Shown here: piece by piece, positions 1-64,000 of the stretch
Position numbering within the stretch: the stretch's first letter is position 1
Layout: each line of letters begins with the position of its first letter
Source: Candidatus Latescibacterota bacterium
Lineage (GTDB): Bacteria; Latescibacterota; UBA2968; UBA8231
Reading direction: 5' to 3'
Assembly: GCA_965248265.1 (NCBI GenBank)
Contig: CBDFJF010000002.1
Span: 3,395,052-3,459,051, forward strand
DNA: 64,000 bases
The notes under the pieces: generated by a model
Databases searched by the model: none
What the model was told of the DNA's origin: nothing
Seen by the model: the letters and a program-made list of their open reading frames with translations, nothing else
Translations under genes and position numbers: made by a program

Positions 1-1
1 C

Positions 2-184
2 GAACGCATGAAGGAGAAGGTGGAAGAAGAAGAAGCGCTGGCCGAAGCCTACGGCGACATGGCTGACGCCTCCACGTCCGTGGATGACGAGATCGATCGC
101 GCCCTGGCCGGCGGCAGCACGGCCAAGGCGGACGACTCATTGGCCCAGCTAAAGGCCAAAATGGGGTTGGATCAGGGTAGTTGA
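2..184 (+). CDS. PspA/IM30-family protein, C-terminal fragment (5' end outside window)
   Basis: In-frame coding run ending TGA 182-184. The acidic coiled-coil tail ...[27 protein letters not shown]...[10 protein letters not shown] resembles PspA/YjfJ C-termini. Confidence 0.5.
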
Positions 185-302
185 TTCACCAACATCCCCG
201 CGCTATGCCATCGGCTTCTGGCGTCGCCGGACGATCTGACACTCCTAGCACTCCACCTGTTTTCTCGTGCAGACGATTGCTGATTCAGCATTGGCCTGAC
301 AC

Positions 303-1982
303 ATGCCATCACTGAGTCGCCGCCGGTTCCTGCAATTGACCGCGGCCGGCGGCCTGTGGCCACTGGCCTGCGAACGCCCCTCGCATGTAACTCGCCGATC
401 CTTCGACATACCGGGTACCTTTGCCGATGCCAACCTGGCCGAGCGCGGCCATCTGCTGCGCCGGGAGAGCATGAGGCATTGGTTCTCTATTCCGGCGGCA
501 GCGGGCCGGGTCTGGGATGTCGTCGTTGTGGGCGGGGGCATCTCCGGACTCACGGCCTGCTGGAAGTTGCGAAGGATGGGCATCGAGCGTGTCCTGCTGC
601 TAGAGTTGGCTTCTCAACTCGGAGGGACTTCCTCGTCCGGATCGACGGATGGCCATGCCTTCCCCTGGGGAGCGCACTACATAAACATTCCTCCACCCGA
701 AGCGGATTGTATCCATGAGATTCTCACGGATACAGAAGTCATCAGCGGCTACGACGCGGCGGGTCGACCGCTCGTCGATCGGGAGCACATCCTGCGGTGG
801 CCGCGAGAGCGGCTGTACCAGGAAACGTGGACCGAAGGACTGGAGCCCTTTCTCGGAGCGCCGAAGTCGGAGGTCGAGGTCTATCAGCAGTTCGAGGACC
901 AGATGCTGCAGTGGACCCTGTATCGAGGGAGGGATGGACGCAAGGCGTTCGCCATGCCACTGGACTACAGCACCACCGACGCCGCCGTACGAGAACTCGA
1001 TTCGATCTCCATGCTCGAATACCTCCGGGCCCAGGGATGGAGCTCTCAGCGGCTGGACTGGCTAGTGGATTACGCCTGTCGTGACGATTATGGCAGTCGA
1101 ATCACAGAAGTCTCGGCCTGGGCAGCCATCCACTACTATGCTTGCCGGCGCTATGATGCGCGTGTTGCTGATGAGTACCCATCAGATACACTCACCTGGC
1201 CCGAAGGAAACGCCTTTCTGGCCAGACGACTGGCCCGCGACCTCGACCCGGATGGCTGTCGCCTCGACACTGCCGTGGTAGCGATACGCAATGATGCTGG
1301 AGGATGTGAGCTGGCCTGCGTGCGATGGCCAGGTCTTGAAGCTGAGCGCGTTCGAGCGAGGAGCGTCGTCTATGCCGGGAAACTGCACGGCCTTCCCTAC
1401 GTCCTCAGGGACCTCCCGGACGTTCAGCGGCGCTCCCTCACCAACATGGGCTACAGCCCCTGGTTGGTGGCCGCCATTCACGTCACATCCCTGCCGGGGG
1501 AGGAATCGGGAACGACCGTGGCCTGGGACAACATTCTCTACGACAGTGCTTCGCTGGGGTACATCGTAGCAGGCCATCAGCGGGCACCCCGCAATGGAGC
1601 CGGCGAGGTCCTCGTGTACTATCTGCCGATGAGTGAGAGCGAGGGCCGTCAGCTGTTGTTGACGCGCTCCCATGCGGAGTGGGTCAACCTCATCATGAGC
1701 GATCTCTCGCGGGCACATCCCCAGTTGGAAGATTCGGTCGAGCGCATCGATCTGTACCGGTGGGGACACGGCATGGTCCGTCCTGTTCCCGGATCGATAT
1801 TCGGTCCGGATGCCGACCAGCGCCGTACCCCGGTCGGGGCTGTTGCCCTGGCCTCTTGCGACGTGACCGGGCTGCCGCTATTCGAGGAAGCTTGCTACAG
1901 CGGCGTCAGGGCGGCTGAATGGTGCGCCCGCCGTCTGGGTGCTTCATTCGAAACCTCCTTGAAAGGTCTGCAGCGTGCCTGA
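303..1982 (+). CDS. Tat-exported FAD-dependent oxidoreductase (amine oxidase / phytoene-desaturase-like)
   Basis: N-terminal twin-arginine motif SRRRFLQL. Dinucleotide-binding motif VVVVGGGISGLT...LELASQLGG. 559-aa ORF. Confidence 0.8.
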   Translation: MPSLSRRRFLQLTAAGGLWPLACERPSHVTRRSFDIPGTFADANLAERGHLLRRESMRHWFSIPAAAGRVWDVVVVGGGISGLTACWKLRRMGIERVLLLELASQLGGTSSSGSTDGHAFPWGAHYINIPPPEADCIHEILTDTEVISGYDAAGRPLVDREHILRWPRERLYQETWTEGLEPFLGAPKSEVEVYQQFEDQMLQWTLYRGRDGRKAFAMPLDYSTTDAAVRELDSISMLEYLRAQGWSSQRLDWLVDYACRDDYGSRITEVSAWAAIHYYACRRYDARVADEYPSDTLTWPEGNAFLARRLARDLDPDGCRLDTAVVAIRNDAGGCELACVRWPGLEAERVRARSVVYAGKLHGLPYVLRDLPDVQRRSLTNMGYSPWLVAAIHVTSLPGEESGTTVAWDNILYDSASLGYIVAGHQRAPRNGAGEVLVYYLPMSESEGRQLLLTRSHAEWVNLIMSDLSRAHPQLEDSVERIDLYRWGHGMVRPVPGSIFGPDADQRRTPVGAVALASCDVTGLPLFEEACYSGVRAAEWCARRLGASFETSLKGLQRA

Positions 1983-3537
1983 CGCCGAAGGCCAGGAGGT
2001 CCGTGAGCCAGGGGTGGGTGGAGATATTTCTCGCCTGGGCTTGGCGATGTTGTTGGCTGCTATCTTTGCCGCAGCCGCCTGCGCCATTGTCTACGAGCTG
2101 CTGATCGGTGCGGTCTCCTCGTATTTCCTCGGTGACAGCGTCGAGCAGTTTTCGCTGACGATAGGATGTTTTCTGTTTGCCATGGGCCTTGGATCGTGGG
2201 CTTCCAGACTCATCCATGGCAATCTGATCGAGCGTTTTGTCGGTCTCGAAATCGCGCTTGGATTGGTCGGGGGATTGACGGTACCCGCCCTGTATCTGGC
2301 GTATGCCTACACCGACCACTACCGGTTCGTCCAGATTGCCGTCATCCTCATCATCGGTAGTCTGATCGGACTGGAACTACCGCTGTTGACGCGCATCTTG
2401 CGCGGGTGCGGCAGCCTGCGGACGATTCTGGCGAATGTGCTGTCGCTGGATTACTTCGGATCCCTGGTCGCGGCCCTTCTCTTCCCGTACCTGCTGCTGC
2501 CGCTTCTGGGGGCCTTCCACACGTCGCTGGCTACCGGGGCGCTCAACGCCATCATCGGCTTGGTGCTGCTGATCGCCGTTCGCACGCTGGTGCAACCCGT
2601 GGCCGGACTGGTTCTGGGCATCGGTGGGGCCGTCATCATAGCCGTGCTTGGTTTGCTGCTGCTGAACGCGGACGCCCTGCAGGAGCGTTGGGAGGCGTCC
2701 CTGTACACGGAAACCGTCGTCCACAGCGAGCAGACCCGCTACCAGAAAGTCGTGCTCACCCAATGGCAGGACGAATTGCGGTTATACCTGGACGGCCACC
2801 TGCAATTCTCATCTGCTGATGAATACCGCTACCACGAGTCCCTGGTCCAACCGGCCATGGCGTTGACGCGATCGCGCGAGCGTGTGCTGGTAATTGGTGG
2901 TGGGGACGGACTTGCGGTCAGAGAGGTCCTGAAACATTCGGATGTGCTCGCAGTCGAGGTCGTCGATATCGATCCAGCAGTGACTCGCCTGGCGCGCCGC
3001 GATTTGCGCCTGACGGCGATCAACGAAAACGCGCTCAACTATCCCAAAGTACGTATCTTTAACCAAGATGCGTTCGCGTTCCTGCAGCGTTCACATGTGC
3101 CCTACGGCGTGATCATCATGGATCTGCCCGATCCCCGTTTCGAGGCGTTGGCCAAGCTGTATTCGGTGGAGGGCTACCGACTTTGCCGCAGGCATCTGGC
3201 GGTGGGAGGGGTTGTGGTCACTCAGGCGACGAGTCCGTATTATGCCCGCAGGACGTACTGGACCATCGCAGCTACCCTGGAGGCGGCGGGTTTCGAGGTT
3301 TTTCCGTACCATGCTTATGTTCCGTCATTCGGCGAATGGGGTTTTCACCTGGCCGCGCTGCGGAAGATCGATCCGGTCCGGATAAGAGTTCCAGTTGCGG
3401 GTCGTTTTTTCGAGGAGTCCATGTTCAAGCACATGCTTCTCTTTCCAGATGATATGCGGCGGGTCGATGTCGAGGCGAACCGCATCGACAGACCGCACAT
3501 TGCGCGCCATTATCGCGAGGATTGGAGCGCCTGGTAA
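1975..3537 (+). CDS. membrane-anchored spermidine synthase-like (polyamine aminopropyltransferase family) protein
   Basis: Polytopic N-terminus followed by a SpeE-like AdoMet fold with VLVIGGGDGLAVREVLKH...VEVVDIDPAV...IIMDLPDP. GTG start overlaps the upstream stop by 8 nt; ATG 2046 is an alternative start. Confidence 0.8.
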   Translation: MPDAEGQEVREPGVGGDISRLGLAMLLAAIFAAAACAIVYELLIGAVSSYFLGDSVEQFSLTIGCFLFAMGLGSWASRLIHGNLIERFVGLEIALGLVGGLTVPALYLAYAYTDHYRFVQIAVILIIGSLIGLELPLLTRILRGCGSLRTILANVLSLDYFGSLVAALLFPYLLLPLLGAFHTSLATGALNAIIGLVLLIAVRTLVQPVAGLVLGIGGAVIIAVLGLLLLNADALQERWEASLYTETVVHSEQTRYQKVVLTQWQDELRLYLDGHLQFSSADEYRYHESLVQPAMALTRSRERVLVIGGGDGLAVREVLKHSDVLAVEVVDIDPAVTRLARRDLRLTAINENALNYPKVRIFNQDAFAFLQRSHVPYGVIIMDLPDPRFEALAKLYSVEGYRLCRRHLAVGGVVVTQATSPYYARRTYWTIAATLEAAGFEVFPYHAYVPSFGEWGFHLAALRKIDPVRIRVPVAGRFFEESMFKHMLLFPDDMRRVDVEANRIDRPHIARHYREDWSAW

Positions 3538-3550
3538 AGGCACAATTGGT

Positions 3551-4120
3551 ATGGGATTAGGCAAGTGGTTGAAGCGGGGGAGGGGCGATCAGGATGACGA
3601 GGTCGTCGGCGAGTACACTCTGGTTATGATGAAGCCCGGTTTTCTCGTGGACTTCGATCTCAAGACCTGGCAGGTGATCGCAAAGAAGGAGTACGACTAC
3701 GAGGGCGACCGGGCCATGGAATGGGAACTGCGTGCTGAAGGTGAAGTCCGCTTTCTGGAACGCTCGGAGGATGACGGCCGGGTCGAGCTGACTCTCACGC
3801 GTAGTGTATCCATCCGTGACTTCGATGAGGATGTGATGGGCACGATCCTGGATGAGGATGACCCGCCCGAGGTCGTCCATCTGTCCGGGGGTGAGTACAC
3901 GGCGATCGAATCGAGTACGGGCACCCAGAGGGATGGGGAGAAGGAAACCGAGGACGCGGATACCGACAACGGCCGCGACTTCGTCAGTTGGACCTATGAA
4001 TCGGAAGACGGTCATGTAGTGTTCGTTCTGCGTTGGGGCGATCGCGATTTTTCTGCCTACGAGGGTGAGTATGTTGAAGAGTACCAGTTCACGGATATTC
4101 TCCCGGCCACATTGTCTTAG
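3551..4120 (+). CDS. DUF4178-like protein
   Basis: Acidic roughly 190-aa ORF beginning MGLGKWLK. Its position after the SpeE-like gene matches the known DUF4178/DUF350/spermidine-synthase association. Start chosen downstream of the SpeE stop. Confidence 0.55.
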   Translation: MGLGKWLKRGRGDQDDEVVGEYTLVMMKPGFLVDFDLKTWQVIAKKEYDYEGDRAMEWELRAEGEVRFLERSEDDGRVELTLTRSVSIRDFDEDVMGTILDEDDPPEVVHLSGGEYTAIESSTGTQRDGEKETEDADTDNGRDFVSWTYESEDGHVVFVLRWGDRDFSAYEGEYVEEYQFTDILPATLS

Positions 4121-4217
4121 GTGGCCGCAGCCACACTGTCCTAAGTGGCAGCAGCCACGCCGCACTGAGTCGATCTCATCGTGTCGTGCGCGCAGGGCCA
4201 TTCTGCTCGCATCATCG

Positions 4218-4898
4218 ATGCTGCTGCTGATGGGGATCCTGGGGTGCGGTCGTGCGCCGGATCCAGTGCGGGATTTGAGCCGGGACCTCGGTCGATATCC
4301 AGAGTACTCCCTCATCATCGACGATCTGAACGTGGAGGACGGGTTCTTCCCCGATTACTTCATGCGCTTCCGCCTGTTGACGGCCTCGGGGCAGCGCGTG
4401 GCAGGGGTGGACACACTAATTTATGAGACTCGAACGACGGAGTGGCAGGAGGTCAGCGAGGAGGTTTTTGCACGGTATCAACACTACCTGGGCATGGTCG
4501 TTGCAGCCAAGGGCGCTGATGGAAAGCGCACTGGCTTGCAGCAGGCGCATCCGCCCGGATATCAATACGTCGGAAACTCTAACTACGGCTACTGGGGTGG
4601 GGGTGGTTTCTGGGCCTTTTACGGGCAGTACGCCTTCATGAGCAGCATGCTCGGCGGCCATCAGATCGGACGCCAAGATTACGGAAACTACCGTCGTTCC
4701 GGCGACGGGGGACGAGCTTATTTCGGTCCAAACAAGAACGGACGTCCAGCCTTTGGCACTCGTGGCAGCGTTACGCAGAAGACTAAACCACAATTCTATC
4801 AGCGTTACCGGCAGCGGATGAGTTCTTCCGGCAGGGGATTCGGGAGCAGGGGGACGACGAGCACCAGTCGCTCAGGCTCGCGACGGTTTGGAAAATAG
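4218..4898 (+). CDS. putative lipoprotein with Gly/Tyr-rich C-terminal region (start uncertain)
   Basis: Lipobox-like LLMGILGC followed by a GYWGGGGFW...SGRGFGSRGTT tail. In-frame ORF extends upstream to 4065 with no clear start. Confidence 0.4.
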   Translation: MLLLMGILGCGRAPDPVRDLSRDLGRYPEYSLIIDDLNVEDGFFPDYFMRFRLLTASGQRVAGVDTLIYETRTTEWQEVSEEVFARYQHYLGMVVAAKGADGKRTGLQQAHPPGYQYVGNSNYGYWGGGGFWAFYGQYAFMSSMLGGHQIGRQDYGNYRRSGDGGRAYFGPNKNGRPAFGTRGSVTQKTKPQFYQRYRQRMSSSGRGFGSRGTTSTSRSGSRRFGK

Positions 4899-4932
4899 GA
4901 TCGCACGATCGTGAACTGGATAATCGGAGGCG

Positions 4933-5787
4933 ATGTCAATGAATGAAGAGTTGTGGATGGCGATGGCGCGCTCGGCAGTCTACCTGCTGGAGGCCTTCGT
5001 GCTTCTCTGGATTGCCAAGGTTGCCTACACCGGTGTATACCGTAAGGCACAGCTCAAGGTGGAGTTGTTCGACAAAGCGAATGTTGCCCTTGCCATCTCT
5101 ACAGTCGGTTACATGCTGGGCATCGTCATCGCTCTGGGCGGCATACTGAGCAGCCCGTCGACGGGATGGCAAAGCGATCTCACCGGGATTGCCCTGTACG
5201 GCGTTGCCACGATCGTGCTGATGCTGATCGCGAGTTTTCTGTGTGAGAAAATACTGCTGCCCCAATTCAACAACACCAAGGAAGTGGTCGAGGATCACAA
5301 CCTGGGGACGGCCTTTGTGGAGGCCGGCATGCACATCGCCAACGGTCTCATCCTGCTGTCGATCGTGCAGGGCAGCGGTCCGTGGTGGGTCGGCCTCGTG
5401 TTCTGGGCGTTGGCACAGATCGTGTTGTTGATCGTCGGCTTGCTCTACGAGTTCACGACGGCACACAAGATCCACGAGGAACTCGAGCGTGACAACGCGG
5501 CCGTCGGCCTTGCCTTCGGTGGCGTGCTCGTCGGCATGGGCAACATAGTCAGCCTGGCCGTGGCCGGTGATTTTACGAGTTGGTCAGAGAGTTTGACCCT
5601 ATTCGTCGCGGACGCCGTATTCGGCCTTGTCGTCCTCTACATGATCAAGAGGTTGACCGACGCACTGCTTGCCCCGGGAGTCAAGTTGAGCCAGGAGCAG
5701 ACCGCCCAACCGCCCAACACTGGTGCGGGTCTGCTCGAAGCCTTCGGCTACGTGGGCGGCTCGATGCTCGTGGTTTGGGTCTTCTAG
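4933..5787 (+). CDS. DUF350-repeat integral membrane protein (YjfL-like)
   Basis: Three or four repeats of the DUF350 signature, e.g. KANVALAISTVGYMLGIVIAL, DHNLGTAFVEAGMHIANGL and RDNAAVGLAFGGVLVGMG, in a hydrophobic 284-aa protein. Confidence 0.65.
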   Translation: MSMNEELWMAMARSAVYLLEAFVLLWIAKVAYTGVYRKAQLKVELFDKANVALAISTVGYMLGIVIALGGILSSPSTGWQSDLTGIALYGVATIVLMLIASFLCEKILLPQFNNTKEVVEDHNLGTAFVEAGMHIANGLILLSIVQGSGPWWVGLVFWALAQIVLLIVGLLYEFTTAHKIHEELERDNAAVGLAFGGVLVGMGNIVSLAVAGDFTSWSESLTLFVADAVFGLVVLYMIKRLTDALLAPGVKLSQEQTAQPPNTGAGLLEAFGYVGGSMLVVWVF

Positions 5788-5790
5788 GTC

Positions 5791-6807
5791 GTGATCGTTT
5801 GGCTGCCACTGATTCGCGTATGGCGCCGGCTGAAAGGATACTCGCTCCTGTGGATAGCGCTGCTATCCGTGAGCTTGATTCTGATCGGTGGGCTGCTGTT
5901 CAGTCTCGTGGAGGAGGGGCGCTCGATCGGGGACGGCATCTGGTGGGCCGTGGTGACGACGACGACGGTCGGGTACGGCGATATGTACCCGGAAACCGAG
6001 TTTGGCAGAGCCGTCGGCGTCGTGCTCATGGTCCTCGGGATCGGTGTTCTGGGTGGATTCACCGCCGAATTAGCCACCACCATCATAGCGCGCCGCTCGC
6101 GCCGTGACAGGGGCCTCAAAGCCGTGAATGCCAACGATCACATCTTGATCTGTGGTTGGAATGACACCGGCGAAGACCTGGTCAGGAATCTGCTGGCAGA
6201 TCGTCGGGAGCCGTCCCTCGTCCTCCTGGCCAACATGGATCATTCCCCTCTGGACGACGAGCGTCTGATGTTCGTGCAGGGCCCGGTGACTGAGCATTGT
6301 CTGACGATGGCCGGAGCAGATCGAGCCGAGTCGGCGGTGGTTCTGGGAAGTCAGCAGATTGAGGATCTTCAGGGACGTGACGCCAAGTCGCTTATGAATT
6401 CTCTGACGATCAAGCAACACAACCCGGACATCTACGTATGTACCCAGCTGTTCGATTCTTCCAGCCTGACCAATGCCGAGCTCTCCAGAGCTGACGAGAT
6501 CGTCGTCGTCGGTGCCCTCGCCGGTGGCCTGTTGAGCCGGGCTGCTCTGGACCACGGTAGCTCCCGGGCGATTTCCAGTCTGGTGCGGACTGAGGAACAG
6601 TGTGAGATCTACCGGGTGTCTGTGCCCACTTCATGGGTCGGCCGCCGCTTCGGCGCGTTGCTGGAAGAAGCCAAGACCCAGGCGAATATTCTACTGGTGG
6701 GGGTCGAATCCGCCGCTGGTGATCTGGTGCTGAATCCTCCGGGGGATAGTGTGCTGGGAGAGCGGGACATGGTTGCCGTTATCGCCAACCAGCGCCCCCA
6801 CCTGTAG
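5791..6807 (+). CDS. two-TM potassium channel with C-terminal RCK/TrkA-N domain (MthK-like)
   Basis: Selectivity filter TTVGYGD followed by an RCK fold ([18 protein letters not shown]...). GTG start at 5791. Confidence 0.85.
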
Positions 6808-6844
6808 AACCACTCTCAATCAACAACCCAGAGCCCCGGACAGC

Positions 6845-7198
6845 TCAGCCAGTCCCGACCTCTCTGTCGATCCACTGGAGATACGGTTCGCTGCCATGCG
6901 CTACGGGGACGGCGATGATCGCCGGGACCTCGTAGGAGTGCAGCGTCACTATTCTCGCCTCGACCTTCTCATACAGATCATCCCGTGTCTTGAGGACACA
7001 CTGCCATTCGGTGGCCTTCTCTATGCGCCCCTGCCACCAGTAGACGCTGTCCATGGGACCGATTACCTGTGCGCAGGCGGCCAGGCGCTCGCGCACCAAC
7101 GTGTCGGCTATGGTCGTTGCCAATTCGGCGCTGTCCGTCATCGTGGTTATCCGAACGATCTGGATGGAGCCGTCCAAGATGGAGTCCTTTTCATTCAC
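6845..7198 (-). CDS. cutA: divalent-cation tolerance protein CutA
   Basis: IVRITTMTDSAELATTIADTLVRERLAACAQVIGPM...YWWQG...VLKT...HSYEVPAIIAVPV aligns with CutA1. GTG start at 7198; the listed long ORF has a non-coding N-extension. Confidence 0.8.
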   Translation of the reverse strand: MNEKDSILDGSIQIVRITTMTDSAELATTIADTLVRERLAACAQVIGPMDSVYWWQGRIEKATEWQCVLKTRDDLYEKVEARIVTLHSYEVPAIIAVPVAHGSEPYLQWIDREVGTG

Positions 7199-8204
7199 CT
7201 GTGCGGCGCCGGCGAAGCAGCAACAGGGCCGGTACGGAGAGGCCGATGTACAGAAGATTCGCGAGCGCGTGCACGGCGGTGGCGCAGGCCAGGGCGGCGG
7301 CGGCAGGCACGGCGAACAATAGCAACAGGGACTGGCTGAAGAGGAAATGGTATGGTCCCGTACCACCCGGAACCGGCGCCACTATCCCGAGCGAAGAGAT
7401 CGCCATGATGACGAGGGCTTCGGACGCCCCAAGGTTGTAATCGGTGTGAAAACCGAAGGCGATAAAGCCCTCGTATATGATGAGAATGTAGCCGGCGTTG
7501 AGCAGCACCGAACTGAGGAAAATCTCGACATAGGCGGACGGGGTATGGAGTGCTTCCAGGCCGTGCGCGAACTTGCTGAGCGCATCGACGACGGCACTGG
7601 AGATGCGCGGAGTGAGAGGTTGCAGAATCCGCTGAACAACCTTCAGCGCGCGATCCCGGTAGATGGACACCAGTGTAAGTAAAGTCAGGACTGCGACGCA
7701 GGCGGCGAGAGCCACCAAAACCGCAGGTCCCATCCAGGGCCCCATCCAGGGGAATGCCAGCTCCATGCGAGTACGCAACAACAGCATCGAGATGCCGACG
7801 AACAGGATGAGCCAAACCATGTCGATGATGCGCTCGACGACGACGGTGGCGGCGGTAGACCCCATGCTTATCGTGTGGCGCCACCTGAGGCTCAACACGC
7901 GCAGCGCTTCGCCCGATCTCGGTAGAAAGAAGTTGGCGCCATAACACAGGGCCAGTGCCTGCGACGCCTCCAGGACCGTCACGGATGTCGTGAACGGGCG
8001 CATCAGCACAAGCCAGCGCCAAGCTCTGAGGACGATGGTAATCAGGGTGGTGAGGACGATGATACCGAGCCACACCGGCGAAACCTGTTGCATGGCCGCC
8101 CACAAGGTGTCTGCATCGATATCCCGGAAGGCCCAGTACAGGAACAGCGCCATCAGGCCGAAGCTGATGGCGTAGCGCAAGGCCTGTTGGATGCGTGAAT
8201 TCAA
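7191..8204 (-). CDS. UPF0104 family membrane protein (lysyl-PG synthase TM-region / flippase-like)
   Basis: 337-aa polytopic protein with the typical UPF0104 length and topology. Overlaps the cutA start by 8 nt. Confidence 0.55.
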   Translation of the reverse strand: MNSRIQQALRYAISFGLMALFLYWAFRDIDADTLWAAMQQVSPVWLGIIVLTTLITIVLRAWRWLVLMRPFTTSVTVLEASQALALCYGANFFLPRSGEALRVLSLRWRHTISMGSTAATVVVERIIDMVWLILFVGISMLLLRTRMELAFPWMGPWMGPAVLVALAACVAVLTLLTLVSIYRDRALKVVQRILQPLTPRISSAVVDALSKFAHGLEALHTPSAYVEIFLSSVLLNAGYILIIYEGFIAFGFHTDYNLGASEALVIMAISSLGIVAPVPGGTGPYHFLFSQSLLLLFAVPAAAALACATAVHALANLLYIGLSVPALLLLRRRRTGE

Positions 8205-8240
8205 ATGAGGCAGATGCCAGACGGGACGACTAAGGGGTAC

Positions 8241-8627
8241 TCAGGCGTAGACCTCATCCGGGTCGAAGACGCGTTCCTCGGCTTCCGACCATGTCTGGGT
8301 GCTCTCGTCCCAGGTGCGGTAGTAGCAGGAGTAATATCCGGCGTGACAGGCGGCGACTTTTTGCTCCACGCGGATCTCGAGGGAGTTGCCATCGCAATTG
8401 GCGCGAACTTCGGTAACCTTTTGGATGTGCCCGGAAGTCACACCCTTTTGCATGACCTCGCCCTTGGAGCGCCGGTAGACGTAGACGACGCCTTCAGCGA
8501 CCGTGCGCTCCAGGGCTTCGCGATTGAGATAGCAGAGCACCAGTATCCGGGTGCTGTGAGCATCTGTGACCACAGCCGGGATCAAGCCATCGGCGTTAAA
8601 TTGAACTCGATCAGCGATCGACATCAC
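8241..8627 (-). CDS. hisI: phosphoribosyl-AMP cyclohydrolase
   Basis: DGLIPAVVTD...CDGNSLEIRVEQ...CHAGYYSCYY is a monofunctional HisI signature. Confidence 0.85.
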   Translation of the reverse strand: MMSIADRVQFNADGLIPAVVTDAHSTRILVLCYLNREALERTVAEGVVYVYRRSKGEVMQKGVTSGHIQKVTEVRANCDGNSLEIRVEQKVAACHAGYYSCYYRTWDESTQTWSEAEERVFDPDEVYA

Positions 8628-9350
8628 TCACCCTATTTTTTTTCGCTGTTCCAACATTTCGATGATGGTGGCCGCCGCTTCCTCGGGTGTGCAAGATCCC
8701 GTTTGGATCTCGAGTTCGGGATTGAGCGGCTCCTCGTATGGATCCGAGATGCCGGTAAAATTGGGGATCTCTCCGGCACGTGCTTTCTTGTACAGCCCCT
8801 TCGGATCGCGCTCTTCGCACATCTCCAAAGGAGTATTGATGAAAACCTCCAGAAATTCGCCTTCGCTCAGCAAGGCACGGACCTCGTCGCGGTCACCTCG
8901 ATAGGGACTGACGAAGCTCGATAGCGTGATCACGCCGCTGTCGGCGAACAACCTACCAACTTCCCCGATGCGCCGGATGTTCTCGGCGCGATCCTCTTCG
9001 GAAAAGCCCAGATTCTTGTTGAGGCCATGACGGATGTTGTCGCCATCCAGGACATAGGCAAGATGCCCGCGTTCGACCAGAGCGTGCTCGACGGTGAAGG
9101 CGATCGTGCTCTTGCCCGAACTCGGCAATCCGGTCAGCCAGACCAGCACGCCTTTCTGGTTGAGCAGGGCTTCGCGCTGGTCGCGCTGAACGTGACCTTC
9201 ATGCCATACAATGTTGGTGGCCTTAACTTGCGTTGACAACAGGGATCTCCTCTCGATGACACGGTCCCATGCTGCTGCATCGTCATCGGTTTCCGCAGTT
9301 GCGTTTTTGTTCGGAGGTGGCTGATGACGGCATGGACCGGAGTGTGACAA
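8628..9350 (-). CDS. cysC: adenylyl-sulfate (APS) kinase with roughly 45-aa N-terminal extension
   Basis: P-loop VWLTGLPSSGKSTIAF plus the APS-kinase core (DGDNIRHGLN...). Start may be downstream of 9350. Confidence 0.85.
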   Translation of the reverse strand: MSHSGPCRHQPPPNKNATAETDDDAAAWDRVIERRSLLSTQVKATNIVWHEGHVQRDQREALLNQKGVLVWLTGLPSSGKSTIAFTVEHALVERGHLAYVLDGDNIRHGLNKNLGFSEEDRAENIRRIGEVGRLFADSGVITLSSFVSPYRGDRDEVRALLSEGEFLEVFINTPLEMCEERDPKGLYKKARAGEIPNFTGISDPYEEPLNPELEIQTGSCTPEEAAATIIEMLEQRKKIG

Positions 9351-9426
9351 ACCGGGCGGTGGTCCTGAATCGTATTAGAATCAATAAGTTACGCAGGGCA
9401 CGTGAACTGTCAAGGAACAGGGCAGG

Positions 9427-10179
9427 TCACGTCTCCAACTGGTCGTCGAGGTTGGCGACCACGGTGCCCGGATTTTCCCCGCTGCAGATTTTTATGATGG
9501 CGGACGGCTCGGCAAAGTCGAACAAATGGATGGGGATGTCGTGATCCCGAGCCAGAATAACAGACGGATGATCAACCACAGTCAGTTTTTGGCTGATGAT
9601 GGTGTCGTAGTTCATGGTTTTGTACAACCTCGCATCCGCATCCGTGTTCGGATCGGCGGTGAAGATACCCCGCGTGGCGTTCTTGGCGGAGAGGATGGCC
9701 TCAGAGCGTGTTTCGATGGCGCGTTGCGAGGCCGCGTAATCCGTCGTCACATAGGGGTTACCCGTGCCGCCTGCGAATATGACGATGTGACGCTTCTCCA
9801 GATGGTGTATTGCTCGCAAGCGTATGAAGGGTTCTGCGACCCGGTCGACCGGGATCGCGCTCATCACCCGAACCTCGACCGGCGTCGTCGCCTTGGCCGC
9901 GAGGACCCCACGCAACATGAGGCTGTTCACGATGGTTCCCAACATCCCGATGTTGTCGGCCTCGGCTCGTTCGATACCCCACTGTGCGCCCAGATTGCCG
10001 CGAAAAATGTTACCCGCACCGATCACGATGGAGACCTCGACGCCCTCGGCGTGCAGTTTTAACACTTCTTCAGCGATGTGCTCGAGAGCACTCGGATCGA
10101 AGCCGAAATCCTGGTCTCCGGAGACCGCCTGGCCGCTTAGTTTTAGCAGGACTCGTTTATAGCGCATACAGTTCGGCAC
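9427..10179 (-). CDS. pyrH: UMP kinase
   Basis: RVLLKLSG...GAGNIFRG...IVIFAGGTGNPYVTTD are UMP-kinase motifs. Confidence 0.9.
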   Translation of the reverse strand: MPNCMRYKRVLLKLSGQAVSGDQDFGFDPSALEHIAEEVLKLHAEGVEVSIVIGAGNIFRGNLGAQWGIERAEADNIGMLGTIVNSLMLRGVLAAKATTPVEVRVMSAIPVDRVAEPFIRLRAIHHLEKRHIVIFAGGTGNPYVTTDYAASQRAIETRSEAILSAKNATRGIFTADPNTDADARLYKTMNYDTIISQKLTVVDHPSVILARDHDIPIHLFDFAEPSAIIKICSGENPGTVVANLDDQLET

Positions 10180-10181
10180 TC

Positions 10182-11621
10182 CTACAGAAGCCGGCTCTTC
10201 TCGACTTCACGAGCTTCCGGGTGCCGACGCACTATTTCATCGACGCGCTGCACGAAGGCATCCACCTGCTGACGCGCGAGGCCGGTGAATGCCCGTGAGT
10301 CGGCGAGGATAACACCGATCTCTTCCTCCGTGAATGGTACTCTCTCGTCGCCTCCAAGACGCCTGGCGAGATCGTTGTCGATTCGGCCCTGCTCGCGCAT
10401 CTCGAGAGCAACGGCGACGGTGTGCTCCTTGATGGCCTCGTGAATGTTTTCCCGGCCAGCTCCGCGTTGTACCGCCTCCATCATCAATGTGGTAGTGGCG
10501 AGAAAGGGCAGATAACGTTGCACTTCGTTGTCGATGACGGATTCATAAACGCCCATGTCGTCGATGATATGCCATGCCGTCTCAATCAAGCCATCGAAGG
10601 CCATGAAGCTGTCAGGCAAGGCGACGCGCCGCACGACGGAACAGGACACATCCCCCTCGAACCACTGGTCCCCGGCCAGTCCCTGCAGCATGTGCAGGTA
10701 CCCACCAAGGACGACCTGCAAACCATTGATGCGTTCGCAGCTGCGGGTATTCATCTTGTGCGGCATGGCCGATGATCCGACCTGACCTGGGGCGAAGCCC
10801 TCGGTGACCAGCTCGTCGCCGGCCATGAGGCGGAGGGTACGTGCCAGGTTGGCGACGCCACTGCCGAGTTGGAACATACAGCTGACGACCTCGAAATCCA
10901 GACTACGTGGATAAATCTGACCTACGGTGCCCAACTGGTGTTCGAAACCCAGATGGCGCTGGACGCTATTCTGTAACGCTTCAAGGCGGGTCTCATCGCC
11001 CCCGCAAAGAGTCAGCTGATCTACCGCCGTGCCGACGGCGCCCTTGAGTCCGCGCAACGGATAGCTGGATATCAGCGCTTCCAGCCGGCGTAGGGCAACC
11101 AGCATTTCCTCGCCGAACATGGCCAGGCGTCTGCCCATCGTCGTCGGCTGAGCCGCCACGTTGTGGGTGCGTGCGACGACGACGAGATCTCGCCACTGTT
11201 GGGACCGTTGGCTGAGGCGCCACAGTACGGTGACGTACTTCGGCAACAGGAGTCTCAATGAGCGCAGTATCTGAAACTGTTCGACATTGTCCGTCAGATC
11301 GCGACTCGTCATGCCCTTGTGGATTTCCTCGTGGCCAGCGAGGGCACAGAACTCTTCGATGCGGGCTTTGACGTCGTGCCGGGTGAGGGTCTCACGCTGG
11401 TTGATGGAATCCAGGTCAACGTGTTCGATGACCTGTTCGTACGCCGTGATCACCTCGGAGGAAACATCCAATCCCAACTCGCGCTGTGCCTTCAGTACTG
11501 CAACCCACAGCTCTCGCTCCAGCACGATCCGGCCGCGTTCAGACCACAGTGCCTTCAACTGCGGGCTTGCATAGCGCTGCGCCAGCACGTTGGGGATGGT
11601 TTCAGCCTTGTTTTCAGCCAT
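10182..11621 (-). CDS. purB: adenylosuccinate lyase (long form)
   Basis: Fumarate-lyase signature GSSAMPHKMN in a 479-aa ORF. Confidence 0.9.
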   Translation of the reverse strand: MAENKAETIPNVLAQRYASPQLKALWSERGRIVLERELWVAVLKAQRELGLDVSSEVITAYEQVIEHVDLDSINQRETLTRHDVKARIEEFCALAGHEEIHKGMTSRDLTDNVEQFQILRSLRLLLPKYVTVLWRLSQRSQQWRDLVVVARTHNVAAQPTTMGRRLAMFGEEMLVALRRLEALISSYPLRGLKGAVGTAVDQLTLCGGDETRLEALQNSVQRHLGFEHQLGTVGQIYPRSLDFEVVSCMFQLGSGVANLARTLRLMAGDELVTEGFAPGQVGSSAMPHKMNTRSCERINGLQVVLGGYLHMLQGLAGDQWFEGDVSCSVVRRVALPDSFMAFDGLIETAWHIIDDMGVYESVIDNEVQRYLPFLATTTLMMEAVQRGAGRENIHEAIKEHTVAVALEMREQGRIDNDLARRLGGDERVPFTEEEIGVILADSRAFTGLARQQVDAFVQRVDEIVRRHPEAREVEKSRLL

Positions 11622-11814
11622 GATCAGGCAGGACCCTCGTGGACTGGGACAGTTGTATCAAGGGGTATCGTCGGGCGACAGCTAATGAGAGGGGTAAACG
11701 GGGGGAGGAAGATCGAGTAGCGTGCTACTGCCAAGCGCGGAACCCTCTTGTCTTGGACGTGTGGGTGTGTCTGATACCTAAATCATAGGGATTGGCCTGA
11801 ATAGCCGCCAGCGA

Positions 11815-13221
11815 TCAGATGTGCCCGATCCAACGCCAGTAGAGGACGTTGAGGGGAAAAAGGAAGATCAGTGAGAGCGTTGAAATGATCATCATGACCG
11901 CGCACAACTGGCGCATGGTGAATCGCTTGTAGGAGAGTGCGACCATGAAGGGGGCCGCCTGGTATGGCAAGAAAACGAGCGCCGTCGCCATGCCTACGCT
12001 GAGTGCCGCCGGCAACTGCGCCACTCCATGGACTTGCGCGAAATCCAGCATCACCGGTGTGATCACCCCTGCCACAGCGCCGATATCCATCAGGAAATCG
12101 AGAGGTACGACCAGCCAGGTAATGGCCATGTGCTTGAACAACCAGCCGTGCTGACTGAACTCGACGGTGTTGCCCTCGACCCAGCTCATGAACCAATCGC
12201 TGAAGCCTGCTTCCTGCAAGGCCTCTCCCATGGAGAACAGGGCTGCCAAATAGAAGAAGAAGGGGAAGTTCACCTCGCGGAGGTGCTCGATCTGCAGGAC
12301 TCCCCAGCGCGGGACCATGGCCAACAGCACCAGGACGAGTCCGATGTAGGCTGGGGCGAGTCCGTGGAAGACATCCGTCGCCCACAGCGCAACACCAGCG
12401 AGCAGGAGTACCAGAGTACGGCGTTGGCTAGAACTCAACTGGGTATCAGCCGGCGTCGATGTGGCCTCCTGCTTCTCCACTGAACTCAATCGCATTCGCC
12501 GCCCGAATAGAAACCAGATCACGCCGAAGCAGACGATCGTTCGCACCAGGCCGATAACCGGAAACATCCACTGCAGCCATTCGCCCCAGTAGACGATGCG
12601 GCCAGCAGCCTCCAGCTGGCCGGCAACGACCATGTTGGGTACCGAGCCTGTAAGTACTCCGCATCCTCCGTAATAGGTACTGCACAGCAGAGACAGCGTG
12701 ATCGCGACGTCGTTCAAGCGTGAGTCTGTATCTGTATTCGATAAGGGGGACACCCGGTCGGCGATGGCGAGGCCGATCGGCATCAGGAAGAGCACCCGCA
12801 CCACGCCGGAAGGTACCAGGAAAGCGAACGTCAGACCGACCATATGCAGGGCGACGATGATCCGCAGGGGGTCGGGGCCCGTGTGCCGCAGAATGCGAGC
12901 GGCCATGCGCTCACCAAGACCCGATCGGGTCAACGCCACGCTCAAGCTCATACCCGCGAACACGAGCCAGATGGTCTGTCGTGCGAACGGCTTGAAACTC
13001 TCCTGGAAGGTCAGCAGGTCGAGTGCGGGAAACAGAAGGAGGATCGCCAGCGAACTGTACTCGATCGCTACCGGCTGTGTCGTCCACACGACCGCGGCGA
13101 ACACGGCCAGGCAGACGGCGCGCTGGGCCAGCGGGTCGAGCCCCGCTACAGGAGAAAGGACCCCGGCGAGCAAGAGGCTGCCGGTGATCAGAGTGGGAAA
13201 CCAGCGGCTCTGGATACTCAC
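11815..13221 (-). CDS. DASS/SLC13 (ArsB/NhaD superfamily) anion symporter
   Basis: 468-aa polytopic permease with a central hydrophilic loop and duplicated halves typical of CitMHS/DASS transporters. Confidence 0.65.
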   Translation of the reverse strand: MSIQSRWFPTLITGSLLLAGVLSPVAGLDPLAQRAVCLAVFAAVVWTTQPVAIEYSSLAILLLFPALDLLTFQESFKPFARQTIWLVFAGMSLSVALTRSGLGERMAARILRHTGPDPLRIIVALHMVGLTFAFLVPSGVVRVLFLMPIGLAIADRVSPLSNTDTDSRLNDVAITLSLLCSTYYGGCGVLTGSVPNMVVAGQLEAAGRIVYWGEWLQWMFPVIGLVRTIVCFGVIWFLFGRRMRLSSVEKQEATSTPADTQLSSSQRRTLVLLLAGVALWATDVFHGLAPAYIGLVLVLLAMVPRWGVLQIEHLREVNFPFFFYLAALFSMGEALQEAGFSDWFMSWVEGNTVEFSQHGWLFKHMAITWLVVPLDFLMDIGAVAGVITPVMLDFAQVHGVAQLPAALSVGMATALVFLPYQAAPFMVALSYKRFTMRQLCAVMMIISTLSLIFLFPLNVLYWRWIGHI

Positions 13222-14249
13222 TGGGCCAGTCGGTCTGCCAGGTGGCCGACGGCGATCGCGAAGTGATTAGAGCGATTCCAACGCAGCAGCGAATGAAAGT
13301 TGTCGTAGACGACGAAAGCCCGTCCGCCGCTACCGTCGGGCTGCAGTAGCATCGACCACAGGTTTCTCGTCGGCAGGTTGCGTCCGTCCGCTCGACGGAC
13401 TCCCAGTGCCTGCCAGCGATTGAGTCGGAGACGGACTTCGTCTCCGAGCAGCCGGCGATCGAAATCAATCGGCAGGCTCACCTCGCGTCCCCAGGTTTGA
13501 TCGTCATGCCAGTCGAAGAGAGAAGTGAGTTTGGCGATCGATGCCAGCACATCGGCCGGGTTACTCCAAATATCCCGCACCCCATCGTTGTCCTGATCAA
13601 CGGCGTGGCGGAGGAAGTTGGACGGCATGAACTGGCATTGGCCCATGGCCCCTGCCCACGAGCCGTACATGCGTTCCGCACTGGCTTCACCACGATCCAC
13701 CAACTTCAATGCGGCAATCAGTTCACGTCGAAAGTAGTCGCGCCGCCTGCCCGCGTGTGCCAGCGTTGTCAGGCTGCCGATGGTCGGGAAACCACCAGTG
13801 TTGGCTCCGAAATCGCTTTCGAGTCCCCACAAGGCCACGATGAATCGCGGCTGTATGCCGTGAACCTGTGCGATGTCAGCCAACAACTCAGCATGCCGGG
13901 CAAGCAGCCGTTTCCCCTTTTGCACTCGGGCGGGGGAGACGACGTTGGCCAGATAGGTCTCAACGGACATCGTCCGCTCAGGTTGGTGACTCTGTAGTTT
14001 GAGTACTTTCGGCATCAACTGCACGCCGTCCAGAGCCTGTGAGAGCGCTTCCTCGGAGACCCCCTCGGCAGCAGCATCTCGTTTCAGCTCTGCCAGCCAA
14101 CGCATGAATGATGCATCCGGGTCGGCTTCTTTGGCGACCACGTCGAAAGGAGTGGTGATGTAGATGATGAGTGCGACAAAGAAAACCGCCCTGGACAACC
14201 TTCCATGACCAACGCTGCGTCGAATCCTCCCGGCTTGGTAGCTCCCCAC
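13218..14249 (-). CDS. mltB: lytic murein transglycosylase B-like
   Basis: MltB/Slt35 core (WGLESDFG...MGQCQFMPSNF). Signal-peptide-like N-terminus from a GTG at 14249. The listed ORF start at 14540 is a spurious extension. Confidence 0.75.
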   Translation of the reverse strand: MGSYQAGRIRRSVGHGRLSRAVFFVALIIYITTPFDVVAKEADPDASFMRWLAELKRDAAAEGVSEEALSQALDGVQLMPKVLKLQSHQPERTMSVETYLANVVSPARVQKGKRLLARHAELLADIAQVHGIQPRFIVALWGLESDFGANTGGFPTIGSLTTLAHAGRRRDYFRRELIAALKLVDRGEASAERMYGSWAGAMGQCQFMPSNFLRHAVDQDNDGVRDIWSNPADVLASIAKLTSLFDWHDDQTWGREVSLPIDFDRRLLGDEVRLRLNRWQALGVRRADGRNLPTRNLWSMLLQPDGSGGRAFVVYDNFHSLLRWNRSNHFAIAVGHLADRLAQ

Positions 14250-14251
14250 GC

Positions 14252-15643
14252 TCAGTTCACCATGAACAGACTGATTTGAGGTACATACGTAATGACCATA
14301 AGGGCACCCAACAACAGCAACAGGAACGGTACCGAGGCCCGGTACAGAGACAGGATAGGTCGTTCGAACCGCGCACTGGCGATAAACAGGTTGAGGCCCA
14401 CGGGCGGCGTCGAGTAGCCGATTTCCAGATTCGTCAGAAAGATGATTCCCAAGTGAACGGGATGTACGCCGTAGAATTCTGCGATCGGGAGTATCAGGGG
14501 GACGACGAGGATGAGGGCGGAGAACATGTCGATCATGCAACCGACGGCAAGCAGAAACACGTTGAGGAGTATCAGGAAAACAAGACGATCGCTGATATGC
14601 AGTTGAATGTAACCGAGCAGTTGATTGGGAATCTGTGCGTCGATCATGTAGCTGGTGTAGGCCATGGCGGCGGCCAGGATCACGAATATCGAGCCCACCA
14701 GCACCATGGTTCGACGGATGACCCCCGGTAGATCTCGCCAGCTGATCTCCTTGTGTATCGCCATCTCGACGATCAAAACATAGAGAACGCTCAGCGCCGC
14801 TGCTTCACTGACCGCAATCGTTCCGGAATAAATTCCGGCAATGACGACGACGGGCAGAAGCAGCTCCCAAACGCCCTCTCTAATAGCCGCCCATGCAGGC
14901 ACATTGTCCGCAATTCCCTCAGGGGAATCGCCGGCAGGCAAGGCAACGTCCTGTCGCTGGCGCCGCCCGATCACGAAGCAGTAGGCCGACAGGATGGCCA
15001 CCAGCAGCAGCCCGGGGGCGATGCCGGCAACGAACAGCTGATCGATCGGAGTCTCCGAGACAATGCCGTACAGGATCAGCGGGATGGACGGTGGGAACAG
15101 CAGTCCCAGGCTGCCGGAGGTCGTCAGTAGTCCCAGTGAGAACCTCTCGGGATAGCCGGCTCGTTGCAGGGCCACAAACAGCAGTCCGCCGGCGACAACG
15201 ATCGTCATGCCGGAGGCCCCGGTGAAGGCCGTCAGCAGGGCACACACGGCCACAGCGACGATCCCCAGTCCTCCCGGAAGCCATCCCAGCAAGGCGTTCG
15301 ACAGACGCACCAACCGCCGGGCCGCACCGCTTTCCGCCAATAGAAAACCGGCCAGAGCGAATAGGGGAATGGCTGAAAGAGCCGGGTTGTCTGCCAGCCG
15401 GTACATTTCGATGAAGACGACCGTCGGGTCGATGCCTTCACCGACGAAGCTGATGAGAGCAAGAGCCGCAATGATGATGAAGAGCGGGGAGCCGAGTAGA
15501 GCGAGGGCGAGGGCGGCTACCGTGGTCACGGTATCGGCGATATCCGCAACGATGATGAACACCGGAGCGATGACCAGCATCGTCTGAGAAACCGCCAGCT
15601 CATCACTCCAAAAGCCAGAGGAAAAATGACCTGGAAGATCCAA
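14252..15643 (-). CDS. dctM: TRAP transporter large permease
   Basis: DctM-family 12-TM permease. True start may be M at 15580. Overlaps the dctQ end. Confidence 0.85.
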   Translation of the reverse strand: MDLPGHFSSGFWSDELAVSQTMLVIAPVFIIVADIADTVTTVAALALALLGSPLFIIIAALALISFVGEGIDPTVVFIEMYRLADNPALSAIPLFALAGFLLAESGAARRLVRLSNALLGWLPGGLGIVAVAVCALLTAFTGASGMTIVVAGGLLFVALQRAGYPERFSLGLLTTSGSLGLLFPPSIPLILYGIVSETPIDQLFVAGIAPGLLLVAILSAYCFVIGRRQRQDVALPAGDSPEGIADNVPAWAAIREGVWELLLPVVVIAGIYSGTIAVSEAAALSVLYVLIVEMAIHKEISWRDLPGVIRRTMVLVGSIFVILAAAMAYTSYMIDAQIPNQLLGYIQLHISDRLVFLILLNVFLLAVGCMIDMFSALILVVPLILPIAEFYGVHPVHLGIIFLTNLEIGYSTPPVGLNLFIASARFERPILSLYRASVPFLLLLLGALMVITYVPQISLFMVN

Positions 15644-16098
15644 TTGGGCAGGTCTAGGGCGCCCTGCATGCCGTAGGTGTACTCATCGTGGACGAAATCG
15701 ACAGCAATCACCGCCAGTAGTCCACATACTGCCGCATTGAACAGATAGATAGAGGCATCGACGTAGCGCCTCTTACCGCCGGGTAGCAGTCGCAGGATGG
15801 TGTCGATGCGGAGGTGTCGATTCTCGCGAGCTGCGACAAGGGCTCCCATGAAGGCCGTCCACAACACCAGCATGCGCACGACGGGATCCGCCCACAGCAA
15901 GGTGATGGAAAACAGGTTGCGCAGCAAAATTTGGGCGATGGCGACCACCACGAGGATGATGGTGAGTAGAACCAGGAAGGCGTCCTCCGTGCGCTCTACG
16001 CGAGAGCCGTCGAGGACCGGCCCAGGTTGAGGCGTCGTCGGCCGGGGCCTGGCTGACTGAGCAGACTCGTCACTCTCGTCTGTTGAAGTTCCGATCAT
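15526..16098 (-). CDS. dctQ: TRAP transporter small permease
   Basis: Four-TM DctQ-like protein located between dctP and dctM. Confidence 0.7.
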   Translation of the reverse strand: MIGTSTDESDESAQSARPRPTTPQPGPVLDGSRVERTEDAFLVLLTIILVVVAIAQILLRNLFSITLLWADPVVRMLVLWTAFMGALVAARENRHLRIDTILRLLPGGKRRYVDASIYLFNAAVCGLLAVIAVDFVHDEYTYGMQGALDLPNWIFQVIFPLAFGVMSWRFLRRCWSSLRCSSSLRISPIP

Positions 16099-17141
16099 GG
16101 AGTCCGGCGGCCTTCCCGCAACGTGGCAAGATGATCCTGGACCAGGTCGGCAGCTGTTTTGGAGAATGCATGGTCGACCAATTCCGGCATAGATTCATCC
16201 ACGAGCGCCTGGAAACCCCGGATTTCTTTTTCGGGTGGAACGACGCGGACCAGTCCCTGTTGCTCCAGTACCTGCAGCGCTTCCCGGTTCTGAAGACGGC
16301 TGCTGGCCATCTGCGCGCGCATGTGTTTCCAGGATATGGAGCGCAGCAGATCGCCATGCTCCGGAGACAGCCTGTTGAACACGCGCTTGTCCACAAGGAA
16401 GGCACCCAGGGCATAGTTGATTGGCAGATCGGTGAAATGGGTGACCTTGGTGAACCACTGCAGAACGATGGCGGCAGCTGGTGAGGCATAGACGACCTCG
16501 ACCAGGTTCATCTGCAGTCCCAGCAGGACGTCCGGGATAGACAACGGCACTGAAGTCACGCCTGCTTTCTTGAAGAGGACGCCCGTGATCGGCTCTCCCT
16601 GTAGCCGCCAGACCTTCACGTTCTTTATGTCCTCAGCGCCTGTGATCGGTTGCTTCGAGAGTAGATGGATGAATCCGACATCGGCCCAACCCAGCAGGAC
16701 ATAGCCATTGCGGTCGTAACCGTCCACATAGTAGTCGTGCATCTGCTCCAGGACGTAGTCGACCTCGTCATAGTTCGAAAAAAGAAAAGGGGTCTCCAGG
16801 GCCAGTACGTCGGGGAAGAGGTTGCTGACTCCGATGCCGCCGAACCCGGCTCCGTGCAACTGTCCTACCCTCATCTTGCGAATCATTACTTCCTCTTCGC
16901 CTTGGACCCCTCCGGGGTAGATGCGAAGTCCGATCGCGTCCTCCGTCGACGCTCTGACTTCGGCGTCGATGGATCTCAAGGCCTTCACCCAACTGCTCCC
17001 ATCCGGGGCCAGAGTGGCCACCTTGACCAGCTGGGTGGGAAAGACCTCGAATGAAGAGGATACGACAAGCGTGAGAGCCATCGTCAACGAGCGCAGCGCG
17101 CACATGGTTGTTGCGTGCCTAAAAGAATACATCGGTTTCAT
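16095..17141 (-). CDS. dctP: TRAP transporter substrate-binding protein
   Basis: DctP-family periplasmic SBP fold with an N-terminal signal peptide. Confidence 0.85.
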   Translation of the reverse strand: MKPMYSFRHATTMCALRSLTMALTLVVSSSFEVFPTQLVKVATLAPDGSSWVKALRSIDAEVRASTEDAIGLRIYPGGVQGEEEVMIRKMRVGQLHGAGFGGIGVSNLFPDVLALETPFLFSNYDEVDYVLEQMHDYYVDGYDRNGYVLLGWADVGFIHLLSKQPITGAEDIKNVKVWRLQGEPITGVLFKKAGVTSVPLSIPDVLLGLQMNLVEVVYASPAAAIVLQWFTKVTHFTDLPINYALGAFLVDKRVFNRLSPEHGDLLRSISWKHMRAQMASSRLQNREALQVLEQQGLVRVVPPEKEIRGFQALVDESMPELVDHAFSKTAADLVQDHLATLREGRRTP

Positions 17142-18015
17142 CCAACAGCGTCAGTGCCAGGCCGTGGGCGGCAGTATTCTGCAACGTCAACTCGGGAACG
17201 GCGTCAACGGGTACATCCAGTGCTTGGTGTAGTAGTGATTCGTAAAGTTCGCGGTCATAAACTTGCCTGGCGTAGTACCGAGCCATCTGCACGAACACGA
17301 TCGCTGACTTACCATCACTCAGTTCCACCGCTCGTTCGAAGTGCTCGCGGGAGCGTTCGGGTTTACCCCCTAGCATGGGAGGCAGTGCCGCATAATAAAT
17401 ACCGAGAAACAAATGCGGGCTGCCCAACAGGATGGTCTCGTCGCGTTCGAGCACCCACTCCATCAGCAGGATAACCCGTGGCAGGTCGGCAAGTGCGGTC
17501 ATCGACTCCGTATGAACGCTGATCCAGGCTCCCCACCCGCTGGCGGCCCAGAATACGAACTCGACGTCCTCAGAGCGCAGCGCCGACGTGATCTGGGTGA
17601 ACTGACTATACGGAGCGGCCAACAGGGGAGCGACGGCTCGCCTCTTCTGGACCAGCGCTCTCAGGCCGTAGTCCTTGCCGCGTCGGTACATCAGGCGAGC
17701 CCGTTCGGGCGTGTTCGACTCGATCAAGGCTCCGTATGAGGTATAGGCTTGAGAGGCCTCGATCAGCAAATCGGCGTCGTTCGGGTTGCCTTCCAGCAGG
17801 CCGTCCATCAGCAGCAGATACGTGGGGGCAGCCTGGGTTACGAGTTCTGCGTCCTCATGTTTGTTGGTGGCAGATGTCAGATCCTCCATCAATGAGCCCA
17901 TCGCGGCATTGCGCAGCAAACCACATCCCGCAACCGATATGAGTAGGACCGAAACAACCGCTGCGCCAAGGTGTGCACGGCTCGGGTGGCAGGAAATTGG
18001 AGAGGTCATCAGCAC
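17119..18015 (-). CDS. TatT-like TPR lipoprotein (TRAP-associated)
   Basis: Lipobox LISVAGC. Helical-repeat protein sharing an overlapping operon with dctP. Confidence 0.65.
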   Translation of the reverse strand: MLMTSPISCHPSRAHLGAAVVSVLLISVAGCGLLRNAAMGSLMEDLTSATNKHEDAELVTQAAPTYLLLMDGLLEGNPNDADLLIEASQAYTSYGALIESNTPERARLMYRRGKDYGLRALVQKRRAVAPLLAAPYSQFTQITSALRSEDVEFVFWAASGWGAWISVHTESMTALADLPRVILLMEWVLERDETILLGSPHLFLGIYYAALPPMLGGKPERSREHFERAVELSDGKSAIVFVQMARYYARQVYDRELYESLLHQALDVPVDAVPELTLQNTAAHGLALTLLDETDVFF

Positions 18016-18030
18016 AAGTGAATAGGTGTG

Positions 18031-18789
18031 CTACCTGGCGCACCAACCCCCGTCAACGACGAGGATGTGTCCGCTGACATAATCGGAAGCACTCGAAGCC
18101 AGAAAAATGGTCGCTCCTTTGAGATCCTCAGGTTCACCCCATCGTCCGGCAGGGATGCGCTCGAGGATCGCCTGGGAGCGGTCTTCATCCGCACGTAGCG
18201 CCGAGGTGTTGCGGGTAACCATGTAACCGGGGGCGATGGCGTTGACGTTGATGTTGTGGGCCGCCCATTCGTTGGCCATCGCCTTCGTGAGTTGTCCCAC
18301 TGCACCTTTACTGGCAGCGTACCCGGGAACCAGAATGCCGCCGGAGAACGTCAACACTGATGCCGTGGTAATGATCTTGCCTCTGCCTTGGGACAACATG
18401 TGCCTGCCCGCCAGCTGACTCCCGAACCAGACCGCATCGAGGTTGACGTTGAGGACGCGATCCCAGTCCTCGTCTGGGTGCTCGGCGATGGGGGCGCGGT
18501 GAATGATGCCGGCATTGTTGACGAGTATATCCAGTCTACTCTGCCAGGCGTGGGCCTCGTCTACGGCCGTACGCAGTTGCTCGCGATCGCCGACATCGCA
18601 TTCGAGAGCCAGAAACCGACGTCCGGAGGATTCAACCTCGTTGCCGACCTCAGCGAGGTTTTCGCGGTCTCGGCTGATACCGGCGACATCCGCTCCGGCT
18701 TCCGCCAGGCCTGCCGCCATGGCCCTACCCAGGCCAAAACTGGCACCTGTAACCAACGCGATCTGTCCGTCCAGGTTGAAACGCCGCAC
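18031..18789 (-). CDS. SDR-family oxidoreductase (KduD/2-deoxy-D-gluconate 3-dehydrogenase-like)
   Basis: TGASFGLGRA...NNAG...YAASKGAV are classical SDR motifs. Confidence 0.85.
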   Translation of the reverse strand: MRRFNLDGQIALVTGASFGLGRAMAAGLAEAGADVAGISRDRENLAEVGNEVESSGRRFLALECDVGDREQLRTAVDEAHAWQSRLDILVNNAGIIHRAPIAEHPDEDWDRVLNVNLDAVWFGSQLAGRHMLSQGRGKIITTASVLTFSGGILVPGYAASKGAVGQLTKAMANEWAAHNINVNAIAPGYMVTRNTSALRADEDRSQAILERIPAGRWGEPEDLKGATIFLASSASDYVSGHILVVDGGWCAR

Positions 18790-18811
18790 TGTATCGTCCT
18801 CTTGGTCCGGT

Positions 18812-19903
18812 TCAGGGTGGATCTTGGTTTGCTGTCAGTTCGGCAGTGCTATCTCGCAAACATGCTCGAGGTGATTCGGTTTGCGAGCACGACCGGCTGA
18901 TTTCGACCAACCGGCGCAGATCGTTTTCACATGCGCCATACAGGGCATCGAAGTCATCCAGATCGTGGTATCGCCTGTAGGAAAGCAGGCGTGCATTGTT
19001 CACGCTCCAGTCGAGAAATCCGTCATACCGTGAAGGTGACTGGAGAAGCGTCTCGCGAACAGAGCGGTAGTCTGACTTGGCTCTGTTGAACACAGAGACC
19101 CTTTCGCTCAGGATCTGTTCCCGATCGCGACCCGAATTGTATAGACTTTCAAGTTCGGTTACCAGTTCATGCACGAAGTCTCGGAACGCCTGCGCATCCA
19201 GACGGCGTCGGTGCGCGTCGCCGATTTGCTGGCTGGAAGCACCATACTGTTCAGCAAGAAAGCCAAGGCTGCCCATCCTGCCGACGAAGGTTGCCAGACT
19301 CTCGTTGAAATCCGTGTGGCCGGCCGCGAAAACCGTGCCGTGGGTCAACTCATGCAACAGTAGAGATGCGAGCGCGTCGTCTGAGTATTCAAGCATGTTG
19401 CCGAGCACGGGGTCGGAGAAGAATCCAAGAGTGCTGTAGGCTGACACCTGGCCCAACCATACGTCCAATCCCGCAGATTCCAGTGCGGAGCGCTCCGCGT
19501 GTGCCTGATCGAGATTGAAGAATCCCATGTACGGGACAGCGCCGACGATCGGAAAGCTCCACAGATGGGGTTCGAATCGGTCCGGAGGAGAGGCGCTCAG
19601 ATTCCAAGAAACAGGTCGTCCACCCGTATCATAGAAGCTGGTGTACTGATCGCCAACGACAAGCCCGATCTGTTGCCGGCCATAGTCGCGGACGGCAGCT
19701 ACGAAACCAAGTCTGGCCTTGCTGTGAGGATCAAAGTCGGGATCGTGCAGCAATTCTGAAATGGGCCTCGAGTTGACAATCAGCCGCAGTTGCCCGCGAG
19801 CCAGATGCAGATAATAGCCGAGGCTCGGGCCTATGGTCAGGAGAAGGATGGCTCCCAACAGCGCCGCGGGCAGCAGGTATTTGACTGCGGCGCGGGCAAC
19901 CAT
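18812..19903 (-). CDS. predicted aminopeptidase (DUF2265 family, HExxH)
   Basis: N-terminal TM/signal segment and LLLHELTHG zinc motif in a 363-aa ORF. Confidence 0.65.
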   Translation of the reverse strand: MVARAAVKYLLPAALLGAILLLTIGPSLGYYLHLARGQLRLIVNSRPISELLHDPDFDPHSKARLGFVAAVRDYGRQQIGLVVGDQYTSFYDTGGRPVSWNLSASPPDRFEPHLWSFPIVGAVPYMGFFNLDQAHAERSALESAGLDVWLGQVSAYSTLGFFSDPVLGNMLEYSDDALASLLLHELTHGTVFAAGHTDFNESLATFVGRMGSLGFLAEQYGASSQQIGDAHRRRLDAQAFRDFVHELVTELESLYNSGRDREQILSERVSVFNRAKSDYRSVRETLLQSPSRYDGFLDWSVNNARLLSYRRYHDLDDFDALYGACENDLRRLVEISRSCSQTESPRACLRDSTAELTANQDPP

Positions 19904-19917
19904 CTAGCTTGCTCAGC

Positions 19918-20466
19918 TCAACTTCCAGCGGTGGCTTGCACTGCTTTATGGATTTTCGCCATCTCGCCGTTGAGCCCGACGATGACCTCATTGGCCTCTT
20001 GGTATTTATTCTGGGCATCGTCGTAATGATGGCGAAAATCGCCCCCGTCCTGCTCAAGTTCCCAGCCGTCGATGGTGGCCTCGTAGGCCGCAAGGCGCAA
20101 GGAGATGAGTTTCTTGATGTCTCGGTGAAAGGGAGCCAGCAGCGACGGCGGCTCGAGGGCTTCGAGTTCTGCCAGGAGCTGGTTCAACAGTTCCCGAGCG
20201 TCGCTGGCCGCAGGCGCCAGATTCTCCCCGGTACCCTTGCCCGAGGATCCCAGGACCTTGTCAACTGTCGCCTGAATGGTCCCAATCCTGTGGATGAACG
20301 GGTCTATGTTGCTCAGGTATCGGTTGATCTCTTCGGTCGATCCATACGCCGTTTCGGGTTTATGATCAGCCTGTGATTGTGACTCATCTGCGTCATCACT
20401 GCAGGTGGTGAAGATGATTGTTGCCAGCAGGCTTGTCGCGATAAGGATTGCTCTTCGAAGTGCCAT
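19918..20466 (-). CDS. hypothetical lipoprotein
   Basis: Signal peptide with lipobox FTTCS in a 182-aa ORF. Confidence 0.5.
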   Translation of the reverse strand: MALRRAILIATSLLATIIFTTCSDDADESQSQADHKPETAYGSTEEINRYLSNIDPFIHRIGTIQATVDKVLGSSGKGTGENLAPAASDARELLNQLLAELEALEPPSLLAPFHRDIKKLISLRLAAYEATIDGWELEQDGGDFRHHYDDAQNKYQEANEVIVGLNGEMAKIHKAVQATAGS

Positions 20467-20625
20467 CTTGTTCAGTCCCTCACTGGTGTATGGGAAGTGC
20501 TCAAAGACTGCCGTTGAACCGTTGGCAAATCAGAAATGCCGGTGGGGCAATGGGTCCACGAATAGGGAATTGGTCGCTGCAGATGACCGATTTTTCTCGG
20601 ACCGGGATGGTCCGAGGGGATCTGA

Positions 20626-21282
20626 CTACTTACTTGAGGGAGGCGCTACGATGTTTTCCCCATCGTAAACCAGATTGCCTTCGACATCGAGGATCTTGCC
20701 GTCGGAAGTGAACTCGTATTTCATCGATTGCCCCAACGTCAGGTGGCGTTGTACCTCCTCGAGGTCGCCGTACTTCTCTATCAGCTTTTCTATCGGTCCC
20801 TCGAACGAAGTGGCTCGCCATTTGGGCCGGTTCTTATCGCGCTCGGTGCGCTCTTCCGTTGTCATGATCGGAAGACGTTCGGCTGCGGGCGAGAACTTGC
20901 CGCCCATAGCCTGCCGCCGCCGGTACTGTTCGTGCCGCTTTTCAGATTCGGTCAGCATTTCCTCGGGAACACTGCTGAGTCCGTCCCCGTCCTTGGGCCT
21001 CTCATCGGCCTGCATGCGCGCTCGAGCCTCTTCTGCCTCACGTTCCAGCCGACTCTCGCGTTCCTCATCGAGACTGAAGTCCGTGCCAATCTTTCTCAGA
21101 ACCGAGCGGGCCGAGCGATTCATCCGCTTGTCACTCCGTCTAATGGGTCGTGCCAGAACAACTATATCATACGTAATATAGTCTGCAGGACTCATTTGGC
21201 CAAGATTGACAGAGTGCGCACAGGCCCAAGTTACGGAGCTCCATCCTTCCAGCGCGCGCCGCGGTCTCGACGGCCTCGTCAT
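20626..21282 (-). CDS. hypothetical protein (charged, coiled-coil; start uncertain)
   Basis: Long ORF with good codon usage but no recognisable domain. Confidence 0.35.
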   Translation of the reverse strand: MTRPSRPRRALEGWSSVTWACAHSVNLGQMSPADYITYDIVVLARPIRRSDKRMNRSARSVLRKIGTDFSLDEERESRLEREAEEARARMQADERPKDGDGLSSVPEEMLTESEKRHEQYRRRQAMGGKFSPAAERLPIMTTEERTERDKNRPKWRATSFEGPIEKLIEKYGDLEEVQRHLTLGQSMKYEFTSDGKILDVEGNLVYDGENIVAPPSSK

Positions 21283-21538
21283 CGGCGCTGCAGGCGGGCG
21301 CGGTGGCAGAGAGTACCCGGTGTGGTTATCTTGGCTGCAGACACCATCTCCTCAACGACAAGTGAGGCAACCCGATGGATGAAGGTCAAGAAGAGTCCAA
21401 ATCCAGCCGAGAAACCGTCGAGGAACGCGTAGAGCGCATCCGCTTGCTACTCCAGGATCGAGGTGAGGATATGGCAAAATTGGTGCGCACGTGGTTACAC
21501 AAAGAAGACGAGTGATAGCGGTTAATCGGAGCGGGTGA

Positions 21539-22558
21539 ATGGGATTTCTTTCGCGGTTTTTATCCAACGACATAGGGATCGATCTCGGTACGGCCAACAC
21601 GTTGATCTACGTAAAAGGGGAAGGCATCGTCTTGAACGAGCCTTCCATCGTCGCCCGTCATATCATGACGAAAAAGACGATAGCGGTCGGCGCCGAAGCC
21701 AAGGAGATGATGGGCCGTGAGAACTCGGAGATCGAGACCATACGTCCCCTCAAGGATGGTGTAATCGCCGACTTCGAAGTGACTGAGGAGATGATCAGGC
21801 ACTTCATCCGAAAGGTTCAGCGCAACAAGCTATTCGTTCGCCCCCGGATTGTCGTCTCCGTGCCTTCGGGCAGCACGGAGGTCGAAAAGCGGGCGGTCAG
21901 AAACTCCTGCGAACGCGTCGGGGCTCGCGACGTTTTCCTCGTGAGCGAGCCGATGGCAGCTGCCATCGGTATCGGGCTCCCGGTTGAGCAGGCCGTCGGT
22001 TCCATGGTCATCGATGTGGGTGGTGGGACGACGGAGATTGCCGTCATAGCACTGTCGGGCGTTGTGGCTCCCGAATCGATTCGCGTGGCTGGGGACGAAA
22101 TGGACCGGGCCATCACGGAGTGGATGCGCAAGAAGTACAACCTCCTGATCGGTCCTCGCAACGCCGAACAACTGAAGTTTCAGATCGGTTCAGCCATGCC
22201 ACTCGATCCCGAAGAGGAGGCCCCGGTGCGGGGCAGGGATCTCGTCGCTGCGATTCCGAAGACCCTGATGGTCGACTCCCGTGAGATTAGAGAAGCCCTT
22301 AGCGAGCCGGTGGAGCAGATCGTCGCCGGCGTTCGCCGAGCCCTGGAGCGCACGCCGCCTGAGTTGGCCGCTGACATTCTGGATCGCGGCATGGTTCTCA
22401 GCGGTGGTGGTGGCAAACTTCGAGGTCTGCGCGAACGCTTGATAGAGGCTACTAGCCTTCCAACCTTTCTCGATACCGAGGATCCATTGTCCGCGGTTGT
22501 ACGCGGCAACGCCCGGGTCCTGGATGAGTTCGAGCGTTATCAGAAAGTCCTCTACTGA
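21539..22558 (+). CDS. mreB: rod shape-determining protein MreB
   Basis: Actin-fold motifs DLGTANTLIY...VIDVGGGTTE. Confidence 0.95.
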   Translation: MGFLSRFLSNDIGIDLGTANTLIYVKGEGIVLNEPSIVARHIMTKKTIAVGAEAKEMMGRENSEIETIRPLKDGVIADFEVTEEMIRHFIRKVQRNKLFVRPRIVVSVPSGSTEVEKRAVRNSCERVGARDVFLVSEPMAAAIGIGLPVEQAVGSMVIDVGGGTTEIAVIALSGVVAPESIRVAGDEMDRAITEWMRKKYNLLIGPRNAEQLKFQIGSAMPLDPEEEAPVRGRDLVAAIPKTLMVDSREIREALSEPVEQIVAGVRRALERTPPELAADILDRGMVLSGGGGKLRGLRERLIEATSLPTFLDTEDPLSAVVRGNARVLDEFERYQKVLY

Positions 22559-22649
22559 CGGGCACTACGCCTGGTTCCGCGACAGCATGAACTGTCATCA
22601 GACGCTTCTTCGCGTTCCCGATCGGCCGTTCTCGGTGTCATACTGAATC

Positions 22650-23423
22650 GTGTTACAACCCAGCCGACAGTACATCCTCTTCGCCATCGCGCTGGTGGCC
22701 TCGCTCACGCTCATGGGCCTTCCGGGAGCGAAAAAAGAGCTGGTCGCCGAATACTTGCGCTCCGGTCTTTGGTCGTCGGGTCAACTGCTGTTCTCCCGGG
22801 TGATCAGCCATGCCACGAACGCGGAGAAAACCCGCTTTTTACTCACCCAGAACGTCAAGCTCGCCCTCGAAAACATGCAGCTACGGGAGGCAGCGGAGGA
22901 AAACAAGCGACTGCGTGAGTTGTTGGTGTTCAAGCAACGCGAACAGTCCTGGGTGCCCGTACCTGCAGAGGTCATTGCGCGTGATCCCGATCAGCTGTAC
23001 GACACCATAACCATCGATGCCGGGATGGACCGGCAACTGCGCAAGGAGATGCCGGTCGTCACAGCGCAGGGCCTGGTTGGCCATCTGCTGGAGGTGGAGG
23101 AACACAGTTCGGTAGTCCGTCTCATCACCTCAACGGGTTCGGGGGTGAGCGCGGTTGTGCAGAATGGGAGGGCTCTGGGGATCGTGTACTGGGTGCCGGG
23201 TGGTCACTTCTTGTTGCGCTATGTGGATGCCAGCAGTCAAATCGCAGAGGGGGATCGTGTCGTTACCTCAGGCATGGGAGGTCGCTATCCCCGGGATATC
23301 ACGATCGGCTACGTCACAGAGATTAGGGAGCCCGAGAGAGACCCCCTCTTCAAGGAAGTATTCCTTGAATCGAAGGTTGATTTCCGGGACCTCGAAGAGG
23401 TTTTCGTGATCGGCTCCTCGTGA
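22650..23423 (+). CDS. mreC: rod shape-determining protein MreC
   Basis: N-terminal TM helix, coiled coil and beta-barrel domain (VVTSGMGGRYP). Follows mreB directly. No mreD follows. Confidence 0.8.
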   Translation: MLQPSRQYILFAIALVASLTLMGLPGAKKELVAEYLRSGLWSSGQLLFSRVISHATNAEKTRFLLTQNVKLALENMQLREAAEENKRLRELLVFKQREQSWVPVPAEVIARDPDQLYDTITIDAGMDRQLRKEMPVVTAQGLVGHLLEVEEHSSVVRLITSTGSGVSAVVQNGRALGIVYWVPGGHFLLRYVDASSQIAEGDRVVTSGMGGRYPRDITIGYVTEIREPERDPLFKEVFLESKVDFRDLEEVFVIGSS

Positions 23424-23647
23424 ATGACACCCGCCCAAACCCTTCCAGCCGCGTGATTTTTCGCCTGTTTAGCGGCTCCTGGGACGTACCCAGGCATCTT
23501 GACAATCGGAGCCCGGTTGGTTATTATCCGTAATTGATTTTCAGATTAGGGGCCATCCAAAAGTGCCTGGTAGGCAACGAGTTATGCTGCAGGCACTGGC
23601 CGCATGCCAACATTGGACTGCAGTTCTATATCAAGGGAGGACCGGCC

Positions 23648-23986
23648 TTGACAAAGGCTGATATCGTACGGCAGGTCGCACAGACAACCGGCTTGACAAA
23701 AACCGACACATCGGCAGTGGTCGATGGCTTCATCGCCTCTGTTATCGATGCGCTGCAGGATGGTGAGCATATCGAGATTCGCGGATTCGGCACGTTCAAA
23801 GCAGTCAGCCGGGCACCGCGTACAGGCCGCAATCCAAGGACAGGTTCGGAAGTCAAAATTTCGCGACGACGTGCCCCCGTGTTCAAACCTTCGAAAGAGT
23901 TGAGGGCGCGCGTCGAAGACAGCAATGGAGCCCCACCGACTGGAGCGAAAAAAGATGCCTTGTGGGAAGAAGAGAAAGCGGCATAA
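23648..23986 (+). CDS. HU/IHF-family DNA-binding protein with basic C-terminal tail
   Basis: SD AGGGAGG seven nt before TTG 23648. LTKADIVRQVAQ...GFGTFKAVSRAPRTGRNPRTG is the HU fold. Confidence 0.75.
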   Translation: MTKADIVRQVAQTTGLTKTDTSAVVDGFIASVIDALQDGEHIEIRGFGTFKAVSRAPRTGRNPRTGSEVKISRRRAPVFKPSKELRARVEDSNGAPPTGAKKDALWEEEKAA

Positions 23987-24050
23987 GATCAACACGCACA
24001 AACGCAAGAAGCGTTTGCGCAAAAATCGTCACAAGAAGCGTTCCATCTAA
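23955..24050 (+). CDS. possible 31-aa highly basic peptide (bS22-like?) overlapping the HU 3' end
   Basis: ATG 23955 to TAA 24050 encodes MPCGKKRKRHKINTHKRKKRLRKNRHKKRSI. Not supported by any tool. Confidence 0.25.
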   Translation: MPCGKKRKRHKINTHKRKKRLRKNRHKKRSI

Positions 24051-24109
24051 ATGCATGCACACCAACCCCCCCGTACGAGTTCGTGGGTGGGTTGGTGTAT
24101 GGTCGTTTT

Positions 24110-24186
24110 GAGCTATTAGCTCAGCTGGATAGAGCGCTAGCCTCCGGAGCTAGAGGTCACAGGTTCGAATCCTGTATAGCTCGCCA
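24110..24186 (+). tRNA. tRNA-Arg (anticodon CCG)
   Basis: Manual cloverleaf: acceptor GAGCTAT/ATAGCTC, anticodon loop CTCCGGA, T-loop TTCGAAT, 3' CCA. Confidence 0.9.
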
Positions 24187-24199
24187 TCTGTCGACAGGT

Positions 24200-24276
<77 letters not shown>

Positions 24277-24385
24277 TCGTTTAGTGAGATTGGGCTAGGA
24301 TTCGTCGACAAAGAGGATTCCTGGCCCATTCTTCGTTCACGTACACGTTCACGGACATGGTTGGTAGGCTGGAGGGTAGGTACGT

Positions 24386-24463
24386 CGGGGTGTAGCGCAG
24401 TCCGGTTAGCGCACCTGCTTCGGGAGCAGGGGGTCGGCGGTTCGAATCCGCCCACCCCGACCA
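24386..24463 (+). tRNA. tRNA-Pro (anticodon CGG)
   Basis: Acceptor CGGGGTG/CACCCCG, anticodon loop TTCGGGA, T-loop TTCGAAT, 3' CCA. Confidence 0.9.
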
Positions 24464-24553
24464 GCCAGCAATTAGAAGCAATCCAACTAACTCATTTCTC
24501 CTTTAGCTCCTCCGATTCCGCTACTCGCAGTTCCATCGTCTAGCAAGCCCACA

Positions 24554-25477
24554 ATGCGCCCCGTCGTTATCGCTGGACCCACTGCCGTTGGCAAGAGCAA
24601 GGTGGCTGTCAGTCTGGCCAGGGAATTGGGGGCTCAGATCATTTCTGTCGATTCTCGGCAGGTCTACCGATACATGGATATAGGCACTGCAAAGCCCGAT
24701 CGCGAAGATCTGGAGGCCGTCCCTCACCATCTGATCGATTTCATTGCGCCCGATGAACAGTACAGTGCGGGGACTTTTGGTCGCGACGCCGCAAGTATAG
24801 TGGCTCGTCTTGCCGGCAACGGAACTCGGGCTCTGCTCGTCGGTGGCTCAGGGTTGTATCTGTCTGCGTTTGTGGATGGGTTCTTTGACGCGGGTGAAGG
24901 AGATTTTGCCGCCGTCAGGAGGAACCTCCGAGAACGTCTGAAGCACGAGGGGCTGGAGGTCCTGTATCGCGAACTGGGCCAGCTCGATCCACACACTCAG
25001 CTCTCACTCGAAGCGAACGACGAGCAACGCATACTCCGAGCCCTTGAACTCGTGCCAGCGGGAGGGATGCAGCGATTGGCGAGGCACCAGGAACTGCACA
25101 CGACACAGTGTCCACCGCTGATGATCTGTTTGGGGATGGATCGACAGCAGCTCTATGACAGAATCGACGACCGAGTCAACGCCATGGTCGAGGCGGGCTG
25201 GGTTGCAGAAGTAAAGGGCCTTGTCGAGCGAGGGTTCGATGAAGGGGCCGTGGGGATGAATTCTCTTGGATATGGCGAGATTCTGTCGGTTTTGAGAGGA
25301 ACCAGCTCCCTGGATTTGGCGCTCGAGAGGATCAAGCGTCGCTCGAGGCAATACGCCAAGAGGCAGTTGACATGGTTCCGCAGGGATCGGCGCATGCGCT
25401 GGTTGGATATCGCTCAATTGGGCCATGATGGCGTCCTCGACCGGATCATGAGACAAACGACTACGGCGGACGCCTGA
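24554..25477 (+). CDS. miaA: tRNA dimethylallyltransferase
   Basis: P-loop AGPTAVGKS, DSRQVYR, and the typical length. Confidence 0.9.
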   Translation: MRPVVIAGPTAVGKSKVAVSLARELGAQIISVDSRQVYRYMDIGTAKPDREDLEAVPHHLIDFIAPDEQYSAGTFGRDAASIVARLAGNGTRALLVGGSGLYLSAFVDGFFDAGEGDFAAVRRNLRERLKHEGLEVLYRELGQLDPHTQLSLEANDEQRILRALELVPAGGMQRLARHQELHTTQCPPLMICLGMDRQQLYDRIDDRVNAMVEAGWVAEVKGLVERGFDEGAVGMNSLGYGEILSVLRGTSSLDLALERIKRRSRQYAKRQLTWFRRDRRMRWLDIAQLGHDGVLDRIMRQTTTADA

Positions 25478-25557
25478 GGGCGCGTTGTTCGCATTGACTC
25501 AACGGGTTAGCCCATTTATGTTAACGATCTTATTAGCTCTTTCAACGTCTTTTCGGA

Positions 25558-25596
25558 GCGGGAGTAGTTCAGGGGTAGAACGCAAGCTTCCCAAGC
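25558..25596 (+). pseudogene. 5' fragment of tRNA-Gly (anticodon CCC), truncated after the anticodon loop; candidate prophage junction
   Basis: GCGGGAG-TA-GTTC-AGGGGTA-GAAC-G-CAAGC-TTCCCAA matches acceptor, D-arm and anticodon arm. No 3' anticodon stem or T-arm follows. Confidence 0.6.
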
Positions 25597-25738
25597 CGCA
25601 CGTTTTGTCGCGCTAACTCTCTGAACCTCAGTAAGTTAACGCCACCCTGCCGGATCCCGCCTCCCAAATTGCTCCCGGAAATTTAATCTATAAAGGATTG
25701 TCCCACCTGTGGGACAAGTTTAAACAATTTGCGCTGTG

Positions 25739-25801
25739 TGCCCCACAAACGAGAACCAGCCGGTTTTTTCGTTGAAATTCGCCCCTCGCTGACGTATCTT
25801 G
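25739..25801 (+). promoter_or_regulatory. two direct copies of 12-mer TGCCCCACAAAC/TGCCCCACAAG (putative operator), near palindrome GTCCCACCTGTGGGAC (25700-25715)
   Basis: Exact repeat copies at 25739-25750 and 25791-25801. A third copy sits at 28562-28573 with an inverted partial copy at 28538-28550, upstream of the HTH regulator gene. Confidence 0.4.
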
Positions 25802-26153
25802 CCCCACAAGTTAGCTTGCAGCCATAGGTCTCGGGCTACCATAGCCCGTAGTCAATAAGCCCTAAGCCATTGTGTCACATGGGCTTGTCCGGTATCAACT
25901 GTGGGGCGTCCTCCAAATCCCTCCCTGCAGGAGGGGGTGCCGCATCTGGGACGCATGCAATTATGTAAAGATGTATGCGTCCATGTGCGCTAGTCATCTC
26001 CCCCACCAACACCACCAGCAACAACCGACACGCCACCAGGACAACGCCTATGCCGTTTACCCAGCCTCAAGCACTCTCATCGTCCTCGCATTGGTTGCGC
26101 ACCCAGGCATACCCACAACACCCATTGCCACTATTTTCAGATACTTGTTGTCC

Positions 26154-26176
26154 ATGACATATTGTCATCCTATATT
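26154..26176 (+). promoter_or_regulatory. palindromic operator ATGACATATTGTCAT plus -10-like TATATT, candidate rightward early promoter
   Basis: Perfect 6-nt arms in an AT-rich stretch about 70 nt upstream of the first early gene. Confidence 0.35.
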
Positions 26177-26235
26177 AAGTGACAGTCACGGGGCACACTG
26201 CCCCTGGCTACTCACTCACACTCGGAAGGTGAACC

Positions 26236-26400
26236 ATGGTAACCAAGCTCAAGATCAGTAGGCCCAAACAGGGAACCAGGCTCAAGAAGGTGGAATGTGA
26301 ATCATGCGGGTACACGGCACGCGTTACCAAGGTCTGGCTGGAGATGTTGGGACCGCCACTGTGCCCATGCAATCGCAAGGCAATGACGGTAGTCGATTAG
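26236..26400 (+). CDS. small zinc-ribbon protein (54 aa)
   Basis: SD GGAAGGTG then ATG. CESCGY...CPC cysteine pairs. Preceded by a hairpin-(CTCA)n leader. Confidence 0.5.
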   Translation: MVTKLKISRPKQGTRLKKVECESCGYTARVTKVWLEMLGPPLCPCNRKAMTVVD

Positions 26401-26473
26401 CAAGCGTTCGTTAACACCAGGGGCTTGGTGCCCCTGGTGCACTCACTCACTCACCAGAAGGAGCATCACAACC

Positions 26474-26716
26474 ATGACAACGCAAGCAAGGCAGCGACAA
26501 TTCGAGAAAGAATGGGCAGCCCGTCCCTGGCATTCTGTAGCGTGCCACACAGGCAGCGAAGCGGATGCGGCTCGCATTATAGCCCGTCAACGGGGGGTGT
26601 GCTTCCAGGCCGTGAATCTGGCTCACCAGGAGCACACCTTGATACTGGTTGACTGCCCGTCAACGGCACGTGTTGTACGTACCTGGATACGCAAGGAGCG
26701 CAAGCTGAACAGATAG
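26474..26716 (+). CDS. hypothetical phage protein
   Basis: SD AAGGAG then ATG. Same leader architecture. 80 aa. Confidence 0.5.
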   Translation: MTTQARQRQFEKEWAARPWHSVACHTGSEADAARIIARQRGVCFQAVNLAHQEHTLILVDCPSTARVVRTWIRKERKLNR

Positions 26717-26806
26717 GCAACACCAGGGGCGAGGGTGTTGACGTTTGGCACCCCCCCCTAAGTCCCCCCCCTCACTCACTCACTCACTCAAATCTGGAGG
26801 TCAGCA

Positions 26807-27316
26807 ATGAGCGCATACGTAGTAGAACGAGATCACATCCGCTATATGGTCGAGGCCGCTGTATCAGGCACGTACCACAGTGGCGGGTTACGCTGGGTCA
26901 CGGGGTCACGGGTCGAGGGCACGGCACAGTGCCACACTCTTGACCAGGGTGACCTGGAGCACGCTGCGCGGATCGGGCAAATGCTATGGGATGAAAACGT
27001 CAAGAGCGTTTGCTATAGGTACGATGAACCCGCCGACTCAACCGACTTGCCCGGCCCGGTAGGCGAAACCTATACCTACGAGGTGCACCCGCTCACCAGC
27101 AGCACGGTAGACCCGCTGGCCGTGTTCCAGGTGCTCAGTTGCTACGAGTACCAGACGTGCGAGCACCCTGGATGGAACGACAGCGAAGCCTATACAATCG
27201 TCCAGGCGATCAAAGACAAGATGATTCGGCGTATCAGCGATGATGCACCGGGTTGGGGCGACGTGCCCAAGCTGCAGCCGTTCACGGGCATATCGCTATC
27301 CTCACTCATCAGATAA
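26807..27316 (+). CDS. hypothetical phage protein
   Basis: SD GGAGG then ATG after a (CTCA)5 leader. 169 aa. Confidence 0.55.
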   Translation: MSAYVVERDHIRYMVEAAVSGTYHSGGLRWVTGSRVEGTAQCHTLDQGDLEHAARIGQMLWDENVKSVCYRYDEPADSTDLPGPVGETYTYEVHPLTSSTVDPLAVFQVLSCYEYQTCEHPGWNDSEAYTIVQAIKDKMIRRISDDAPGWGDVPKLQPFTGISLSSLIR

Positions 27317-27328
27317 CTGGAGGGAATC

Positions 27329-27565
27329 ATGGGAGTTCGTTCAAGCGCATGGACGGGCGAATCACTCCGTGCGTTTCGGGAATCATTCAAAAGCACGCGC
27401 AAGCCCAAGGGACGGGGGCGCTTTCGTCCTCACCTGTCGCGTGCTGAGTTCGCCAAGCGGCTGGAGATCACAGAGCGCACCCTGGCCCGTTGGGAAAACG
27501 GAGAAACCGCTATACCGGCAGTTGCTCAACAGCTGCTCACCGTGATGCGCTCGCGTCAACGGTAG
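27329..27565 (+). CDS. HTH XRE-like transcriptional regulator
   Basis: LSRAEFAKRLEITERTLARWENGET is a helix-turn-helix. SD GGAGGG. Confidence 0.6.
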   Translation: MGVRSSAWTGESLRAFRESFKSTRKPKGRGRFRPHLSRAEFAKRLEITERTLARWENGETAIPAVAQQLLTVMRSRQR

Positions 27566-28007
27566 CCCGTCGGCGCTTCCTCTTACCCGTGCCCGGTGTC
27601 GTCCGCAAGCTGGCGGCGCTGGGCACGATGGCTTTGCGCATAAACTTGCGTACCTGTCGCATCCGCTTCGGATTGCCCAGCAACTCAGCGAAACGCTCAG
27701 CATCCAGGCCCAACGCGTCATGCCAGACCGTCTGTGTGGTCAAGAAGGTCGCCGGATCTGGCTGAGTCACTATGGGCACCAGGCGATCGAGGCCGTTACC
27801 AGCTCGGCACTTAATCCCTACCCGCTTCCACTCTCCAGACAATACTCGTCCATTGCGCCGCCTCACCTGAGCAGAGGCTATACGTACCCGGTCCGCCGCC
27901 GCTGAGTGCCACACAAACCAATGTGAAATAGCCGTGTTCAGCACCCCGCAGGCCAATCGCCTATACCCTGCCATGTCGTCCAAATCCCTATACCCCCGTG
28001 TTTGCAT
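27537..28007 (-). CDS. hypothetical protein (start uncertain)
   Basis: 156-aa ORF divergent from the regulator at 28653. An inverted copy of the (CTCA)n-hairpin leader lies upstream at 28050-28110. Confidence 0.35.
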   Translation of the reverse strand: MQTRGYRDLDDMAGYRRLACGVLNTAISHWFVWHSAAADRVRIASAQVRRRNGRVLSGEWKRVGIKCRAGNGLDRLVPIVTQPDPATFLTTQTVWHDALGLDAERFAELLGNPKRMRQVRKFMRKAIVPSAASLRTTPGTGKRKRRRATVDASASR

Positions 28008-28652
28008 TTTAGTGTATATTCACCAGTAGGTCGGTGGGAGCACCGACCTACACCACCCTCCAGGTGGTGAGTGAGTGCCCCCGTTGACCCCTGGTTGACG
28101 GGGGTCTACTCATACCTACCACAAAGGGCGGCCCCCATTCAGGGAACCGCCCTCTTCGTTTTAGGAACCGCAGGCGCATGACTATATCGCGGGTGAGCCC
28201 TCCAATCGGCCCACGACACGCGTAGCGGTCAAGCCTGCGCTACAGGGCGCACGAACGCCCGCCCTTTGATATACCACCGGTCGGGTGGTGGCAACGCTCC
28301 CACGCTGCACCCTCTCGGGCTTCAGGACGGACAAAAGCTGCCCCATCCTCCAGGACGCTTACCGGCTGTACGCCACTCCTTTTACCATCGGTCGGGTAAC
28401 GTTTAAACGATACCACATTCCGCAAGAAAAGTCCACAACTTTCTGCGCCCCAGCAGCTTACTCAATTTCTGGTTCATAGCAATGCGCTATGCTATGCCAC
28501 TGTGCGCCATGAGTGGATTGTTGGTTCTGTGGTGGGGCAAAATCCAACTATTTTGCCTGTATGCCCCACAAACTAAAATCCGGTCATTTTTCGCTTGCGG
28601 CGGGGTGTTTAAATGGCTTTCTTGCTATTCACTGGAGGGTGGTTTAAACGGT

Positions 28653-29441
28653 ATGGCTAATGAGATACAGGTGGCTCGCGAGCTGCGCGAGTTGACTCAA
28701 CGGCAGCTTGCGGAGCGCACCCAAGTGTCGAAATCAGGTATTTCGCGACTCGAAGGTGGTGAGGTGGAGCGAGTCGCGGTGAAGGATGTACGGGCGGTGT
28801 GTGTTGAGCTGGATCTGGCGTTAGAGGCGGTCGTCCCCCACAACACGGACCACCAAAACGATGTGCGAGCGCAGCGCTGGATAGGCCTGATAGCCAACCA
28901 GCTACTGCGGCGCACCTCGTGGCGGCAGCTGCCCGAGGCGCTGAGTCAGTGCACGCAGGATATACATTTCTATAGGCCCGAGATATCGGGCATGTCCATG
29001 ATCCTGGTGGACCATAACCGGCCCAACCATACCCTGTTCTATGGCTGCCTGATCGAGGGGGCACAGCATACGATCAACCTGCACCCGAGTGTCGTGCGGG
29101 ATAAGCTGGACAGTCTTCCGCCTGACACCGGGTACGTAGAGCAGATTAGCGGTAGCCCCGAGTGGTGCGCTGCTTCGTGGCGGCCCTTATGGTGCACGCA
29201 CCACCACTCTGAGTATGGAATATTCACGCTGCACAACCGGGCGGACCCGGAACGCGTCGGGGAAGCAGTCGAAACAGCCAGGCGCTGCAAGCGCGTGCTG
29301 GAAAAAGCTATCGCCCTGATCTACGCACTCTCCGATTTGGAGCGAGACGCCAGCATCATCGATCACGAGCATCGGCTGCGGGCGTTGGAGTCGCAGTTGC
29401 GAAGGGCATTAGAGGAAGAGGCGTATGGTTTAAACGAGTAA
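28653..29441 (+). CDS. XRE/CI-like HTH regulator with C-terminal domain (candidate prophage repressor)
   Basis: LTQRQLAERTQVSKSGISRLEGGE is the N-terminal HTH. 262 aa. Operator-like repeats lie upstream. Confidence 0.65.
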   Translation: MANEIQVARELRELTQRQLAERTQVSKSGISRLEGGEVERVAVKDVRAVCVELDLALEAVVPHNTDHQNDVRAQRWIGLIANQLLRRTSWRQLPEALSQCTQDIHFYRPEISGMSMILVDHNRPNHTLFYGCLIEGAQHTINLHPSVVRDKLDSLPPDTGYVEQISGSPEWCAASWRPLWCTHHHSEYGIFTLHNRADPERVGEAVETARRCKRVLEKAIALIYALSDLERDASIIDHEHRLRALESQLRRALEEEAYGLNE

Positions 29442-29628
29442 CGCCCCGCTGGGATTGAGGCCCAGCAGAGCGTTACAATGAGGCCCCAAATTAGCGTCAC
29501 TGATTTCACCCGACCAAAGGTAATAGGAGTTAGCCGTTTTGAGGTTAGCACAAATAAAAACACTCCAAGGGCATAGCGCAAGCAAAAAAGCGCATCCTGG
29601 CACAATCTCACACAAGGCGGGCGTTTAA

Positions 29629-30429
29629 ATGGCCCGCCCCTGCCGCAGCACCAACACCGCCCAGCTGGCGGCTGCCCTGGCCCACGTCCAGGCCAAGCTC
29701 AAGTCCGCTGAGAAGTCCTCAGTAAATCCCCACCTCAAGAACAAGTACGCCGACCTGGAGTCCATCTGGAACGCCCTGCAGCCGCTGCTGGGCCAGCAGG
29801 GCATCGCCGTCACCCAAGGCGGCGCTGTGACCGGCGGGGATGTCGTCCTGGTCACCACGCTCATGCTGGGTGACGAGTGGATAGAGTCGCGCATCCCTGT
29901 GCGGCCCGAGACCCAGAAGGGTTTAAACGCCGCGCAGTCTTTCGGCGTAGCCTGGAGCTACACCCGACGCTATGCCCTGGCTGCCATCTGTGGCGTGCAG
30001 ACGGGCGAGGACACGGACGGGGCTACCGACAAGCCATCCGTTCCACGTGGAGCACCGCCCGATATCCCCGAGGACGAGAACCCACCCGAGAAAAACAAGG
30101 CTCCGTACTACCGCTATCTGGAGCGCTGCCAACAACTGAAGAAGTCCCTCGATGACGACGAGGCGTACTACGAAATCCTGGCTGGCTTCAAGCTCAACAA
30201 ATCCAACCAAACCAAGGATGTCAACGTCATGTCCGATGTGGTCGTCGCCCTGCAGGAGGCGGTCGTCGCCCTGGTGGCTGCCCACATAGTGAACGCCGAG
30301 AAAAGGCGCAGGATGTCCAAGGCCACCATCGAGACCAAGCGCAGGGAGCTGCTTACGGATTGGAAGAGCCTGCACAAAAACAGCGAACTGTCCCTGCGCA
30401 AGTACCTGGCTTCCATAGGGGGGGAGTAA
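29629..30429 (+). CDS. erf: ERF-family single-strand annealing protein
   Basis: NPHLKNKYADLESIW, the ERF signature comparable to P22 Erf. 266 aa. Confidence 0.85.
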   Translation: MARPCRSTNTAQLAAALAHVQAKLKSAEKSSVNPHLKNKYADLESIWNALQPLLGQQGIAVTQGGAVTGGDVVLVTTLMLGDEWIESRIPVRPETQKGLNAAQSFGVAWSYTRRYALAAICGVQTGEDTDGATDKPSVPRGAPPDIPEDENPPEKNKAPYYRYLERCQQLKKSLDDDEAYYEILAGFKLNKSNQTKDVNVMSDVVVALQEAVVALVAAHIVNAEKRRRMSKATIETKRRELLTDWKSLHKNSELSLRKYLASIGGE

Positions 30430-30656
30430 TGGGACTACGCGTTACACACAGCTCTGATGTCAACATGGCGTGCGACCACGTAGGCTGCGCCAGTTCCTTT
30501 CACAAAACCTGGGTCAACGATGTCGGGCACTGTTTAATCCTCGCCCGCAACGAAGGCTGGTATATCGGCACCCCCGAGTCAGACGACCCGGACAGACCCA
30601 CCCTCACGTTTTGCCCTACCCACCATTCGAAGGAGGAAAGCAATGCCGCTGTATGA
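30429..30656 (+). CDS. small Cys/His-rich (zinc-binding) protein
   Basis: TAATG overlap with the erf stop. CDHVGC...HC...CPTHH. Confidence 0.45.
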   Translation: MGLRVTHSSDVNMACDHVGCASSFHKTWVNDVGHCLILARNEGWYIGTPESDDPDRPTLTFCPTHHSKEESNAAV

Positions 30657-30849
30657 AGTTGCCCTCATTAAACGCCCCACCAAGAAGGAAGCCGAGGACG
30701 GAGCCGAGGAAACGCTGGTAATGCCGCCGACCCCCGTGCTCTCACGGGACGACCAGTCCGCCGCCATCCAGGCGGTCATGCTCAAGAAGGACGATATCGA
30801 CCCGGCCGACATGCAGCGAGTGCAGGTGCTGGTACGCCCTTTCGCGTAG
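30643..30849 (+). CDS. hypothetical protein
   Basis: SD AAGGAGG then ATG. 68 aa. Confidence 0.45.
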   Translation: MPLYEVALIKRPTKKEAEDGAEETLVMPPTPVLSRDDQSAAIQAVMLKKDDIDPADMQRVQVLVRPFA

Positions 30850-30851
30850 AG

Positions 30852-31064
30852 GTGACGGAGAAGCGCGAACCCGCCGTCACCCGAGAGCTATTGAGTTCGC
30901 AGAAGAAACCGTTTAAACCGCCGCCCAGCAGGCCCTGGACGGATCAGGAAGCGGTAGCCGACTGGTTCGACGGGCACGACCAGCTAACCAGCAATGTGAC
31001 CTACACCGCTGCCCCGACTCAGGCGAATGTCTACATGGCATCAGCGCTGAGCAGCAACACATGA
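30852..31064 (+). CDS. hypothetical protein
   Basis: GTG start. Stop overlaps the next ATG (ATGA). Confidence 0.3.
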   Translation: MTEKREPAVTRELLSSQKKPFKPPPSRPWTDQEAVADWFDGHDQLTSNVTYTAAPTQANVYMASALSSNT

Positions 31065-31327
31065 GCAAGGACACGCTGCGAGCGTTCTCGCGGGATGGCA
31101 AGGTGGTGCTCCAGTTCGGGCCACATGAATGGGACAAAATCGAGTTGCCCGCTGAGGAGGGGCGCAGGCTACGGGATCAGTTGACCATGATATGCCGCCA
31201 CGTCGCCAAAGGGCGTGGCTATTACTTCTACGATGCTAACAGGAGGAAGGGGAGACATGCAGGTCAAATTAGCGGAGGCACTGCTAAGAAGGAAGGAGCT
31301 GCAGCAGAAGGTAAAGCAGCTGGCTGA
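31061..31327 (+). CDS. hypothetical protein
   Basis: ATGA coupling to the upstream ORF. 88 aa. Overlaps the next gene by about 70 nt. Confidence 0.3.
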   Translation: MSKDTLRAFSRDGKVVLQFGPHEWDKIELPAEEGRRLRDQLTMICRHVAKGRGYYFYDANRRKGRHAGQISGGTAKKEGAAAEGKAAG

Positions 31328-31574
31328 AATCAACGTGCGTGACCTCTACGAGGTGAAGGCGCAGCGCAAAAAAGTCACCGACGACGTAGACGACATCGTG
31401 GTCCAGGTACCGCTGCTGACCATAGACCAGGTGACCCACGCCCACGACTGGCACGCCAAGCGGCTGCGGGAAGTGGACGCGGTGATTCAACAGGCGAACT
31501 GGGCCACAGACGTAGAGGTCGCAGACATGAGCGACTACGAGCCCCCACCCGAACTGCAGAAGAGGTCAAGATGA
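31257..31574 (+). CDS. hypothetical protein
   Basis: Strong SD AGGAGGAAGGGGA then ATG. 105 aa. Stop overlaps the SPFH start. Confidence 0.45.
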   Translation: MQVKLAEALLRRKELQQKVKQLAEINVRDLYEVKAQRKKVTDDVDDIVVQVPLLTIDQVTHAHDWHAKRLREVDAVIQQANWATDVEVADMSDYEPPPELQKRSR

Positions 31575-32431
31575 GTCCGAAAACAACCGTCCGCTTAGGC
31601 ATAGGCCTTGTCGGTGTGATGTTCGTGATGATCGTACTGGCTGCCAGCTTTGAAACCGTGAGTACCAACCACGTCGCTGTGGGCCTGCGCTTCGGCAAGG
31701 TAACCGGCGACGTGCTGGACGAAGGGCTACACCTGGTTAACCCGATTCTCGACTGGGACCACTTCAACTGCTTGGAGCAGGAAGTCACCTTCAAGGGCAT
31801 CACGGTGCCCGCCGAGGATCAGATGAAGGCGACGATGGATGTCACGGTGAAGGGCAGGTTCATGCCCGCCCATGCCGTGGTGCAGCGTCGGGAAACCGGC
31901 ACGCAGCAGCAGGTGATCGCCACGCACTTTCAGCCCATTGCACGCGGTGCCCTGCGCGAGGCGGGACGCTCCACGTCGAAGGTCGAGGAGTTCTACGAGG
32001 ACTCCAAGGTTGAGGAGTACCAATCCAACGCCCTGGCCATCCTGCAGGAAGGGCTGTCTGCCAAGGGCTACGAGATCACCGACGTGATCGTGCGAGACGT
32101 GAGCCTGCCCGAAGTCATCACCGCTGCCATCACCGCCAAGAAACAGCGGGAACAGGAGGTTGAGAAACAGCGGGCTGAGCTGAGCCGCATCGAGCTGGTG
32201 GCCGAACAGAAGGTCAAGCAGGCCATCGCGGACCGTGATGCCGCCGTGGAGATAGCGGTGGCCATCAGGGTGACCGCCGAAGCCGAGGCTTACGCCATCG
32301 AGGTCAAGAAGGCTGAGCTAACCGACCAGTACATCTCGTTTAAACTGGCCGAGGCGTGGGACGGGGGACTGCCGAAGCTGATGGGTAGCGGCGTCGTGCC
32401 GTTTCTCGACCTCACCGCGATGACGCAGTAA
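31571..32431 (+). CDS. SPFH/Band-7 (stomatin/prohibitin/HflK-like) membrane protein
   Basis: N-terminal TM helix, SPFH core, then the charged coiled coil AKKQREQEVEKQRAELSRIELVAEQKVKQA... typical of HflK/C and stomatins. 286 aa. Confidence 0.85.
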   Translation: MSPKTTVRLGIGLVGVMFVMIVLAASFETVSTNHVAVGLRFGKVTGDVLDEGLHLVNPILDWDHFNCLEQEVTFKGITVPAEDQMKATMDVTVKGRFMPAHAVVQRRETGTQQQVIATHFQPIARGALREAGRSTSKVEEFYEDSKVEEYQSNALAILQEGLSAKGYEITDVIVRDVSLPEVITAAITAKKQREQEVEKQRAELSRIELVAEQKVKQAIADRDAAVEIAVAIRVTAEAEAYAIEVKKAELTDQYISFKLAEAWDGGLPKLMGSGVVPFLDLTAMTQ

Positions 32432-32532
32432 TGCACCTGTTGCTGGTGGGGGTCGCCATCGGAATTGTCATCGGCCATCTGGTAACAGTGTACTGGCCCG
32501 ACATAGTGCGCAAGGCCACCAAACGTAAATAG
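32431..32532 (+). CDS. 33-aa single-TM peptide translationally coupled to the SPFH gene
   Basis: TAATG overlap. MHLLLVGVAIGIVIGHLVTVYWPDIVRKATKRK. Confidence 0.35.
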   Translation: MHLLLVGVAIGIVIGHLVTVYWPDIVRKATKRK

Positions 32533-32639
32533 CGCGGGGTGCGCTAAATAGGACGAGAAAGGGCGTAGGAAACGCATGAGGTTGGCCGCGTACCTCACCC
32601 AAACGCGAGAAGCATCCGGTTGCTTCGACTGCAATTATC

Positions 32640-32714
32640 GCAACGGTAGCTCACTGGTAGAGCATCAGCCCTGAGAGCTGAGTGTAGCGGGTTCAATTCC
32701 CGTCCACTGCATCC
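32640..32714 (+). tRNA. tRNA-like element (degenerate; possible phage tRNA pseudogene)
   Basis: Canonical D-arm TAGCTCACTGGTAGAGC, perfect anticodon stem TCAGC/GCTGA, T-arm GCGGGTTCAATTCCCGT. Acceptor has 2 of 7 mismatches and C at position 33. Confidence 0.3.
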
Positions 32715-32890
32715 GCCTGTTAAGCGGGTATAGAGACACCCAGGATAGACTGGGGCGAAGCCCGATTGACCGAATCGCGAACGGTGAGACATCCGAACTG
32801 ACCGAATAGCCGCACATCCGACGCCCGAATGCGAGAAGCCCGACTAACCACGTTTCCGACTTTCTCGTCCGACCATCCAGGAGAACCACG

Positions 32891-33304
32891 ATGATCTACA
32901 CCACCGTCACATGGCCACGTGAACGCTGGCCCAACTTCACCTTCAACGAGATGGCCTGCACCCACTGCGGCGTGTGTGATGTGGACGAGCTGTTCATGGA
33001 CACGCTGCAGCTGATCCGCAACGAGCTGAGCACCGCCATGCAGATCACCAGCGGCTACCGCTGCGCCGATCACCCTATAGAAGTCCTCAAGGCGAAGCCT
33101 GGGAGCCATGAGAAGGGTTGCGCCGTGGATGTGGCCTGTTGGGGGGCTCGCGCCTACCGACTCCTACAGGCCGCGTGCAAGGACGACAGGATGGCGGGTA
33201 TTGGCATCCACCAGAGCCCCAAGGCCCCCAATGCCAAACGATTCCTGCATCTGGATCAGCTGGTAGCCGACTATCGCCCGGCGCTGTGGAGCTACGACAA
33301 ATGA
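32891..33304 (+). CDS. peptidase M15A-family (YcbK/endolysin-like) cell-wall hydrolase
   Basis: NFTFNEMACTHCG...SGYRCADHP...HEKGCAVD matches the Peptidase_M15_3 pattern. 137 aa. Confidence 0.65.
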   Translation: MIYTTVTWPRERWPNFTFNEMACTHCGVCDVDELFMDTLQLIRNELSTAMQITSGYRCADHPIEVLKAKPGSHEKGCAVDVACWGARAYRLLQAACKDDRMAGIGIHQSPKAPNAKRFLHLDQLVADYRPALWSYDK

Positions 33305-33654
33305 CCAAAACCGAGGTGTGCGTGCTCATCGACGGGCTGTGGGTCAGCAAGGCTCACCGCGACGGACTGAAGTACAAAATCAAGACCCGCACCTTTACGC
33401 CATCAGATTTGGATGAATGGGGCGGACGGTTTAAACGGGCTCTCGACAAGCAGCAGGAGCTGGTGATGGCCCACGCCAGCGGGGCGGCCGACGCCCAGGA
33501 AGTGCAGGAGTTGTCCCTGGACTACAGCGGCATCGAGCTAAAAAAGAAGAAACGCATGGCTGCAGGCAGGCTACTGCGTCAGGTAATCAAGGAGCAAGCC
33601 GGGTTGACCATCCCCGCTGACCTATCCCGTTCTGCCGTGGAGCAATACGTATGA
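33301..33654 (+). CDS. hypothetical protein
   Basis: ATGA overlap with the upstream stop. 117 aa. Confidence 0.45.
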   Translation: MTKTEVCVLIDGLWVSKAHRDGLKYKIKTRTFTPSDLDEWGGRFKRALDKQQELVMAHASGAADAQEVQELSLDYSGIELKKKKRMAAGRLLRQVIKEQAGLTIPADLSRSAVEQYV

Positions 33655-33989
33655 ATGAACTATCAGACATCCTGGCCCAGGCGGCAGCTGACGCCGAGCA
33701 AGTGCGAGCGGAAGCCATAGATGTCAAGCAAGAAGAGGCGGAGGGCAAGGCGGCCAGACGCCGCCACGTGCACTCCATACCCAAGATGTTCTTTACGTGG
33801 CGCGAGGCGGCCTGGGTATCGGGCATCGGTATGCGGACGCTACAGCGCTTCGCCAAAGAAGGCCAGCTCAGAATCTGCCGTATCGGCGGCGTCACCCGTA
33901 TCCGCCGTGAGGACTTGGACCAACTCGCAATCGACCACATGGTGACTGATGACGACGATAACGGACCCAACATACAACAATCAGTTTGA
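33651..33989 (+). CDS. excisionase-family HTH (MerR/Xis-like) DNA-binding protein
   Basis: FFTWREAAWVSGIGMRTLQRFAKEGQLRICRIGGVTRIRREDLDQL is an HTH_17-type motif. Confidence 0.6.
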   Translation: MNELSDILAQAAADAEQVRAEAIDVKQEEAEGKAARRRHVHSIPKMFFTWREAAWVSGIGMRTLQRFAKEGQLRICRIGGVTRIRREDLDQLAIDHMVTDDDDNGPNIQQSV

Positions 33990-34461
33990 CCAGTATTTCA
34001 ACGAGGATGGCCCGGAACCGATGGACATACGGGCCGATGAGGACGCCGAGGTGCACGCCCGCTGCCTGCGTTATTGGCAGGAGCAGTATGAGGTAGTATC
34101 CAATCGCTTTGACGAAGAGGTGGCCCGCCTGATCGGACGCGCCGAGAAGGCCCTGAATAGCATCAGACGGCGCGAAGCATGGCACGAGGCGTCCCTGAAG
34201 ATGTTTTACCAGTACAAGGGCGAGAAGCGGCTGGTAATGGCCAACGCCACGCTGTCGAGCCAGAAGGGGCGGGAGCGCATCGAGGTGGCCGATATGGACG
34301 CCCTGGAGTCCTGGGCGGTGACTGAGGGCTACGAGAGTCTTCTAAACCGGAAGGTGGACCCCGACAAGGCGGCCATCATGGCGCACGTCAAGAACACGGG
34401 CGAGGAGCCGCCGGGGGTGAGCCTGGAGCGCGGAGAGGATTCCTTTAAGGTGAAATTTTGA
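33949..34461 (+). CDS. Mu Gam-like host-nuclease inhibitor / DNA-end-binding protein
   Basis: C-terminal pattern KRLVMANATL...IEVADMDALESW...DPDKAAIM...GVSLERGEDSFKV parallels Mu Gam (GMDAV...NKEAIL...GIEDFSI). Confidence 0.5.
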   Translation: MTTITDPTYNNQFDQYFNEDGPEPMDIRADEDAEVHARCLRYWQEQYEVVSNRFDEEVARLIGRAEKALNSIRRREAWHEASLKMFYQYKGEKRLVMANATLSSQKGRERIEVADMDALESWAVTEGYESLLNRKVDPDKAAIMAHVKNTGEEPPGVSLERGEDSFKVKF

Positions 34462-35561
34462 CGCTGAGCTTTGAGGCAGTAGACCAAGCGCGGGCGTACA
34501 CACAAACTCGCGGGGTGCCCCATATTGAAACAGCACGTATCGCCAATGCAATGTTTCATCAGCTGCGGCAAGACTCCTACGTCAAGCGGTATACCAGACA
34601 AAGCATCACAAACGCTGTTGGGGTCATAGCAGAGCAGCGCACAATGGCGTTAACATTAACCTCAACTCTGGCGTCAGATTCGCCAATGGCGGACACTATC
34701 GAGTCAAGGGTGTTAACGTCCTTTGACGATGGCGCTCTAAAATTTAGCAATCGCCTTTCGGGGCAAAAAGAAGCCCTCAAAGTAGGTAATCGAGCCGTGA
34801 GTAAAAAAGAAGCCCTGTTTTGGGTGGCCAGCTCAATGCTGATGGCACAGGGGTATCTATGGCGTGATAATATTCGCATGATTGCCGCGCAGGGAACGGT
34901 CCCTGTGCACGTGTTTGGCAGGGACTCTTTACCCTACCCCATGATGTATTGGTGCTTTGAAAATGCAGCGTGCCTTGACCCATTTGACAGAGGGGTTATT
35001 CCAAGACTGCCGCCCAGCGTAAGAGGGGTCGCCGAGCCCGGCGACGAGTTGTCTGGCGATGGGATTTTGGTGATAGACCAAGAGCAATGTGTCGTGATGG
35101 TGCAGATGGGTTCCTTGGAAAAACAAAATGGTGAGTGCTACTGCGTTTGTGACCACTTCACCCTGCCTTACGGACTGAGGTTCCCTGACGACTTCCCAGC
35201 CCAAACACGGGAACCGATACGAGTGCTCCTTGCCTTGCTATCGTTCCTTAATTCACCATTCATCGAAAAAAAACGAGAACGACCTAACCGTACAAGCAGG
35301 CGCGCAGCTCAACGCGAAAACGGCGAAGAAAACTCGCCCGATGTCTTTGTCGTTAAGCTACGACAGCCCGCCCACGCAACGGCAGCAAAAAAAGGCGGCG
35401 AGGTGGACGTAGACTGGAAGCATCAATGGCTGGTGCGAGGCCACCATCGCGCACAGTGGTATCCGTCAACGCAAACGCACAAGGTGATCTGGATTGCGCC
35501 CTACGTGAAGGGACCAGAAGATGCGCCCATGCTGGAGAAGGTGTACGATGTCGTGCGGTAG
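34458..35561 (+). CDS. hypothetical protein on locally lower-GC DNA (moron candidate)
   Basis: 367-aa ORF at about 50% GC in a 60-65% GC context. Cys cluster ECYCVCDH. C-terminal WLVRGHHRAQWYPSTQTHKVIWIAPYVKGP. No recognised domain. Confidence 0.5.
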   Translation: MTLSFEAVDQARAYTQTRGVPHIETARIANAMFHQLRQDSYVKRYTRQSITNAVGVIAEQRTMALTLTSTLASDSPMADTIESRVLTSFDDGALKFSNRLSGQKEALKVGNRAVSKKEALFWVASSMLMAQGYLWRDNIRMIAAQGTVPVHVFGRDSLPYPMMYWCFENAACLDPFDRGVIPRLPPSVRGVAEPGDELSGDGILVIDQEQCVVMVQMGSLEKQNGECYCVCDHFTLPYGLRFPDDFPAQTREPIRVLLALLSFLNSPFIEKKRERPNRTSRRAAQRENGEENSPDVFVVKLRQPAHATAAKKGGEVDVDWKHQWLVRGHHRAQWYPSTQTHKVIWIAPYVKGPEDAPMLEKVYDVVR

Positions 35562-35582
35562 TCCCGATAACGAGGGTTATCG

Positions 35583-35759
35583 TTAGTCCGTAACAATCCG
35601 CTCGTTGACGTACGCCTCTACATCCTGCCGCTTGATCCGCACACACTTGCCCAGCTTGATGTGCGGCAATTCCTTCCGCTGCAACAGCAAGCGGATGTAG
35701 CGCGGTGTTACCTGCCACATCTCCGCAACCTCATCCACCGTCATCAGCTGTTCCATCGC
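35583..35759 (-). CDS. AlpA/Xis-like HTH DNA-binding protein
   Basis: MTVDEVAEMWQVTPRYIRLLLQRKELPHIKLGKCVRIKRQDV. The ORF extends to 35837; an internal Met is the likely start. Confidence 0.5.
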   Translation of the reverse strand, partial: AMEQLMTVDEVAEMWQVTPRYIRLLLQRKELPHIKLGKCVRIKRQDVEAYVNERIVTD

Positions 35760-35788
35760 AGACCCATCATAAGAGGCCTTATCGTTAG

Positions 35789-36001
35789 TCACGCATCGGC
35801 GCAGCAGCTGGGCACCCAATCCTGCGTGTAGTCGCAATCGAGGCAGTACAACCCACCCCGCCCCACGCGCAGTGGCCGATGGCTGTGCCCTCCGTCACCG
35901 CAAGTTAGCTCATGGAAATTTGGGTTTTCCTGCCACCGTCTAATGGCGTCGATTTCATACTGTGAAAATGGTGCCTTAACTTGCGGCATCTTACTACTCA
36001 T
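35789..36001 (-). CDS. small Cys-rich protein
   Basis: 70-aa ORF with CGDGGHSH...CLDC...CC. Confidence 0.35.
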   Translation of the reverse strand: MSSKMPQVKAPFSQYEIDAIRRWQENPNFHELTCGDGGHSHRPLRVGRGGLYCLDCDYTQDWVPSCCADA

Positions 36002-36019
36002 AATAGGTGTTATCGTTCG

Positions 36020-36220
36020 TCAGTCCCCGTACGACAGGCACAGCTTGCACATGCACGGGCCGTCGTAGCCTTCGGGGTGCTCGTCCAACAGCTTCGTCAT
36101 ATCAAGAAGCGCGTCACGCTCTTGCTTCCAAGGCTGCAGTTCCGTCATCACATCGAGCATGGCGCGAGCAAACAAATCAATCGCACCCTTGAGTTGGTCA
36201 TATTCGCGCTGGCTGTTCAA
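36020..36220 (-). CDS. hypothetical protein
   Basis: 66-aa ORF in the leftward operon. Confidence 0.35.
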   Translation of the reverse strand: MNSQREYDQLKGAIDLFARAMLDVMTELQPWKQERDALLDMTKLLDEHPEGYDGPCMCKLCLSYGD

Positions 36221-36432
36221 GGTTCCCTGCCCAGTTCCGTTAGTGCATTTTCAAACCGGCGAGCCATCGCCTCATTCCAGTTCCTTCCTGACCGCTCCAG
36301 ATGAGACAGGTGCCCTTGGGTTATTTCCATGCAGTGGGCAACTTTGCTCAGCGATAGGCCAGCCGCTTCGCGCATTTTACGCGCTCGCTCGCCTGCCCCG
36401 GTGCCGTCAATCCTACCAAGTTCAAACCGCAT
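36217..36432 (-). CDS. Cro/XRE-like HTH regulator
   Basis: AGLSLSKVAHCMEITQGHLSHLERSG is a helix-turn-helix. Confidence 0.55.
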   Translation of the reverse strand: MRFELGRIDGTGAGERARKMREAAGLSLSKVAHCMEITQGHLSHLERSGRNWNEAMARRFENALTELGREP

Positions 36433-36459
36433 TTTGACTCCCTTTAATCGGAATTATCG

Positions 36460-36705
36460 TTAGTCCGTCGGCACATCAGGGTCATTCTCGATTCTATCCT
36501 GCAGCCATTCGTTTGTCATCCCATAGTGGTCAATCGGCTCCACCAATACTGGCAGCGGGCACCACGACGCCCGGAACTTTCGCACATCAAGCTCGGCGTA
36601 AATTGCCTGCCCATCTTTACCCGGCGCATAACATCGAGGCGGGTCGGGATCGGCCAGCCACTGACCCGAGAAGAACGGGCAGTCCTTGCAGGCTTTAACT
36701 TTCAT
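36460..36705 (-). CDS. hypothetical Cys-containing protein
   Basis: 81-aa ORF with CKDCPFF...C...C. Confidence 0.35.
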   Translation of the reverse strand: MKVKACKDCPFFSGQWLADPDPPRCYAPGKDGQAIYAELDVRKFRASWCPLPVLVEPIDHYGMTNEWLQDRIENDPDVPTD

Positions 36706-36907
36706 CAGGGGGATACCCGTCGTCTGCAGGGTGATAGTCAGGGTCAGCCAGCTGCTGAAATTCTTCCCACGTCATGCGCTCAACCTCAACATCATAGCGG
36801 CGCAGCCTGTCTTCCACGTCCTCCCATCGACCCTGCAGCTCGGGGCGCTGCTCACCATCGTTGCCAATGACGATGACCATCCCATTGGGAAACCTGAACG
36901 CTTTCAT
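36695..36907 (-). CDS. hypothetical protein
   Basis: SD GGAGG then ATG (MKAFRFPNGMVIVIGNDGEQ...). 70 aa. Confidence 0.4.
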   Translation of the reverse strand: MKAFRFPNGMVIVIGNDGEQRPELQGRWEDVEDRLRRYDVEVERMTWEEFQQLADPDYHPADDGYPPDES

Positions 36908-37179
36908 GCTGTGTCCTCCACGAAGGCATCCATCGCCCTTGCCAAAATCCCCAAACACCGCTTGCAGGAGACAAGATGGTACGTCTCTGTGACCAACGGG
37001 AACTGAGGGTTCCCCTGCCAGTTCTTGGGGAGCGTGCCGCACAAAGCCTCACCCCGAAACACGTTGTCAACCGGCGTCGAAATCCTGAGCGTCCCCCGAG
37101 CCATGTGACACTTATTCATGGGGCGACCCATCCGTGCGGGGACTCGGGCATCCCAGCATCGACGTAGCAGGGTGTGCAC
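36904..37179 (-). CDS. hypothetical protein
   Basis: 91-aa ORF with a 4-nt overlap to the downstream gene. Confidence 0.3.
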   Translation of the reverse strand: MHTLLRRCWDARVPARMGRPMNKCHMARGTLRISTPVDNVFRGEALCGTLPKNWQGNPQFPLVTETYHLVSCKRCLGILARAMDAFVEDTA

Positions 37180-37328
37180 AGAAAATGCCCGTTCCGCCGG
37201 TTGTAGGTGCCCTCTTCCCGTTGCACGTACTCAAAAGCAGATATGCCCTCCTCTGCTGCCAGTTCCACGCACTCCTCCAGTTCATGGGGCACCTTCCCGC
37301 ACCCGATGCAGATGGCAACCACCATCAC
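37116..37328 (-). CDS. zinc-ribbon protein
   Basis: CIGCGK...CTPC. Confidence 0.35.
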   Translation of the reverse strand: MMVVAICIGCGKVPHELEECVELAAEEGISAFEYVQREEGTYNRRNGHFLCTPCYVDAGMPESPHGWVAP

Positions 37329-37819
37329 GCAGCCTCAAAGTATCGCACCGCACATGCCGGGTGCAGCGGCACCTCCGTCCTGCGCATGAACTGACCGCAC
37401 TGCCGACAGCGCCCTCGCAGCGGCGGCATCACCACCTCTGGCTCCTCCCCATCCGCTTCGCTGGCATTGATGACGAGCCACTTGACGAACAGCTCCAGCG
37501 GCAACGCCAACACCTCGTGTTGCTTGACCTTCTGCGTTCCCAGCCACCTGATGAACTCCTCCAGAAGATCAGAGGCATTGACGTACTTGTTGAACTCACG
37601 AGGAGCACCCACGGGCGGCTGCTGGTTGGTGATGCTGGCCTGCGGGTTGGTAGTCAGGGTTATGCCGTTGTTGGTACCGATCCGAAAGCTTTGAGTGGGA
37701 GTTGCCGTGCCCGTGGTCCAGTTTGCGGTTACCCAGTTTGCAGTCGTAGTCGTGGCAGCGCTGTTCTGCGTGGCGTTAAACCACGACTGTAATGCGTGCT
37801 GTTGCATTTGAGGATTCAT
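37325..37819 (-). CDS. hypothetical protein with Thr/Asn-rich N-terminus and C-terminal zinc ribbon
   Basis: 164 aa with CRQCGQ...C. Confidence 0.45.
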   Translation of the reverse strand: MNPQMQQHALQSWFNATQNSAATTTTANWVTANWTTGTATPTQSFRIGTNNGITLTTNPQASITNQQPPVGAPREFNKYVNASDLLEEFIRWLGTQKVKQHEVLALPLELFVKWLVINASEADGEEPEVVMPPLRGRCRQCGQFMRRTEVPLHPACAVRYFEAA

Positions 37820-38103
37820 AGGGTAGCGTCCAATCGGCTAAGCCATGAGTCTCTGATAAACGCGGCTGCGGTACTGGTCTGCATGGGCAAGCTGCCCGAC
37901 TTCCACACGCAGCGCTTCTCCACGTCGATGCGCTGCTCACGTGAATCCCACCGGTCGTCAGTAATCTCGCCCTTCTTGATGACGCGGCAGTGCTCGTGCC
38001 CGCAGTGCGGACACTCGACAATGTGGTTGCCATCCAGCTCGTCATCCAACTGCGCGATGAAACTCTTGTGGCAGTTGGTGCAGTTCATGTCGGTGCGGAT
38101 CAT
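37816..38103 (-). CDS. zinc-ribbon protein
   Basis: CTNCHK...CPHCGHEHC. Confidence 0.4.
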   Translation of the reverse strand: MIRTDMNCTNCHKSFIAQLDDELDGNHIVECPHCGHEHCRVIKKGEITDDRWDSREQRIDVEKRCVWKSGSLPMQTSTAAAFIRDSWLSRLDATL

Positions 38104-38552
38104 ATGTCGAGCTGCTTAATCTCATCCACGAGCTGTTTCAGCAGCCCGCCCGCCCTTCGCTGCTGCACCGGGCGCAACTCTTGTGCCTGCAGGTCGAGGC
38201 TCTGCGCTACCCGCTGCGCTGCGCTGAGTGTCTGCGCTGCAGACGGTGCTCGCGTTCCTGATGGGAAGTTTTCCATAACGCGGTCCCACGGGAAGGACGT
38301 TTTGTCATGCCACGTCCATTCGATGTCATCGACGGTAGGCCAGCTGAACTGACTGACAAATCCGTCCCTTGGCATCGCATCGCGATACTCGACAGGCGGG
38401 TCCGTTTGCACGTCGAACATCGAGTAGACGACATCGCCTCCCTCGACGCCCTCAACAAACACGAGACTACCATCCTCGTGCTCTGCCCAGCAGCCCATAG
38501 TCAGCTCGTCTTTATTCTCTGCCTTCGCTCCCGGCACGTCGTGCGTTGACAT
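38100..38552 (-). CDS. hypothetical protein
   Basis: 150-aa acidic ORF. Confidence 0.45.
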   Translation of the reverse strand: MSTHDVPGAKAENKDELTMGCWAEHEDGSLVFVEGVEGGDVVYSMFDVQTDPPVEYRDAMPRDGFVSQFSWPTVDDIEWTWHDKTSFPWDRVMENFPSGTRAPSAAQTLSAAQRVAQSLDLQAQELRPVQQRRAGGLLKQLVDEIKQLDI

Positions 38553-39030
38553 CTCCCAGTTCCTCCTGTCCTCTTTTAAGTGTGTTGGCTATCCTGCCCT
38601 TGACCAGCCTGACGATAGCTGCGTGCCCCTGCTCTGCTTCCTCCCACGTGCAGTAGCGGTTGAACCAATCGCCTTCATCGTCAATGGATTCGGGTCCGTC
38701 AAACACATGCACTTTGTCGCCCAGCTCCAGCGTCCTCGTGCGCTCGCCACCGAACACCATCGTTTCAAACAGCACAGGCAATTTGCCGCGCCCAAAGTTG
38801 GGATCGAGCCCGAGAAAGCAGGTGGACACCTCGTAGATGCCGACCTGTGTCTTGCCAACGATACGGTCGGCCTTCTCCATGAACCTGCCCCACTTGAGCA
38901 GGTGAGGCTCAGGCACGGGCTTGCGGTCAACGAGGACGTAGCGGTCAACGCGTTCATTCTTGAACAGCTCGTTGTTCTTGACCAGCTCGTCCCACCACTT
39001 GTCTTGCTCTTCCTCATTCATTTCAGTCAT
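38512..39030 (-). CDS. hypothetical protein
   Basis: Starts MTEMNEEEQDKWW. The listed ORF start at 39225 is a spurious extension. Confidence 0.45.
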   Translation of the reverse strand: MTEMNEEEQDKWWDELVKNNELFKNERVDRYVLVDRKPVPEPHLLKWGRFMEKADRIVGKTQVGIYEVSTCFLGLDPNFGRGKLPVLFETMVFGGERTRTLELGDKVHVFDGPESIDDEGDWFNRYCTWEEAEQGHAAIVRLVKGRIANTLKRGQEELGDVNARRAGSEGRE

Positions 39031-39625
39031 CGCTAAACCGTGGTCCACCCGGCACGATGTCGAAGGACGTGCACTCTGCGTCGGTGGGCTTCTTTGACCA
39101 CGGGTACGGCCGGTAGGAGACACACCGTTTAAATGCCTCCTTCTGCTCCTTGTTGGCACGCAGCATCTTACCCGGCGATATTTCGTCGTCCCACATGAGA
39201 CGCACGCACGACAGCACTGCATCAAAATAGCGCACCCATAGTGTTGACCCCCAAATCATCCGCGAGCCGAACGCGCAAGCCGTCGCCAGCATCGACATCG
39301 CAACAACATCCAGTAGGCCCACTTCGTCCCAGCCACGGATGTAATCAAGGACAAAGTTAATAGGGAGCCCAATGGCACAGGCCGCGACCGGGATTACGTT
39401 CCCTCTTCTAAGGCCTACCCAACGGTTGCGTGCGGTGTGCATGTAATCCACCATCCGCGCCATAGCTACCTGAGTCTCGGACTCTTGGGGCTGGTGCAAC
39501 TGCGACGGCACCGGAGGGGGTGCCTTGCCCCCGCAGCGCCAGCAGAAGTACTGGTCAGGCGGCGGGTCCATGAACAGCTGCCCCGCGTACATCGGCTCCT
39601 CACAGCTACAGCGCTTGTCTGTCAC
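39023..39625 (-). CDS. membrane protein with N-terminal zinc ribbon
   Basis: CSCEEP...CWRCGG followed by hydrophobic helices. 200 aa. Confidence 0.45.
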   Translation of the reverse strand: MTDKRCSCEEPMYAGQLFMDPPPDQYFCWRCGGKAPPPVPSQLHQPQESETQVAMARMVDYMHTARNRWVGLRRGNVIPVAACAIGLPINFVLDYIRGWDEVGLLDVVAMSMLATACAFGSRMIWGSTLWVRYFDAVLSCVRLMWDDEISPGKMLRANKEQKEAFKRCVSYRPYPWSKKPTDAECTSFDIVPGGPRFSDD

Positions 39626-39843
39626 AGCGTAACTTCGCCGCGCTTGATGGCCAGCAGTGCCAGTGGAACAGCACCCCGCGTGTCGAGCTTAATCATCAAG
39701 GTCGCACGGTGCGTCTCCACAGTGCGGACGCCAATGCCCAGCTCGTCGGCAATCTCCAAGTTTTGGTAACCACAGGCGATGAACTGCCAAACTTCCAGCT
39801 CACGCTCGGTCAGTTCATCGCCTGCCCTTGCTTTTGGTTTCAT
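39622..39843 (-). CDS. LuxR/GerE-type HTH DNA-binding protein (no receiver or ligand domain)
   Basis: LTERELEVWQFIACGYQNLEIADELGIGVRTVETHRATLMIKL. Confidence 0.6.
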   Translation of the reverse strand: MKPKARAGDELTERELEVWQFIACGYQNLEIADELGIGVRTVETHRATLMIKLDTRGAVPLALLAIKRGEVTL

Positions 39844-39879
39844 GGGGAACCCCCTTTATAGGTGAAATTTGGGGGCACC

Positions 39880-40263
39880 TCATTTCGCTTCGTGGTAGAC
39901 CTTGGGGTGCGTCGCCTCACGCAGCATGTGATCGGGATACACGTCAGTCATCCCGGTGCGCACGCCCAAGCGGATGGGCTCCTTCGCTACCATGTTGTGG
40001 GTGATGGCAGCTTTGGTGAGACCAGCGCTGCTGTACAGATTGAGCTTGCGCATCAGGCTGTTCTTAATGGCGGAGACGGTTTGCCATTTGATGGACAGCA
40101 TTTCACCAATCTCCTCCAGATCAAACTCGCAAGCGACCAGCTCCCACACATCGCGCTCGCGTTGAGTCAGGTTGTCGCCGGGACGTGCAAGCCTACGAAA
40201 GACTCTCTTCTCTCCGCGCTTGAGCTTCTTCAAGGGCGTTGGTTTTCTCGTTCGCTTCGCCAT
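39880..40263 (-). CDS. LuxR/GerE-type HTH DNA-binding protein with basic N-terminus
   Basis: LTQRERDVWELVACEFDLEEIGEMLSIKWQTVSAIKNSLMRKL. Confidence 0.55.
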   Translation of the reverse strand: MAKRTRKPTPLKKLKRGEKRVFRRLARPGDNLTQRERDVWELVACEFDLEEIGEMLSIKWQTVSAIKNSLMRKLNLYSSAGLTKAAITHNMVAKEPIRLGVRTGMTDVYPDHMLREATHPKVYHEAK

Positions 40264-40923
40264 TTACATTGTCTCCAGTGCTGCCGTGTAGGCGTCTATG
40301 GATACCTGAATCGCGTCACGCTGTGCCGTGAGGTCATCAATGATTGCCTGCGTCCGACCGGGGAAGTCGTTGGTGCTGATACCTGACGTGGTGACGGCCT
40401 TGCCTGCGCGCTGGCCGGGAGACTCGTAGCCCTGCGCTCTGGCCGCACGCGCTTCAGCCGACTTGACCCGCGCATCTGCCAACGTCGCCCTGCGTTTCTC
40501 TGTCGTTACCTCAACCTCAGCGCCGAACGTCCTGACCCACGCGGTCAGGCTGTTGGATGACACGCCGACATCTCTGGCAACGTCACTGTTCGTTTCGCCT
40601 GCGAGGATGCGAGCCACAGCCTTGCGCTTGAAGCCGTCCGTGTAGCGCTTCTGCGCCTTCCCCTTCTGTGGGCCTTTGCCCGCTCGTGCGACTGCCGCCT
40701 GCCCTTGCATCCGTGTGGTCTCGGATTTTACGGGGGAGATGAGTTTCTCATCATTACACCAGCGACTGACGCTCTTCTGGTTGAGTCCCATAGCGTCGGC
40801 AATTGCCGACTGCGACTCTTTGCCTTTGAGAAACCGCCTGACCGCCTGCTTCTTGATTCGGATGCCGATGCGAGGCCCCTTCGCGTTCTCTGCTGTCGGC
40901 GCTGCTGCTTCCGTCGTTTCCAT
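40264..40923 (-). CDS. DNA-binding protein with two transposase-type HTH (IS3 OrfA-like) repeats
   Basis: RRFLKGKESQSAIADAMGLNQKSVSRW and FKRKAVARILAGETNSDVARDVGVSSNSLTAWVR. SD AGGAGG before ATG 40923. No DDE partner. Confidence 0.5.
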   Translation of the reverse strand: METTEAAAPTAENAKGPRIGIRIKKQAVRRFLKGKESQSAIADAMGLNQKSVSRWCNDEKLISPVKSETTRMQGQAAVARAGKGPQKGKAQKRYTDGFKRKAVARILAGETNSDVARDVGVSSNSLTAWVRTFGAEVEVTTEKRRATLADARVKSAEARAARAQGYESPGQRAGKAVTTSGISTNDFPGRTQAIIDDLTAQRDAIQVSIDAYTAALETM

Positions 40924-40963
40924 TACGTCCTCCTGAGTTGTATGGATTTTGAACAAGCCAGTG

Positions 40964-40984
40964 CACGGGCTATGGTAGCCCGTG
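40964..40984 (+). promoter_or_regulatory. perfect palindrome CACGGGCTA-TGG-TAGCCCGTG in divergent control region
   Basis: 9-nt arms between the leftward operon start and the rightward late-side genes. Confidence 0.35.
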
Positions 40985-41138
40985 CCCGGATGCGTGCTCG
41001 CTGCCTGTATAGCTGTAAGTGACTGGGCTGCAGGGGCTTGCAGGGTTAGGGCGATGGCGAAGGTGAAGCCGCCACCTACCCCCCGGAGCCGGGCCGGTCA
41101 GCACGGCCAAAACTGAGTTCCAAAGGGAGGTTTTTGTG

Positions 41139-41285
41139 ATGCTGATCCACCTACACACCGACCCGCCGGTACCGCTGCGAATCTGGCTTGGCTGCATCGG
41201 CATGGGTGACTGGAAGCGACGAGCTATCTGCCTGACCTGGGGCAAGCACTACTGGTGTCTCGGCCTGCCGTGGGGGTGTTCCTGA
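41139..41285 (+). CDS. 48-aa Trp/Cys-rich peptide
   Basis: SD AAGGGAGG 8 nt before ATG. TGATG coupling to the next ORF. Confidence 0.3.
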   Translation: MLIHLHTDPPVPLRIWLGCIGMGDWKRRAICLTWGKHYWCLGLPWGCS

Positions 41286-41623
41286 TGCCAGCTCAATGGC
41301 GTTACATCCAGTGGACCACTCCAGCTGAGCCGCTGACGCCGGACGACCTGAACGCCCAGCTGGCAGGCATCTTGTACAGTTGTCCGGCGACCCTAATGCG
41401 GCCCATGTCCCCCCTGACCAGGCAGCAATCGCCAACCATTGAGCGTCTATTGAGGCCGCCCCTGCCGATGCGCAGTAAGGAGCGGTTTTGTGAGTGGAAG
41501 GATCTTGCCACGCGCAGCATTTCGTGGGATGAAGCGCGTGCCGAGTTCGCCAAGCGATATCCTGACCCGTTGCAGGTGATTGAGGGTGAGGGCGTACAGA
41601 AATGGGCCAGTCGGGGTGGGTAG
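41285..41623 (+). CDS. hypothetical protein
   Basis: 112-aa ORF translationally coupled to the upstream peptide. Confidence 0.35.
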   Translation: MPAQWRYIQWTTPAEPLTPDDLNAQLAGILYSCPATLMRPMSPLTRQQSPTIERLLRPPLPMRSKERFCEWKDLATRSISWDEARAEFAKRYPDPLQVIEGEGVQKWASRGG

Positions 41624-41727
41624 CGAGCGGCTGACCAGAGGGTAGGGCGGGAATCCCGTAAATGTTCCCTCACAGCGGACGAGGCTTTGGCCTGACTGGC
41701 TCTATTTCAACTTATAAAGGAGTTCTC

Positions 41728-42015
41728 ATGACGCAGTATCCACTCTTCCCTGGCTACAAGGCCACGGACACCTCCCAAGAAGCAGCTGGCTACATGAGCC
41801 TCAAGCAACGCCCTCTGCAGAAGAAGGTGTTGCGGATGCTGGATGCATGGGGTGCTTCGACGGCCGATGAACTGGCCGATCGCTGTATGGCTTCGATTTT
41901 GGCGGTGCGCCCTCGTCTTTCGGAGTTGCGAAGGTTGGGGTTGGTGCGAGACTCAGGCAATCGACGTAAAAATGTTAGCGGTCGCAGGGCGATTGTGTGG
42001 GAATTGCCAACATGA
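41728..42015 (+). CDS. winged-helix DNA-binding protein
   Basis: SD AAAGGAG then ATG. LADRCMASILAVRPRLSELRRLGLV. Confidence 0.5.
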   Translation: MTQYPLFPGYKATDTSQEAAGYMSLKQRPLQKKVLRMLDAWGASTADELADRCMASILAVRPRLSELRRLGLVRDSGNRRKNVSGRRAIVWELPT

Positions 42016-42209
42016 AGGGCGGCAGCTGTATCTACTACAACGGCATCGACCACGGCTGCAGCAAAGGCGTGGAGATCATCACCTCCTTCGGTGCTGATGA
42101 GGCCCTGATTCCCTGTATCAGCGGGGGTGATGATGGCAAGCGGGCTCGTTGTTCGCTGCATCGCTTGCCGACCACGCGGGAGATGTATGAAGCCAATCAA
42201 AAGGGGTGA
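42012..42209 (+). CDS. small Cys-rich protein
   Basis: ATGA coupling. 65 aa. Confidence 0.3.
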   Translation: MKGGSCIYYNGIDHGCSKGVEIITSFGADEALIPCISGGDDGKRARCSLHRLPTTREMYEANQKG

Positions 42210-42318
42210 GCGGTGAACGGGGCCGTCTTGGAAGCGGGGGAGCACTCACGCAGTTCTCCTTCCCAGCGCCGTTCACCCTGTTAAACTAAAGCCCGCTAAA
42301 CTTTAATTGGAGGTAATC

Positions 42319-42537
42319 ATGTTAACGCGTCGAGGGTACGCGCACGGGGGACTGATGCGCTGCTGTATCGCTACCCTGGATGAAGCGCATGAAATCGGCA
42401 TTTTCCATGATGCGGTGTCGATGAAGTGCATGTATTGCCGTACTAACATGGTATTGGACGAGGAACGGGAGATGTTCCGCTGGGAAGGGGCGTTTAACGA
42501 GCAGGATTGTCCTCCCGACGATTGGGGGCAGCCCTGA
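42319..42537 (+). CDS. small zinc-finger-like protein
   Basis: SD GGAGG then ATG. CC...C..C...C. Confidence 0.4.
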   Translation: MLTRRGYAHGGLMRCCIATLDEAHEIGIFHDAVSMKCMYCRTNMVLDEEREMFRWEGAFNEQDCPPDDWGQP

Positions 42538-42569
42538 TAGTCGATAACTGGCAGGATATCGCCCGAGCG

Positions 42570-43067
42570 TTGCTCATAAAGCAAAAGCGCGGGGCGTTTT
42601 GCGAGCACGATGAGTTTGAGCGGCTGCACGATCAGTCGGCCTATCGCTGCAGGGGTTGCAACGAGCAGGTATCCCACCTTGACATCTATGAGGATAGAAA
42701 TATGGGAACGCTCAATTATAGACCGGGATTCAGTAAATACGATGTGCTCGACGCCGATTGGACCGATGACGATGGCGGCATCACCGAAAGCCTGTGGGAC
42801 AGGGTGTGGAGCAAGCAAATCCAGAAGATGGCACCGACGCTGGTGGACAACGTGATGGGCAAGGAAATCATGGAACCGGTCTATTTTCGGCCCTTCGAGG
42901 CCGGGGAAACGCTTACGGCATCCCGTTTAAACAGCGCGTTTGAGTCGGTGATGGACTACAACCGGCTGCAGAGCACGAAGCCGATGCGCATGGGCAGATT
43001 GACGGGAATTTCGCTCTCTCAACGGCCTTCTTTTGCTGAATTTTCATCCTTCCCTGCTTTTTCGTAG
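42570..43067 (+). CDS. hypothetical protein with N-terminal C-H-C-C motif (start uncertain)
   Basis: CEHDEFERLHDQSAYRCRGC. TTG start or ATG 42702 possible. Confidence 0.35.
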   Translation: MLIKQKRGAFCEHDEFERLHDQSAYRCRGCNEQVSHLDIYEDRNMGTLNYRPGFSKYDVLDADWTDDDGGITESLWDRVWSKQIQKMAPTLVDNVMGKEIMEPVYFRPFEAGETLTASRLNSAFESVMDYNRLQSTKPMRMGRLTGISLSQRPSFAEFSSFPAFS

Positions 43068-43122
43068 TATTGGGGCAGGAGGATGGGAGATGAACCAAAA
43101 CCTCCACCGAAGGAGGAGAGCG

Positions 43123-43215
43123 ATGTTTGAAACCATCGTTGGGACGGTAATCGGAGGGCTGGTGTTCTTTTGGATACTGGGTAAAATCAGTGACAAGGGA
43201 AAGAAGGATGAGTGA
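43123..43215 (+). CDS. 30-aa single-TM peptide
   Basis: SD AGGAGGAG then ATG. MFETIVGTVIGGLVFFWILGKISDKGKKDE. Confidence 0.3.
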   Translation: MFETIVGTVIGGLVFFWILGKISDKGKKDE

Positions 43216-43600
43216 GCCATTGGAACTACACTGCCCGATATGCAACGGCGGTAAGTATGTGGCCGAGCTGGAAGCGTGGAAGGCACGCTCTCTCGACCGT
43301 CACTGGAAGGCATCAGAACATTTGGCTAAAACGGTGAAGCGCATGGGAACGGCAAACATGGACCTGATAGTGGAAAACGACGAATGGAAATCCCGCGCCA
43401 TGACGGCGATGGAGTTGGTCGAAGCGCAGATGCTGGAGATTGATGCGTGGCAAGCGTTGTATGAAGCGATGGAAGCCTATGACCCGCTCAATGCCCAGCG
43501 AGATAAAGTGCGGGTGATGAAAGCGCGATTGAAGGAAGCGCAGGAGCTGTGTGCCCAGCTGGTGAAAGATGTGGACGCCCCCGAGCTGGAGAAAGAGTGA
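43208..43600 (+). CDS. coiled-coil protein with N-terminal zinc ribbon
   Basis: CPICNGGKY. 130 aa. Confidence 0.4.
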   Translation: MSEPLELHCPICNGGKYVAELEAWKARSLDRHWKASEHLAKTVKRMGTANMDLIVENDEWKSRAMTAMELVEAQMLEIDAWQALYEAMEAYDPLNAQRDKVRVMKARLKEAQELCAQLVKDVDAPELEKE

Positions 43601-43976
43601 TGAGAGGGGTTGAGCAAAGTGGAAAGGGGGCAGGTACGCGAACCCATCGTGGCTACGCTCGGTTTTCGACGTACCATCGCTACCTCAAGAAGGCCAAGCT
43701 GCGCCAGGAGCGGCGACGGGCTAAGGTGGACGTGGAGTGCGTGCCCTGCTATCGCAAGTACAGAGGGTATGAAACGTGAACGACAGGGTGTTTTGCAAAA
43801 CACCATTTCGCACGGTCACCAACGGTACAGCAATGGTCGCTCGCTGCGAAATCACCATAGACCTGACGAAGCTGACAATGCCCGAGCGGATTCAAGAGTT
43901 ACTTGATGCGGGCTGGAAAATTGAGTTCGGGGATTGGGATTTTGAAAAGGAGGAAGGGGAGTAGAAAGCATGATAC

Positions 43977-44369
43977 ATGGCAAGGGGAGTCAACAGCTGC
44001 ACGTTTATCGGGAACCTGGGTAACGACGTAGAGCTAAAATACACCCCCAGCGGCAAAGCGGTTGTCAACGCTTCGCTGGCGGTGAATGAAGAGTGGGGCA
44101 CCGGCGACGACCGCCAACAAAAGGTCGAGTGGGTGTCCCTTGTTGTATGGGATACCCTGGCTGAAGTGATGGGCAAGTACTGCCGCAAGGGGTCCAAGCT
44201 CTACGTCACCGGGCGACTGCAGACACGTACCTGGGAGAACAACGACGGAGGGAAACAGTACAAGACGGAAATCGTCGTGCGCGAGCTACTGTTTCTCGAT
44301 CACAACCCGTCGGAGGCCGCCCAGGCGCAGCAACAAACCAGAGAGGAGGACGACGACCTACCGTTTTAA
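43977..44369 (+). CDS. ssb: single-stranded DNA-binding protein
   Basis: MARGVNSCTFIGNLGND... OB fold with acidic tail EEDDDLPF. Confidence 0.85.
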   Translation: MARGVNSCTFIGNLGNDVELKYTPSGKAVVNASLAVNEEWGTGDDRQQKVEWVSLVVWDTLAEVMGKYCRKGSKLYVTGRLQTRTWENNDGGKQYKTEIVVRELLFLDHNPSEAAQAQQQTREEDDDLPF

Positions 44370-44423
44370 GTTGACAGACTAAGGGCACACCTGTATTGTG
44401 CCAGAGACAGGAGCAAAACGTTT

Positions 44424-44472
44424 AAACGCCGGGATCTCGCTCATTTCGGAGCGCGGGTTCCGGCGTTTTTTG
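44424..44472 (+). terminator. rho-independent terminator between ssb and the packaging genes
   Basis: AACGCCGGGA...TTCCGGCGTT stem followed by TTTTTTGTG. Confidence 0.5.
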
Positions 44473-44607
44473 TGTTCTCTGGCGCAACTCCACACGAGAG
44501 CGAGTCGTGCGGTGGCACGTCAGGGGCATATCCGGGGTGGGTGACGCTAACAACTCCCAATCCTCCAGTTGTCCACCCCGGAACTTGCGCCGTGAGGGGG
44601 GTTCGAT

Positions 44608-45015
44608 ATGCCAGCAGGAGCAGTAAAGAAATATTCTGACGACCAGATCATTGCCGCCCTGCACGCTACGGGCGGCCTTGTGACGCACGCGGCCAAGGCG
44701 ATGGGTACGGTACCCAAGACGCTCTACGACCGCATGGCCCGCACCCCGGCGCTCAAGCTCGCCCTGGACGAGATACGCAACGGCAAGCTGGATTTCGCCG
44801 AATCGAAGCTGATGGAACTGATCGCCAAGGGGCAACCCTCTGCGATCATTTTTTTTCTCAAGTGCCTGGGCAAGGAGCGCGGCTACGTCGAGCGCGTCGA
44901 GAATACCGGCAAGGATGGCAAGGATTTAAACATCCTACCGGTGATCGCTCCGCCACGCGCTGCTAATATGGAAGAGTGGTTAGAGCAGAACCGCAAAGAG
45001 GCCAACGCCGCATGA
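44608..45015 (+). CDS. terminase small subunit
   Basis: N-terminal HTH. Positioned directly upstream of, and overlapping, the large terminase gene. Confidence 0.65.
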   Translation: MPAGAVKKYSDDQIIAALHATGGLVTHAAKAMGTVPKTLYDRMARTPALKLALDEIRNGKLDFAESKLMELIAKGQPSAIIFFLKCLGKERGYVERVENTGKDGKDLNILPVIAPPRAANMEEWLEQNRKEANAA

Positions 45016-46478
45016 GCACGGCCCTCGACAGACTGCAGGCACCCATTGTCAAAGCGGCACATGGTCCGGGGGAGATCCCTCCTCCCGCCAAGGACGGGGA
45101 GGTAGCCTGGAAGCCGCAGGAGGGACCGCAGTCAGCGGCCATCCGTGCCGCTTTTGTCGATGAGCTGTTCTACGGCGGTGCCGCTGGTGGTGGTAAGTCG
45201 GATTTCCTGTTGGGTGACTTCCTGCAGGACGTGTTCCAGGGTGCCGCATGGCAGGGCGTGCTGTTTAGACGCTCCTATCCCGCCCTGGACGAGCTGGTCC
45301 ACCGTTCTCATCAAATCTTCCCGTTTACCGGTGCCAAGTGGAAAGCGGGGGCCTACCAGTGGGTGTGGCCCAACGGCGCGATGCTGCGTTTCCGCCACAT
45401 GGAAAACGTCTTCGACTTCACCAAGTACCTGGGTCACTCCTGGTCGTGGATTGGGTTTGACGAACTACCCGAGTGGGAGGATTTGGCCTGCTACAATCGT
45501 ACCAAGTCCCGTTTGCGTGGGGTGGCCAAACACAAGCGGATGCGCTCGACCGGCAACCCTGGCGGTCCTGGCCATCACGCGGTGCAAGCCTACTTCGGTA
45601 TTCCCGATGAACCGCTGGGGTTGGGCAACATCGAAGTCATCCGGGACGAGGACACCGCCATGTCGCGGATGTTCATTCCGGCCCGCGTCCAGGACAACAA
45701 AATCCTGCTGGATTCGGATCCCTCCTACGTCTCGCGCCTCAAGGGCGTCGGTGACCCGGAGCTGGTCAAGGCGTGGCTGGAGGGAGATTGGCGAGCCCTG
45801 GTCGGTGGCTTCTTTGTGTGGGCTGAGCCCGAGGTCGCTTGCGACCCGTTCATGGTGGGCGAGGATTGGCCGCTGTTCGGGTGCATCGATTACGGGGAAT
45901 ACGCGCCCTGCTGCTGCCTGCTCTTGAGCGTGGACTACGATGATCGCGTCTACGTCGTCGGTGAATACTACCAGGCCGAACGCTCAGCGCACGAAAACGC
46001 CGCAGGCATAATGGAAATGATCCAAGGGTGTCCGTTCACGAAGGGGCGGATGCCCGATCACATTTATGCCCCGCACGACATGTGGATACGGCGTCGGTTG
46101 GGTGAGGATTCAGCCAATGCGGCCGAGGACGTTTTTCGGCAAGCCGGGCTCTATCTCACCAAGGCTGCCGTGGGCCGCGAGGCCAAAATCAATGGCTGGC
46201 GCATCATCAACACGGCCCTGCATCGCGGCTTCTTGAAGGTGTTTCGCAAGAGCGCTCCCAACCTGATGCGCACGGCTCCCACCATCACTCGCGACGACCG
46301 CAACCGCGAGGACATTTCCCCGCGCTCTGAAGATCACGCCTTGGACGCGTTGCGTTACGGGATGCTCCACATCTACACGCCCGCTGAGCCAGTGAAACCC
46401 GCGCAGAAAAACCCATTTCTGGGCGACAACGTGATAAAGACGCAACAGAAGCTGGCCAAGATGGGAGCGTTGCGGTGA
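45012..46478 (+). CDS. terminase large subunit
   Basis: Walker A GGAAGGGKS, ATPase and nuclease halves. ATGA overlap with terS. Confidence 0.85.
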   Translation: MSTALDRLQAPIVKAAHGPGEIPPPAKDGEVAWKPQEGPQSAAIRAAFVDELFYGGAAGGGKSDFLLGDFLQDVFQGAAWQGVLFRRSYPALDELVHRSHQIFPFTGAKWKAGAYQWVWPNGAMLRFRHMENVFDFTKYLGHSWSWIGFDELPEWEDLACYNRTKSRLRGVAKHKRMRSTGNPGGPGHHAVQAYFGIPDEPLGLGNIEVIRDEDTAMSRMFIPARVQDNKILLDSDPSYVSRLKGVGDPELVKAWLEGDWRALVGGFFVWAEPEVACDPFMVGEDWPLFGCIDYGEYAPCCCLLLSVDYDDRVYVVGEYYQAERSAHENAAGIMEMIQGCPFTKGRMPDHIYAPHDMWIRRRLGEDSANAAEDVFRQAGLYLTKAAVGREAKINGWRIINTALHRGFLKVFRKSAPNLMRTAPTITRDDRNREDISPRSEDHALDALRYGMLHIYTPAEPVKPAQKNPFLGDNVIKTQQKLAKMGALR

Positions 46479-48547
46479 AACAAAAAGACATTGATTTCTG
46501 GAAAAAGCAGATCGATGCCACCAACCGCTTCATGGCTCCCAAGCACAAGGTGTGGAAACGTCTGCTGCAGCAGTACCGGCTGGAATTTGCCGACATGCCG
46601 GTCGAGGAGGCCAAGCAGCGCAAGATTTCGCGCTTCTATCCGATCACCCGCCAGATTATCGCCAGCATTGCCTTCTTCAATCCCCGCGTCTTGCTGCGGG
46701 TCGAGGACAACAACCGCGAGTTCCAGGCCGAGCTGCTGGAGCGTGTGGCCAACGACGCTCTGCGTTTGCAGAACGCCAAGCGGGAGATTCAGCAGCAGAT
46801 TTTCGACACGCTCTACTGCAACGTCGGCTGGGTCAAGATGGGCGTGAACCCACCCGGCGATAAAGAGCTGATCCCGCCTTATGTGGCCAACGACTCGCTG
46901 GCCAACGGCATGGTGTTTTTACAGCGGCGCTCGCCCTTCGACATCTACCCGGACCCGCTGACCCCGCCGCACGATTTCGGCCAAGCCCGCTTTATGCGCG
47001 AGGACATGCTGGCCCCCCATGAGTTTGTCATGGAGGACGAGCGCTTCAAGAAGTTTAAACACCGCGACCAGATTAAGCCGCTGTCTGACGCCGACGCCGA
47101 GGAGAAAATCCTGGAGAATATCCAGGAAGCCAATCCGGCATCGGAGGAGGAGGAGCGCCAAGCCATGATGGATTCGCGCATCGAGGGCAAGTACGTCCTC
47201 CTGCATGAAATCCATCATCGCACCAAGAAGAGGATGTACACCTTTGCCGAGGGCGTGGAGCAGCCGCTGGAGGACATCGAGCATCCCTTCCTGGCAGGCA
47301 CCACACTGACGGAAGCAGACCCGTTCACGGGCGAGGACCACATCGTTGGCTTCCAGGCCACCGAAGGGTTTTTAGTGGCCAACGGCTTCCCCTACATCCC
47401 GATGAAATTCGATAAGTCGTTCGACTCCTTCTACGGCTTGCCGATGATGGGCTACGATGAGGACATCCAGGAGGGCATCATCGAGTCGATGTCCCGGCGC
47501 ATGGACAACCTCAAGCGCGGCGCTCGCATGGTGGTGGGCAACCAGAAGGAAAAAGCGCTCAACCCCAACATCGAGGAAGAGTTCGCCAAGGGCGATGACG
47601 GCCACATTCTTTGGTCGAACGACCCGAACAACAGTTTCCGCGAAGTGCTTACCGGTAACATTCTGCCCGACCAGTTGGGCACCGAATCCGACCTGCGTAA
47701 CTACGAAGAGCAGATACTGCAGGTGGGAGCCACGTCGGTGGGCGGCTCGCGGACGACGGCCACACAGGCGTCTCTAACCGCGTCGTTCGGCCAGCTCAAT
47801 CGGGAGTGGATGCAAGATGAAGTAGCGCGGGTGTTTGAGGACGTGTCCTACAACAACCTGCGCATCATGGGCGACAAGCGCTACACCCCCAACAACTTCA
47901 TCGTCAACGTCGAGCAGTCGGACAATGACCCGGTGTACGAGGCCGTGACCTCCGACATGCTGCGGGCGCGGTTCAAGGTGCAAATCGAGGCGGGTTCGAT
48001 GAAGCCGCTGTTCGATCAGCTGGAACGCGACGACGCCTTGGCCTTGTTCAACTACCTCATCCAGGTGCCCGAGGTACCACGCCAGGAGTCGTTGAAGCTG
48101 CTGCTGCGTGCCTTCCGGGTTCCCAACATCGAAAAGTTCTTGGGCGACGAAGCCCACACCGATGCGGTGCGAGCTGCACAGCTGGAAAACATGCTGATGC
48201 TACAAGGCCAGCCTCTGCAGGTTACGCCGCTTGAAAATCACATGGTGCACATGCGCCACCATCAGCAGCTGTTTGCCGCTCCGCACTACACGCAAATGCT
48301 ACCGCAACAGCAGCAAATCGTGCAACAGCTGGTGGTGCAGCACATGCAACTCCACGAGCAGGCGTTGGCACAGCGGGCGCAGGGTCTTCGACCTGGACCC
48401 TCCAATGTGTCCGACGCTGGAGGAGGTGGCGGCGGTGGTGGTCCTATGGAAACCGTGCAGGCGGCTACCGGTAAGGTGGACTCAGCCGTTCGCTCCTCCG
48501 CTCAAACGATTGGCCAGAAGGTCAACATAGACGCGAATCAAAATTGA
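46475..48547 (+). CDS. portal protein
   Basis: 690 aa following the terminase. Q-rich and Gly-rich C-terminus. Confidence 0.7.
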   Translation: MKQKDIDFWKKQIDATNRFMAPKHKVWKRLLQQYRLEFADMPVEEAKQRKISRFYPITRQIIASIAFFNPRVLLRVEDNNREFQAELLERVANDALRLQNAKREIQQQIFDTLYCNVGWVKMGVNPPGDKELIPPYVANDSLANGMVFLQRRSPFDIYPDPLTPPHDFGQARFMREDMLAPHEFVMEDERFKKFKHRDQIKPLSDADAEEKILENIQEANPASEEEERQAMMDSRIEGKYVLLHEIHHRTKKRMYTFAEGVEQPLEDIEHPFLAGTTLTEADPFTGEDHIVGFQATEGFLVANGFPYIPMKFDKSFDSFYGLPMMGYDEDIQEGIIESMSRRMDNLKRGARMVVGNQKEKALNPNIEEEFAKGDDGHILWSNDPNNSFREVLTGNILPDQLGTESDLRNYEEQILQVGATSVGGSRTTATQASLTASFGQLNREWMQDEVARVFEDVSYNNLRIMGDKRYTPNNFIVNVEQSDNDPVYEAVTSDMLRARFKVQIEAGSMKPLFDQLERDDALALFNYLIQVPEVPRQESLKLLLRAFRVPNIEKFLGDEAHTDAVRAAQLENMLMLQGQPLQVTPLENHMVHMRHHQQLFAAPHYTQMLPQQQQIVQQLVVQHMQLHEQALAQRAQGLRPGPSNVSDAGGGGGGGGPMETVQAATGKVDSAVRSSAQTIGQKVNIDANQN

Positions 48548-48548
48548 T

Positions 48549-48950
48549 ATGGCCTACAAGGTAATAATGAAGGGCGGCGCTCATCCACGACTGGTGGACT
48601 ACGCCTGTGGTAAGTGCGGCGAGCTGACGATGGATGTGTTTTTCCACACCTACGCATCGGTGACGGCTACCCATCCGTGCCAGTGTGGGGCCGAGGCTGA
48701 GAAAATCATCAGCCCCAAACAGAACCACATCCACCCTGACCATAGCGGCATGTATGGCAAGTACCACGCGGGGCTCGATTGCGTGGTCAAAGACTACGCC
48801 CACAAGCAGCGCTTGATGCGCGAGCAGGGCGTGATGGAAGGCGCGGACCCGGTGAAGGGTTCGCGTAATCACTGGAAACCGGAACCGGAACGCCCGGAGC
48901 CGGTTGAAGGCTCGCACTGGACGGATCATCCAGGCGAGGTAGAGCTGTAA
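48549..48950 (+). CDS. hypothetical zinc-ribbon protein
   Basis: CGKCGE...CQCG. Confidence 0.4.
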   Translation: MAYKVIMKGGAHPRLVDYACGKCGELTMDVFFHTYASVTATHPCQCGAEAEKIISPKQNHIHPDHSGMYGKYHAGLDCVVKDYAHKQRLMREQGVMEGADPVKGSRNHWKPEPERPEPVEGSHWTDHPGEVEL

Positions 48951-48967
48951 CAACGAACAGAGGAACG

Positions 48968-49831
48968 ATGGCAGAAGCGGATTCCACCGGAACCACTGTA
49001 GTGGACTCTATCGAAGAAGGCTTGGACCTGGGCGCTGACCTGGATTCAAGCATGACGGCAGAATCACCGACTGCGGACTCCACCACTGCGCAAGACGCAG
49101 GAACCCCCGACTTCGACCCGAGCAGTGTCGATATCGGCAAGGCAGACCCTGAATCACTGCCCGAGCCGTACCGGAAAGCCCAGGAGTGGGCAAAGAATCG
49201 TGAACGCGAGCTACAGGGTGTGATGACCCGCAGCACCCAGGAGACGGCGGATTTGCGTCGTCAGCTGGACCATCTGCAGGCCACCGTCAACACTCAGGCC
49301 GCTCCCCCCGCCGCCGCCCCGGCAGCAGACCCCTTGGAAGCCCTACGGGCTCGCCTTGGGGAGGATGCCCCGGCGGTCGATGTGGTATCAGACATCATCA
49401 AGGCGGTGACCGGGGATCAGGCGGCAGCATCGCAATCGCAGGCGCAAGAGTTGGCCACGCTCAAGGAAGCAGTGACCGCTCTGGCTCAGTCGATGGTGAG
49501 TACGCAGACAGCGGGCATGTCCCAGCAAGTAGCCGAGGCGCGAGCCGCCTACGGAGAAACGCTGGATCAATATGGACCGCAGATCGCGGCGCTCATCAAG
49601 GTTGAGAACCCTGCAACAAGGCAAGCGTACACGGTGATGGAAGCAGCCGACTTGGTTTCCGGTAAGGCCATGGCAAAGTCTCAGGAACTGCAACATGTCG
49701 AACGGCAGGTTCGGTCTGACGCCTCTAATGCAACAGCGCTTCCGGGTGCTGTTGGAGCAGCGAACTCAGACAACGGAGAACTGACGCCTTCACAGCTGAC
49801 AGCGGGATTGCAGAAGCTGGGCTTCGAGTAA
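48968..49831 (+). CDS. scaffolding protein (putative)
   Basis: Acidic, Ala/Gln-rich coiled coil sitting between the portal and capsid genes. Confidence 0.55.
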   Translation: MAEADSTGTTVVDSIEEGLDLGADLDSSMTAESPTADSTTAQDAGTPDFDPSSVDIGKADPESLPEPYRKAQEWAKNRERELQGVMTRSTQETADLRRQLDHLQATVNTQAAPPAAAPAADPLEALRARLGEDAPAVDVVSDIIKAVTGDQAAASQSQAQELATLKEAVTALAQSMVSTQTAGMSQQVAEARAAYGETLDQYGPQIAALIKVENPATRQAYTVMEAADLVSGKAMAKSQELQHVERQVRSDASNATALPGAVGAANSDNGELTPSQLTAGLQKLGFE

Positions 49832-49867
49832 CGGCGGCGGTGTCTCCGTAGGACGGAGACTTTAAAC

Positions 49868-50863
49868 ATGGTTGCTGTATCCACCACTGAAACGTGGGAT
49901 GCAGCGTGGACGCTAACCATGCGGGCCAAGCGTAAGCGTCTCACGGACAACATCAGCGACAACTATCCGCTTTTGGGTAGGCTGCGTAAGTCTGGTGTGC
50001 TGGAGACGGAAACCGGGGGTAAAGAGTACCAAGAGGATTTGATGTACGCCCTCGGTACCTCCGAGTGGTTCGATGGATACGACGTGCTGAACACCGACGC
50101 GATGGATGGCATCACGGCGGCGTTCTACACACCGCGCTACAATGCCACACCTATCGTCATTTCGATGACGGAGGAAATGGAATCGCGCAAGGCTGCCGGT
50201 TCCGAGAAGTTGCTAACGGCCAAAACCACCCAGGCCATGACGGGCTCGTTCGACACCATCAACGCTGCGGCGTTGGGGGCACAGTCGGGCAAATCCATGC
50301 TGGGGTTGCAGGACATTGCCGCCCAGGCATCCGGTACCACGTTGGGCGGTATCTCTGGTGCCACCAACACCTGGTGGGAAAATGCCCGCACGGACTTTAA
50401 CGCCACCTACACCTCGTTTGTAACCAAAGTCGGTGATCGCTACGAGGGGATCATCGGTATGGGTGTGGTGTGGAACAACTGTTCTGAGGGCAACGACCAT
50501 CCCAACCTGATCGTCACAAGCTACACCAACTACGGGTTTTACGAGGACATCTTCGAGTCCACGGGCTACACCCGTATGGTGACTTCGGGCGCGAGAACTG
50601 GTCCCAACTTCGGGATTGGTGCCGAGGGAGACATCACCTACCGTGGCGCACCGGTCATTCCTGACCGCGACTGCGCGACGGATGACATGTACCTGCTCAA
50701 CACGAAGTACCTCAAGCTCAAAGTGCAGGCGGGCTTGAATTTCGCGAAAACGCCGTTCAAGGAGCCGTCGAACCAGATGGCCAAGGTCGCTTTCGTGGTC
50801 GTAGGATTACAGCTCGTGACGAACCATCGTGCTCGTCAGGGCGTGCTCTACGACATCGCATAA
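49868..50863 (+). CDS. major capsid protein (putative)
   Basis: 331-aa ORF in the canonical position after the scaffold gene. Confidence 0.55.
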   Translation: MVAVSTTETWDAAWTLTMRAKRKRLTDNISDNYPLLGRLRKSGVLETETGGKEYQEDLMYALGTSEWFDGYDVLNTDAMDGITAAFYTPRYNATPIVISMTEEMESRKAAGSEKLLTAKTTQAMTGSFDTINAAALGAQSGKSMLGLQDIAAQASGTTLGGISGATNTWWENARTDFNATYTSFVTKVGDRYEGIIGMGVVWNNCSEGNDHPNLIVTSYTNYGFYEDIFESTGYTRMVTSGARTGPNFGIGAEGDITYRGAPVIPDRDCATDDMYLLNTKYLKLKVQAGLNFAKTPFKEPSNQMAKVAFVVVGLQLVTNHRARQGVLYDIA

Positions 50864-50949
50864 AGGGTTCGGGGGGCAAGCCAATGCCCCCCGCCAACAA
50901 CTCTGCCCATAGAGGTAGAACCCGGAGGTGGGAGTAGAAGAGTAACATC

Positions 50950-51807
50950 ATGCCTTGGAATCTGGGCGATGGCGGCGACATCGGAAACGGGTCGCACGGC
51001 GATGCTCACATCACAGGTGGAGTACGGGCGAAGCAGGGGCTGTATGCTGTTTCGACTACACAGAATTACCCGCTGGGGTATCCCAAGCGGTTCGGTGACG
51101 GACGGGCCTATCGGTATACCCACTTTTCCGGTGCGGTTGGACCGGGCAAGCTGGCTGCGATAGACGCAACGTCACAGGACATCACGCAGACGGCAGCCAC
51201 GGCAGTGCGCGACTCAGCTGGCGCGGCTGCGGATGTCGCCACGGGCCAGGAAACGCTCTACTTCCTGGACACGGACAAGTTCACGACGGCCCACTCCGAC
51301 GACACGCTTGCCGGTGGCACTCTGCACATCATCAACAACTCCGGTGGCGCGGTTGCATCGGAGGGACACCAGTACGCCATCAAGTCGAACACGTACACGG
51401 CTTCCACCAGCGTGATGCAAATCGACTTGTACGACGCCACGGCCACGGCCCTCAACTCTGAGGACTTGGTTGGCGTCACCGGCAATCCGTACAAGCAGAA
51501 TGTCATCTACAACGCTGCGGCCGATGATGTGATTTCGGGCGTGACGCTCGTGGACATGGCGGCAGCCGAGTACGGGTGGGTGCAGACGTGGGGTGTGGCC
51601 ACGTGCCTGATGGACGGCACGCCCACGCGGGGCGCTATCCTGACCGGCGCGGATGCGGTCGATGGTGCTGTGCAGGTGATTGGTGGTGGCACGGTGGCTT
51701 CAGAGGAGAACCTGCTTGACCTGACCACGGAGCCCGTTGTCGGTTACGCACTGCAGGTGGTCACCACGGCGGGGTATATCCCGCTGTACTTGCAGATTGC
51801 TCCATGA
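50950..51807 (+). CDS. virion structural protein (decoration-like, Ala/Thr/Gly-rich)
   Basis: 285-aa ORF between the capsid gene and the glycosyltransferase island. Confidence 0.4.
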   Translation: MPWNLGDGGDIGNGSHGDAHITGGVRAKQGLYAVSTTQNYPLGYPKRFGDGRAYRYTHFSGAVGPGKLAAIDATSQDITQTAATAVRDSAGAAADVATGQETLYFLDTDKFTTAHSDDTLAGGTLHIINNSGGAVASEGHQYAIKSNTYTASTSVMQIDLYDATATALNSEDLVGVTGNPYKQNVIYNAAADDVISGVTLVDMAAAEYGWVQTWGVATCLMDGTPTRGAILTGADAVDGAVQVIGGGTVASEENLLDLTTEPVVGYALQVVTTAGYIPLYLQIAP

Positions 51808-52577
51808 GTTGTCGCGCCTTCACGAAGGTCAGGAACGAGGAGGCGATGATTGCCGACACCCTCGATACCTGGGCCGACGTGTGCTGCGATGGGATTCACG
51901 TGTATCTCGATAACTGTACGGATGGGACCGGTGAAATCTGCCGGGACCATCCTGCAGTTGTTGAAGTGATAGAGTCCAACCTGTACGACCCTGATCGACC
52001 ACGGTCAGACTGCTACGGACGGCAAACGCTGTGGCGTTCGGTGTCCCGGTTCGTGGGGGCCGAGGATTGGGTGTGCTACTTCGATGCGGACGAGCACTTG
52101 CACGACTTCCCGCTCGATGTGCTCGACGTGAGCGAAGTGAGGGTGATCGCACCGCATTGGTGTGATGCCTACATCACGGAAGAGGATGAGCGCATTGATG
52201 ACTATCGCAAGCGTGAGTGGATCAGTACGGAAAGGCGGATCATCCCAATGTTTTTTAGAGCTGGCGGGTGCAGGGGTTACACGCGCCCCGACCAGCGCAT
52301 CATGGACACGGTGGTGACACCCAGGCTGGACCAGTTTGGCTTGATAAAGCACTACGGATTGGGCCACTCGGTGGAGCAGTGGGAGCGCAAGGTAGCCTAC
52401 TACCGCGATGAGTGGCCGCAGTATTCAGCCAAGTGGGCCGCGAGAGCGGGGAAGGCCGTGCGTAGGCAGCCTTACTTCTCAGTCAACTGTAGAAGGCTGG
52501 GAAAGTTCAGCGATTACAGCAGGGAGGTAAGGGCCAGCAATGATCGTCGTTTGCGTGCCTTTTCTCAAGCCGCATAA
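51804..52577 (+). CDS. glycosyltransferase family 2-like (GT-A fold)
   Basis: KVRNEEAMI...VYLDNCTDGTGEI and YFDADEH (DxD) are GT2 hallmarks. Confidence 0.6.
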   Translation: MSCRAFTKVRNEEAMIADTLDTWADVCCDGIHVYLDNCTDGTGEICRDHPAVVEVIESNLYDPDRPRSDCYGRQTLWRSVSRFVGAEDWVCYFDADEHLHDFPLDVLDVSEVRVIAPHWCDAYITEEDERIDDYRKREWISTERRIIPMFFRAGGCRGYTRPDQRIMDTVVTPRLDQFGLIKHYGLGHSVEQWERKVAYYRDEWPQYSAKWAARAGKAVRRQPYFSVNCRRLGKFSDYSREVRASNDRRLRAFSQAA

Positions 52578-53325
52578 AAAGTTCCTGCCCCACTTCATTG
52601 AGTGGTACGCCGGGAACAAACTCAAGCACGAGCTGGAGCTGGTGTGGCAGATGTATCGCCCGTTGCACAAGGCCCAACGCGAAGGAGTGAAAGCGGCACA
52701 GCGACTGGGCGCATCCCACATCTTGTTCACGGAAGACGACCAATGGGGGTTCCCGCTGGACGGGCTGGACGTGTTACTAAAAGAGGACAAGGATGTCATC
52801 GGGTTCAGTACCTACATGCGCTCGTATCCCCACCTGCCCATGCACATGCGTAAGGTGGATGAGTCCATACCGCTGGTTGATGAGCAGATGCGCAAAAACC
52901 TCAAGCCGGTGGCAGTGGGGGATGGGCCTGACGTACAAGCGGTCGATTTAATTACCTGGGCGTTTACCCTGGTAAAGGTGGACGTGTTTAAACGATTGGA
53001 AAATGACCCCTTTGCCCAGTGGGGAGAGTCACCGACCGACAGTTATTTCAGCCAGTACTGTGATGACGTAGGCATTAAGCGGCACACGCATTTCGGCTAC
53101 ACCATCGGCCACGGCGACGTGGCCCCCGAGCACGTGCCGTTCAGTCGCAGGATGTGGGAATCTATTCATTCGGCGGCGGGCGTATTCGCGGAGGATGCTG
53201 TTACCGCTGACGCCCGACCGGAAATCAACGACGCCAAGCTGCACGAGAGGGAGATGGAAGCTATGGAGGCAGATGCACTGGCAAATCGACCCACGGACTT
53301 GCCGTGGATGGTGGAGGCAGCATGA
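52540..53325 (+). CDS. GT-A-like glycosyltransferase (putative)
   Basis: VCVPF...FTEDDQW has a DxD-like core. 261 aa. Coupled to the flanking GT genes. Confidence 0.45.
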   Translation: MIVVCVPFLKPHKKFLPHFIEWYAGNKLKHELELVWQMYRPLHKAQREGVKAAQRLGASHILFTEDDQWGFPLDGLDVLLKEDKDVIGFSTYMRSYPHLPMHMRKVDESIPLVDEQMRKNLKPVAVGDGPDVQAVDLITWAFTLVKVDVFKRLENDPFAQWGESPTDSYFSQYCDDVGIKRHTHFGYTIGHGDVAPEHVPFSRRMWESIHSAAGVFAEDAVTADARPEINDAKLHEREMEAMEADALANRPTDLPWMVEAA

Positions 53326-54209
53326 AAATCCTGCTCACCAATCACAGCCTGAAGGATGTCGGCGGTACCGAGAAGTGGACGTACACGATGGCGCAGGAGT
53401 TGCAACGGCGCTTGCATGAGGTGGAGGTGTTCACCTTCATGCGGGGCACAACCTCTGAAAAAATAGAGGACTTCTTCCCGGTGGTGGATGACCCAAGCCT
53501 GGACGGGTATGACCTCATCATGTCGAACCACAACACCTGCCTGTCACAGGTGCAGCACATCCCTGGCTACAAGGTGCATACCTGCCACGGGCCGAAGCAC
53601 CAGCTGGAGCAGCCAGTCGGAGGAGCGGACGCCTACGTGGCCGTCTCTCCAGAGGTGCGCAAGCACGGGGCCGAGCTGGGGTTCAAGATGAAGGTTATCG
53701 GCAACGCGCTGGACCTCGACATGTTCGCCCCTCCGCCGCAGACAACCGAAGTCAACGTGCGCCCTCGCGTGTTGTCCATGTGTAAGGCGGTTGGGGCCAG
53801 CAATATGATAGAGGACTGCTGCAAGGCGGCGGGATTCGACTACGATACGGTGCACTACCTGGAGCGGCCTGTATGGGACACCGCCGACCTCATCAAGCAG
53901 GCTGACATTGTGGTTGGCGTGGGGCGCACGGCACTGGAAGGGCTGGCTTGCGGCAAGGCGGTATTCAACTTCGACGGGCGCACGAAAGAACCAAGAGGCG
54001 ATGGGTGGATTACGAATCGAAACGTCGATGAGTTGTCGCGGTTCAACTTTTCCAGCCGCGCCACTTTCAAATACTGGACGGTACCTGAGCTGACGGACGC
54101 GCTGTTAGCGTTCAGGCCACAGTCATGGTCGCCGCAGTGGGTACGGACTAACGCCAACATCACCGACGCGGCGTTGCGCTACTTATCCCTCGTGCCGGTG
54201 GCCGCGTAA
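53322..54209 (+). CDS. glycosyltransferase family 1/4 (GT-B fold)
   Basis: MKILLTNHSLKDVGGTEKW...EGLACGKAV is a GT4 architecture. ATGA overlap with the upstream gene. Confidence 0.65.
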   Translation: MKILLTNHSLKDVGGTEKWTYTMAQELQRRLHEVEVFTFMRGTTSEKIEDFFPVVDDPSLDGYDLIMSNHNTCLSQVQHIPGYKVHTCHGPKHQLEQPVGGADAYVAVSPEVRKHGAELGFKMKVIGNALDLDMFAPPPQTTEVNVRPRVLSMCKAVGASNMIEDCCKAAGFDYDTVHYLERPVWDTADLIKQADIVVGVGRTALEGLACGKAVFNFDGRTKEPRGDGWITNRNVDELSRFNFSSRATFKYWTVPELTDALLAFRPQSWSPQWVRTNANITDAALRYLSLVPVAA

Positions 54210-54256
54210 TAGTAGAGAAGTTCCACAGGAGGAACGGGAGAGAAACAAGATGGACA

Positions 54257-54625
54257 ATGGCAAAGCAAGAAGGTTCCACTGTATCCGCGACCGCCCCTGC
54301 CGCCGCACCTGCCAGCGATGGCTTGCAAAGTCTGGTGGCCATGATTCACAAGGCGGGTCCAGAAGCTAAAGAGGCTATGCGCTCGGCGCTGGGAGTAGGC
54401 AAGGCGATTCAGCCTCCCAAGAATCAACAGAGCAACGCGGACGCCAAGCGTATCGCCTACTCGGTGGGCGAAATCGTGCACCCGGAAGGGTTTCTACCCA
54501 AGCCGTCCGAGCACCTTGTCGAGCAGGGACCAGAAGCGGTGGCGGAGTGGCAGGCATCCTGGCTGGCCCGCAATCGCAATCCGTCCAGCAAGGCGGAAGA
54601 GTACGCGGCCGTGGCCGTTGAGTGA
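54257..54625 (+). CDS. hypothetical virion-module protein
   Basis: 122-aa ORF. Confidence 0.4.
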   Translation: MAKQEGSTVSATAPAAAPASDGLQSLVAMIHKAGPEAKEAMRSALGVGKAIQPPKNQQSNADAKRIAYSVGEIVHPEGFLPKPSEHLVEQGPEAVAEWQASWLARNRNPSSKAEEYAAVAVE

Positions 54626-54845
54626 CAAGAAGCGACAGGTCAACGCGGCTTCCTTTTTCGGGGAGCAGTTGATAATTGGCGATGCGCAAATCGACACCAT
54701 TGACGTGGGATCCGTGCTCAAGCTGTCGAACTTGACGACAGCCGAGCGGGATGCGCTGACAGCCGCCAATGGCATGGTGATCTACAACACGACGGACAAC
54801 AAGTTTCAAGGATACGAGAACGGCGCATGGGCCAATCTGATTTAG
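54618..54845 (+). CDS. hypothetical small protein
   Basis: TTG start overlapping the upstream stop. 75 aa. Confidence 0.25.
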   Translation: MSDKKRQVNAASFFGEQLIIGDAQIDTIDVGSVLKLSNLTTAERDALTAANGMVIYNTTDNKFQGYENGAWANLI

Positions 54846-54874
54846 GGGGAGCGGGAGTAGGTCATATGGGATAA

Positions 54875-55795
54875 GTGACACTTGCAACAGCAATGGAGAT
54901 GCTGCTCAAGCGTGTCGGCCTGGACGAGACGAACACCACGTTCAAAAATCAGGCCCGGCTGTATCTCAATATTGCAGCCAAAGAGCTGGGTGGGCTGGCC
55001 GATTGGTGGTGGCAGTACAAGCAGAGTTCTATCGTTACCACCAGCACGCTCACCGTATCGTCTGTTTCGGGCACGTTCGTGGCCGCCGAGACGATCACGG
55101 GCGGCACCTCTTCCCGCACTGCAACGATAGGGGCGCTCTACGACGCCACCAATGCCCCTACCGCGCTGTTTTATCGGTCGCCTTCCAATACCACTGACTT
55201 CACCAGCGGCGAAACCATCACGGGCGGTACTTCTGGAGCTACCGCTACGGCTGGGGCTGATGTCATTACCCGCCAGTACCAGCTCGCCTCTGATGTGCTC
55301 ATGCCCTACAGCTGGCGCGATGAGACGAATAACCGTCGCCTCCTCATTGCCTCGTGGGACGAGATGGACCGGGCCGACCCCGACCAGGATCAAGAGGGGG
55401 ACGCTCGCTGGATAGTACCCGAAGGCATCGACAGCGCCACGGGCTACCAGATTGTGGCCGTCTTTCCGCTGCACTCCACCAGCAACGAAACCTTCCGCTA
55501 CCGCTACTACAGCTACATCCCCGATTGGACCTCCGGTAACGACGCCACCTCGCTGGATGGCTGGATCCCCCAGCTGCTGCAGCCAGCGCTGATCTACGCC
55601 GGGGCGGCGCTCTATAAGCAAGAGAAGGGCGACGACGAGGGCGCAGAACAAGAGCGCATCGAGTACGACCGGCAGGTAGACCGTGGACTCAAGGTTAACT
55701 CGCAGATGTTCGGGAACCGCAGGCGGGCGCGTTCAGACGGCGCTGTTGCACCGGGCTTTCGGTTCTACGTCCAGGAAGGGTCGTTGAGCGCGTAA
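54875..55795 (+). CDS. head-tail connector/adaptor-like protein with internal Thr/Gly-rich tandem repeat
   Basis: N-terminus MEMLLKRVGLDETNT resembles gp6-like connectors. Insertion AETITGGTSSRTAT.../GETITGGTSGATAT... Confidence 0.45.
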   Translation: MTLATAMEMLLKRVGLDETNTTFKNQARLYLNIAAKELGGLADWWWQYKQSSIVTTSTLTVSSVSGTFVAAETITGGTSSRTATIGALYDATNAPTALFYRSPSNTTDFTSGETITGGTSGATATAGADVITRQYQLASDVLMPYSWRDETNNRRLLIASWDEMDRADPDQDQEGDARWIVPEGIDSATGYQIVAVFPLHSTSNETFRYRYYSYIPDWTSGNDATSLDGWIPQLLQPALIYAGAALYKQEKGDDEGAEQERIEYDRQVDRGLKVNSQMFGNRRRARSDGAVAPGFRFYVQEGSLSA

Positions 55796-57324
55796 TGCCT
55801 ATCGACGGCGACTCAATCATTCATGGTCCGTGGACGGGTGGTGCCATCTACAACCTGCCCCCAGAAAACCTGGAGGAGGACCAGTGCACGGACACCATCA
55901 ACGTGCGCATCGGGCAGGCAGGTGAGGCCGAGAAGCGACGCGGCTCGCTCAATTACAAGTCGGTGCGCCAGAACATCGCCGCCGACCCCAACGTGATGGC
56001 GTGCGGGCAGTACCGGGAATCAGCGACATCCACCCCAGTGTTCAAGTCGGTAGCCGCCGTGTTTTACGAGTACACGGGTGGCTCCTGGGTTGACCGCACC
56101 GGGGGCCAGACGATTACAGCGGACAAGACGTTTGAGTGGGCGGGGGCTAACGGCACGCTGGCGCTGACCAACGGCACGGACGCTCCGCTGAAGTGGACGG
56201 GCGCGGGCAATAATCTCGCATTGCTCGATGTGGACTCTCAGTTCACGACGGCATTGCACGTCGCCTATTGGGACAACCGGTTGTGGATGGCCAATACCAA
56301 CGCCAACACCGACCGGCTGTGGCACTCCGATTTGGGCGCTATCGAAACCTGGGCGGCGACCAGTTTCTACAACCTGGGCTCTGAAGTTATCGGGCTCATG
56401 CCGGTGTCGGACTCGTTGGCCATTCACACGGTGGACGGGATTCACACGCTGACACCCACGGGCAATAGCACCATCCCGTACCAGCGCCAGCAGCAGACCC
56501 AGCAGGCCAGCGTATCGGGGCGGGCCATCCTCACGGTTCCAGGGAACCGTCAGTTCTTTGTGCAGGACGAGGGGATTTACGAATGGGATGGCGACAAGGA
56601 GGTGACCAAGGCGTCGGTCGCGTTGGATGATGGCTACTGGGACAGTTTAAACGAGGCGCAGCTGGATAGCACGTTCGCGGTGTACTACCGCATTAACAAC
56701 GAGCTGTGGTTCTGGCTGCCCTACGGCACGTCGCAGACCAACATGAACGACATCATGGTCTACAACCTGGAGAAAGAGCGATGGCATGGGCCGTTTCGGG
56801 GCAACGCGTCAACGACCTACTACGAGCGAGCCTGCGCCGCCTTGATCGACAGCAAACCACACGCTGGAGACTTCCTTGGCGAGGTGGTCGATCACGACCC
56901 GGTGGACACCTACACCGATGTGAACGACGCCACCACCAACGCCATTCACGCGCAATTCACGACCAGCGCCAAGGCACCTGAAGGCGAGGCGAAGCGGCTC
57001 AAGTGGTTGTTCTCTCGTAGCTACTTCGACTCGGTGGGTGACTTCGATGTGACTCTGACGCAGCTGTCGTCGGGGCTGTCGGGTACCAGCGAAACGGTGG
57101 ACATGGGGGCGTCGGGTTTCACGCTGGACAACGACAAACTGGACCTCACGTCACTGGGCTCCATTCGCGTGCAAGCCAAGGACGCGGAGCTAAGTGGCTA
57201 CGACCCTCACTCATCGGTCACGGTCACGCAGAACGTGTCTGCTGAGTTCTTCCGCTACCGGAAGATAGTCCAGGTGTACAAGGAAATCGGAATCAAACGT
57301 AAACGAGCAGCAGGAGTCAGTTGA
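55795..57324 (+). CDS. virion protein (tail accessory/beta-rich)
   Basis: 509-aa ORF in the tail-side module. Confidence 0.45.
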   Translation: MPIDGDSIIHGPWTGGAIYNLPPENLEEDQCTDTINVRIGQAGEAEKRRGSLNYKSVRQNIAADPNVMACGQYRESATSTPVFKSVAAVFYEYTGGSWVDRTGGQTITADKTFEWAGANGTLALTNGTDAPLKWTGAGNNLALLDVDSQFTTALHVAYWDNRLWMANTNANTDRLWHSDLGAIETWAATSFYNLGSEVIGLMPVSDSLAIHTVDGIHTLTPTGNSTIPYQRQQQTQQASVSGRAILTVPGNRQFFVQDEGIYEWDGDKEVTKASVALDDGYWDSLNEAQLDSTFAVYYRINNELWFWLPYGTSQTNMNDIMVYNLEKERWHGPFRGNASTTYYERACAALIDSKPHAGDFLGEVVDHDPVDTYTDVNDATTNAIHAQFTTSAKAPEGEAKRLKWLFSRSYFDSVGDFDVTLTQLSSGLSGTSETVDMGASGFTLDNDKLDLTSLGSIRVQAKDAELSGYDPHSSVTVTQNVSAEFFRYRKIVQVYKEIGIKRKRAAGVS

Positions 57325-57327
57325 GCT

Positions 57328-59910
57328 ATGAGTGAATACTACTTTCCAACAGATAGAGAGCGCCCCCGTCCTCCCCCGCGACTGAGGGAGGACCAGAAAA
57401 TAGATATGCCGGTGTGGGAGTTTTTGAAGCCAAGTCAATTCCAAAGCTTCGAGGACTTGCTGAAAAGAGCAGAGTCGTTCAGGCCCAGCGCTGGTTTGAC
57501 GAGTGCGCTACAGGGTGCCCCAGCGGCAGGCAAGGCACTGCAGGGGTTCAGCAACTTCCGCTCGCCCTCTGGTTTTAACCAGTTCGTTGGACAGGTGGGT
57601 ACTGCTGAAACTCAGATAGGCGGGTTTCCGCAAGGGCTCCAGACTGCCCTTGGAGACGCCAAGAGTTTGACGGGCGAGCTGAGAACAGCGAACGACCTGT
57701 TGGGTGGTGGTTCGTTCGGCGGCGAGCCCTTCGGTGGCATCATCGCTGAAGCGCAGGATCAGGTTAAGGGGGTGCAAGACGAGGTAAATAAGCTGAGAGT
57801 TGATCCCAATCAGCTGCTGGGACCGAACCTCGAAGCCGACCTACTGGCAGCCCTGCAGGGTCGCAACATGCCGACCATCGACCCCAACCGTTTTATTGAC
57901 GAGCCGGGGTTGGATACGGCTATTCGGCAGCTGCGTCCTGAAACCATTGACCCAAATCTGTTGCTCGATGAGACGGGACTTAACACTGCCGTGCGTGATC
58001 TTCGACCCGAAACGATTGACCCGAGCCGGTTGCTTGATGAGGGCGGGATCAATACCGCGATTGGCAACCTCCTTCCTCAACAGATTGATCCCAGCCTGCT
58101 GCTTAATGAGGGTGGAATTGACGACGCTATCGCGGGCCTTCGTCCTCAGACAATAAAATCAGACCTACTGCTGAACGAAGGTGGCATCAACGACGCTATC
58201 GCAGGGCTGCGCCCAACACAGCAAATCGACCCTGGCCTGCTACTTAATGAGGGCGACATCAACGCTGCCATTGGAAACCTGCTGCCTCAACAGATTAACC
58301 CCGACCTACTGCTTAATGAGGGTGGAATTGACGACGCTATTGGAAACCTGCGTCCTCGACGAATTGACGCTGGCCGCTTAATGCCGGGTGGTTTTGATCT
58401 GGCCAACGCGGTACGTGATCTCGACGTGCCTCAGGTAGAAGCCGGTCGCCTGCTCCCAGGCACAGGTGCGCTGGAGGATGAGCTGGCACGGACACCGATT
58501 GACCGGCTGTCGCCAAGCAGGATATTGCCTGAGTTGCCTGGGTTGAACGAAGCCATCCAGGCACTGGAAGTTGATCGCATAGGAGCTGGACGGCTACTTC
58601 CAGGTGAGGGTGAGCTGAGCGCAGAGCTGAGACGCACGCCCATCGAAAGGCTGGCGGCCAGTCGGGTGCTGCCTGAAAGGCTGAATGAGGCGTTGCGCAC
58701 GGCTGTCTCACGGCTGAGTACGGACGAGGTGCTGCCCAGGGGTGATCTGAACGATGCACTCCAGGACCGCGTAGGGCGTCTCACGGAGGATCAAATCTTC
58801 CCCACTGGTGACTTGAATGCAGCTCTCGGCGGGCGTGTAGATAGGCTCACGGCGGGTGACGTGCTACCTACGGGCGATTTAAACGCTGCACTGCGTGACC
58901 GGGTGGACCGACTCGGGGCAGGCGATGTGCTGCCCGAGGGGGATTTGGGTGGGGCTCTGCGTGATCGGGTAGGACGCCTTACCGAGGATGACATCTTTCC
59001 TGGCGGTGATTTAAACGCCTCGCTGCGCGACCGGGTGGGTGGTCTGACGGAGAGCGACATATTCCCAGATGACTTGCAGTCCATTCTGGAGGGCCGGGTC
59101 AACCCGCTGCAGGCAGATGACCTCATCCCACGGACTGGGGCGCTGGCCGATGTGTTGCGTGACCGCCGTCCTGGCCTGCTCGACCTACTGGAGTTCCCTG
59201 AGTTTACCAACCTACTGGACGAGCGCTTGCCCGAGGGCAGTATCCCAGGTATTGAGGCGCAGCTGGCTGGGCTCGCAGAGCAGGGTGGAACGGGAGGTGG
59301 GGGAACTGGGACTGGAGGGACAGGCACGGGCACTACTGTGCCAGCCCCTGCGACGGGACTCGACGCCTTTCTTGAACAGTTGCAGGGAGTCGTTGGGAAC
59401 CTGACCACTGGACCGGAGACATCCGACGAGCTGCGCCAAGACCCGCTCACGGCGTCCCTGTTGGCTGATTTTGAGGATCAGAGCGGGCGTGATCGTTCAC
59501 AGGCGATGGAGGACTTGCAGCGTCTGGGCGTGCTGGGCGACGGCGATACCGCTGACGTGCTGGGTGAGCTGACAAGCGGCCAGCGTCGAGGTGAGTTCGA
59601 CATCCTGGGCGATGCGGCTGAGCGCTTCCGCACCGACCGTAGCCAGGGCTTGGGTGCTGGCGTGGACTTGTTCGGCGCAGCTGGCCAGCGCGAGCTGGGC
59701 CTGGGTCAGCTGGGCCTGCAGGGACAGGAGATGGATATGGCCATCCTGTCGCAGGTGGCATCACTGCTCGACCCGAACCTCCACCTGGATGCCAAGGGAG
59801 GGAAGAACCTGGAACTGGCAAGTATCCTGCTTTCACTCTCAGGGCTGCCGCCTGACAAGCAAGCGCAGCTGCGCAAAGCATTGGGATTACCCCCCCAGTC
59901 AGGGAGCTAA
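57328..59910 (+). CDS. 860-aa virion protein built of three families of 22-24-aa tandem repeats (about 25 copies)
   Basis: Repeats like IDPxLLLNEGGIxxAIxxLRP, RLLPGxGxLxxELxRTPIxRL and DxLPxGDLNxALRDRVxRLTxx. Gly/Thr-rich linker GGTGGGGTGTGGTGTGTT. Confidence 0.6.
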   Translation: MSEYYFPTDRERPRPPPRLREDQKIDMPVWEFLKPSQFQSFEDLLKRAESFRPSAGLTSALQGAPAAGKALQGFSNFRSPSGFNQFVGQVGTAETQIGGFPQGLQTALGDAKSLTGELRTANDLLGGGSFGGEPFGGIIAEAQDQVKGVQDEVNKLRVDPNQLLGPNLEADLLAALQGRNMPTIDPNRFIDEPGLDTAIRQLRPETIDPNLLLDETGLNTAVRDLRPETIDPSRLLDEGGINTAIGNLLPQQIDPSLLLNEGGIDDAIAGLRPQTIKSDLLLNEGGINDAIAGLRPTQQIDPGLLLNEGDINAAIGNLLPQQINPDLLLNEGGIDDAIGNLRPRRIDAGRLMPGGFDLANAVRDLDVPQVEAGRLLPGTGALEDELARTPIDRLSPSRILPELPGLNEAIQALEVDRIGAGRLLPGEGELSAELRRTPIERLAASRVLPERLNEALRTAVSRLSTDEVLPRGDLNDALQDRVGRLTEDQIFPTGDLNAALGGRVDRLTAGDVLPTGDLNAALRDRVDRLGAGDVLPEGDLGGALRDRVGRLTEDDIFPGGDLNASLRDRVGGLTESDIFPDDLQSILEGRVNPLQADDLIPRTGALADVLRDRRPGLLDLLEFPEFTNLLDERLPEGSIPGIEAQLAGLAEQGGTGGGGTGTGGTGTGTTVPAPATGLDAFLEQLQGVVGNLTTGPETSDELRQDPLTASLLADFEDQSGRDRSQAMEDLQRLGVLGDGDTADVLGELTSGQRRGEFDILGDAAERFRTDRSQGLGAGVDLFGAAGQRELGLGQLGLQGQEMDMAILSQVASLLDPNLHLDAKGGKNLELASILLSLSGLPPDKQAQLRKALGLPPQSGS
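57880..59060 (+). repeat. coding tandem repeats (unit about 66-72 bp)
   Basis: Recurrent DNA units, e.g. CTGCT(A/G)CTTAATGAGGG(T/C)GG(A/C)AT(T/C)(G/A)ACGA(C/T)GCTAT. Confidence 0.6.
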
Positions 59911-59913
59911 GTC

Positions 59914-60255
59914 ATGCCTGAACCTGTCACGACAATGATTGCCACGCAGATGGCGCTCAAGGCATTGGGTTCCATCCTGGGTGGCCGTGATGCCAAGAAG
60001 GCCCGCAAGCGGGCAGCTGAAGCCCAGGCGCACGCCAACCTCGTGCCCAATGGCGGACAGCGGATAGTACCGGAGCTACCGCAGCCAAACTTTGCCCAGG
60101 TGCTGGGCAGCGGACTGGACCCGCTGATGGCTCTGCTGTTGCAGCGCAGCGGGGGGAACGCCCTGCCTGCGGATAAAGCGAAGGCCCCCGTTACGGCACC
60201 CAGCACAGCAGGAAGCAACCCCTTGCAGGACTTGATGAGGATACTGCGACGATGA
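59914..60255 (+). CDS. hypothetical virion protein
   Basis: 113-aa ORF. Confidence 0.4.
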   Translation: MPEPVTTMIATQMALKALGSILGGRDAKKARKRAAEAQAHANLVPNGGQRIVPELPQPNFAQVLGSGLDPLMALLLQRSGGNALPADKAKAPVTAPSTAGSNPLQDLMRILRR

Positions 60256-61643
60256 CACTGGCAGCGACACAGGTAGACCCGGCAGTCCGGGCACAGCTGG
60301 AGCAGCAAGCTGGCCGTCCGCTGTCGGACGAGGAGATACAGCAGCTACTCAACGAGCTGACCACGCCACAGATCAGTGCGTCCACCTCGTCGGCAGCCAC
60401 GGCCACGGCACCCGCAGCGCAGGAGGAGAGTGGCGGCCTGATGTCCAAGGTGGGTGGGCTGTTTAAACGGGATGACGGCCTGGGGTTCCGGTTGCTGCAG
60501 TCGCTGGGCAATGTCGGCTCTGGTATCTCGCGGAGCCGTGCCATCAGCAACGCCAACAAAGCCAACGCTGAGTCGGGCGCTCATGCCAACCTCGTCAACG
60601 CCCTGGCTCGACGCCGGGTGGCTTCGGGTACGCGCACCCAACCGACGCTGGGCCTGATGGGGCAGCTCTCAGGGGCCGTGGGCGAAGTGGGACAGGCTGG
60701 GCTGGATATTCAACAGCTGGGCAGAAAGGAGGAGCAGCGGGGGATTGACAACGCGCAGGCCGAGCGTAGAACGCGGGCCACCGAGTTGAGCGCACAAAGC
60801 AGCCTCCTGCGTTCACTCGGGAAGTCCCCGACTGTAAAGACGCTGACGAAAGAGCAGCGCGATTCTATCGTGCGCCTCATCAAAGGGGGCACGGACCTGG
60901 ACTTGAGCGTGTTTACCAAAGCAGACCAGCTGGCCATTCGTGGTCTCGTTGACCACCCGGAGCCGCAGGAGTTTGAGTTTACGGAGGGGAACGAGAAGGA
61001 GCTACACAGCATCGGCTACCGCAATTCCAAGGCGGACGCCAAGGAGTTGATGCCTGACTGGGTGCCCGAAGCCCACAGGCAATCGGCTATTGGGATGATC
61101 GTGGCGGGGCAGGATGATTTCGAGGTAGAGGACGAGGACGAGTTGGACCCGGACCCCGCCGCCGCGCAGTCGGCGTTCCTCCTGGATGAGCTTGAAAAGA
61201 CATGGGACGAAGCGTCGTTCACCGGGCTCGGTAAGAGCGCAGCTGATGCTGTGGGGCTGGACTTCGATGAGGGCGGCTTTACCCGACGACTCGCCCCTGC
61301 TTCGGCAGACCTGAATGACCAGCTGGAGACAATGGGGCTGGCGCTGGCCAAGGAGCTACAGGGTGCACGTGCCTCCGACCTCGACCTCAAGACAGCGAAA
61401 AAGGCACTGCCGAGACAGACCGACAGCGACGAGCTGGCGAAGCGCAAGTTTAAACGGCTGCGCGAGGCAGCGAGGGTCAAGCGGGAGGAGATGGAACAGG
61501 GTATCGACCAGCCTTTAATCATCGGCACTCGGGCGGGCGTTGCTGTTCTGCGCACGGACAAAGACTTGACGGTGGACGATACACGCGAATCCGAAACAGA
61601 GGATACGGGCAGTACTAACTTCGATGCGGTTAAGGTTGAGTGA
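60252..61643 (+). CDS. virion/ejection-like protein
   Basis: 463-aa ORF, ATGA-coupled. Confidence 0.45.
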   Translation: MTLAATQVDPAVRAQLEQQAGRPLSDEEIQQLLNELTTPQISASTSSAATATAPAAQEESGGLMSKVGGLFKRDDGLGFRLLQSLGNVGSGISRSRAISNANKANAESGAHANLVNALARRRVASGTRTQPTLGLMGQLSGAVGEVGQAGLDIQQLGRKEEQRGIDNAQAERRTRATELSAQSSLLRSLGKSPTVKTLTKEQRDSIVRLIKGGTDLDLSVFTKADQLAIRGLVDHPEPQEFEFTEGNEKELHSIGYRNSKADAKELMPDWVPEAHRQSAIGMIVAGQDDFEVEDEDELDPDPAAAQSAFLLDELEKTWDEASFTGLGKSAADAVGLDFDEGGFTRRLAPASADLNDQLETMGLALAKELQGARASDLDLKTAKKALPRQTDSDELAKRKFKRLREAARVKREEMEQGIDQPLIIGTRAGVAVLRTDKDLTVDDTRESETEDTGSTNFDAVKVE

Positions 61644-63712
61644 TGGCTAAGATATACCGCTCACTGGAAGAACTTGGACGCGCCGTGATCGCTGCCCGTC
61701 CTGACCTGGAAGGCAGAAACCCTGAAGAGGTTGGGCGTCAGGTGGAGCCACAGCTAACAGGGGGCGACCGTGTGGTGGATGAGTTCGGTGACATCGACAT
61801 CGGCAATACGGTCGGCAACTTCCCCAGCGATTTTACAGACACCGCAGGGGAAAGCTTCGAGGGGATGAAGGAGGTAGTCGGAAGCCCTATCGAAAAGGGC
61901 GTTAAGCCATTCGCCTCACTCGCTCTTGGTGGCGTGTCGGAGTTGGGCAGGGAGTTTGAAAAGCCGGGGCTGCTTAACACACTCCTGAGCAATCCGAATA
62001 TGCCGGTGGCACCCCTGATAACCATGCTGGGGAAGGGGCTTGATAAAATAGATACCAGTGCCAGTCCGTTCGGTGGCCAACAAACCAGACCCCTGGTGAC
62101 CGACGAGGACCGCACGCTCGCTCGCACGGCAGCGGCGGATTTCAAAGAGTCATTCCACCCCGCCAATCTTGAACAGCGTCCAGCCAACGCTCTGGCCAAC
62201 GCCACGTCGGTGCTGCCGGTCGGGCCAGGGCACATCCAGCGCTTTGGCCTGTTGAATAAACTGGGTCGCACGGGTAGGGCTGCGTCAAAAGTCGCCAGCG
62301 TAGCCTCTCCTGACCTTGCCGTCGAGCAGGCCATCACGCTCTTGCCGCAGCTGGTGAAAGGCGCAGCCAAGCGAACCCCTGCGGCACTGCGCAAGGTCGC
62401 AGGCAACGAGAAGGTGCAGGCCGCACTACGACCGGTCAAGGAGTTCGGCGATAATCTGAAGGTCGGCGGTCGGAGCTTGAAGGGGGAAGCGGTGCAGTCG
62501 GGGCTGGGCATCACGACGGGTCGCTCGCGTGAGTTCATTCACCAGATTTTCGAGCGGGCCAAGAGCCCTCAGTTCCGTGAGTTCTTTCGCACCGCTCGTA
62601 GGATGAGCGAGTCCGACTTGACCCAGAGGTTGCAGGCGCAGGCGTTCAAGGGGATGGAGAAGCTGCAACAAAAAGCGTCTGACATGTACGAAAAGGGCAC
62701 TCTCCAATTTTTTGGCAATAAAGGGCGTAATGCGCTCAGGTTACCCGGTGAGGGGCTACACGACAGCATTATCAACTCGCTGGATAAGGTAGATGTGAAG
62801 ATCAACCCGAGGACGGGTCGGCTGACCTTTGGCAAATCGGCCATCACAGCGCTTGGCCCGGCTCGTGGGGTACTACAGCAGGAGCTACGACCCATCCTGC
62901 GCCTGCTCAAGGTTAAACAGGGCACGCCAGCGCACATGATTCACCGCCGCCGTCAGCTGCTTGATGATGCCATCTCAACGCTGTCGCCCGATTCGCAGAT
63001 CAGCGACACCGCACGCGGGGTGCTCACAGAGATTCGCAAGGGCGTGGCCGACTACCTTGAAAAGGGACTTGGGGACGAATACGTCACTGCGATGAGGGAC
63101 TATCGTACGCTGGCCAATCTGCGTACGGAGCTTAACAACAACCTGCGGCTCGCACCAGGACAGCTGGACAAGCACGGTAACATTGCGGGCAACACACAGG
63201 AGCAAGCGCTGCGTGCAATGGAAGGCGCGATTATGCAGTCAGGCACTGGCTCGAATCGCTTGAAGGCACTGGAACAGCTGGAGCAGGTGAGTGGAGTTAA
63301 GGGGATTGTAGACCTGCAGCTGGCTCGATTGGCGCAAAATATCGCAGGTGGCGGACTCATCGTTCGCAACGAAATTGCGCAAATCGGGCGCTTGGTCTTT
63401 GGCGCAGCGTTCACTGGTGGCACGGGGGGCATCAGCGGTGGCCTACTGGCGTTGCCAGCTGCCACTCTGTTCAGCCCACGATTTGTGTCGGAGTACCTGC
63501 TAATTGCGCAGGGTGGAGTGCGGGAGAGTGTCGCGAGGATGTCAGCCGCGACGAAGGCCAGCCTGCAGCGCAAGGCCAAGCGGGTGTCACGTGCCATGGC
63601 GGCGATGGATAAGGCCACTGGCGGCGAGCTGCGCCAGCGTGCTCTACGGGAGAACTGGAACGTGTCGCAGATGCTGGAACGGTTTGAGATACAGGAGGAG
63701 GACGGGGAGTAG
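61640..63712 (+). CDS. virion/ejection-like protein
   Basis: 690-aa ORF, ATGA-coupled. Confidence 0.5.
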   Translation: MMAKIYRSLEELGRAVIAARPDLEGRNPEEVGRQVEPQLTGGDRVVDEFGDIDIGNTVGNFPSDFTDTAGESFEGMKEVVGSPIEKGVKPFASLALGGVSELGREFEKPGLLNTLLSNPNMPVAPLITMLGKGLDKIDTSASPFGGQQTRPLVTDEDRTLARTAAADFKESFHPANLEQRPANALANATSVLPVGPGHIQRFGLLNKLGRTGRAASKVASVASPDLAVEQAITLLPQLVKGAAKRTPAALRKVAGNEKVQAALRPVKEFGDNLKVGGRSLKGEAVQSGLGITTGRSREFIHQIFERAKSPQFREFFRTARRMSESDLTQRLQAQAFKGMEKLQQKASDMYEKGTLQFFGNKGRNALRLPGEGLHDSIINSLDKVDVKINPRTGRLTFGKSAITALGPARGVLQQELRPILRLLKVKQGTPAHMIHRRRQLLDDAISTLSPDSQISDTARGVLTEIRKGVADYLEKGLGDEYVTAMRDYRTLANLRTELNNNLRLAPGQLDKHGNIAGNTQEQALRAMEGAIMQSGTGSNRLKALEQLEQVSGVKGIVDLQLARLAQNIAGGGLIVRNEIAQIGRLVFGAAFTGGTGGISGGLLALPAATLFSPRFVSEYLLIAQGGVRESVARMSAATKASLQRKAKRVSRAMAAMDKATGGELRQRALRENWNVSQMLERFEIQEEDGE

Positions 63713-63724
63713 GACTACTATGGA

Positions 63725-64000
63725 GTGCCAAATATAAGTAGGACCAAAACGTGGTCGAGTGAGGAAACGCTAACGGCGTCTGATTTAAACGCCGAGTTCG
63801 ATGGCATCCTCGCCGGGACCAACGACAACAGTCTCGATCAGGACAACCTCAGCAAGACCGACGACTACACGATGGCCACGATCATCGTGGGGTCGGGTAT
63901 ATCCTCAGCCGATGGGCAGCTCCATGTCCATCTGGCCAGCGCTGGCACTGTTGCTGCCAATGCTTCCTACAATGATGTCGTCATCGAGAACGACGCCGCC
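63725..64000 (+). CDS. tail fibre/spike protein, N-terminal part (3' end outside window; start uncertain)
   Basis: Open frame ...PNISRTKTWSSEETLTASDLNAEFDGILAGTNDNSLDQDNL... running to the window edge. GTG 63725 is a candidate start. Confidence 0.4.
   Translation, partial: MPNISRTKTWSSEETLTASDLNAEFDGILAGTNDNSLDQDNLSKTDDYTMATIIVGSGISSADGQLHVHLASAGTVAANASYNDVVIENDAA

Follow-up and report, generated by a model that had tools for sequence, protein, structure and literature searches.

Ravi et al. (2024, mSystems, PMC11237479) described a CesT/Tir-PspA operon that also encodes a 7TM-spermine/spermidine-synthase fusion, an 8TM DUF350 protein, a 'Ctha_1186' lipoprotein and a DUF4178 protein; they noted variants carrying a K+ channel, AdoMetDC and polyamine oxidase, and had already connected PspA with polyamines for this operon class. 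Their 'second group' includes the SO_3765-type operon of Shewanella oneidensis, which specifies a lipoprotein (LipoSIG + Ctha_1186 + low-complexity), an 8TM DUF350 protein, a TM-fused Spermine_synth protein, a CesT/Tir-like chaperone, PspA and DUF4178. The 'third group' (PMC11237479) is represented by E. coli yjfIJKLMC, where a dyad of CesT/Tir-like YjfI and the PspA-family protein YjfJ is encoded together with a lipoprotein, the DUF350 protein YjfL and an enzyme that modifies polyamines, and its description also includes a ligand-sensing K+ channel. A band-7 variant mentioned by the same authors corresponds to a cluster on plasmid p1 of Novosphingobium sp. ES2-1 that encodes an SPFH protein, two DUF4178 proteins, DUF350, a polyamine aminopropyltransferase, a FAD oxidoreductase and SpeD.

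Parallels to parts of the present locus are found in other organisms. In Pseudomonas aeruginosa, a class-1b AdoMetDC and a thermospermine-type aminopropyltransferase (SpeD2-SpeE2, PA4773-PA4774), together with the spermidine dehydrogenase SpdH (PA3713), which has a Tat signal and is predicted to be exported to the periplasm, have been proposed to supply the cell surface with norspermidine when cells are stressed by cationic antibiotics (PMC11107197). In Chlamydomonas (CDJ2-HSP70B-CGE1), a dedicated J-domain protein, CDJ2, brings the PspA-family polymer VIPP1 to Hsp70, by which it is assembled and disassembled (PMC10602608). The classical E. coli pspF-pspABCDE system has the PspA/IM30 effector in common with the locus described here.

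Gene content and extent of the operon

Judged from its sequence, the start of the window (the whole 64-kb stretch of DNA analysed) is most of an approximately ten-gene operon of a Latescibacterota-like bacterium, and is a member of the published CesT/Tir-PspA class with a membrane-bound aminopropyltransferase (Table 1). An earlier note on this DNA had named six genes of a module at nt 2–5,787, and ORFs and family searches place all six there on the + strand. The HMM searches it proposed (PspA_IM30, Amino_oxidase, Spermine_synth, DUF4178, DUF350) each matched the expected ORF in Pfam/NCBIfam. The genes are co-directional and tightly spaced, as described in that note; of the five junctions from pspA to DUF350, the second and fourth are overlaps (8 and 50 nt) and the others are gaps of 118, 13 and 34 nt, in that order, and no terminator-like sites were found within them. 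The limits given for the module were too narrow. The unit extends to nt 6,807, as a K+ channel gene, the last of the unit in this genome, begins 3 nt past the DUF350 stop, and its 5' genes are lost at the window edge, which falls inside pspA.

Table 1. Features of the operon within the window.
Feature	Position (nt)	Strand	Basis
pspA 3' end (60 codons plus stop); PspA/IM30, ESCRT-III-like membrane-remodelling protein	2–184	+	Pfam PspA_IM30
SpdH-like FAD amine oxidoreductase, 559 aa, twin-arginine signal	303–1,982	+	Amino_oxidase 62.6 bits (residues 80–539) plus NAD_binding_8
Predicted Tat signal peptide (S5-R-R-R-F-L-Q), ending at conserved Cys23	303–371	+	Alignment of 19 homologues
Membrane-embedded polyamine aminopropyltransferase, 520 aa	1,975–3,537	+	PRK03612 609.5 bits, Spermine_synth 119.6 bits
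GGGDG dcAdoMet-binding motif, residues 308–312	2,896–2,910	+	Invariant in 44 homologues
D-L-P-D-P catalytic/amine-binding motif, residues 383–387	3,121–3,135	+	D383, L384, D386, P387 invariant
DUF4178 protein, 189 aa	3,551–4,120	+	DUF4178 62.4 bits; start ATG 3,551 from sequence
Orphan lipoprotein	4,071–4,898	+	Signal peptide, lipobox Cys
DUF350 (YjfL-family) integral membrane protein, two repeats, ~8 TM helices	4,933–5,787	+	DUF350 144.1 bits, hydropathy
2-TM K+ channel, cytoplasmic RCK/TrkA-N ligand-sensing domain	5,791–6,807	+	Ion_trans_2 60.8 bits, Slo-like_RCK 35.9, TrkA_N 27.7
TVGYGD K+ selectivity filter, residues 59–64	5,965–5,982	+	Translation

The 60-aa PspA fragment matches its family (E 9e-6, profile positions 168–217 of 220) below the cutoff only because the window edge cuts the gene. 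Its sequence matches, at 98% identity, the C-terminal end of the complete PspA (238 aa) of a close relative, L001, which scores 157 bits. In such relatives, the genes 5' of pspA are those of a J-domain protein and of a chaperone resembling CesT/Tir (CesT_Tir_1/YbjN type), and the full order is J-domain protein, chaperone, PspA, SpdH-like flavoprotein, 7TM-aminopropyltransferase, DUF4178, lipoprotein, DUF350 and K+ channel, followed in some by AdoMetDC. The J-domain protein is small (~110–130 aa) and has an HPD motif and a PspA-helix-α0-like N-terminus; in 50 of the 65 loci, its gene immediately precedes CesT-PspA. Encoded outside the window, it may be a counterpart of CDJ2, from which it differs in its small size and N-terminus. 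No pspB, pspC or pspF gene adjoins pspA in the relatives examined (L001 and a Gemmatimonadaceae-labelled MAG); unlike in the classical E. coli system, the partners are the CesT-like chaperone and the J-domain protein.

A multi-repeat DUF350 membrane protein and a Gly-rich lipoprotein had been recognised in the earlier note, and both descriptions hold. The lipoprotein has no Pfam or NCBIfam match. It consists of a signal peptide, an α+β N-domain of ~90 aa, an invariant segment rich in Gly and aromatic residues (QAHPPGYQYVGN..YG.WGGGGFW.FYGQYAFMS.MLGG) and a basic C-tail. All 22 aligned homologues share the lipobox Cys, and the C-terminal half is invariant but without predicted fold. By its architecture, the protein would correspond to the lipoprotein described as 'Ctha_1186 + low-complexity' (PMC11237479). 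Between its family and YjfM, hhalign detected homology only in the signal peptide. Hydropathy analysis of the DUF4178 protein revealed no signal peptide, TM or other hydrophobic segment, and the protein is presumably cytoplasmic. Searches for solved relatives of the DUF4178 and DUF350 proteins returned none.

The unit has all the named components of the SO_3765-type operon, the chaperone being found only in relatives, 5' of the window edge. It differs in gene order, in lacking an RHH regulator, in the type of chaperone (DUF2170 in Shewanella), in three extra genes (SpdH-like Tat flavoprotein, RCK K+ channel, upstream J-domain protein), with AdoMetDC added in some relatives, and in its host, Latescibacterota/FCB rather than Proteobacteria. 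The likeness to E. coli yjfIJKLMC drawn in the earlier note agrees with the RefSeq annotation: yjfI (DUF2170), yjfJ (PspA family), yjfK, yjfL (DUF350), yjfM and yjfC (peptide-spermidine ligase). As also stated there, the polyamine enzymes are not the same, since YjfC is an ATP-grasp ligase whereas the window specifies an aminopropyltransferase and an oxidoreductase. In addition, the E. coli DUF350 protein is a single 4TM unit, and DUF2491 and DUF1190 replace DUF4178 and the orphan lipoprotein.

The operon type was already known from comparative genomics (PMC11237479), so that the find, although sound, is not a new one. What is added here is the affinity of the flavoprotein to SpdH, its reading as a probable Tat lipoprotein and its conserved heme-ligand His, the thermospermine/triamine-type grouping and putative periplasmic placement of the transferase domain, and the α0-like N-terminus of the J-domain protein.

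Conservation across genomes

The operon is real and strongly conserved: across Latescibacterota and allied groups, 65 species-level genomes repeat its gene order. DUF4178, lipoprotein and DUF350 occur together in all 65 retrieved loci, the transferase in 63, PspA in 59 and, among the 60 loci that could be assessed for it, the oxidoreductase in 54, a co-occurrence far above chance. The K+ channel is at the matching position in 19 of 62 assessable loci. An identical ten-gene order is present in L001 (94–98% identical) and in the Gemmatimonadaceae-labelled MAG, where an AdoMetDC gene closes the operon. Within Latescibacterota, synteny extends downstream to clearly unrelated genes (LPG_synthase_TM, APS kinase), so part of the conservation reflects shared ancestry. 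In Calditrichota/KSB1, however, the genes stand in a different order (DUF4178, lipoprotein, DUF350, SpeE, K+ channel, J-protein, CesT, PspA), and the retention of linkage favours function over inherited synteny.

The linkage also crosses phyla, with sub-modules on alpha- and betaproteobacterial replicons. In the Novosphingobium plasmid cluster, DUF4178, DUF350, a 7TM-SpeE (44% identical) and a homologous FAD oxidoreductase (38% over 523 residues) lie beside SpeD, AdoMetDC being a feature shared with some Latescibacterota relatives. This cluster has an SPFH/band-7 protein instead of the CesT-PspA dyad, a DUF350 half-unit of 69 aa, and neither a lipoprotein homologue nor a K+ channel. The pair of 7TM-SpeE and oxidoreductase recurs in Ralstonia (oxidoreductase 32% identical) and Gemmatirosa. 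The neighbourhood comparison suggested in the earlier note thus revealed conserved linkage in related and unrelated genomes which, with the family matches, supports its joining of PspA to polyamines, a reading published previously (PMC11237479). A role in polyamine homeostasis is what we infer from these genes.

The aminopropyltransferase and the flavoprotein

The transferase, hydrophobic in its N-terminal third, comprises seven predicted TM helices (residues ~20–230) and a SpeE-type catalytic domain (residues 247–520). Its PRK03612 score exceeds the NCBIfam cutoff of 472 bits, and the equivalog name is 'polyamine aminopropyltransferase'. The catalytic motifs are intact: GGGDG aligns with GGGEG, and DLPDP with DLTDP, of 7xif and 3anx, and a VDID motif is also retained. 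In polyamine aminopropyltransferases, the Asp pair of D-x-x-D deprotonates the attacked amine and binds the distal amine. The closest solved relatives are 7xif, the Thermus thermophilus enzyme (1uir/3anx) and thermospermine synthase (6bq2), with spermidine synthases ranking behind, so the protein appears closest to thermospermine/triamine-type enzymes. Li et al. (2019) reportedly found that an E. coli speE mutant was not rescued by membrane-fused SpdSyn-like proteins, whose hosts lacked spermidine; this would favour an unusual acceptor. An AF2 model (pLDDT 89.3, pTM 0.74) predicts a confident relative orientation of the catalytic and 7-TM domains. Oddly, the positive-inside rule would put the transferase domain in the periplasm, in conflict with a cytoplasmic supply of dcAdoMet. 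The source of this donor is unseen here, as tblastn found no AdoMetDC gene across the 64 kb; AdoMetDC-fold genes can become arginine or ornithine decarboxylases by neofunctionalisation (PMC10407285).

The flavoprotein was previously taken for a Tat-exported FAD amine-oxidase-like enzyme. Its FAD family and Tat motif are confirmed, but the protein seems closest to a SpdH-like dehydrogenase. P. aeruginosa SpdH is its nearest solved relative (E 1.4e-9 from the single sequence and 6e-15 from a family profile), a partial and remote likeness limited to two aligned stretches, and the invariant His50 aligns with the SpdH heme ligand His54. The N-terminus (MPSLSRRRFLQL) contains the twin-arginine motif, which aligns with TISRRDFL of SpdH. 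Most of the 19 aligned homologues share [ST]RRxFL, and 17 of them have a Cys ~20–25 residues further on, so the enzyme is probably a Tat-exported lipoprotein. Both enzymes of the window are thus nearest to the SpeE2/SpdH types. The Pseudomonas transferase, however, is a soluble protein (349 aa), spdH lies apart from the other two genes, and PspA, DUF350 or DUF4178 genes take no part.

A possible surface polycation system and its alternatives

On balance, we lean towards a system in which a membrane-stress PspA, a membrane aminopropyltransferase and an exported SpdH-like enzyme maintain a controlled pool of surface polycations. Under envelope stress, PspA would seal or remodel the cytoplasmic membrane from its inner side, handled by dedicated CesT-like and J-domain/DnaK helpers. 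The co-expressed 7TM transferase, working at the membrane, would transfer an aminopropyl group from decarboxylated AdoMet to an acceptor of the di- or polyamine type, and the product would reach the outer face of the cytoplasmic membrane, where the probably lipid-anchored flavoprotein could cleave or trim it, in parallel to the thermospermine-to-norspermidine route proposed for SpeE2 plus SpdH. The resulting local pool would shield anionic envelope surfaces. DUF350, the lipoprotein and DUF4178, conserved in the membrane, periplasm and cytoplasm, respectively, may contribute to transport, scaffolding or sensing, and the RCK channel may offset the charge or osmotic shift. We infer the acceptor, product, direction of flow, stress induction and roles of the DUF, orphan and channel proteins; the scarcity of the channel and the absence of the oxidoreductase from 6 of 60 loci weigh against the scheme, as do the missing AdoMetDC gene and the possible neofunctionalisation of AdoMetDC-fold genes, the positive-inside placement of the transferase domain, the partial likeness to SpdH and the reported lack of spermidine in hosts of membrane-fused SpdSyn-like proteins.

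The transferase might instead target a membrane lipid head group or envelope protein, with the flavoprotein erasing the mark, giving covalent surface modification beside PspA. This appears rather unlikely. It would suit the predicted coupling of the catalytic domain to the membrane domain and the fusion proteins' reported failure to make spermidine, and a candidate target would be the lipoprotein, at its invariant Gly/aromatic segment or its basic tail, an invariant half without fold being as expected of a bound or modified segment. The ligase of the E. coli cousin operon performs covalent peptide-polyamine chemistry, and Ravi et al. (PMC11237479) allow for 'aminopropylation of other substrates'. 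Free substrates are, however, indicated by the invariance of both D-x-x-D Asp residues and by the closest solved relatives, which use free polyamines or agmatine (transferase) and free spermidine and spermine (flavoprotein). Aminopropylation of lipids or proteins is not known from bacteria, which also counts against such a target.

That PspA and its helpers mainly serve the operon's own cargo, easing the membrane stress of inserting polytopic proteins or the Tat saturation from export of a folded flavoprotein instead of acting in stress generally, with the polyamine enzymes as the main purpose, is improbable. PspA relieves Tat saturation and VIPP1 aids export by this pathway (DeLisa 2004; Lo and Theg 2012, as cited in PMC10948618, PMC10602608), and the Tat substrate gene is directly 3' of pspA in 54 of 60 assessable loci, but PspA occurs without the Tat flavoprotein in the operons of Calditrichota/KSB1, L032, L052 and Shewanella, and the SPFH protein in PspA's place in Novosphingobium suggests a membrane-organising rather than Tat-specific role. 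An ordinary polyamine island (housekeeping spermidine synthase and catabolic oxidase) beside an unrelated pspA is very improbable. The equivalog name and the syntenic downstream genes would be compatible with it, but housekeeping SpeE enzymes are soluble, the genes overlap or lie close together without terminators, DUF350, DUF4178 and lipoprotein genes are unexpected in such an island, and the linkage outlasts the Calditrichota/KSB1 reshuffling and recurs in Gammaproteobacteria and, with SPFH for PspA, in Alphaproteobacteria.

Gene content of the operon and its relation to published operons

The + strand of the window carries co-directional genes without a break over nt 1-6807, from the 3' end of a pspA/IM30 gene to a K+ channel gene (table). 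A 118-nt gap lies 3' of pspA and all other junctions are overlaps or gaps of 3-34 nt, which bears out the tight spacing described in the earlier note, and a promoter/terminator scan of the operon junctions returned no terminator-like site and nothing in the intergenic gaps. The genes that had been named from the sequence alone were confirmed at their positions, each ORF for which a family had been named matching it in Pfam or NCBIfam. In addition to the scores in the table, the full pspA gene of a 98%-identical relative matches PspA_IM30 with 157 bits, the Tat-exported FAD amine-oxidase-like protein carries the motif SRRRFLQ and covers positions 1-440 of the 443 of the Amino_oxidase profile, the membrane-anchored spermidine-synthase-like protein has seven TM helices in its AF2 model, and the DUF350 match falls into two stretches. 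The limits proposed for the module (2-5787) enclose the right genes; its 5' end is cut by the window edge, and its 3' end lies about 1 kb further, the K+ channel gene having been missed. The unit is taken to end at 6807 because the next genes (CutA1, LPG_synthase_TM) are convergent. The convergent group occupies 6845-9350 on the - strand and consists of CutA1, LPG_synthase_TM (337 aa), PRA-CH and APS kinase. Rfam matched nothing in the 64 kb apart from four tRNA genes at 24110-24460 and 32640-32711, three of which form a cluster.

Genes of the operon in the window and genes linked to it in relatives, with their occurrence among 65 related loci (tblastn census; L-numbers denote loci in other genomes)
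Feature	Position	Strand	Matches and remarks	Loci
J-domain protein (relatives)	L001 about 4590-4963; L004 4374-4835; L067 14741-15091		HPD motif; Pfam DnaJ 33 bits	50/65
CesT-like chaperone (relatives)			CesT_Tir_1 143 bits in L001	57/65
pspA/IM30 3' end, last 60 codons	2-184	+	PspA_IM30 E 9e-6, profile positions 168-217 of 220	59/65
FAD amine oxidoreductase, 559 aa, N-terminus MPSLSRRRFLQL	303-1982	+	Amino_oxidase 62.6 bits; NAD_binding_8 53 bits	57 (54/60 assessable)
Aminopropyltransferase, 520 aa, N-terminal third hydrophobic	1975-3537	+	Spermine_synth 119.6 bits; NCBIfam PRK03612 609.5 bits (cutoff 472)	63/65
DUF4178 protein	3551-4120	+	DUF4178 62.4 bits	65/65
Lipoprotein	4071-4898	+	Pfam/NCBIfam: no family	65/65
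DUF350 protein, two repeats	4933-5787	+	DUF350 144 bits	65/65
K+ channel, start 3 nt past DUF350 stop	5791-6807	+	Ion_trans_2 60.8, Slo-like_RCK 35.9, TrkA_N 27.7 bits; TVGYGD filter	19/62 assessable
AdoMetDC (relatives)				9

Two gene starts were refined from the DNA and homologues: that of DUF4178 to ATG 3551, and that of the lipoprotein, guided by homologues, to ATG 4071 (MLKS...), which gives a 50-nt overlap with the 3' end of the DUF4178 gene. These refinements aside, both genes are present at every locus of the census. The MLKS... N-terminus is common to the homologous proteins P0001 and P0005 and not to more distant homologues. With this start the region preceding the lipobox Cys is apparently unusually long (about 59 aa) and basic.

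Operons of this type have already been described by Ravi et al. 2024 (mSystems; PMC11237479), with Shewanella oneidensis SO_3765 as an example. They combine a 7TM-fused spermine/spermidine synthase, an 8TM YjfL/DUF350 protein, a novel 'Ctha_1186' lipoprotein and DUF4178, and related operons carry an RCK-type K+ channel, AdoMetDC (SpeD, the source enzyme of decarboxylated AdoMet, dcAdoMet) and a polyamine oxidase (PMC11237479). The pspA, 7TM-fused synthase, double DUF350 and DUF4178 genes of their group 2 all occur in the window operon. The link between PspA and polyamine modification that had been proposed from the sequence is supported, yet it is essentially already that of Ravi et al. 2024 (PMC11237479). 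Neither this type of operon nor the reading given to it is new to the literature, the locus being a compositional variant, and its value is one of confirmation and refinement, not discovery. It differs in the superphylum of the host, in the presence of a CesT_Tir_1 chaperone instead of DUF2170 (the two DUF2170-containing contexts of Ravi et al. are confined to Proteobacteria; PMC10948618), and in the addition of a Tat flavoprotein resembling SpdH (the spermidine dehydrogenase of Pseudomonas aeruginosa), of the K+ channel and, in relatives, of an upstream J-domain partner. The literature searched gave no experimentally determined function for this type of operon, and PMC10948618 states that no data are available.

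The comparison with E. coli yjfIJKLMC is correct. YjfC is, according to Pederick et al. 2023 as cited in PMC11762307, a peptide-spermidine ligase. The E. coli operon contains this ligase together with DUF2491 and DUF1190, whereas genes for a YjfC-type ATP-grasp ligase, DUF2491 or DUF1190 were found neither in the window nor in relatives of the operon. The mycobacterial genes Rv2597-Rv2601 we take to be the same operon type.

Upstream genes and conservation across genomes

An exact-sequence look-up of the window ORFs, and of the homologous protein P0121 (listed as 100% identical), returned no contig on record, and the 5' context was therefore read from the related locus L001, a 621-kb contig with proteins 93-98% identical to those of the window. 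Its gene order is a small DnaJ-domain protein, a CesT_Tir_1/YbjN protein and a 238-aa PspA, followed by the same six genes and convergent CutA1. The chaperone gene falls outside the window; in the relatives it encodes a protein of the CesT_Tir_1/YbjN type, not DUF2170. L002, a Gemmatimonadaceae-labelled MAG, has the same ten genes and, after the channel, a 122-aa AdoMet_dc gene (142 bits). No AdoMetDC gene was detected in the 64-kb window (tblastn).

For the census, one genome per species was scanned with the lipoprotein alignment and the genes at each locus were annotated by tblastn. The 65 loci are mostly from Latescibacterota, with others in MAGs labelled Gemmatimonadota, Handelsmanbacteria and Planctomycetota and four in Calditrichota/KSB1. 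Conservation of the neighbourhood, on which the earlier note had made its reading depend, was thus found in these loci of related genomes and, in part, on proteobacterial replicons. Much of it is shared ancestry, because the unrelated downstream genes LPG_synthase_TM and APS kinase are also syntenic in about 51 loci. We argue, nevertheless, that the linkage is functional and more than inherited, because it survives rearrangement and appears in distant genomes as smaller sets. In Calditrichota/KSB1 the genes run DUF4178, lipoprotein, DUF350, transferase, channel, J-protein, CesT and PspA, all still together. A Novosphingobium plasmid carries SPFH, two DUF4178 genes, DUF350, a 7TM aminopropyltransferase (44% identical to that of the window), an FAD oxidoreductase (38% over 523 residues) and SpeD; the transferase-oxidoreductase pair is kept on Ralstonia and Gemmatirosa replicons, and on an Ensifer replicon AdoMetDC, DUF350 and the transferase remain linked. 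A tblastn search of DUF4178 against plasmids gave no match.

LPG_synthase_TM, an MprF-flippase-like protein, was considered as a functional partner and rejected as a case of lineage synteny, because it is always accompanied by the housekeeping APS kinase and is missing where the operon carries AdoMetDC or has the Calditrichota form.

The small J-domain protein lies directly 5' of CesT-PspA, outside the window. All 52 loci examined begin its reading frame with an amphipathic motif, M-x-[LI][LF]-x-R-[LI][FYW]-x-x-x-R-A (e.g. MDLLGRIFRVVRAH, MSLFDRLSKIVRAEL), that is similar to helix α0 of the PspA encoded nearby (MAGIFQRLFKTGQAEAH) and is followed by a low-complexity linker and the HPD J-domain; gene callers often give the protein too late a start. 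The Chlamydomonas J-protein CDJ2 delivers VIPP1 to HSP70B so that it can be assembled and disassembled (PMC10602608), and by analogy the protein described here may be a bacterial counterpart of CDJ2-HSP70B acting on VIPP1. The main text and supplement of Ravi et al. 2024 make no mention of DnaJ, J-domain or Amino_oxidase in this operon context.

The transferase, the flavoprotein and their membrane partners

The transferase motifs GGGDG, VDID, QD and DLPDP, which cover the Gly-rich loop for dcAdoMet, the acidic ribose/adenine contacts and the D-x-x-D catalytic/amine-binding motif, align with 7xif and 3anx and do not vary among 44 homologues. Of the solved structures, those closest to the protein are 7xif (E 1e-33), the triamine/agmatine enzyme of Thermus thermophilus (1uir/3anx, E 1e-30) and plant thermospermine synthase (6bq2, E 6e-27), with the E. 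coli and human spermidine synthases far behind (about 1e-18). With intact motifs, and relatives of this kind ranking ahead of spermidine synthases, we regard the protein as very probably an active aminopropyltransferase of the 'long-acceptor' type that depends on dcAdoMet.

The TM domain of the transferase is encoded at 1975-2700. The AF2 model (pLDDT 89.3, pTM 0.74) has seven TM helices if the 54-residue helix 148-201 is counted as a hairpin; this helix has two hydropathy peaks, with an invariant Pro176 in a PxLG turn and a nearly invariant Gly179. Averaged over the 44 homologues, loops 2, 4 and 6, on the N-terminal side, carry 2.95, 2.93 and 1.64 K+R, and loops 1, 3 and 5, on the side of the catalytic domain, carry 0.07, 0.89 and 0.07; the bias is kept in proteobacterial, Gemmatirosa and Calditrichota homologues, and the segment past TM7 is acidic. 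Taken at face value, the positive-inside rule would place the N-terminus inside and the catalytic domain in the periplasm, that is, in the same compartment as flavoprotein and lipoprotein and away from cytoplasmic dcAdoMet. Sidedness depends on whether helix 148-201 is a hairpin, as a single crossing by this helix would leave the catalytic domain in the cytoplasm with the rule still satisfied.

The best solved relative of the flavoprotein is SpdH (E 1.4e-9, or 6e-15 with the family profile), with which only the stretches 1-114 and 317-398 align (57.9 bits with the profile) and not the full length, and by sequence it is therefore a distinct sister family, not an SpdH orthologue. GGGxSGL is conserved. 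SRRRFLQ aligns with TISRRDFL of SpdH, which carries a strong Tat signal (PMC11107197), and [ST]RRxFL is kept in most of 19 aligned homologues. A Cys about 20-25 residues past the Tat motif (window 303-371) is present in 17 of the 19, and the conservation of both features suggests a Tat-exported lipoprotein. The surface heme b of SpdH has His54 and His562 as axial ligands (PMC12564564). The invariant His50 of the flavoprotein (window 450-452) aligns with His54; a search for the second ligand with the C-terminal 130 aa gave noise only, and the invariant His489 (window 1767-1769, RWGHxM) could be a candidate for it.

For DUF4178 and DUF350 no solved relative was found at E<=1. The DUF4178 protein has no hydrophobic segment and no predicted export signal, while the DUF350 protein has about eight hydrophobic segments and is of the YjfL-family 8TM (DUF350 ×2) type. 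The channel belongs to the RCK-gated 2TM (MthK-like) class, with TVGYGD between the TM helices and RCK/TrkA-N thereafter; two TM segments were found, and the predicted layout is N-in, 2TM, P-loop and a cytoplasmic RCK. The lipoprotein has a lipobox Cys and a folded N-domain and ends in a tail of low complexity that is Gly/aromatic and basic; it is likened to the Ctha_1186 lipoprotein by architecture only; hhalign against YjfM gave a probability of 2.4%. Several relatives (P0419, P0422, P0464, P0488, P0503 and others) are larger proteins of 430-560 aa that end with the conserved C-terminal half of the lipoprotein (profile about 77-235). On an Ensifer sp. PDNC004 plasmid (L071), directly 5' of the 7TM aminopropyltransferase, a 78-aa ORF (8666-8902) without a Pfam match has one TM segment and a Gly/aromatic tail (...GYGYSGHGGSSSGSSRWYWGG) reminiscent of YGxWGGGGFW in the lipoprotein.

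Possible role at the envelope

PspA/IM30/Vipp1 proteins are a bacterial ESCRT-III-like membrane-repair machinery, and the partners of PspA outside the classical Psp system are poorly understood. In this operon type PspA is linked to an aminopropyltransferase embedded in the membrane and, in the version described here, also to a K+ channel and an exported enzyme resembling SpdH. Its gene content, protein families, intact catalytic motifs, export signals and linkage across phyla are observed features, and with them as a starting point we favour a PspA-centred operon for envelope maintenance that includes polyamine steps. PspA, with the CesT-like and J-domain proteins as helpers, would act at the membrane's inner face. 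There the 7TM transferase, itself in the membrane, would transfer an aminopropyl group to an acceptor of the di- or polyamine type. Its product would reach the outer face of this membrane, and the Tat-exported SpdH-like flavoprotein would trim or turn it over outside, giving a controlled polycation pool at the anionic surfaces of the envelope. DUF350, the lipoprotein and DUF4178 would form a conserved trans-membrane partner set, and the RCK K+ channel may buffer charge or osmotic changes. The substrates, direction and regulation of these activities are what we infer. A precedent is the proposal of Li et al. 2024 (PMC11107197) that in P. aeruginosa a thermospermine-type SpeE2, the class-1b AdoMetDC SpeD2 and periplasmic SpdH lead to surface norspermidine; the same three kinds of activity are physically linked in the operon type, with AdoMetDC absent from the window.

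As a whole, we give the envelope-maintenance model slightly better than even chances. Counting against it are the lack of an AdoMetDC gene in the window, the finding that AdoMetDC-fold genes may be arginine/ornithine decarboxylases (PMC10407285), the patchy occurrence of the channel and the oxidoreductase among the loci, and the positive-inside topology of the transferase. If that topology is followed, the catalytic domain would be periplasmic and the add-and-trim chemistry would take place outside the cytoplasm on an envelope target, with aminopropyl addition and oxidative trimming adjoining the Tat flavoprotein and the lipoprotein; dcAdoMet would have to be carried across the membrane by the 7-TM domain or by DUF350, and we regard this version as rather doubtful. 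A little more credible, though still unlikely, is a non-polyamine acceptor, a lipid or a protein, with the flavoprotein as an eraser. Li et al. (2019, Biochem J) reportedly suggested that related membrane fusions do not make spermidine, which would favour such an acceptor. That PspA is there to assist the Tat and membrane cargo encoded in its own operon seems improbable, and a plain metabolic island adjoining an unrelated pspA, to be set against the linkage kept across reshuffled loci, very improbable indeed.

The operon type spans Latescibacterota and allies, Calditrichota/KSB1 and Proteobacteria, and the Latescibacterota version, the most complete among those seen, points to a possible J-domain/DnaK handle on PspA and to possible polyamine trimming by a heme-flavoprotein. 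The target of the transferase and the membrane side on which it acts could reveal a new chemical conditioning of the stressed bacterial envelope; related polyamines at the P. aeruginosa surface influence how well the cells tolerate cationic antibiotics. The plant pathogen Ralstonia solanacearum would be a tractable organism for the transferase-oxidoreductase pair. Its megaplasmid (L069, 1429-1818 and 6899-10112) carries a 7TM 'speE1' followed directly by a Tat-motif 'amino oxidase' that is 32% identical to the window flavoprotein, and a stand-alone DUF350 gene lies ~5 kb off on the opposite strand.

Follow-up and report, generated by a model that had tools for sequence, protein, structure and literature searches.

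Among the closest described counterparts of the word reported here is HIP1 (GCGATCGC), an octameric palindrome of cyanobacteria that is found in coding as well as non-coding DNA at many times the expected frequency, uses whichever reading frames permit it and is represented by alternate palindromes in some lineages. It belongs to cellular genomes and is accompanied by cognate orphan methyltransferases. In cluster A mycobacteriophages, the stoperators, which are the sites of the L5 gp71 repressor, are dispersed in some 20-30 copies and prefer short intergenic gaps. The IncP operators of KorA (GTTTAGCTAAAC) and KorB (TTTAGCSGCTAAA) are palindromes with GTTTA/TAAAC arms, repeated 7-12 times and bound by element-encoded dimers, and some of these operators are remote from promoters. 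Phage genomes are, as a rule, purged of short palindromes. SPRTN, a DNA-activated protease, includes a zinc domain that binds DNA, in this case single-stranded DNA with no sequence specificity, and we know of no SprT-family protein that reads a specific duplex sequence.

The octamer GTTTAAAC in the window (the whole 64 kb stretch of DNA that was analysed) was compared with each of these. A search of papers on phage palindromes, HIP, SprT-like phage genes and phage R5C found no published account of its enrichment.

The palindrome in the prophage

An exact word search found 15 copies of GTTTAAAC, all within 25718-61455 (Table 1), and no copy of either GTTTAAAC or TTTAAA in the 25.6 kb of host DNA (1-25600). 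The original prediction had arrived at the same total and the same absence of GTTTAAAC, and its seven one-mismatch copies (GTTTAAAT three times, ATTTAAAC four times) and two 10 bp palindromes (CGTTTAAACG, at 28401 and 44420) were also recovered. Thirteen of its coordinates were right and two, 42935 and 60471, should read 42925 and 60461. It had put the expectation below one copy, in agreement with the mean of 0.22 in 100 dinucleotide-preserving shuffles and with Markov models of orders 0, 1, 2 and 3 (0.25, 0.20, 0.21 and 0.79 copies); order 4 gives 2.3. The largest number in any shuffle was 2, and the 15 observed copies thus lie well outside the shuffled range. GTTTAAAC is the highest-ranked over-represented 8-mer of the phage part (z = 46), and 22 of 23 TTTAAA cores are of the form RTTTAAAY. 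The excess is real, far above chance and limited to the prophage part of the window. Another palindrome, CTAG, is extremely avoided in the same phage.

Table 1. Features of the left part of the prophage and positions of GTTTAAAC and its variants in the window
Feature	Coordinates	Strand	Context
Left prophage junction	25545-25585	+	resembles 5' half of tRNA-Gly(CCC), just past miaA
GTTTAAAC copy 1	25718-25725		intergenic, right after hairpin near left prophage end; ~46 bp upstream of promoter-like -35 hexamer
54 aa free-standing C4 zinc-ribbon protein	26236-26400	+	homologous to the zinc domain at the C terminus of SprT/SPRTN-like phage proteases
169 aa protein	26807-27316	+	no Pfam or PHROG hit
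GTTTAAAC copy 2, as CGTTTAAACG	28401-28408		divergent control region 28347-28652
GTTTAAAT variant	28607-28614		control region as above; copy 3 is 35 bp away
GTTTAAAC copy 3	28642-28649		between GGAGG ribosome-binding site and ATG (28653) of HTH gene
GTTTAAAC copy 4	29428-29435		coding G-L-N; 6 bp ahead of HTH gene stop
GTTTAAAT variant	29623-29630		overlaps Erf gene ATG (GTTTAAATG)
GTTTAAAC copy 5	29921-29928		coding G-L-N, Erf gene
GTTTAAAC copy 6	30911-30918		coding F-K
GTTTAAAC copy 7	32338-32345		coding F-K, SPFH gene
GTTTAAAC copy 8	33429-33436		coding F-K
GTTTAAAT variant	39127-39134		sole TTTAAA within copy-free stretch 33.5-42.9 kb
GTTTAAAC copy 9	42925-42932		coding R-L-N
GTTTAAAC copy 10, as CGTTTAAACG	44420-44427		upstream of terS; between promoter-like site TTGACA-17-TATTGT (44371-44399) and terminator-like hairpin (44446-44469)
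ATTTAAAC variant	44924-44931		~45 bp upstream of TerL ORF start (44976); inside overlapping candidate TerS ORF (44608-45015)
GTTTAAAC copy 11	47053-47060		coding F-K, portal gene; relatives' amino acids differ here
CTTTAAAC	49860-49867		between ribosome-binding site and major capsid gene ATG; GTTTAAATG there in L001, L003 and L004
GTTTAAAC copy 12	52986-52993		coding F-K
GTTTAAAC copy 13	56645-56652		coding S-L-N
ATTTAAAC variant	58877-58884		860 aa tail gene
ATTTAAAC variant	59009-59016		860 aa tail gene
GTTTAAAC copy 14	60461-60468		coding F-K
GTTTAAAC copy 15	61448-61455		coding F-K
ATTTAAAC variant	63783-63790		close to window end

CTAG-free, TTAA-rich DNA begins at the left junction (last CTAG at 25990), beyond miaA (24554-25477); ARAGORN called no tRNA at the junction itself. 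A megablast search of INPHARED with 24 kb of the phage returned no match, and a scan of GTDB representatives with TerL revealed no close prophages.

The flanks of the window sites are mutually unrelated and form no structure. A repeat-element or ribozyme origin for these sites was rejected on the basis of the unrelated flanks and of an Rfam search of the window that, at the gathering threshold and at E <= 5, reported tRNAs only and no twister; the core of the twisters found in relatives (CTGACGAGGGGTGC) is no commoner in the window than expected by chance. A 3' G, said to follow 11 of the 15 copies, follows 10, which does not differ significantly from the general background after AAAC. The preference for a 3' G, put at 50 %, does not clearly exceed the 38 % found after AAAC, and a longer motif in the window was dropped for this reason.

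Positions outside coding DNA or overlapping a start codon account for four of the 15 exact copies and, with these counted in, for seven of the 23 TTTAAA cores. The coding copies use two reading frames about equally and the remaining copies are intergenic, the third frame being unused because the TAA stop falls in it. Hence, the claim that copies fall in intergenic DNA stands, while coding copies in all three frames do not. As both usable frames are about equally used and many copies are non-coding, a reading of the word as a U_UUA_AAC frameshift signal was also dropped. With the protein sequence held fixed, 11 of the 19 synonymous opportunities for GTTTAAAC in the coding DNA of the window are filled, though the codons required (TTA, TTT and AAA) are rare, and the amino acids of relatives differ at some of these places. 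Since 11 of 19 permitted places are filled, the pressure acts on the DNA and not on the protein, as was originally proposed.

Distribution among phages and the SprT-like gene

The count of GTTTAAAC in related phages, one of the checks originally suggested, was made in loci collected by several routes. Among close relatives by terminase, L001 and L004 contain 14 and 12 copies, respectively, in ~21 kb. Density has been retained and positions have mostly turned over, as L001 and L004 share one position with the window, and copy 10 is the only window copy with a position kept in L001, L003 and L004. A sister lineage (L006 and L087-092) with 83-84 % identity in TerL and 67 % in TerS contains no GTTTAAAC. 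The zinc-ribbon gene is absent from the examined loci of this lineage, which in the case of L087 take in the stretch adjoining the retained homologues of 27329-28007. The terminases of the enriched phages are unrelated, and binding by a packaging protein, one of the roles first suggested, is unlikely and was rejected because TerS/TerL similarity does not track the motif. Among relatives close in TerL, the motif varies together with GC content (0.58-0.62 versus 0.52) and with complete loss of CTAG. In L001 and L004, GTTTAAAC is the apical loop of a long hairpin in intergenic twister ribozymes, and ~9-10 copies per contig sit on duplicated twister units; twisters in which the loop reads GUGUAAAC or GUUUACAC have equal ribozyme scores. 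Alternate palindromes were found in L016 (CTTTAAAG) and L288 (CTTGCAAG).

An unrelated phage found by the motif alone, L199, has 15 copies in 12 kb and shares a single protein, which is SprT-like, with U4873, a relative of the prophage. The counterpart in the window is the 54 aa zinc-ribbon protein (Table 1), the gene for which lies 518 bp downstream of the nearest GTTTAAAC site. None of the four Cys is missing from this protein, which also keeps the basic arm (KQGTR) of the conserved signature KQGTR..K..C..CGY..R.T..W...P.CPC, in which T, R, two Cys, R, W and P are invariant in alignments A2-A4 and K, Q, G and Y are nearly so. The HExxH domain present in homologues is absent from the ORF, and no remnant of it was found in any + frame of the 750 bp upstream of 26236. 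The 54 aa protein was modelled with a pLDDT of 85.7; a fold search with it returned generic zinc ribbons only, a word-index search with it alone returned zero candidates, and a PDB sequence search by family profile gave no meaningful match. The model of a full-length phage homologue (pLDDT 90.6) comprises an HExxH protease and a zinc-binding domain, and its best PDB matches, over the whole length, are human SPRTN (6MDW/6MDX). SprT-like phage genes are common, with >1500 homologues found in a protein search.

The gene family and the motif are statistically linked. Loci fetched by SprT homology are enriched in 41 of 78 cases as against 0 of 80 fetched by distant TerL homology (Fisher 1.8e-16), and GC matching leaves 41 of 62 versus 0 of 64. 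In the motif-first sample, the gene was found within ~10 kb in 4 of 11 enriched loci versus 5 of 104 others (p = 0.005). When 15 representatives (361 kb) were pooled, 146 copies were counted versus 2.9 expected, a 50-fold excess over the order-2 Markov model. Here, 37 % of the sites are at gene boundaries versus 9 % non-coding DNA, a fourfold intergenic enrichment, and the deviation tolerated is at position 3/6 and not at the ends. The TAA of the motif serves as a stop codon at 11 of the 146 sites, and in a group with GC content of 0.45 it is the stop codon of consecutive small genes. The enriched phages, which come from Gemmatimonadota, Dinoroseobacter, Pseudomonas, Achromobacter and metagenomes, span GC contents of 0.37-0.65, and some have a normal CTAG content. 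The related loci in Gemmatimonadota are nearly TTAA-free, and the host chromosomal DNA is almost devoid of TTAA and TTTAAA.

Cultured phages are among those enriched. Dinoroseobacter phage R5C has 17 copies versus 0.04 expected, extended to GCGTTTAAACGC, and Pseudomonas phage Persinger and Achromobacter phage Mano have four each versus 0.1 expected. Escherichia coli phage ep3 has the gene and four copies, not significant against the 0.93 expected. In Persinger, Mano and ep3, one site precedes the start codon of the SprT-like gene by 18-26 bp, and the sole non-generic protein common to these three phages, R5C and the window is the SprT/zinc-ribbon protein.

The 169 aa protein encoded next to the zinc ribbon has a homologue ~1.6 kb downstream of the SprT-like gene in eight other motif-rich phage loci, and these genes therefore form a syntenic early module. 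Gene-content associations in the SprT sample mostly reflect phylogenetic groups, and the window shares only this neighbour. Enrichment was seen in 13 of 27 SprT lineages, the other 14 including every locus with GC content >0.68 and two mid-GC subclades, and no position in the zinc ribbon separates enriched from non-enriched phages. Hence, the gene is not sufficient for enrichment, and the link could be indirect, via the shared early module. A ~50-fold excess in at least 13 independent lineages with very different hosts implies a portable, phage-encoded and seemingly undescribed function that reads GTTTAAAC.

A putative reader and the rival explanations

Our preferred reading, to which we give a probability of roughly 0.45, is that the GTTTAAAC copies are scattered docking sites for a dimeric DNA-binding protein encoded by the phage, and the candidate for this reader is the zinc ribbon. 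A site for a phage DNA-binding protein fits best among the roles originally proposed, the reader itself being putative. The word would be a short symmetric address, multiplied along the chromosome of a temperate phage and most likely read as double-stranded DNA by the dimer, with a benefit that appears to rise with copy number. Copies are found in intergenic gaps and 5' leaders, above all in the early region, and within genes at most of the places that the protein permits. The 54 aa protein, as a free-standing version of the SprT/SPRTN C-terminal zinc domain, may bind DNA by analogy with SPRTN. In phages that encode a complete SprT, the sites may serve to dock the protease, which could then, for instance, free the phage DNA of bound host proteins, and the prophage in the window would have kept the DNA-binding module and not the protease. 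Counting against this reading are the 14 of 27 SprT lineages that show no enrichment, the non-specific single-stranded binding of the SPRTN zinc domain, the generic fold matches of the 54 aa protein, the low copy number in ep3, which has the gene, and the 518 bp between the ribbon gene and its nearest site in the window. The prophage also continues past the window end at 64 kb, and a different reader gene may be encoded there.

A more specific form of the docking proposal, which we consider doubtful, is that the SPRTN-like DNA-activated protease, or the ribbon alone, docked at the palindrome marks the phage DNA as 'self' and strips or cleaves bound host proteins such as silencers, defence nucleases or stalled complexes. 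If true, the SprT family would gain its first sequence-addressed member, and phages of many bacterial phyla would share a new principle of anti-defence or genome maintenance. Docking as such, if it holds, would be a new means for a virus to distinguish its own DNA from that of its host. The enrichment gives a first functional handle on the common phage 'SprT-like protease' genes. GTTTAAAC could also be a simple sequence marker for such phages and prophages in genomes.

The arrangement of several sites recalls operators, and a global regulator that silences or times transcription in the manner of the stoperator repressor, for example the XRE-type HTH protein (28653-29441) or the HTH_Tnp/GerE pair (39880-40956, with a GerE and HTH_Tnp pair also in U4873), might bind them. 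The control region 28347-28652 contains three sites, one of which separates the Shine-Dalgarno sequence of the HTH gene from its ATG. Upstream of the late genes, the position-conserved site follows a promoter-like site and precedes a terminator-like hairpin, and the fourfold intergenic enrichment is accompanied by sites in 5' leaders of R5C, Mano, Persinger and ep3. However, near-saturation of the coding opportunities is not expected of operators, and no regulator gene common to the enriched lineages was found at the sensitivity of tblastn. The half-sites of classical HTH dimers are ~10 bp apart, and an 8 bp palindrome is probably too short for one. R5C, moreover, is a lytic phage (PMC5454422). 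The operator explanation is considered unlikely. A palindrome kept by methylation or restriction, with a methyltransferase for TTTAAA or GTTTAAAC acting together with biased repair as for HIP1, is less probable still. An exact 8 bp palindrome that is the PmeI/MssI word is a type II restriction target, CTAG is extremely avoided in this phage, and the one-base deviations in the window favour the outer positions (RTTTAAAY), as Elhai is said to have described in 2015 for HIP1; in the pooled data the deviation is internal. PHROG and Pfam scans and a scan of real ORFs for the motif [DNS]PP[YFW] found neither a methyltransferase gene nor DPPY/NPPY in the window part, L199 or U4873 (38.8 kb, from integrase to tail fibres), and the R5C annotation lists none. 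The suggested role as a modification target is not supported, and the restriction-modification or orphan methyltransferase genes proposed as a check were not seen in these sequences. In ep3, a methyltransferase is present and the enrichment is not significant. The host DNA in the window is without the word, the hosts of the enriched phages are very different, and repair bias would be unable to raise TTTAAA itself tenfold.

A signal in RNA, with GUUUAAAC in transcripts marking processing, dimerisation or translation coupling between genes, would account for the word as the apical loop of the twister hairpins, for the stop codons that it supplies between consecutive small genes and for the several copies between a Shine-Dalgarno sequence and a start codon. 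It is improbable, as exact reverse-complement symmetry belongs to the recognition of duplexes, most sites are within ORFs with no positional logic, the window flanks are unstructured, and twisters with other loops score as well. The last explanation treats the enrichment as a by-product: a signature left by composition or mutation in the host pool, as had been suggested, or the result of hitch-hiking on a multiplied repeat. The covariation of the motif with GC content and CTAG loss among close TerL relatives points in the first direction and the duplicated twister units of L001 and L004 in the second. Against these are the 50-fold pooled excess, the near absence of TTAA and TTTAAA from chromosomal DNA of Gemmatimonadota, the phylum of the marine host, the absence of twisters and of related flanks in the window, and enrichment of the same word in phages of differing hosts, GC content and CTAG content. 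A by-product is therefore already largely refuted and has very little chance of being correct.

Comparison with known systems

The docking site proposed here resembles each of the described systems in part. Like HIP1, it is an iterated octameric palindrome in coding and non-coding DNA, uses the frames that permit it and has alternate forms. Unlike HIP1, it is confined to phages and co-occurs with a SprT-like zinc-ribbon gene; no cognate methyltransferase was found in the window part, U4873, L199 or the R5C annotation, and no enrichment in the 25.6 kb of host DNA. Dispersion, a preference for intergenic gaps and a phage-encoded reader, putative for GTTTAAAC, are shared with the stoperators. Those are asymmetric words of 13 bp that follow the direction of transcription, are nearly all intergenic and are restricted to a single temperate cluster, whereas GTTTAAAC is a perfect palindrome that fills coding opportunities and is found in unrelated phages, lytic phages included. 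The KorA and KorB operators are likewise palindromic words with GTTTA/TAAAC arms repeated around a mobile genome, but they differ in sequence and length and neither protein has a homologue here, and the likeness in sequence is probably a coincidence.

DNA uptake sequences and Chi are also short, dense words with positions that turn over while the density is held, but they are asymmetric, biased in orientation and enriched in the host, whereas GTTTAAAC is symmetric and absent from the host DNA. It is identical in sequence to the PmeI/MssI site. Phages are expected to avoid restriction targets, whereas this one has accumulated in phages of many hosts, 50-fold and with no cognate genes seen, which does not correspond to a type II restriction-modification system. 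Common flanks or structure, as in a dispersed repeat, were found for ~9-10 copies per contig in L001 and L004 only, and not in the window. Finally, the full-length phage homologues have the HExxH domain and zinc-binding domain of SPRTN/SprT, whereas the protein in the window is the C-terminal C4 zinc ribbon of that family on its own.

The octamer in the prophage

A pattern search of the window found 15 exact copies of the palindromic octamer GTTTAAAC, all within 25718–61455, against 0.20–0.25 expected from Markov models of orders 0 to 2 and a mean of 0.22 (maximum 2) in dinucleotide-preserving shuffles of the window. An unbiased scan of 8-mers in the phage part placed it far ahead of all others in over-representation (z = 46). 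Neither the octamer nor its core, TTTAAA, occurs in the host segment (1–25600), and the 23 TTTAAA in 25601–64000 are flanked by G..C (15), A..C (4), G..T (3) or C..C (1). Hence, the excess over chance and the absence from 1–25600 stand as originally predicted, as do the positions of seven RTTTAAAY variants, to which an eighth one-mismatch copy, CTTTAAAC at 49860, is added. Thirteen of the predicted copy positions were correct and two were off by ten, the true values being 42925 and 60461; the 3′ G reported after 11 copies follows 10, which is not clearly above the general background after AAAC.

The flanks of the 15 copies have nothing in common, and Rfam, even at E ≤ 5, detected tRNAs but no other RNA family in the window. 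Copies do lie in both coding and intergenic DNA, but the 11 genic ones use only the two frames free of an internal TAA, and not all three as had been claimed. Across 40 phage ORFs, every place where the peptide permits GTTTAAAC was counted; 11 of these 19 places are occupied, at the cost of using TTA (32 of the 883 codons for Leu) or TTT and AAA, both minority codons. This bears out the proposal that selection acts on the DNA and not on the protein. Relatives encode other amino acids at 47053 and therefore the word has also shaped the protein there. The octamer of the window is thus not a repeat, and the pressure acts on DNA. The layout around the copy between SSB and terS recalls the lambda PR′–tR′ late control region, and the same order of promoter-like site, GTTTAAAC and hairpin is seen upstream of terS in L001, L003 and L004, three of the viral contigs compared.

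Features of the window by position
Feature	Position	Content
Host chromosome	left 25.5 kb	amine oxidase, spermidine synthase, adenylosuccinate lyase-like, mreB, mreC, three tRNAs, miaA
tRNA-Gly(CCC)-like piece GCGGGAGTAGTTCAGGGGTAGAACGCAAGCTTCCCAAGC	~25545–25585	resembles 5′ half (acceptor, D arm, anticodon loop); just after miaA
Non-coding exact copies of GTTTAAAC	25718, 28401, 28642, 44420	
3′-part twister remnants	~26170–26230, 26400–26450	ATTAAGTGAC + hairpin + ACTCACTCAC
Free-standing zinc ribbon, 54 aa	26236–26400	homologue of the C-terminal ribbon of the L199/U4873 SprT-like protein; good Shine-Dalgarno sequence
Prophage early genes		small early genes, XRE-type HTH protein, Erf, SPFH protein, Mu Gam-like protein
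tRNA-Ser(UGA) gene	32640–32711	within early region (ARAGORN; Rfam 53.8 bits)
Prophage minus-strand block		HTH_Tnp/GerE pair
Prophage replication and late genes		SSB; small HTH_8 protein (probably TerS); TerL; portal-like protein; major head protein; tail genes
Surroundings of the 44420 copy	44371–44469	TTGACA-17-TATTGT promoter-like site before; terminator-like hairpin and T-run after

The left part of the window is ordinary chromosome, and its MreB shares 90 % identity with that of a marine Gemmatimonadota MAG, the next-best matches being near 62 %. The temperate-phage-like region begins after miaA and its genes extend to the window end, past which the prophage goes on. The tRNA-Gly(CCC)-like piece is broken in the anticodon stem and receives no ARAGORN call; judged from its sequence, it is probably the left attachment junction. 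In Gemmatimonadota chromosomal loci (window 1–25600, L101, L104–L106, L115–L117 and L122), TTAA is found at 0–0.5 per kb, where we estimate that base composition at this GC would give ~1–1.7 per kb, and TTTAAA is essentially nil. Because this DNA is so depleted, the phage word is one that hardly ever occurs in the host. In the phage part the density of TTAA is eightfold that of the host part, and GATC is reduced to half. The phage part has a single CTAG (at 25990) against ~55 expected, leaving none in the 38 kb of 25991–64000. CTAG is also absent from L001–L005, L093–L100 and U4873, a rebuilt 38.8 kb relative, and sister phages with 84 % identical TerL have a normal content (51 in 21 kb). Such a loss would be explained by strong restriction in this host group directed at a site that contains CTAG.

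Relatives sharing the terminase

Viral contigs with ~80 % identical TerL have the SSB-to-tail module in common with the window at 71–73 % nucleotide identity. L001 carries 14 copies in 21.5 kb, L004 12 copies in 20.8 kb and U4873, which runs from integrase to tail fibres, 19 copies, all without CTAG. When the module was aligned to the window, only the position at 44420 was common and every other copy was present in one genome and absent from the other. The Tara contigs L093–L100 (TerL 81 %) have two copies each in 12–13 kb, or one each in the two shorter contigs among them, against 0.02 expected. A sister lineage (L006 and L087–L092; TerL 83–84 %, GC 0.52) lacks the word and is not depleted in CTAG, which argues against the role in packaging that was among those first proposed. 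No zinc-ribbon homologue was found in the loci of this lineage compared, though L087 keeps a neighbouring gene pair homologous to 27329–28007. L001 and L004 have two genes (210 and ~340–360 aa) between TerL and portal (L001 11494–13142, corresponding to window 46475) that the window phage lacks. The protein search also returned TerL homologues of ~740–810 aa, part of which contain intein or homing-endonuclease domains.

L001 (1781–7237) and L004 (696–6446), both marine temperate phage contigs, include on the minus strand 11 and 14 Type-P5 twister ribozymes (Rfam RF02684; 40–57 bits, gathering score 37.6), one in nearly every intergenic gap of the early operon and each with a conserved ACTCACTCAC leader and then a ribosome-binding site after it, an arrangement suggestive of self-cleavage of the polycistronic early RNA into single-gene messages. 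GTTTAAAC forms the tip of the long twister hairpin, whose arms covary, in ~9 to 10 copies per contig, the others having GTGTAAAC or GTTTACAC there, and the L001 and L004 counts are therefore due in part to duplicated units. No twister units were found in the window (Rfam, E ≤ 5), which has only the remnants listed in the table.

Unrelated phages and the SprT-like gene

Scanning IMG/VR with the hairpin-tip sequence GCACGTTTAAACGTGC recovered L199, a phage of no relation to these (primase-helicase, Erf, PD-(D/E)XK, MoxR/VWA). Its 12 kb hold 15 copies, whose contexts are unrelated, and its CTAG content is normal. The sole protein that it has in common with U4873 is an SprT-like metalloprotease with a C-terminal zinc ribbon. 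Eighty viral loci were then fetched by SprT-like protein homology alone, and two already known contigs were excluded. Enrichment (at least 3 copies, Poisson p < 1e-3) was found in 41 of the 78 remaining loci and in 0 of 80 fetched by distant TerL homology (Fisher 1.8e-16), or 41/62 against 0/64 with GC limited to 0.35–0.65. Grouping the SprT proteins at 70 % identity gave 27 lineages, 13 with enriched loci and 14 without, the latter including all high-GC, actinophage-like loci. In a motif-first sample of 120 loci found only via one CGCGTTTAAACGCG site, 11 were enriched, and the SprT-like gene, sought within the ~10 kb locus, was present in 4/11 enriched against 5/104 non-enriched loci (p = 0.005).

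Fifteen representative genomes pooled (361 kb) hold 146 copies where 2.9 are expected, and one-base variants are tolerated (GTGTAAAC/GTTTACAC 6.7-fold, RTTTAAAY 3.1-fold, GTCTAAAC 2.9-fold). Gene boundaries hold 37 % of copies against 9 % non-coding DNA, and in 11 of these the internal TAA doubles as a gene's stop codon. In a large SprT-bearing group of GC ~0.45 (L265, L253, L267 and similar), every copy is found downstream of where the SprT-like gene starts, beginning at +62 to +68 within it, and the 10 kb upstream, which holds TerL, has none; several successive small genes terminate at the motif's TAA. Among the TerL-fetched loci, L016 (IMGVR_UViG_3300027533_000209) has seven CTTTAAAG in 5.6 kb (0.07 expected), accounting for all its TTTAAA. 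L288 (IMGVR_UViG_3300035099_000022), with an SprT-like protein of the 'CGC..RMT' subclade, has a different iterated palindrome, CTTGCAAG, 11 times in 14 kb (0.76 expected).

The SprT-like gene is present in 164 INPHARED records. The most motif-rich cultured phage, Dinoroseobacter phage vB_DshS-R5C (L297/L298; 77.9 kb, GC 0.62, lytic), carries 17 copies where 0.04 would be expected, comprising 17 of its 19 TTTAAA, ~seven of them intergenic, with extension to (G)CGTTTAAACG(C); its paper makes no mention of them. It encodes a full 7-deazaguanine (preQ0/DpdA-like) pathway and its DNA is therefore probably modified; no such genes were seen in the window phage. Four copies were counted in Pseudomonas phage Persinger and four in Achromobacter phage Mano (0.10–0.14 expected), as well as four in E. 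coli phage ep3 (0.93 expected, not significant). In these three, one copy lies 18–26 bp upstream of the SprT-like start codon. The zinc ribbon is the sole non-generic window protein matched by tblastn in the four genomes.

A candidate reader for the word

We put at about 0.9 the probability that GTTTAAAC is a real, selected, phage-borne motif acting at the DNA level. That it is the site of a phage-encoded protein is predicted with rather less assurance, though we favour it. Its exact symmetry, the 10–12 bp palindrome in R5C and the tolerated change in one half-site are consistent with a symmetric protein that reads duplex DNA. The spread across hosts and GC, with the word missing from host DNA, favours a reader encoded by the phage over a host factor, restriction by the host or compositional drift. 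A host signature or hitch-hiking, including the host-pool origin originally entertained, is largely excluded. An RNA-level signal would fit the copies at gene junctions but would leave both the symmetry and the coding copies unexplained, and a methylation-linked mechanism like that of HIP1 is weakened by the failure to find a methyltransferase in the phage part of the window, U4873 or L199, or in the R5C annotation. The closest rival is a stoperator-like regulator with dispersed operators, favoured by three copies in the 28.35–28.65 kb control region and with copies in 5′ leaders. However, positions turn over while density is kept and coding opportunities are nearly saturated. The advantage therefore appears to rise with the number of copies, as would be expected of a mark for loading or recruiting something over the full length of the chromosome more than of a handful of operators. 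GTTTAAAC as the site of a phage protein would act as such a mark along the entire phage chromosome.

The zinc ribbon of the SprT-like protein is the only candidate reader backed by co-occurrence, and a tentative one that we consider doubtful. The prophage keeps the ribbon, has no protease remnant upstream and still carries the 15 copies; of the two domains, the ribbon is thus the one to which the word is tied. The model of a full-length homologue, P0124 (pLDDT 90.6), best matched the human SPRTN SprT domain in the PDB (6MDW and 6MDX; probability 0.97 and 0.93) over its whole length at low TM-score. The model of the window protein (pLDDT 85.7) shows a basic arm and then a C4 ribbon of rubredoxin-like form, for which a fold search returned generic zinc ribbons only. 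Enriched and non-enriched SprT lineages could not be told apart by their ribbon sequences. The SPRTN zinc domain binds single-stranded DNA unspecifically.

Full-text literature searches found no description of this enrichment, nor of a function for phage SprT-like proteins. The iterated word is tied here to a gene family of which no member is known to be sequence-specific, and HIP1, stoperators and KorB sites are likewise protein-binding or palindromic words iterated genome-wide.

Follow-up and report, generated by a model that had tools for sequence, protein, structure and literature searches.

Why should a phage genome hold a gene of the SPFH/Band-7 family, and is the 33-codon open reading frame (ORF) that overlaps its end a gene in its own right? 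The window, which is the whole stretch of 64,000 nucleotides analysed here, is filled up to ~25.5 kb by host genes (mreB, mreC and miaA). The remainder includes a prophage, recognised by genes for Erf, a Gam-like protein, SSB, the large terminase and the portal. The G+C content is uniform between the host and phage parts. The SPFH gene and the short ORF lie within the recombination (Erf/Gam) gene block, which is co-directional and tightly packed. The initial annotation had placed them in an early-gene region; the location among the Erf and Gam genes stands, and "early" reflects gene content only. A scan for sigma-70 promoters and terminators returned counts no higher than those in shuffled sequence and is uninformative here, since the host is not a proteobacterium.

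A full-length SPFH protein of a phage lineage

The SPFH gene (31571–32431, + strand) encodes 286 residues. The Pfam profile Band_7 (PF01145) matches the product with 89.9 bits against a cut-off of 23.6 (E=2.7e-25), and the alignment spans residues 29–203 and profile positions 2–173 of 176. The protein belongs to PHROG family phrog_200 (E=1.2e-53). In the AlphaFold2 monomer model (mean pLDDT 86.3), a signal-anchor helix (residues ~3–25) is followed by the strands of the SPFH domain (27–178) and by a 69-residue coiled-coil helix (181–249). The C-terminal tail carries a conserved W-D-G-x-L-P...V-P-F-L sequence. Foldseek searches with this model gave erlin, HflC/HflK, prohibitin, stomatin and QmcA as the best fold matches (E 6e-15 to 1e-10), with a probability of 1.00 for erlin, HflC/K, prohibitin, stomatin, QmcA and flotillin. 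A profile search of the PDB retrieved QmcA as the best sequence match (E=1.1e-11) together with HflC (E=2e-7), which a single-sequence search of the same database did not. The NCBIfam HflC equivalog models were not reached (17.4 and 17.7 bits against cut-offs of 134 and 427), and no HflK model was found among the NCBIfam matches at E≤0.01. Judged by the profile matches and the predicted fold, the ORF is a genuine full-length SPFH protein of the cage type, with the architecture of HflK/C, prohibitin and erlin. The SPFH identity claimed at the outset is thus upheld by Pfam, PHROG, AlphaFold2 and Foldseek alike, and the profile searches that the ORF might have failed were passed above threshold.

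The N-terminus points to a membrane-anchored protein with an extracytoplasmic body. Lys or Arg residues precede the hydrophobic core in all 22 SPFH N-termini of the clade, and in five members a lipobox Cys comes directly ahead of A-S-F/I-E-T-V, the conserved opening of the SPFH domain. An N-terminal signal-anchor is predicted to fix the protein to the cytoplasmic membrane, with a lipid anchor in its place in the five relatives. Because of the basic residues in all 22 sequences and the lipobox in five, the SPFH domain and the coiled coil are predicted to face the periplasm. The lipoprotein versions could go to the outer membrane, apart from a peptide in the inner membrane.

In a neighbour-joining tree, the clade of the window protein is monophyletic. 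The cellular relatives (~80 proteins, 35–43% identical to the window protein) all lack the glycine-zipper peptide described below. The contigs of the clade carry phage-type genes, including those for integrase, DNA polymerase A, RtcB, NAMPT and Phage_L5_gp82 as well as tRNA arrays, and several of them resemble large virulent phages. As far as the tree and the contig contents tell, the clade is separate from its cellular relatives and confined to phage-like contigs. The initial annotation had considered a recent, decaying capture from a cellular genome; the closest relatives turned out to be a diversified clade on phage-like contigs, which speaks against a recent host capture. Relatives among catalogued phages are distant. 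The region from 29.5 to 36 kb had no DNA similarity to isolated phages, a single-sequence scan of IMG/VR returned no match, and a profile scan of the same resource returned one distant locus (L009).

SPFH genes as such are frequent in phages, contrary to the first impression that they are uncommon. A tblastn search found homologues in 915 of 50,697 phage records (~2%), including T5-like, T4-like, Kayvirus and Burkholderia phages. They were annotated as early as 2006 (PMC1524935), and a role in FtsH-dependent lysogeny has already been published, as speculation, for phage CSP3 (PMC10269572). According to a 2026 paper, why a phage genome should contain an SPFH gene "remains unclear"; its authors guess at an involvement in adsorption or DNA entry (PMC13239085). 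The literature found on phage SPFH proteins yielded no role in phage biology that experiments had established. Phage SPFH genes are therefore known and common, and the only new part of this locus is the conserved peptide partner.

A coupled glycine-zipper microprotein

The 33-codon ORF (32431–32532, + strand; MHLLLVGVAIGIVIGHLVTVYWPDIVRKATKRK) encodes one transmembrane segment and a basic C-terminal tail. The last base of the TAA that ends the SPFH gene doubles as the A of its ATG (...CAG TAATG CAC...; junction CAG TAATG C at 32427–32433, + strand). Within the window alone such an ORF is not significant, as 6.5 kb of it contain 93 ORFs of 25 aa or longer; the case for a gene comes from related loci. 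A homologue lies 3´ of the SPFH gene in 12 of the 13 related loci, whose SPFH proteins are 42–67% identical to that of the window; L010 is the sole clade locus without one. Every one of the 12 peptides has G11, G15 and W22, and 11 have G7, while the Gly codons vary synonymously among GGA, GGC, GGG and GGT. A His or aromatic residue after the third Gly is semi-conserved. The hydrophobic motif [GA]xxxGxxxGx6W occurs exactly once in each peptide-bearing locus and once in the entire 64-kb window. Its background is three copies in 504 kb of other loci, none of which adjoins an SPFH gene. This conservation at the protein level, with the uniqueness of the motif in each locus, rules out a chance ORF and argues that the ORF is a genuine selected gene for a single-pass glycine-zipper microprotein of the form GxxxGxxxG...W.

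The microprotein has no match in Pfam, PHROG, NCBIfam or PADLOC, and tblastn against phage genomes returned none. A database of 5.8 billion clusters, searched with an alignment headed by a 46-aa member, yielded only five such peptides as called genes, none with an informative name. The family illustrates how short ORFs escape gene callers. Neither the sequence nor the net charge of the tail is conserved among the relatives. The basic tail of some members and one natural fusion, in which the peptide is joined to a Cys-rich domain, suggest an N-out/C-in orientation.

The junction is as constant as the motif. The distance between the SPFH stop and the peptide start is −1 to +3 nt in ten distinct clade loci (eleven loci fetched). 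A single gene intervenes in L006 and L007, and there the peptide start overlaps the stop of that gene. Because the SPFH stop and the peptide start overlap by one base, the peptide is probably made by translational coupling to the SPFH gene. The TAATG overlap and the single-pass peptide of the initial annotation are thus confirmed, and the coupling follows from the overlap as a probable reading. The start of the SPFH gene also overlaps the stop of the gene upstream (ATGA), which is DUF6847-like. This gene was considered as a member of the module and left out, because the other clade loci lack a conserved copy. An all-vs-all comparison of the neighbouring ORFs in the clade loci found no conserved neighbour besides the peptide. 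A VWA protein is the only other recurring neighbour (three clade loci).

The genes that follow are equally real. A tRNA gene with the anticodon UGA (32640–32711, + strand) was detected by ARAGORN and by Rfam model RF00005 (53.8 bits, gathering score 29, E=9.7e-11), so that the "tRNA-like element" first described is a tRNA gene. It is atypical, with C33, a 5-nt variable loop and two acceptor-stem mismatches, and it combines UGA with the absence of the long variable arm of tRNA-Ser. The cell-wall peptidase gene reported downstream is also present. It encodes a 137-residue M15A-type peptidoglycan peptidase of the endolysin type (32891–33304, + strand) and starts 359 nt 3´ of the peptide gene, with the tRNA gene in between. 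The product matches Peptidase_M15_3 (PF08291; 35.7 bits, cut-off 23.2, E=1e-8) and the "endolysin" family phrog_894 (E=2.8e-23), is ~40% identical to Vibrio and Salinivibrio phage endolysins, and retains the zinc motif SxHxxGxAxD as SHEKGCAVD. The proposal that both genes form a functional unit with the SPFH pair did not survive the comparison of loci. Where precomputed Pfam lists exist for the other clade loci (L010 has none), they show no peptidoglycan hydrolase near SPFH. A tRNA gene is directly downstream only in L003, and tRNA positions are otherwise not fixed. By this comparison, both genes stand outside the module and adjoin it in this genome alone.

Unrelated phages show a comparable arrangement with other partners. 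Non-homologous genes for small membrane proteins abut SPFH genes in Kayvirus, in the Burkholderia phages phi1026b and Maja, in the T4-like phages UPEC03 and Klebsiella 05F, and on an IMG/VR contig. In UPEC03 and Klebsiella 05F, the partner is a 32-aa peptide unrelated to the glycine-zipper family. Since several unrelated phage lineages place small membrane-protein genes against SPFH genes, this suggests a general rule of an SPFH scaffold plus a small membrane partner, parallel to the SPFH-NfeD pairs of cells.

Possible roles of the pair

We lean towards the reading that the SPFH protein and the microprotein form a two-subunit scaffold of the inner membrane, by analogy with SPFH-NfeD (QmcA-YbbJ) or HflK/C. 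The SPFH protein would assemble into a ring or cage at the periplasmic face of the inner membrane, and the microprotein would be either the integral-membrane subunit of the cage or a client within the fenced membrane patch. Produced alongside the phage recombination genes, the module would isolate or remodel part of the host inner membrane during infection.

The client of such a scaffold might be host FtsH, in which case the phage would control FtsH-dependent protein turnover. HflK/C and prohibitins are SPFH cages that face away from the cytoplasm and hold FtsH-type proteases, which is why FtsH is a candidate. It is a doubtful one, given the HflC equivalog models that failed and the single SPFH gene in place of an HflK/HflC pair. 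A lysogeny role of the lambda-CII type cannot be the general function of phage SPFH proteins, because several relatives of the window protein come from contigs that resemble large virulent phages, and T5-like phages, which are virulent, carry SPFH genes.

The pair could instead exclude superinfecting phages. An anchored SPFH protein facing the periplasm and a peptide in the inner membrane would act as an envelope barrier that stops the DNA entry of other phages. Exclusion of this kind has precedents in T4 Imm and Sp, T5 Llp and the Ltp lipoprotein of TP-J34. The periplasmic topology and the lipoboxes of five relatives are in line with such a barrier, as are the location among early-type recombination genes and the occurrence of SPFH genes in temperate and apparently virulent phages alike. 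T4-like phages have their SPFH gene two genes downstream of rI, and rI-dependent lysis inhibition responds to superinfection; however, this synteny falls within a variable part of the genome and could be fortuitous. PADLOC defence models matched neither the SPFH protein nor the peptide nor the M15 peptidase, and similarity to known exclusion or defence proteins was not detected with them. SPFH proteins are not known to work in this manner, and a cage architecture fits a scaffold more than a receptor blocker. Although the guess in print of a role in adsorption or DNA entry (PMC13239085) points the same way, we consider exclusion unlikely.

A further possibility, which we hold to be improbable, makes the microprotein the active component and the SPFH cage the element that confines or gates it. 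The microprotein would then be a viroporin-like pore or a transmembrane inhibitor of FtsH; the latter would be a membrane-embedded counterpart of lambda CIII or SpoVM. If true, this would provide the first defined mechanism for the widespread, uncharacterised phage SPFH genes, and the microprotein would represent a novel type of regulator by which phages act on the host inner membrane.

Taken as a pore alone, with the glycine-zipper helices oligomerising in the membrane and the SPFH cage gating or confining them as stomatin-family proteins do with ion channels, this idea finds some footing in the GxxxGxxxG motif and in the semi-conserved His or aromatic residue after the third Gly. Stomatin bound to aquaporin-1 (9zd2) is among the fold-search matches, and the tight coupling of the genes suggests matched amounts of both proteins. 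Glycine zippers, however, also serve plain helix packing, and a similar system has not been described. We give the pore little credence.

Control of lysis earns no more of it. Here the peptide would act in the membrane like a minimal holin or antiholin, corralled by the SPFH cage to time the release of the M15 endolysin. That enzyme has no signal peptide and is encoded 359 nt downstream, the phage part of the window yielded no second holin-like membrane protein, and the SPFH genes of T4-like phages lie near rI. Holins have one or more transmembrane domains and a charged C-terminus, and are usually 60 aa or more in length; the window peptide has a single transmembrane segment and a basic tail, but at 33 aa it is roughly half as long as the smallest known holins, and the charge of the tail varies among its relatives. 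The tRNA gene separates the module from the peptidase, the Pfam lists of the other clade loci show no hydrolase near it, and the module sits among early-type recombination genes, while the true lysis cassette may lie past the end of the window. The placement of the Kayvirus SPFH gene and its partner between lysis-related genes and next to a tRNA module (PMC7150955) favours a lysis role.

The reading of the SPFH gene as a recently captured host prohibitin-family passenger without phage function, beside a chance 33-aa frame, is hardly tenable: Latescibacterota, the probable host phylum to judge from the 90% MreB cluster in which its members occur, does have chromosomal prohibitin-family relatives and the G+C content is uniform, but the nearest cellular relatives are only 35–43% identical and fall outside a deeply diversified phage clade in the tree, and the peptide is conserved as a protein with its unique motif. 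The conserved coupled microprotein offers a concrete handle on the role of phage SPFH proteins, and the small size of the pair makes it amenable to expression, pull-down, imaging and mutagenesis.

Comparison with known SPFH systems

PM0222 of Pasteurella multocida is likewise a prophage-borne, HflK/C-like SPFH protein (PMC9872710). In contrast to the window protein, it has been studied as a host-directed virulence factor, with export in outer-membrane vesicles and TLR1/2 signalling, and neither a role in phage biology nor a peptide partner was reported (PMC9872710).

The HflK/HflC-FtsH complex of E. coli (PDB 7vhp, 7vhq, 7wi3 and 9cz2) shares with the window protein an anchor, an SPFH domain, a wall helix and a C-terminal cap. 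Its body is on the periplasmic side, as is predicted from sequence for the window protein. The two differ in that the window has a single SPFH gene and no paralogous pair, with the 33-aa peptide as the partner. Identity in structural alignments is ~17–19%, and the HflC equivalog models failed.

In Kayvirus, the gene for the SPFH protein MbpS overlaps that of the small single-pass protein MbpV, and both lie between the genes for the endolysin LysK and Tgl, beside a tRNA module (PMC7150955); the window has the same kind of overlap, with a lysis enzyme and a tRNA gene adjacent. The sole proposed function of MbpS and MbpV, an aid to the Sec-dependent export of Tgl, is speculative (PMC7150955). Unlike the system described here, the Kayvirus pair acts in a Gram-positive host, and MbpV (102 aa) is three times longer than the microprotein, non-homologous and encoded upstream. 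MbpS is ~22% identical to the window SPFH protein.

The SPFH "lipoproteins" of phrog_200, which occur among others in T5-like phages, in T4-like phages such as RB43, RB16 and Aeh1 and in Burkholderia phages, belong to the same family as the window protein. They share an N-terminus with a signal-anchor or lipobox and a location in accessory regions near tRNA and NAD-salvage genes. They are at most 33% identical to the window protein, however, and lack the glycine-zipper peptide; T4-like phages have an unrelated 32-aa peptide instead, and T5-like phages have no such peptide.

The arrangement of the module resembles the SPFH-NfeD systems represented by QmcA-YbbJ (PDB 8z5g), in which an adjacent, co-oriented and co-transcribed gene also encodes a small membrane partner. 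The microprotein differs from that partner in having no NfeD/OB-fold domain and no Pfam family. The QmcA-YbbJ cage consists of 26 heterodimers, and SPFH-NfeD pairing is common in cells (PMC13086221). The QmcA cage protrudes into the cytoplasm (PMC13086221), whereas the body of the window SPFH protein is predicted to lie in the periplasm.

The SPFH gene and its phage setting

The first ~25,500 bases of the window are bacterial chromosome, probably of a Latescibacterota host, since its MreB clusters at 90% identity with Candidatus Latescibacterota. They carry genes for an amine oxidase, spermidine synthase, adenylosuccinate lyase, a lytic transglycosylase, MreB (21539-22558), MreC, three tRNAs (24110-24463) and MiaA (24554-25477). 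Phage genes span the window from at most 28.5 kb to its end and encode an HTH regulator (28482-29441), Erf (29629-30429), a Gam-like protein (33949-34461), SSB (43977-44369), the small and large terminases (44608-46478) and the portal (46475-48547). The left end of the prophage falls somewhere between miaA and 28.5 kb, no integrase was found within the window, and the prophage probably extends beyond 64 kb. G+C (~0.59) is even over host and phage parts. No isolated phage is matched by the prophage DNA compared (29.5-36 kb), and its large terminase shares no more than 33% identity with that of any isolated phage.

The SPFH gene (31571-32431, + strand, 286 aa) matches Pfam Band_7 (89.9 bits; cut-off 23.6) and phrog_200 (E=1.2e-53), in agreement with the full-length SPFH protein of the initial annotation, all four features of which were found in place. 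An AlphaFold2 model built from an alignment of 22 sequences (mean pLDDT 86.3) predicts an N-terminal helix (residues 3-25), a β-rich SPFH domain (27-178) and a 69-residue helix (181-249) followed by a flexible conserved tail. Foldseek matches this model to full-length cage-forming SPFH proteins, namely erlin1/2 (6e-15), HflC (1.2e-14), prohibitin (4e-14), HflK/C complexed with FtsH, stomatin and QmcA (1.2e-10). The closest solved structure by sequence profile is QmcA (1.1e-11), followed by HflC (2e-7); an HflC equivalog assignment was rejected with NCBIfam.

Lys or Arg precedes the hydrophobic N-terminal segment in 22/22 of the aligned proteins, and five of them carry a lipobox Cys just ahead of the conserved ASFETV with which the SPFH domain begins. 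From these two features we infer a periplasmic (extracytoplasmic) SPFH body, as in HflK/C. The window protein has no Cys and should stay signal-anchored.

The aligned set comprises the window protein and its 21 relatives (42-67% identity). About 80 cellular 'prohibitin family' relatives, taken from a scan that covered each GTDB species with a single genome and including Latescibacterota chromosomes, are 35-43% identical. In a neighbour-joining tree without bootstrap values, the phylogeny proposed by the initial annotation, the 22 proteins form a single deeply branched clade that separates from both the cellular group and a T5-like phage homologue. Contigs of the clade encode integrase, DNA polymerase A, RtcB, NAMPT, Ro60/VWA, ClpB-like and sigma-factor proteins, with up to 16 tRNAs. 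The surrounding superfamily is large (2,386 HMMER matches at E<=1e-10); the clade itself is small, because exhaustive HMMER gives only a few 50%-identity representatives above 250 bits. The deep separate clade, the distance of the cellular relatives and the phage-type contigs argue against a recent, decaying capture from a host. In Delongbacteria and related MAGs (L030, L036, L044, L059, L067, L087), a 61-72-aa membrane protein (MRLTKSKKNSMLFGVCGGIAEWLDWDP...), which we take to resemble the PspC domain, follows a cellular prohibitin-family homologue.

The 33-aa peptide gene

The SPFH gene ends in TAA, and the ATG of the peptide ORF (32431-32532, + strand; MHLLLVGVAIGIVIGHLVTVYWPDIVRKATKRK) overlaps that stop by one base. 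This TAATG junction, claimed earlier, is read in the window sequence, and the overlap implies coupled translation. The window alone cannot decide whether the ORF is real, because 93 ORFs with 25 aa or more occur in 6.5 kb of it; comparative data decide the matter. DNA was recovered around 12 of the 21 SPFH relatives, 11 by exact look-up and the twelfth (P0012, locus L010) from the genome-collection scan. Ten distinct clade loci (eleven as retrieved: the window, L001-L005, L008, L091/L092, L093 and L094) carry an ORF of 33-46 aa whose start is offset from the stop of SPFH by -1 to +3 nt. One inserted gene separates the two genes in L007. L010 is the sole recovered clade locus that lacks the peptide, which is also absent from the loci of all ~80 cellular relatives.

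Residues G11, G15 and W22 never vary, and G7 occurs in 11/12 peptides; the pattern is a GxxxGxxxG glycine zipper with a Trp after it at the putative membrane interface. The Gly codons differ among loci (GGA, GGC, GGG, GGT), as expected under protein-level selection. The hydrophobic motif [GA]xxxGxxxGx6W occurs exactly once per locus in the 12 loci, the window with its full 64 kb among them; in 504 kb of other loci it occurs 3 times, never adjoining an SPFH gene. The protein database holds only five called genes for such peptides, none informatively named.

In L006 (6350-6733), a 127-aa protein begins with the glycine-zipper helix, a fusion that may hint at a cytoplasmic partner for the peptide. 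The C-terminal CxxC...CxxC domain of this protein shares 39% identity (E=2e-8) with a 70-aa ORF that stands alone in the window (35789-36001, - strand), 3.3 kb downstream on the opposite strand; Pfam and PHROG have no family for this domain.

Neighbours of the pair

The 'tRNA-like element' of the initial annotation is correctly located (32640-32711), and its covariance-model score shows it to be a genuine tRNA gene (Rfam 53.8 bits; ARAGORN anticodon UGA, Ser). It is atypical: it has C in place of U at position 33, two acceptor-stem mismatches and, despite the UGA (Ser) call, a 5-nt variable loop of the short class I type. The M15 peptidase gene (32891-33304) is likewise present and encodes an M15A-type enzyme with an intact SxHxxGxAxD motif, ~40% identical to phage endolysins of Vibrio and Salinivibrio. 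Neither is a conserved neighbour of SPFH in related clade loci, so grouping them with the SPFH pair as a unit is unsupported. Upstream, a DUF6847/DIP1984-family gene (31215-31574, probable start 31258; Pfam E=2e-6; NCBIfam E=6e-8, under the family cut-off) overlaps the SPFH start with its stop (ATGA) and is not kept beside SPFH in related loci. In two clade loci the gene directly after that of the peptide encodes a VWA-domain protein, and a third has such a gene nearby (L002 7054-7761; L008 4196-5038; L006 3853-4494), with a Ro60/TROVE gene after the VWA gene in L002; the window has no VWA homologue.

The SPFH protein and the peptide are the only clear membrane proteins of the phage part (25500-64000). 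A second small hydrophobic ORF (30 aa; MFETIVGTVIGGLVFFWILGKISDKGKKDE; 43123-43215), read from an internal ATG of ORF 43033-43215, lies among unknown genes upstream of ssb.

A putative membrane complex and its parallels

These data establish that a phage-specific lineage encodes, in overlapping genes, an SPFH protein of the cage type together with a glycine-zipper microprotein under selection. We lean towards a single inner-membrane scaffold complex of the two, in which an SPFH ring would be seated on the periplasmic face and the microprotein would be an integral-membrane subunit of the ring or a client enclosed by it. The peptide is probably oriented N-out/C-in, as suggested by the basic tail that the window copy has and by L006, where the helix is fused to a Cys-rich domain. 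By analogy with HflK/C and prohibitins, FtsH would be the best client candidate, albeit a doubtful one. That a phage HflC homologue biases lysogeny via FtsH and CII is already published speculation (PMC10269572); a lambda-style switch as the general role is ruled out by the existence of virulent-type relatives.

No experimental role of SPFH in phage biology turned up in literature searches, as the initial annotation had held, and its proposal that the module acts in superinfection exclusion is unlikely. Lysis timing by the module with the M15 peptidase is quite improbable. It draws on the peptidase adjacency, seen in the window only, on the absence of another holin candidate there (no holin or spanin is recognisable in 25500-64000) and on synteny in Kayvirus and with rI. 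A gated viroporin formed by the pair carries similarly low probability, and a passenger SPFH gene beside a chance ORF is scarcely credible given the comparative data.

SPFH homologues occur in 915/50,697 phage records (tblastn), including T5-like, T4-like, Klebsiella, Aeromonas, Staphylococcus, Vibrio and Burkholderia phages, and had been recorded from T4-like genomes by 2006 (PMC1524935). An SPFH gene in a phage is therefore ordinary, usually annotated 'lipoprotein' or 'SPFH domain protein'. The observations of the initial annotation hold, as do SPFH identity, coupling and the lack of recent capture, whereas rarity fails and the peptidase/tRNA unit is unsupported. A prophage HflK/C-like protein has been investigated as a virulence factor (PMC9872710), and a 2026 paper states that why a phage has an SPFH gene 'remains unclear' (PMC13239085). 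The glycine-zipper microprotein offers a practical entry to this unanswered question.

NAD-salvage genes recur beside SPFH in unrelated phage lineages (L090, L098, L103, L001, L002): NMN adenylyltransferase and PnuC directly follow it in a T5-like phage, NadM does so in T4-like phages, and NAMPT lies within ~2.5 kb in two clade loci. RtcB is also recurrent near phage SPFH (L001, L092, L094, Proteus P59).

Twelve other phage SPFH loci were sampled, a small number; in 6/12 a gene for a small membrane protein immediately adjoins SPFH, and the partners are mutually non-homologous. Kayvirus MbpV (102 aa) overlaps the SPFH gene by 1 nt (PMC7150955), Burkholderia phi1026b gp49 overlaps it by 4 nt, and in Burkholderia Maja membrane-protein genes flank it on both sides. 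A small membrane-protein gene also abuts SPFH in an IMG/VR contig (L009). The T4-like Pseudotevenvirus UPEC03 (L098 2941-3039) and Slopekvirus 05F (L103 2444-2542) share a 32-aa glycine-rich membrane peptide, MNIKQI(I/V)LTI(F/L)ISLFFGFIGG..., unannotated in 05F. It lies ~50 nt past the SPFH gene and is unrelated to the glycine-zipper peptide; in both phages the lysis-inhibition gene rI lies two genes ahead of SPFH. The sampled T5-like, Alteromonas, Vibrio eugene and Proteus loci have no abutting small membrane partner. The survey suggests that an SPFH protein plus a small membrane partner recurs in phages, like the cellular SPFH-NfeD pairs (PMC13086221). The conserved, coupled glycine-zipper microprotein is the new part, a variation on this SPFH-plus-partner theme.
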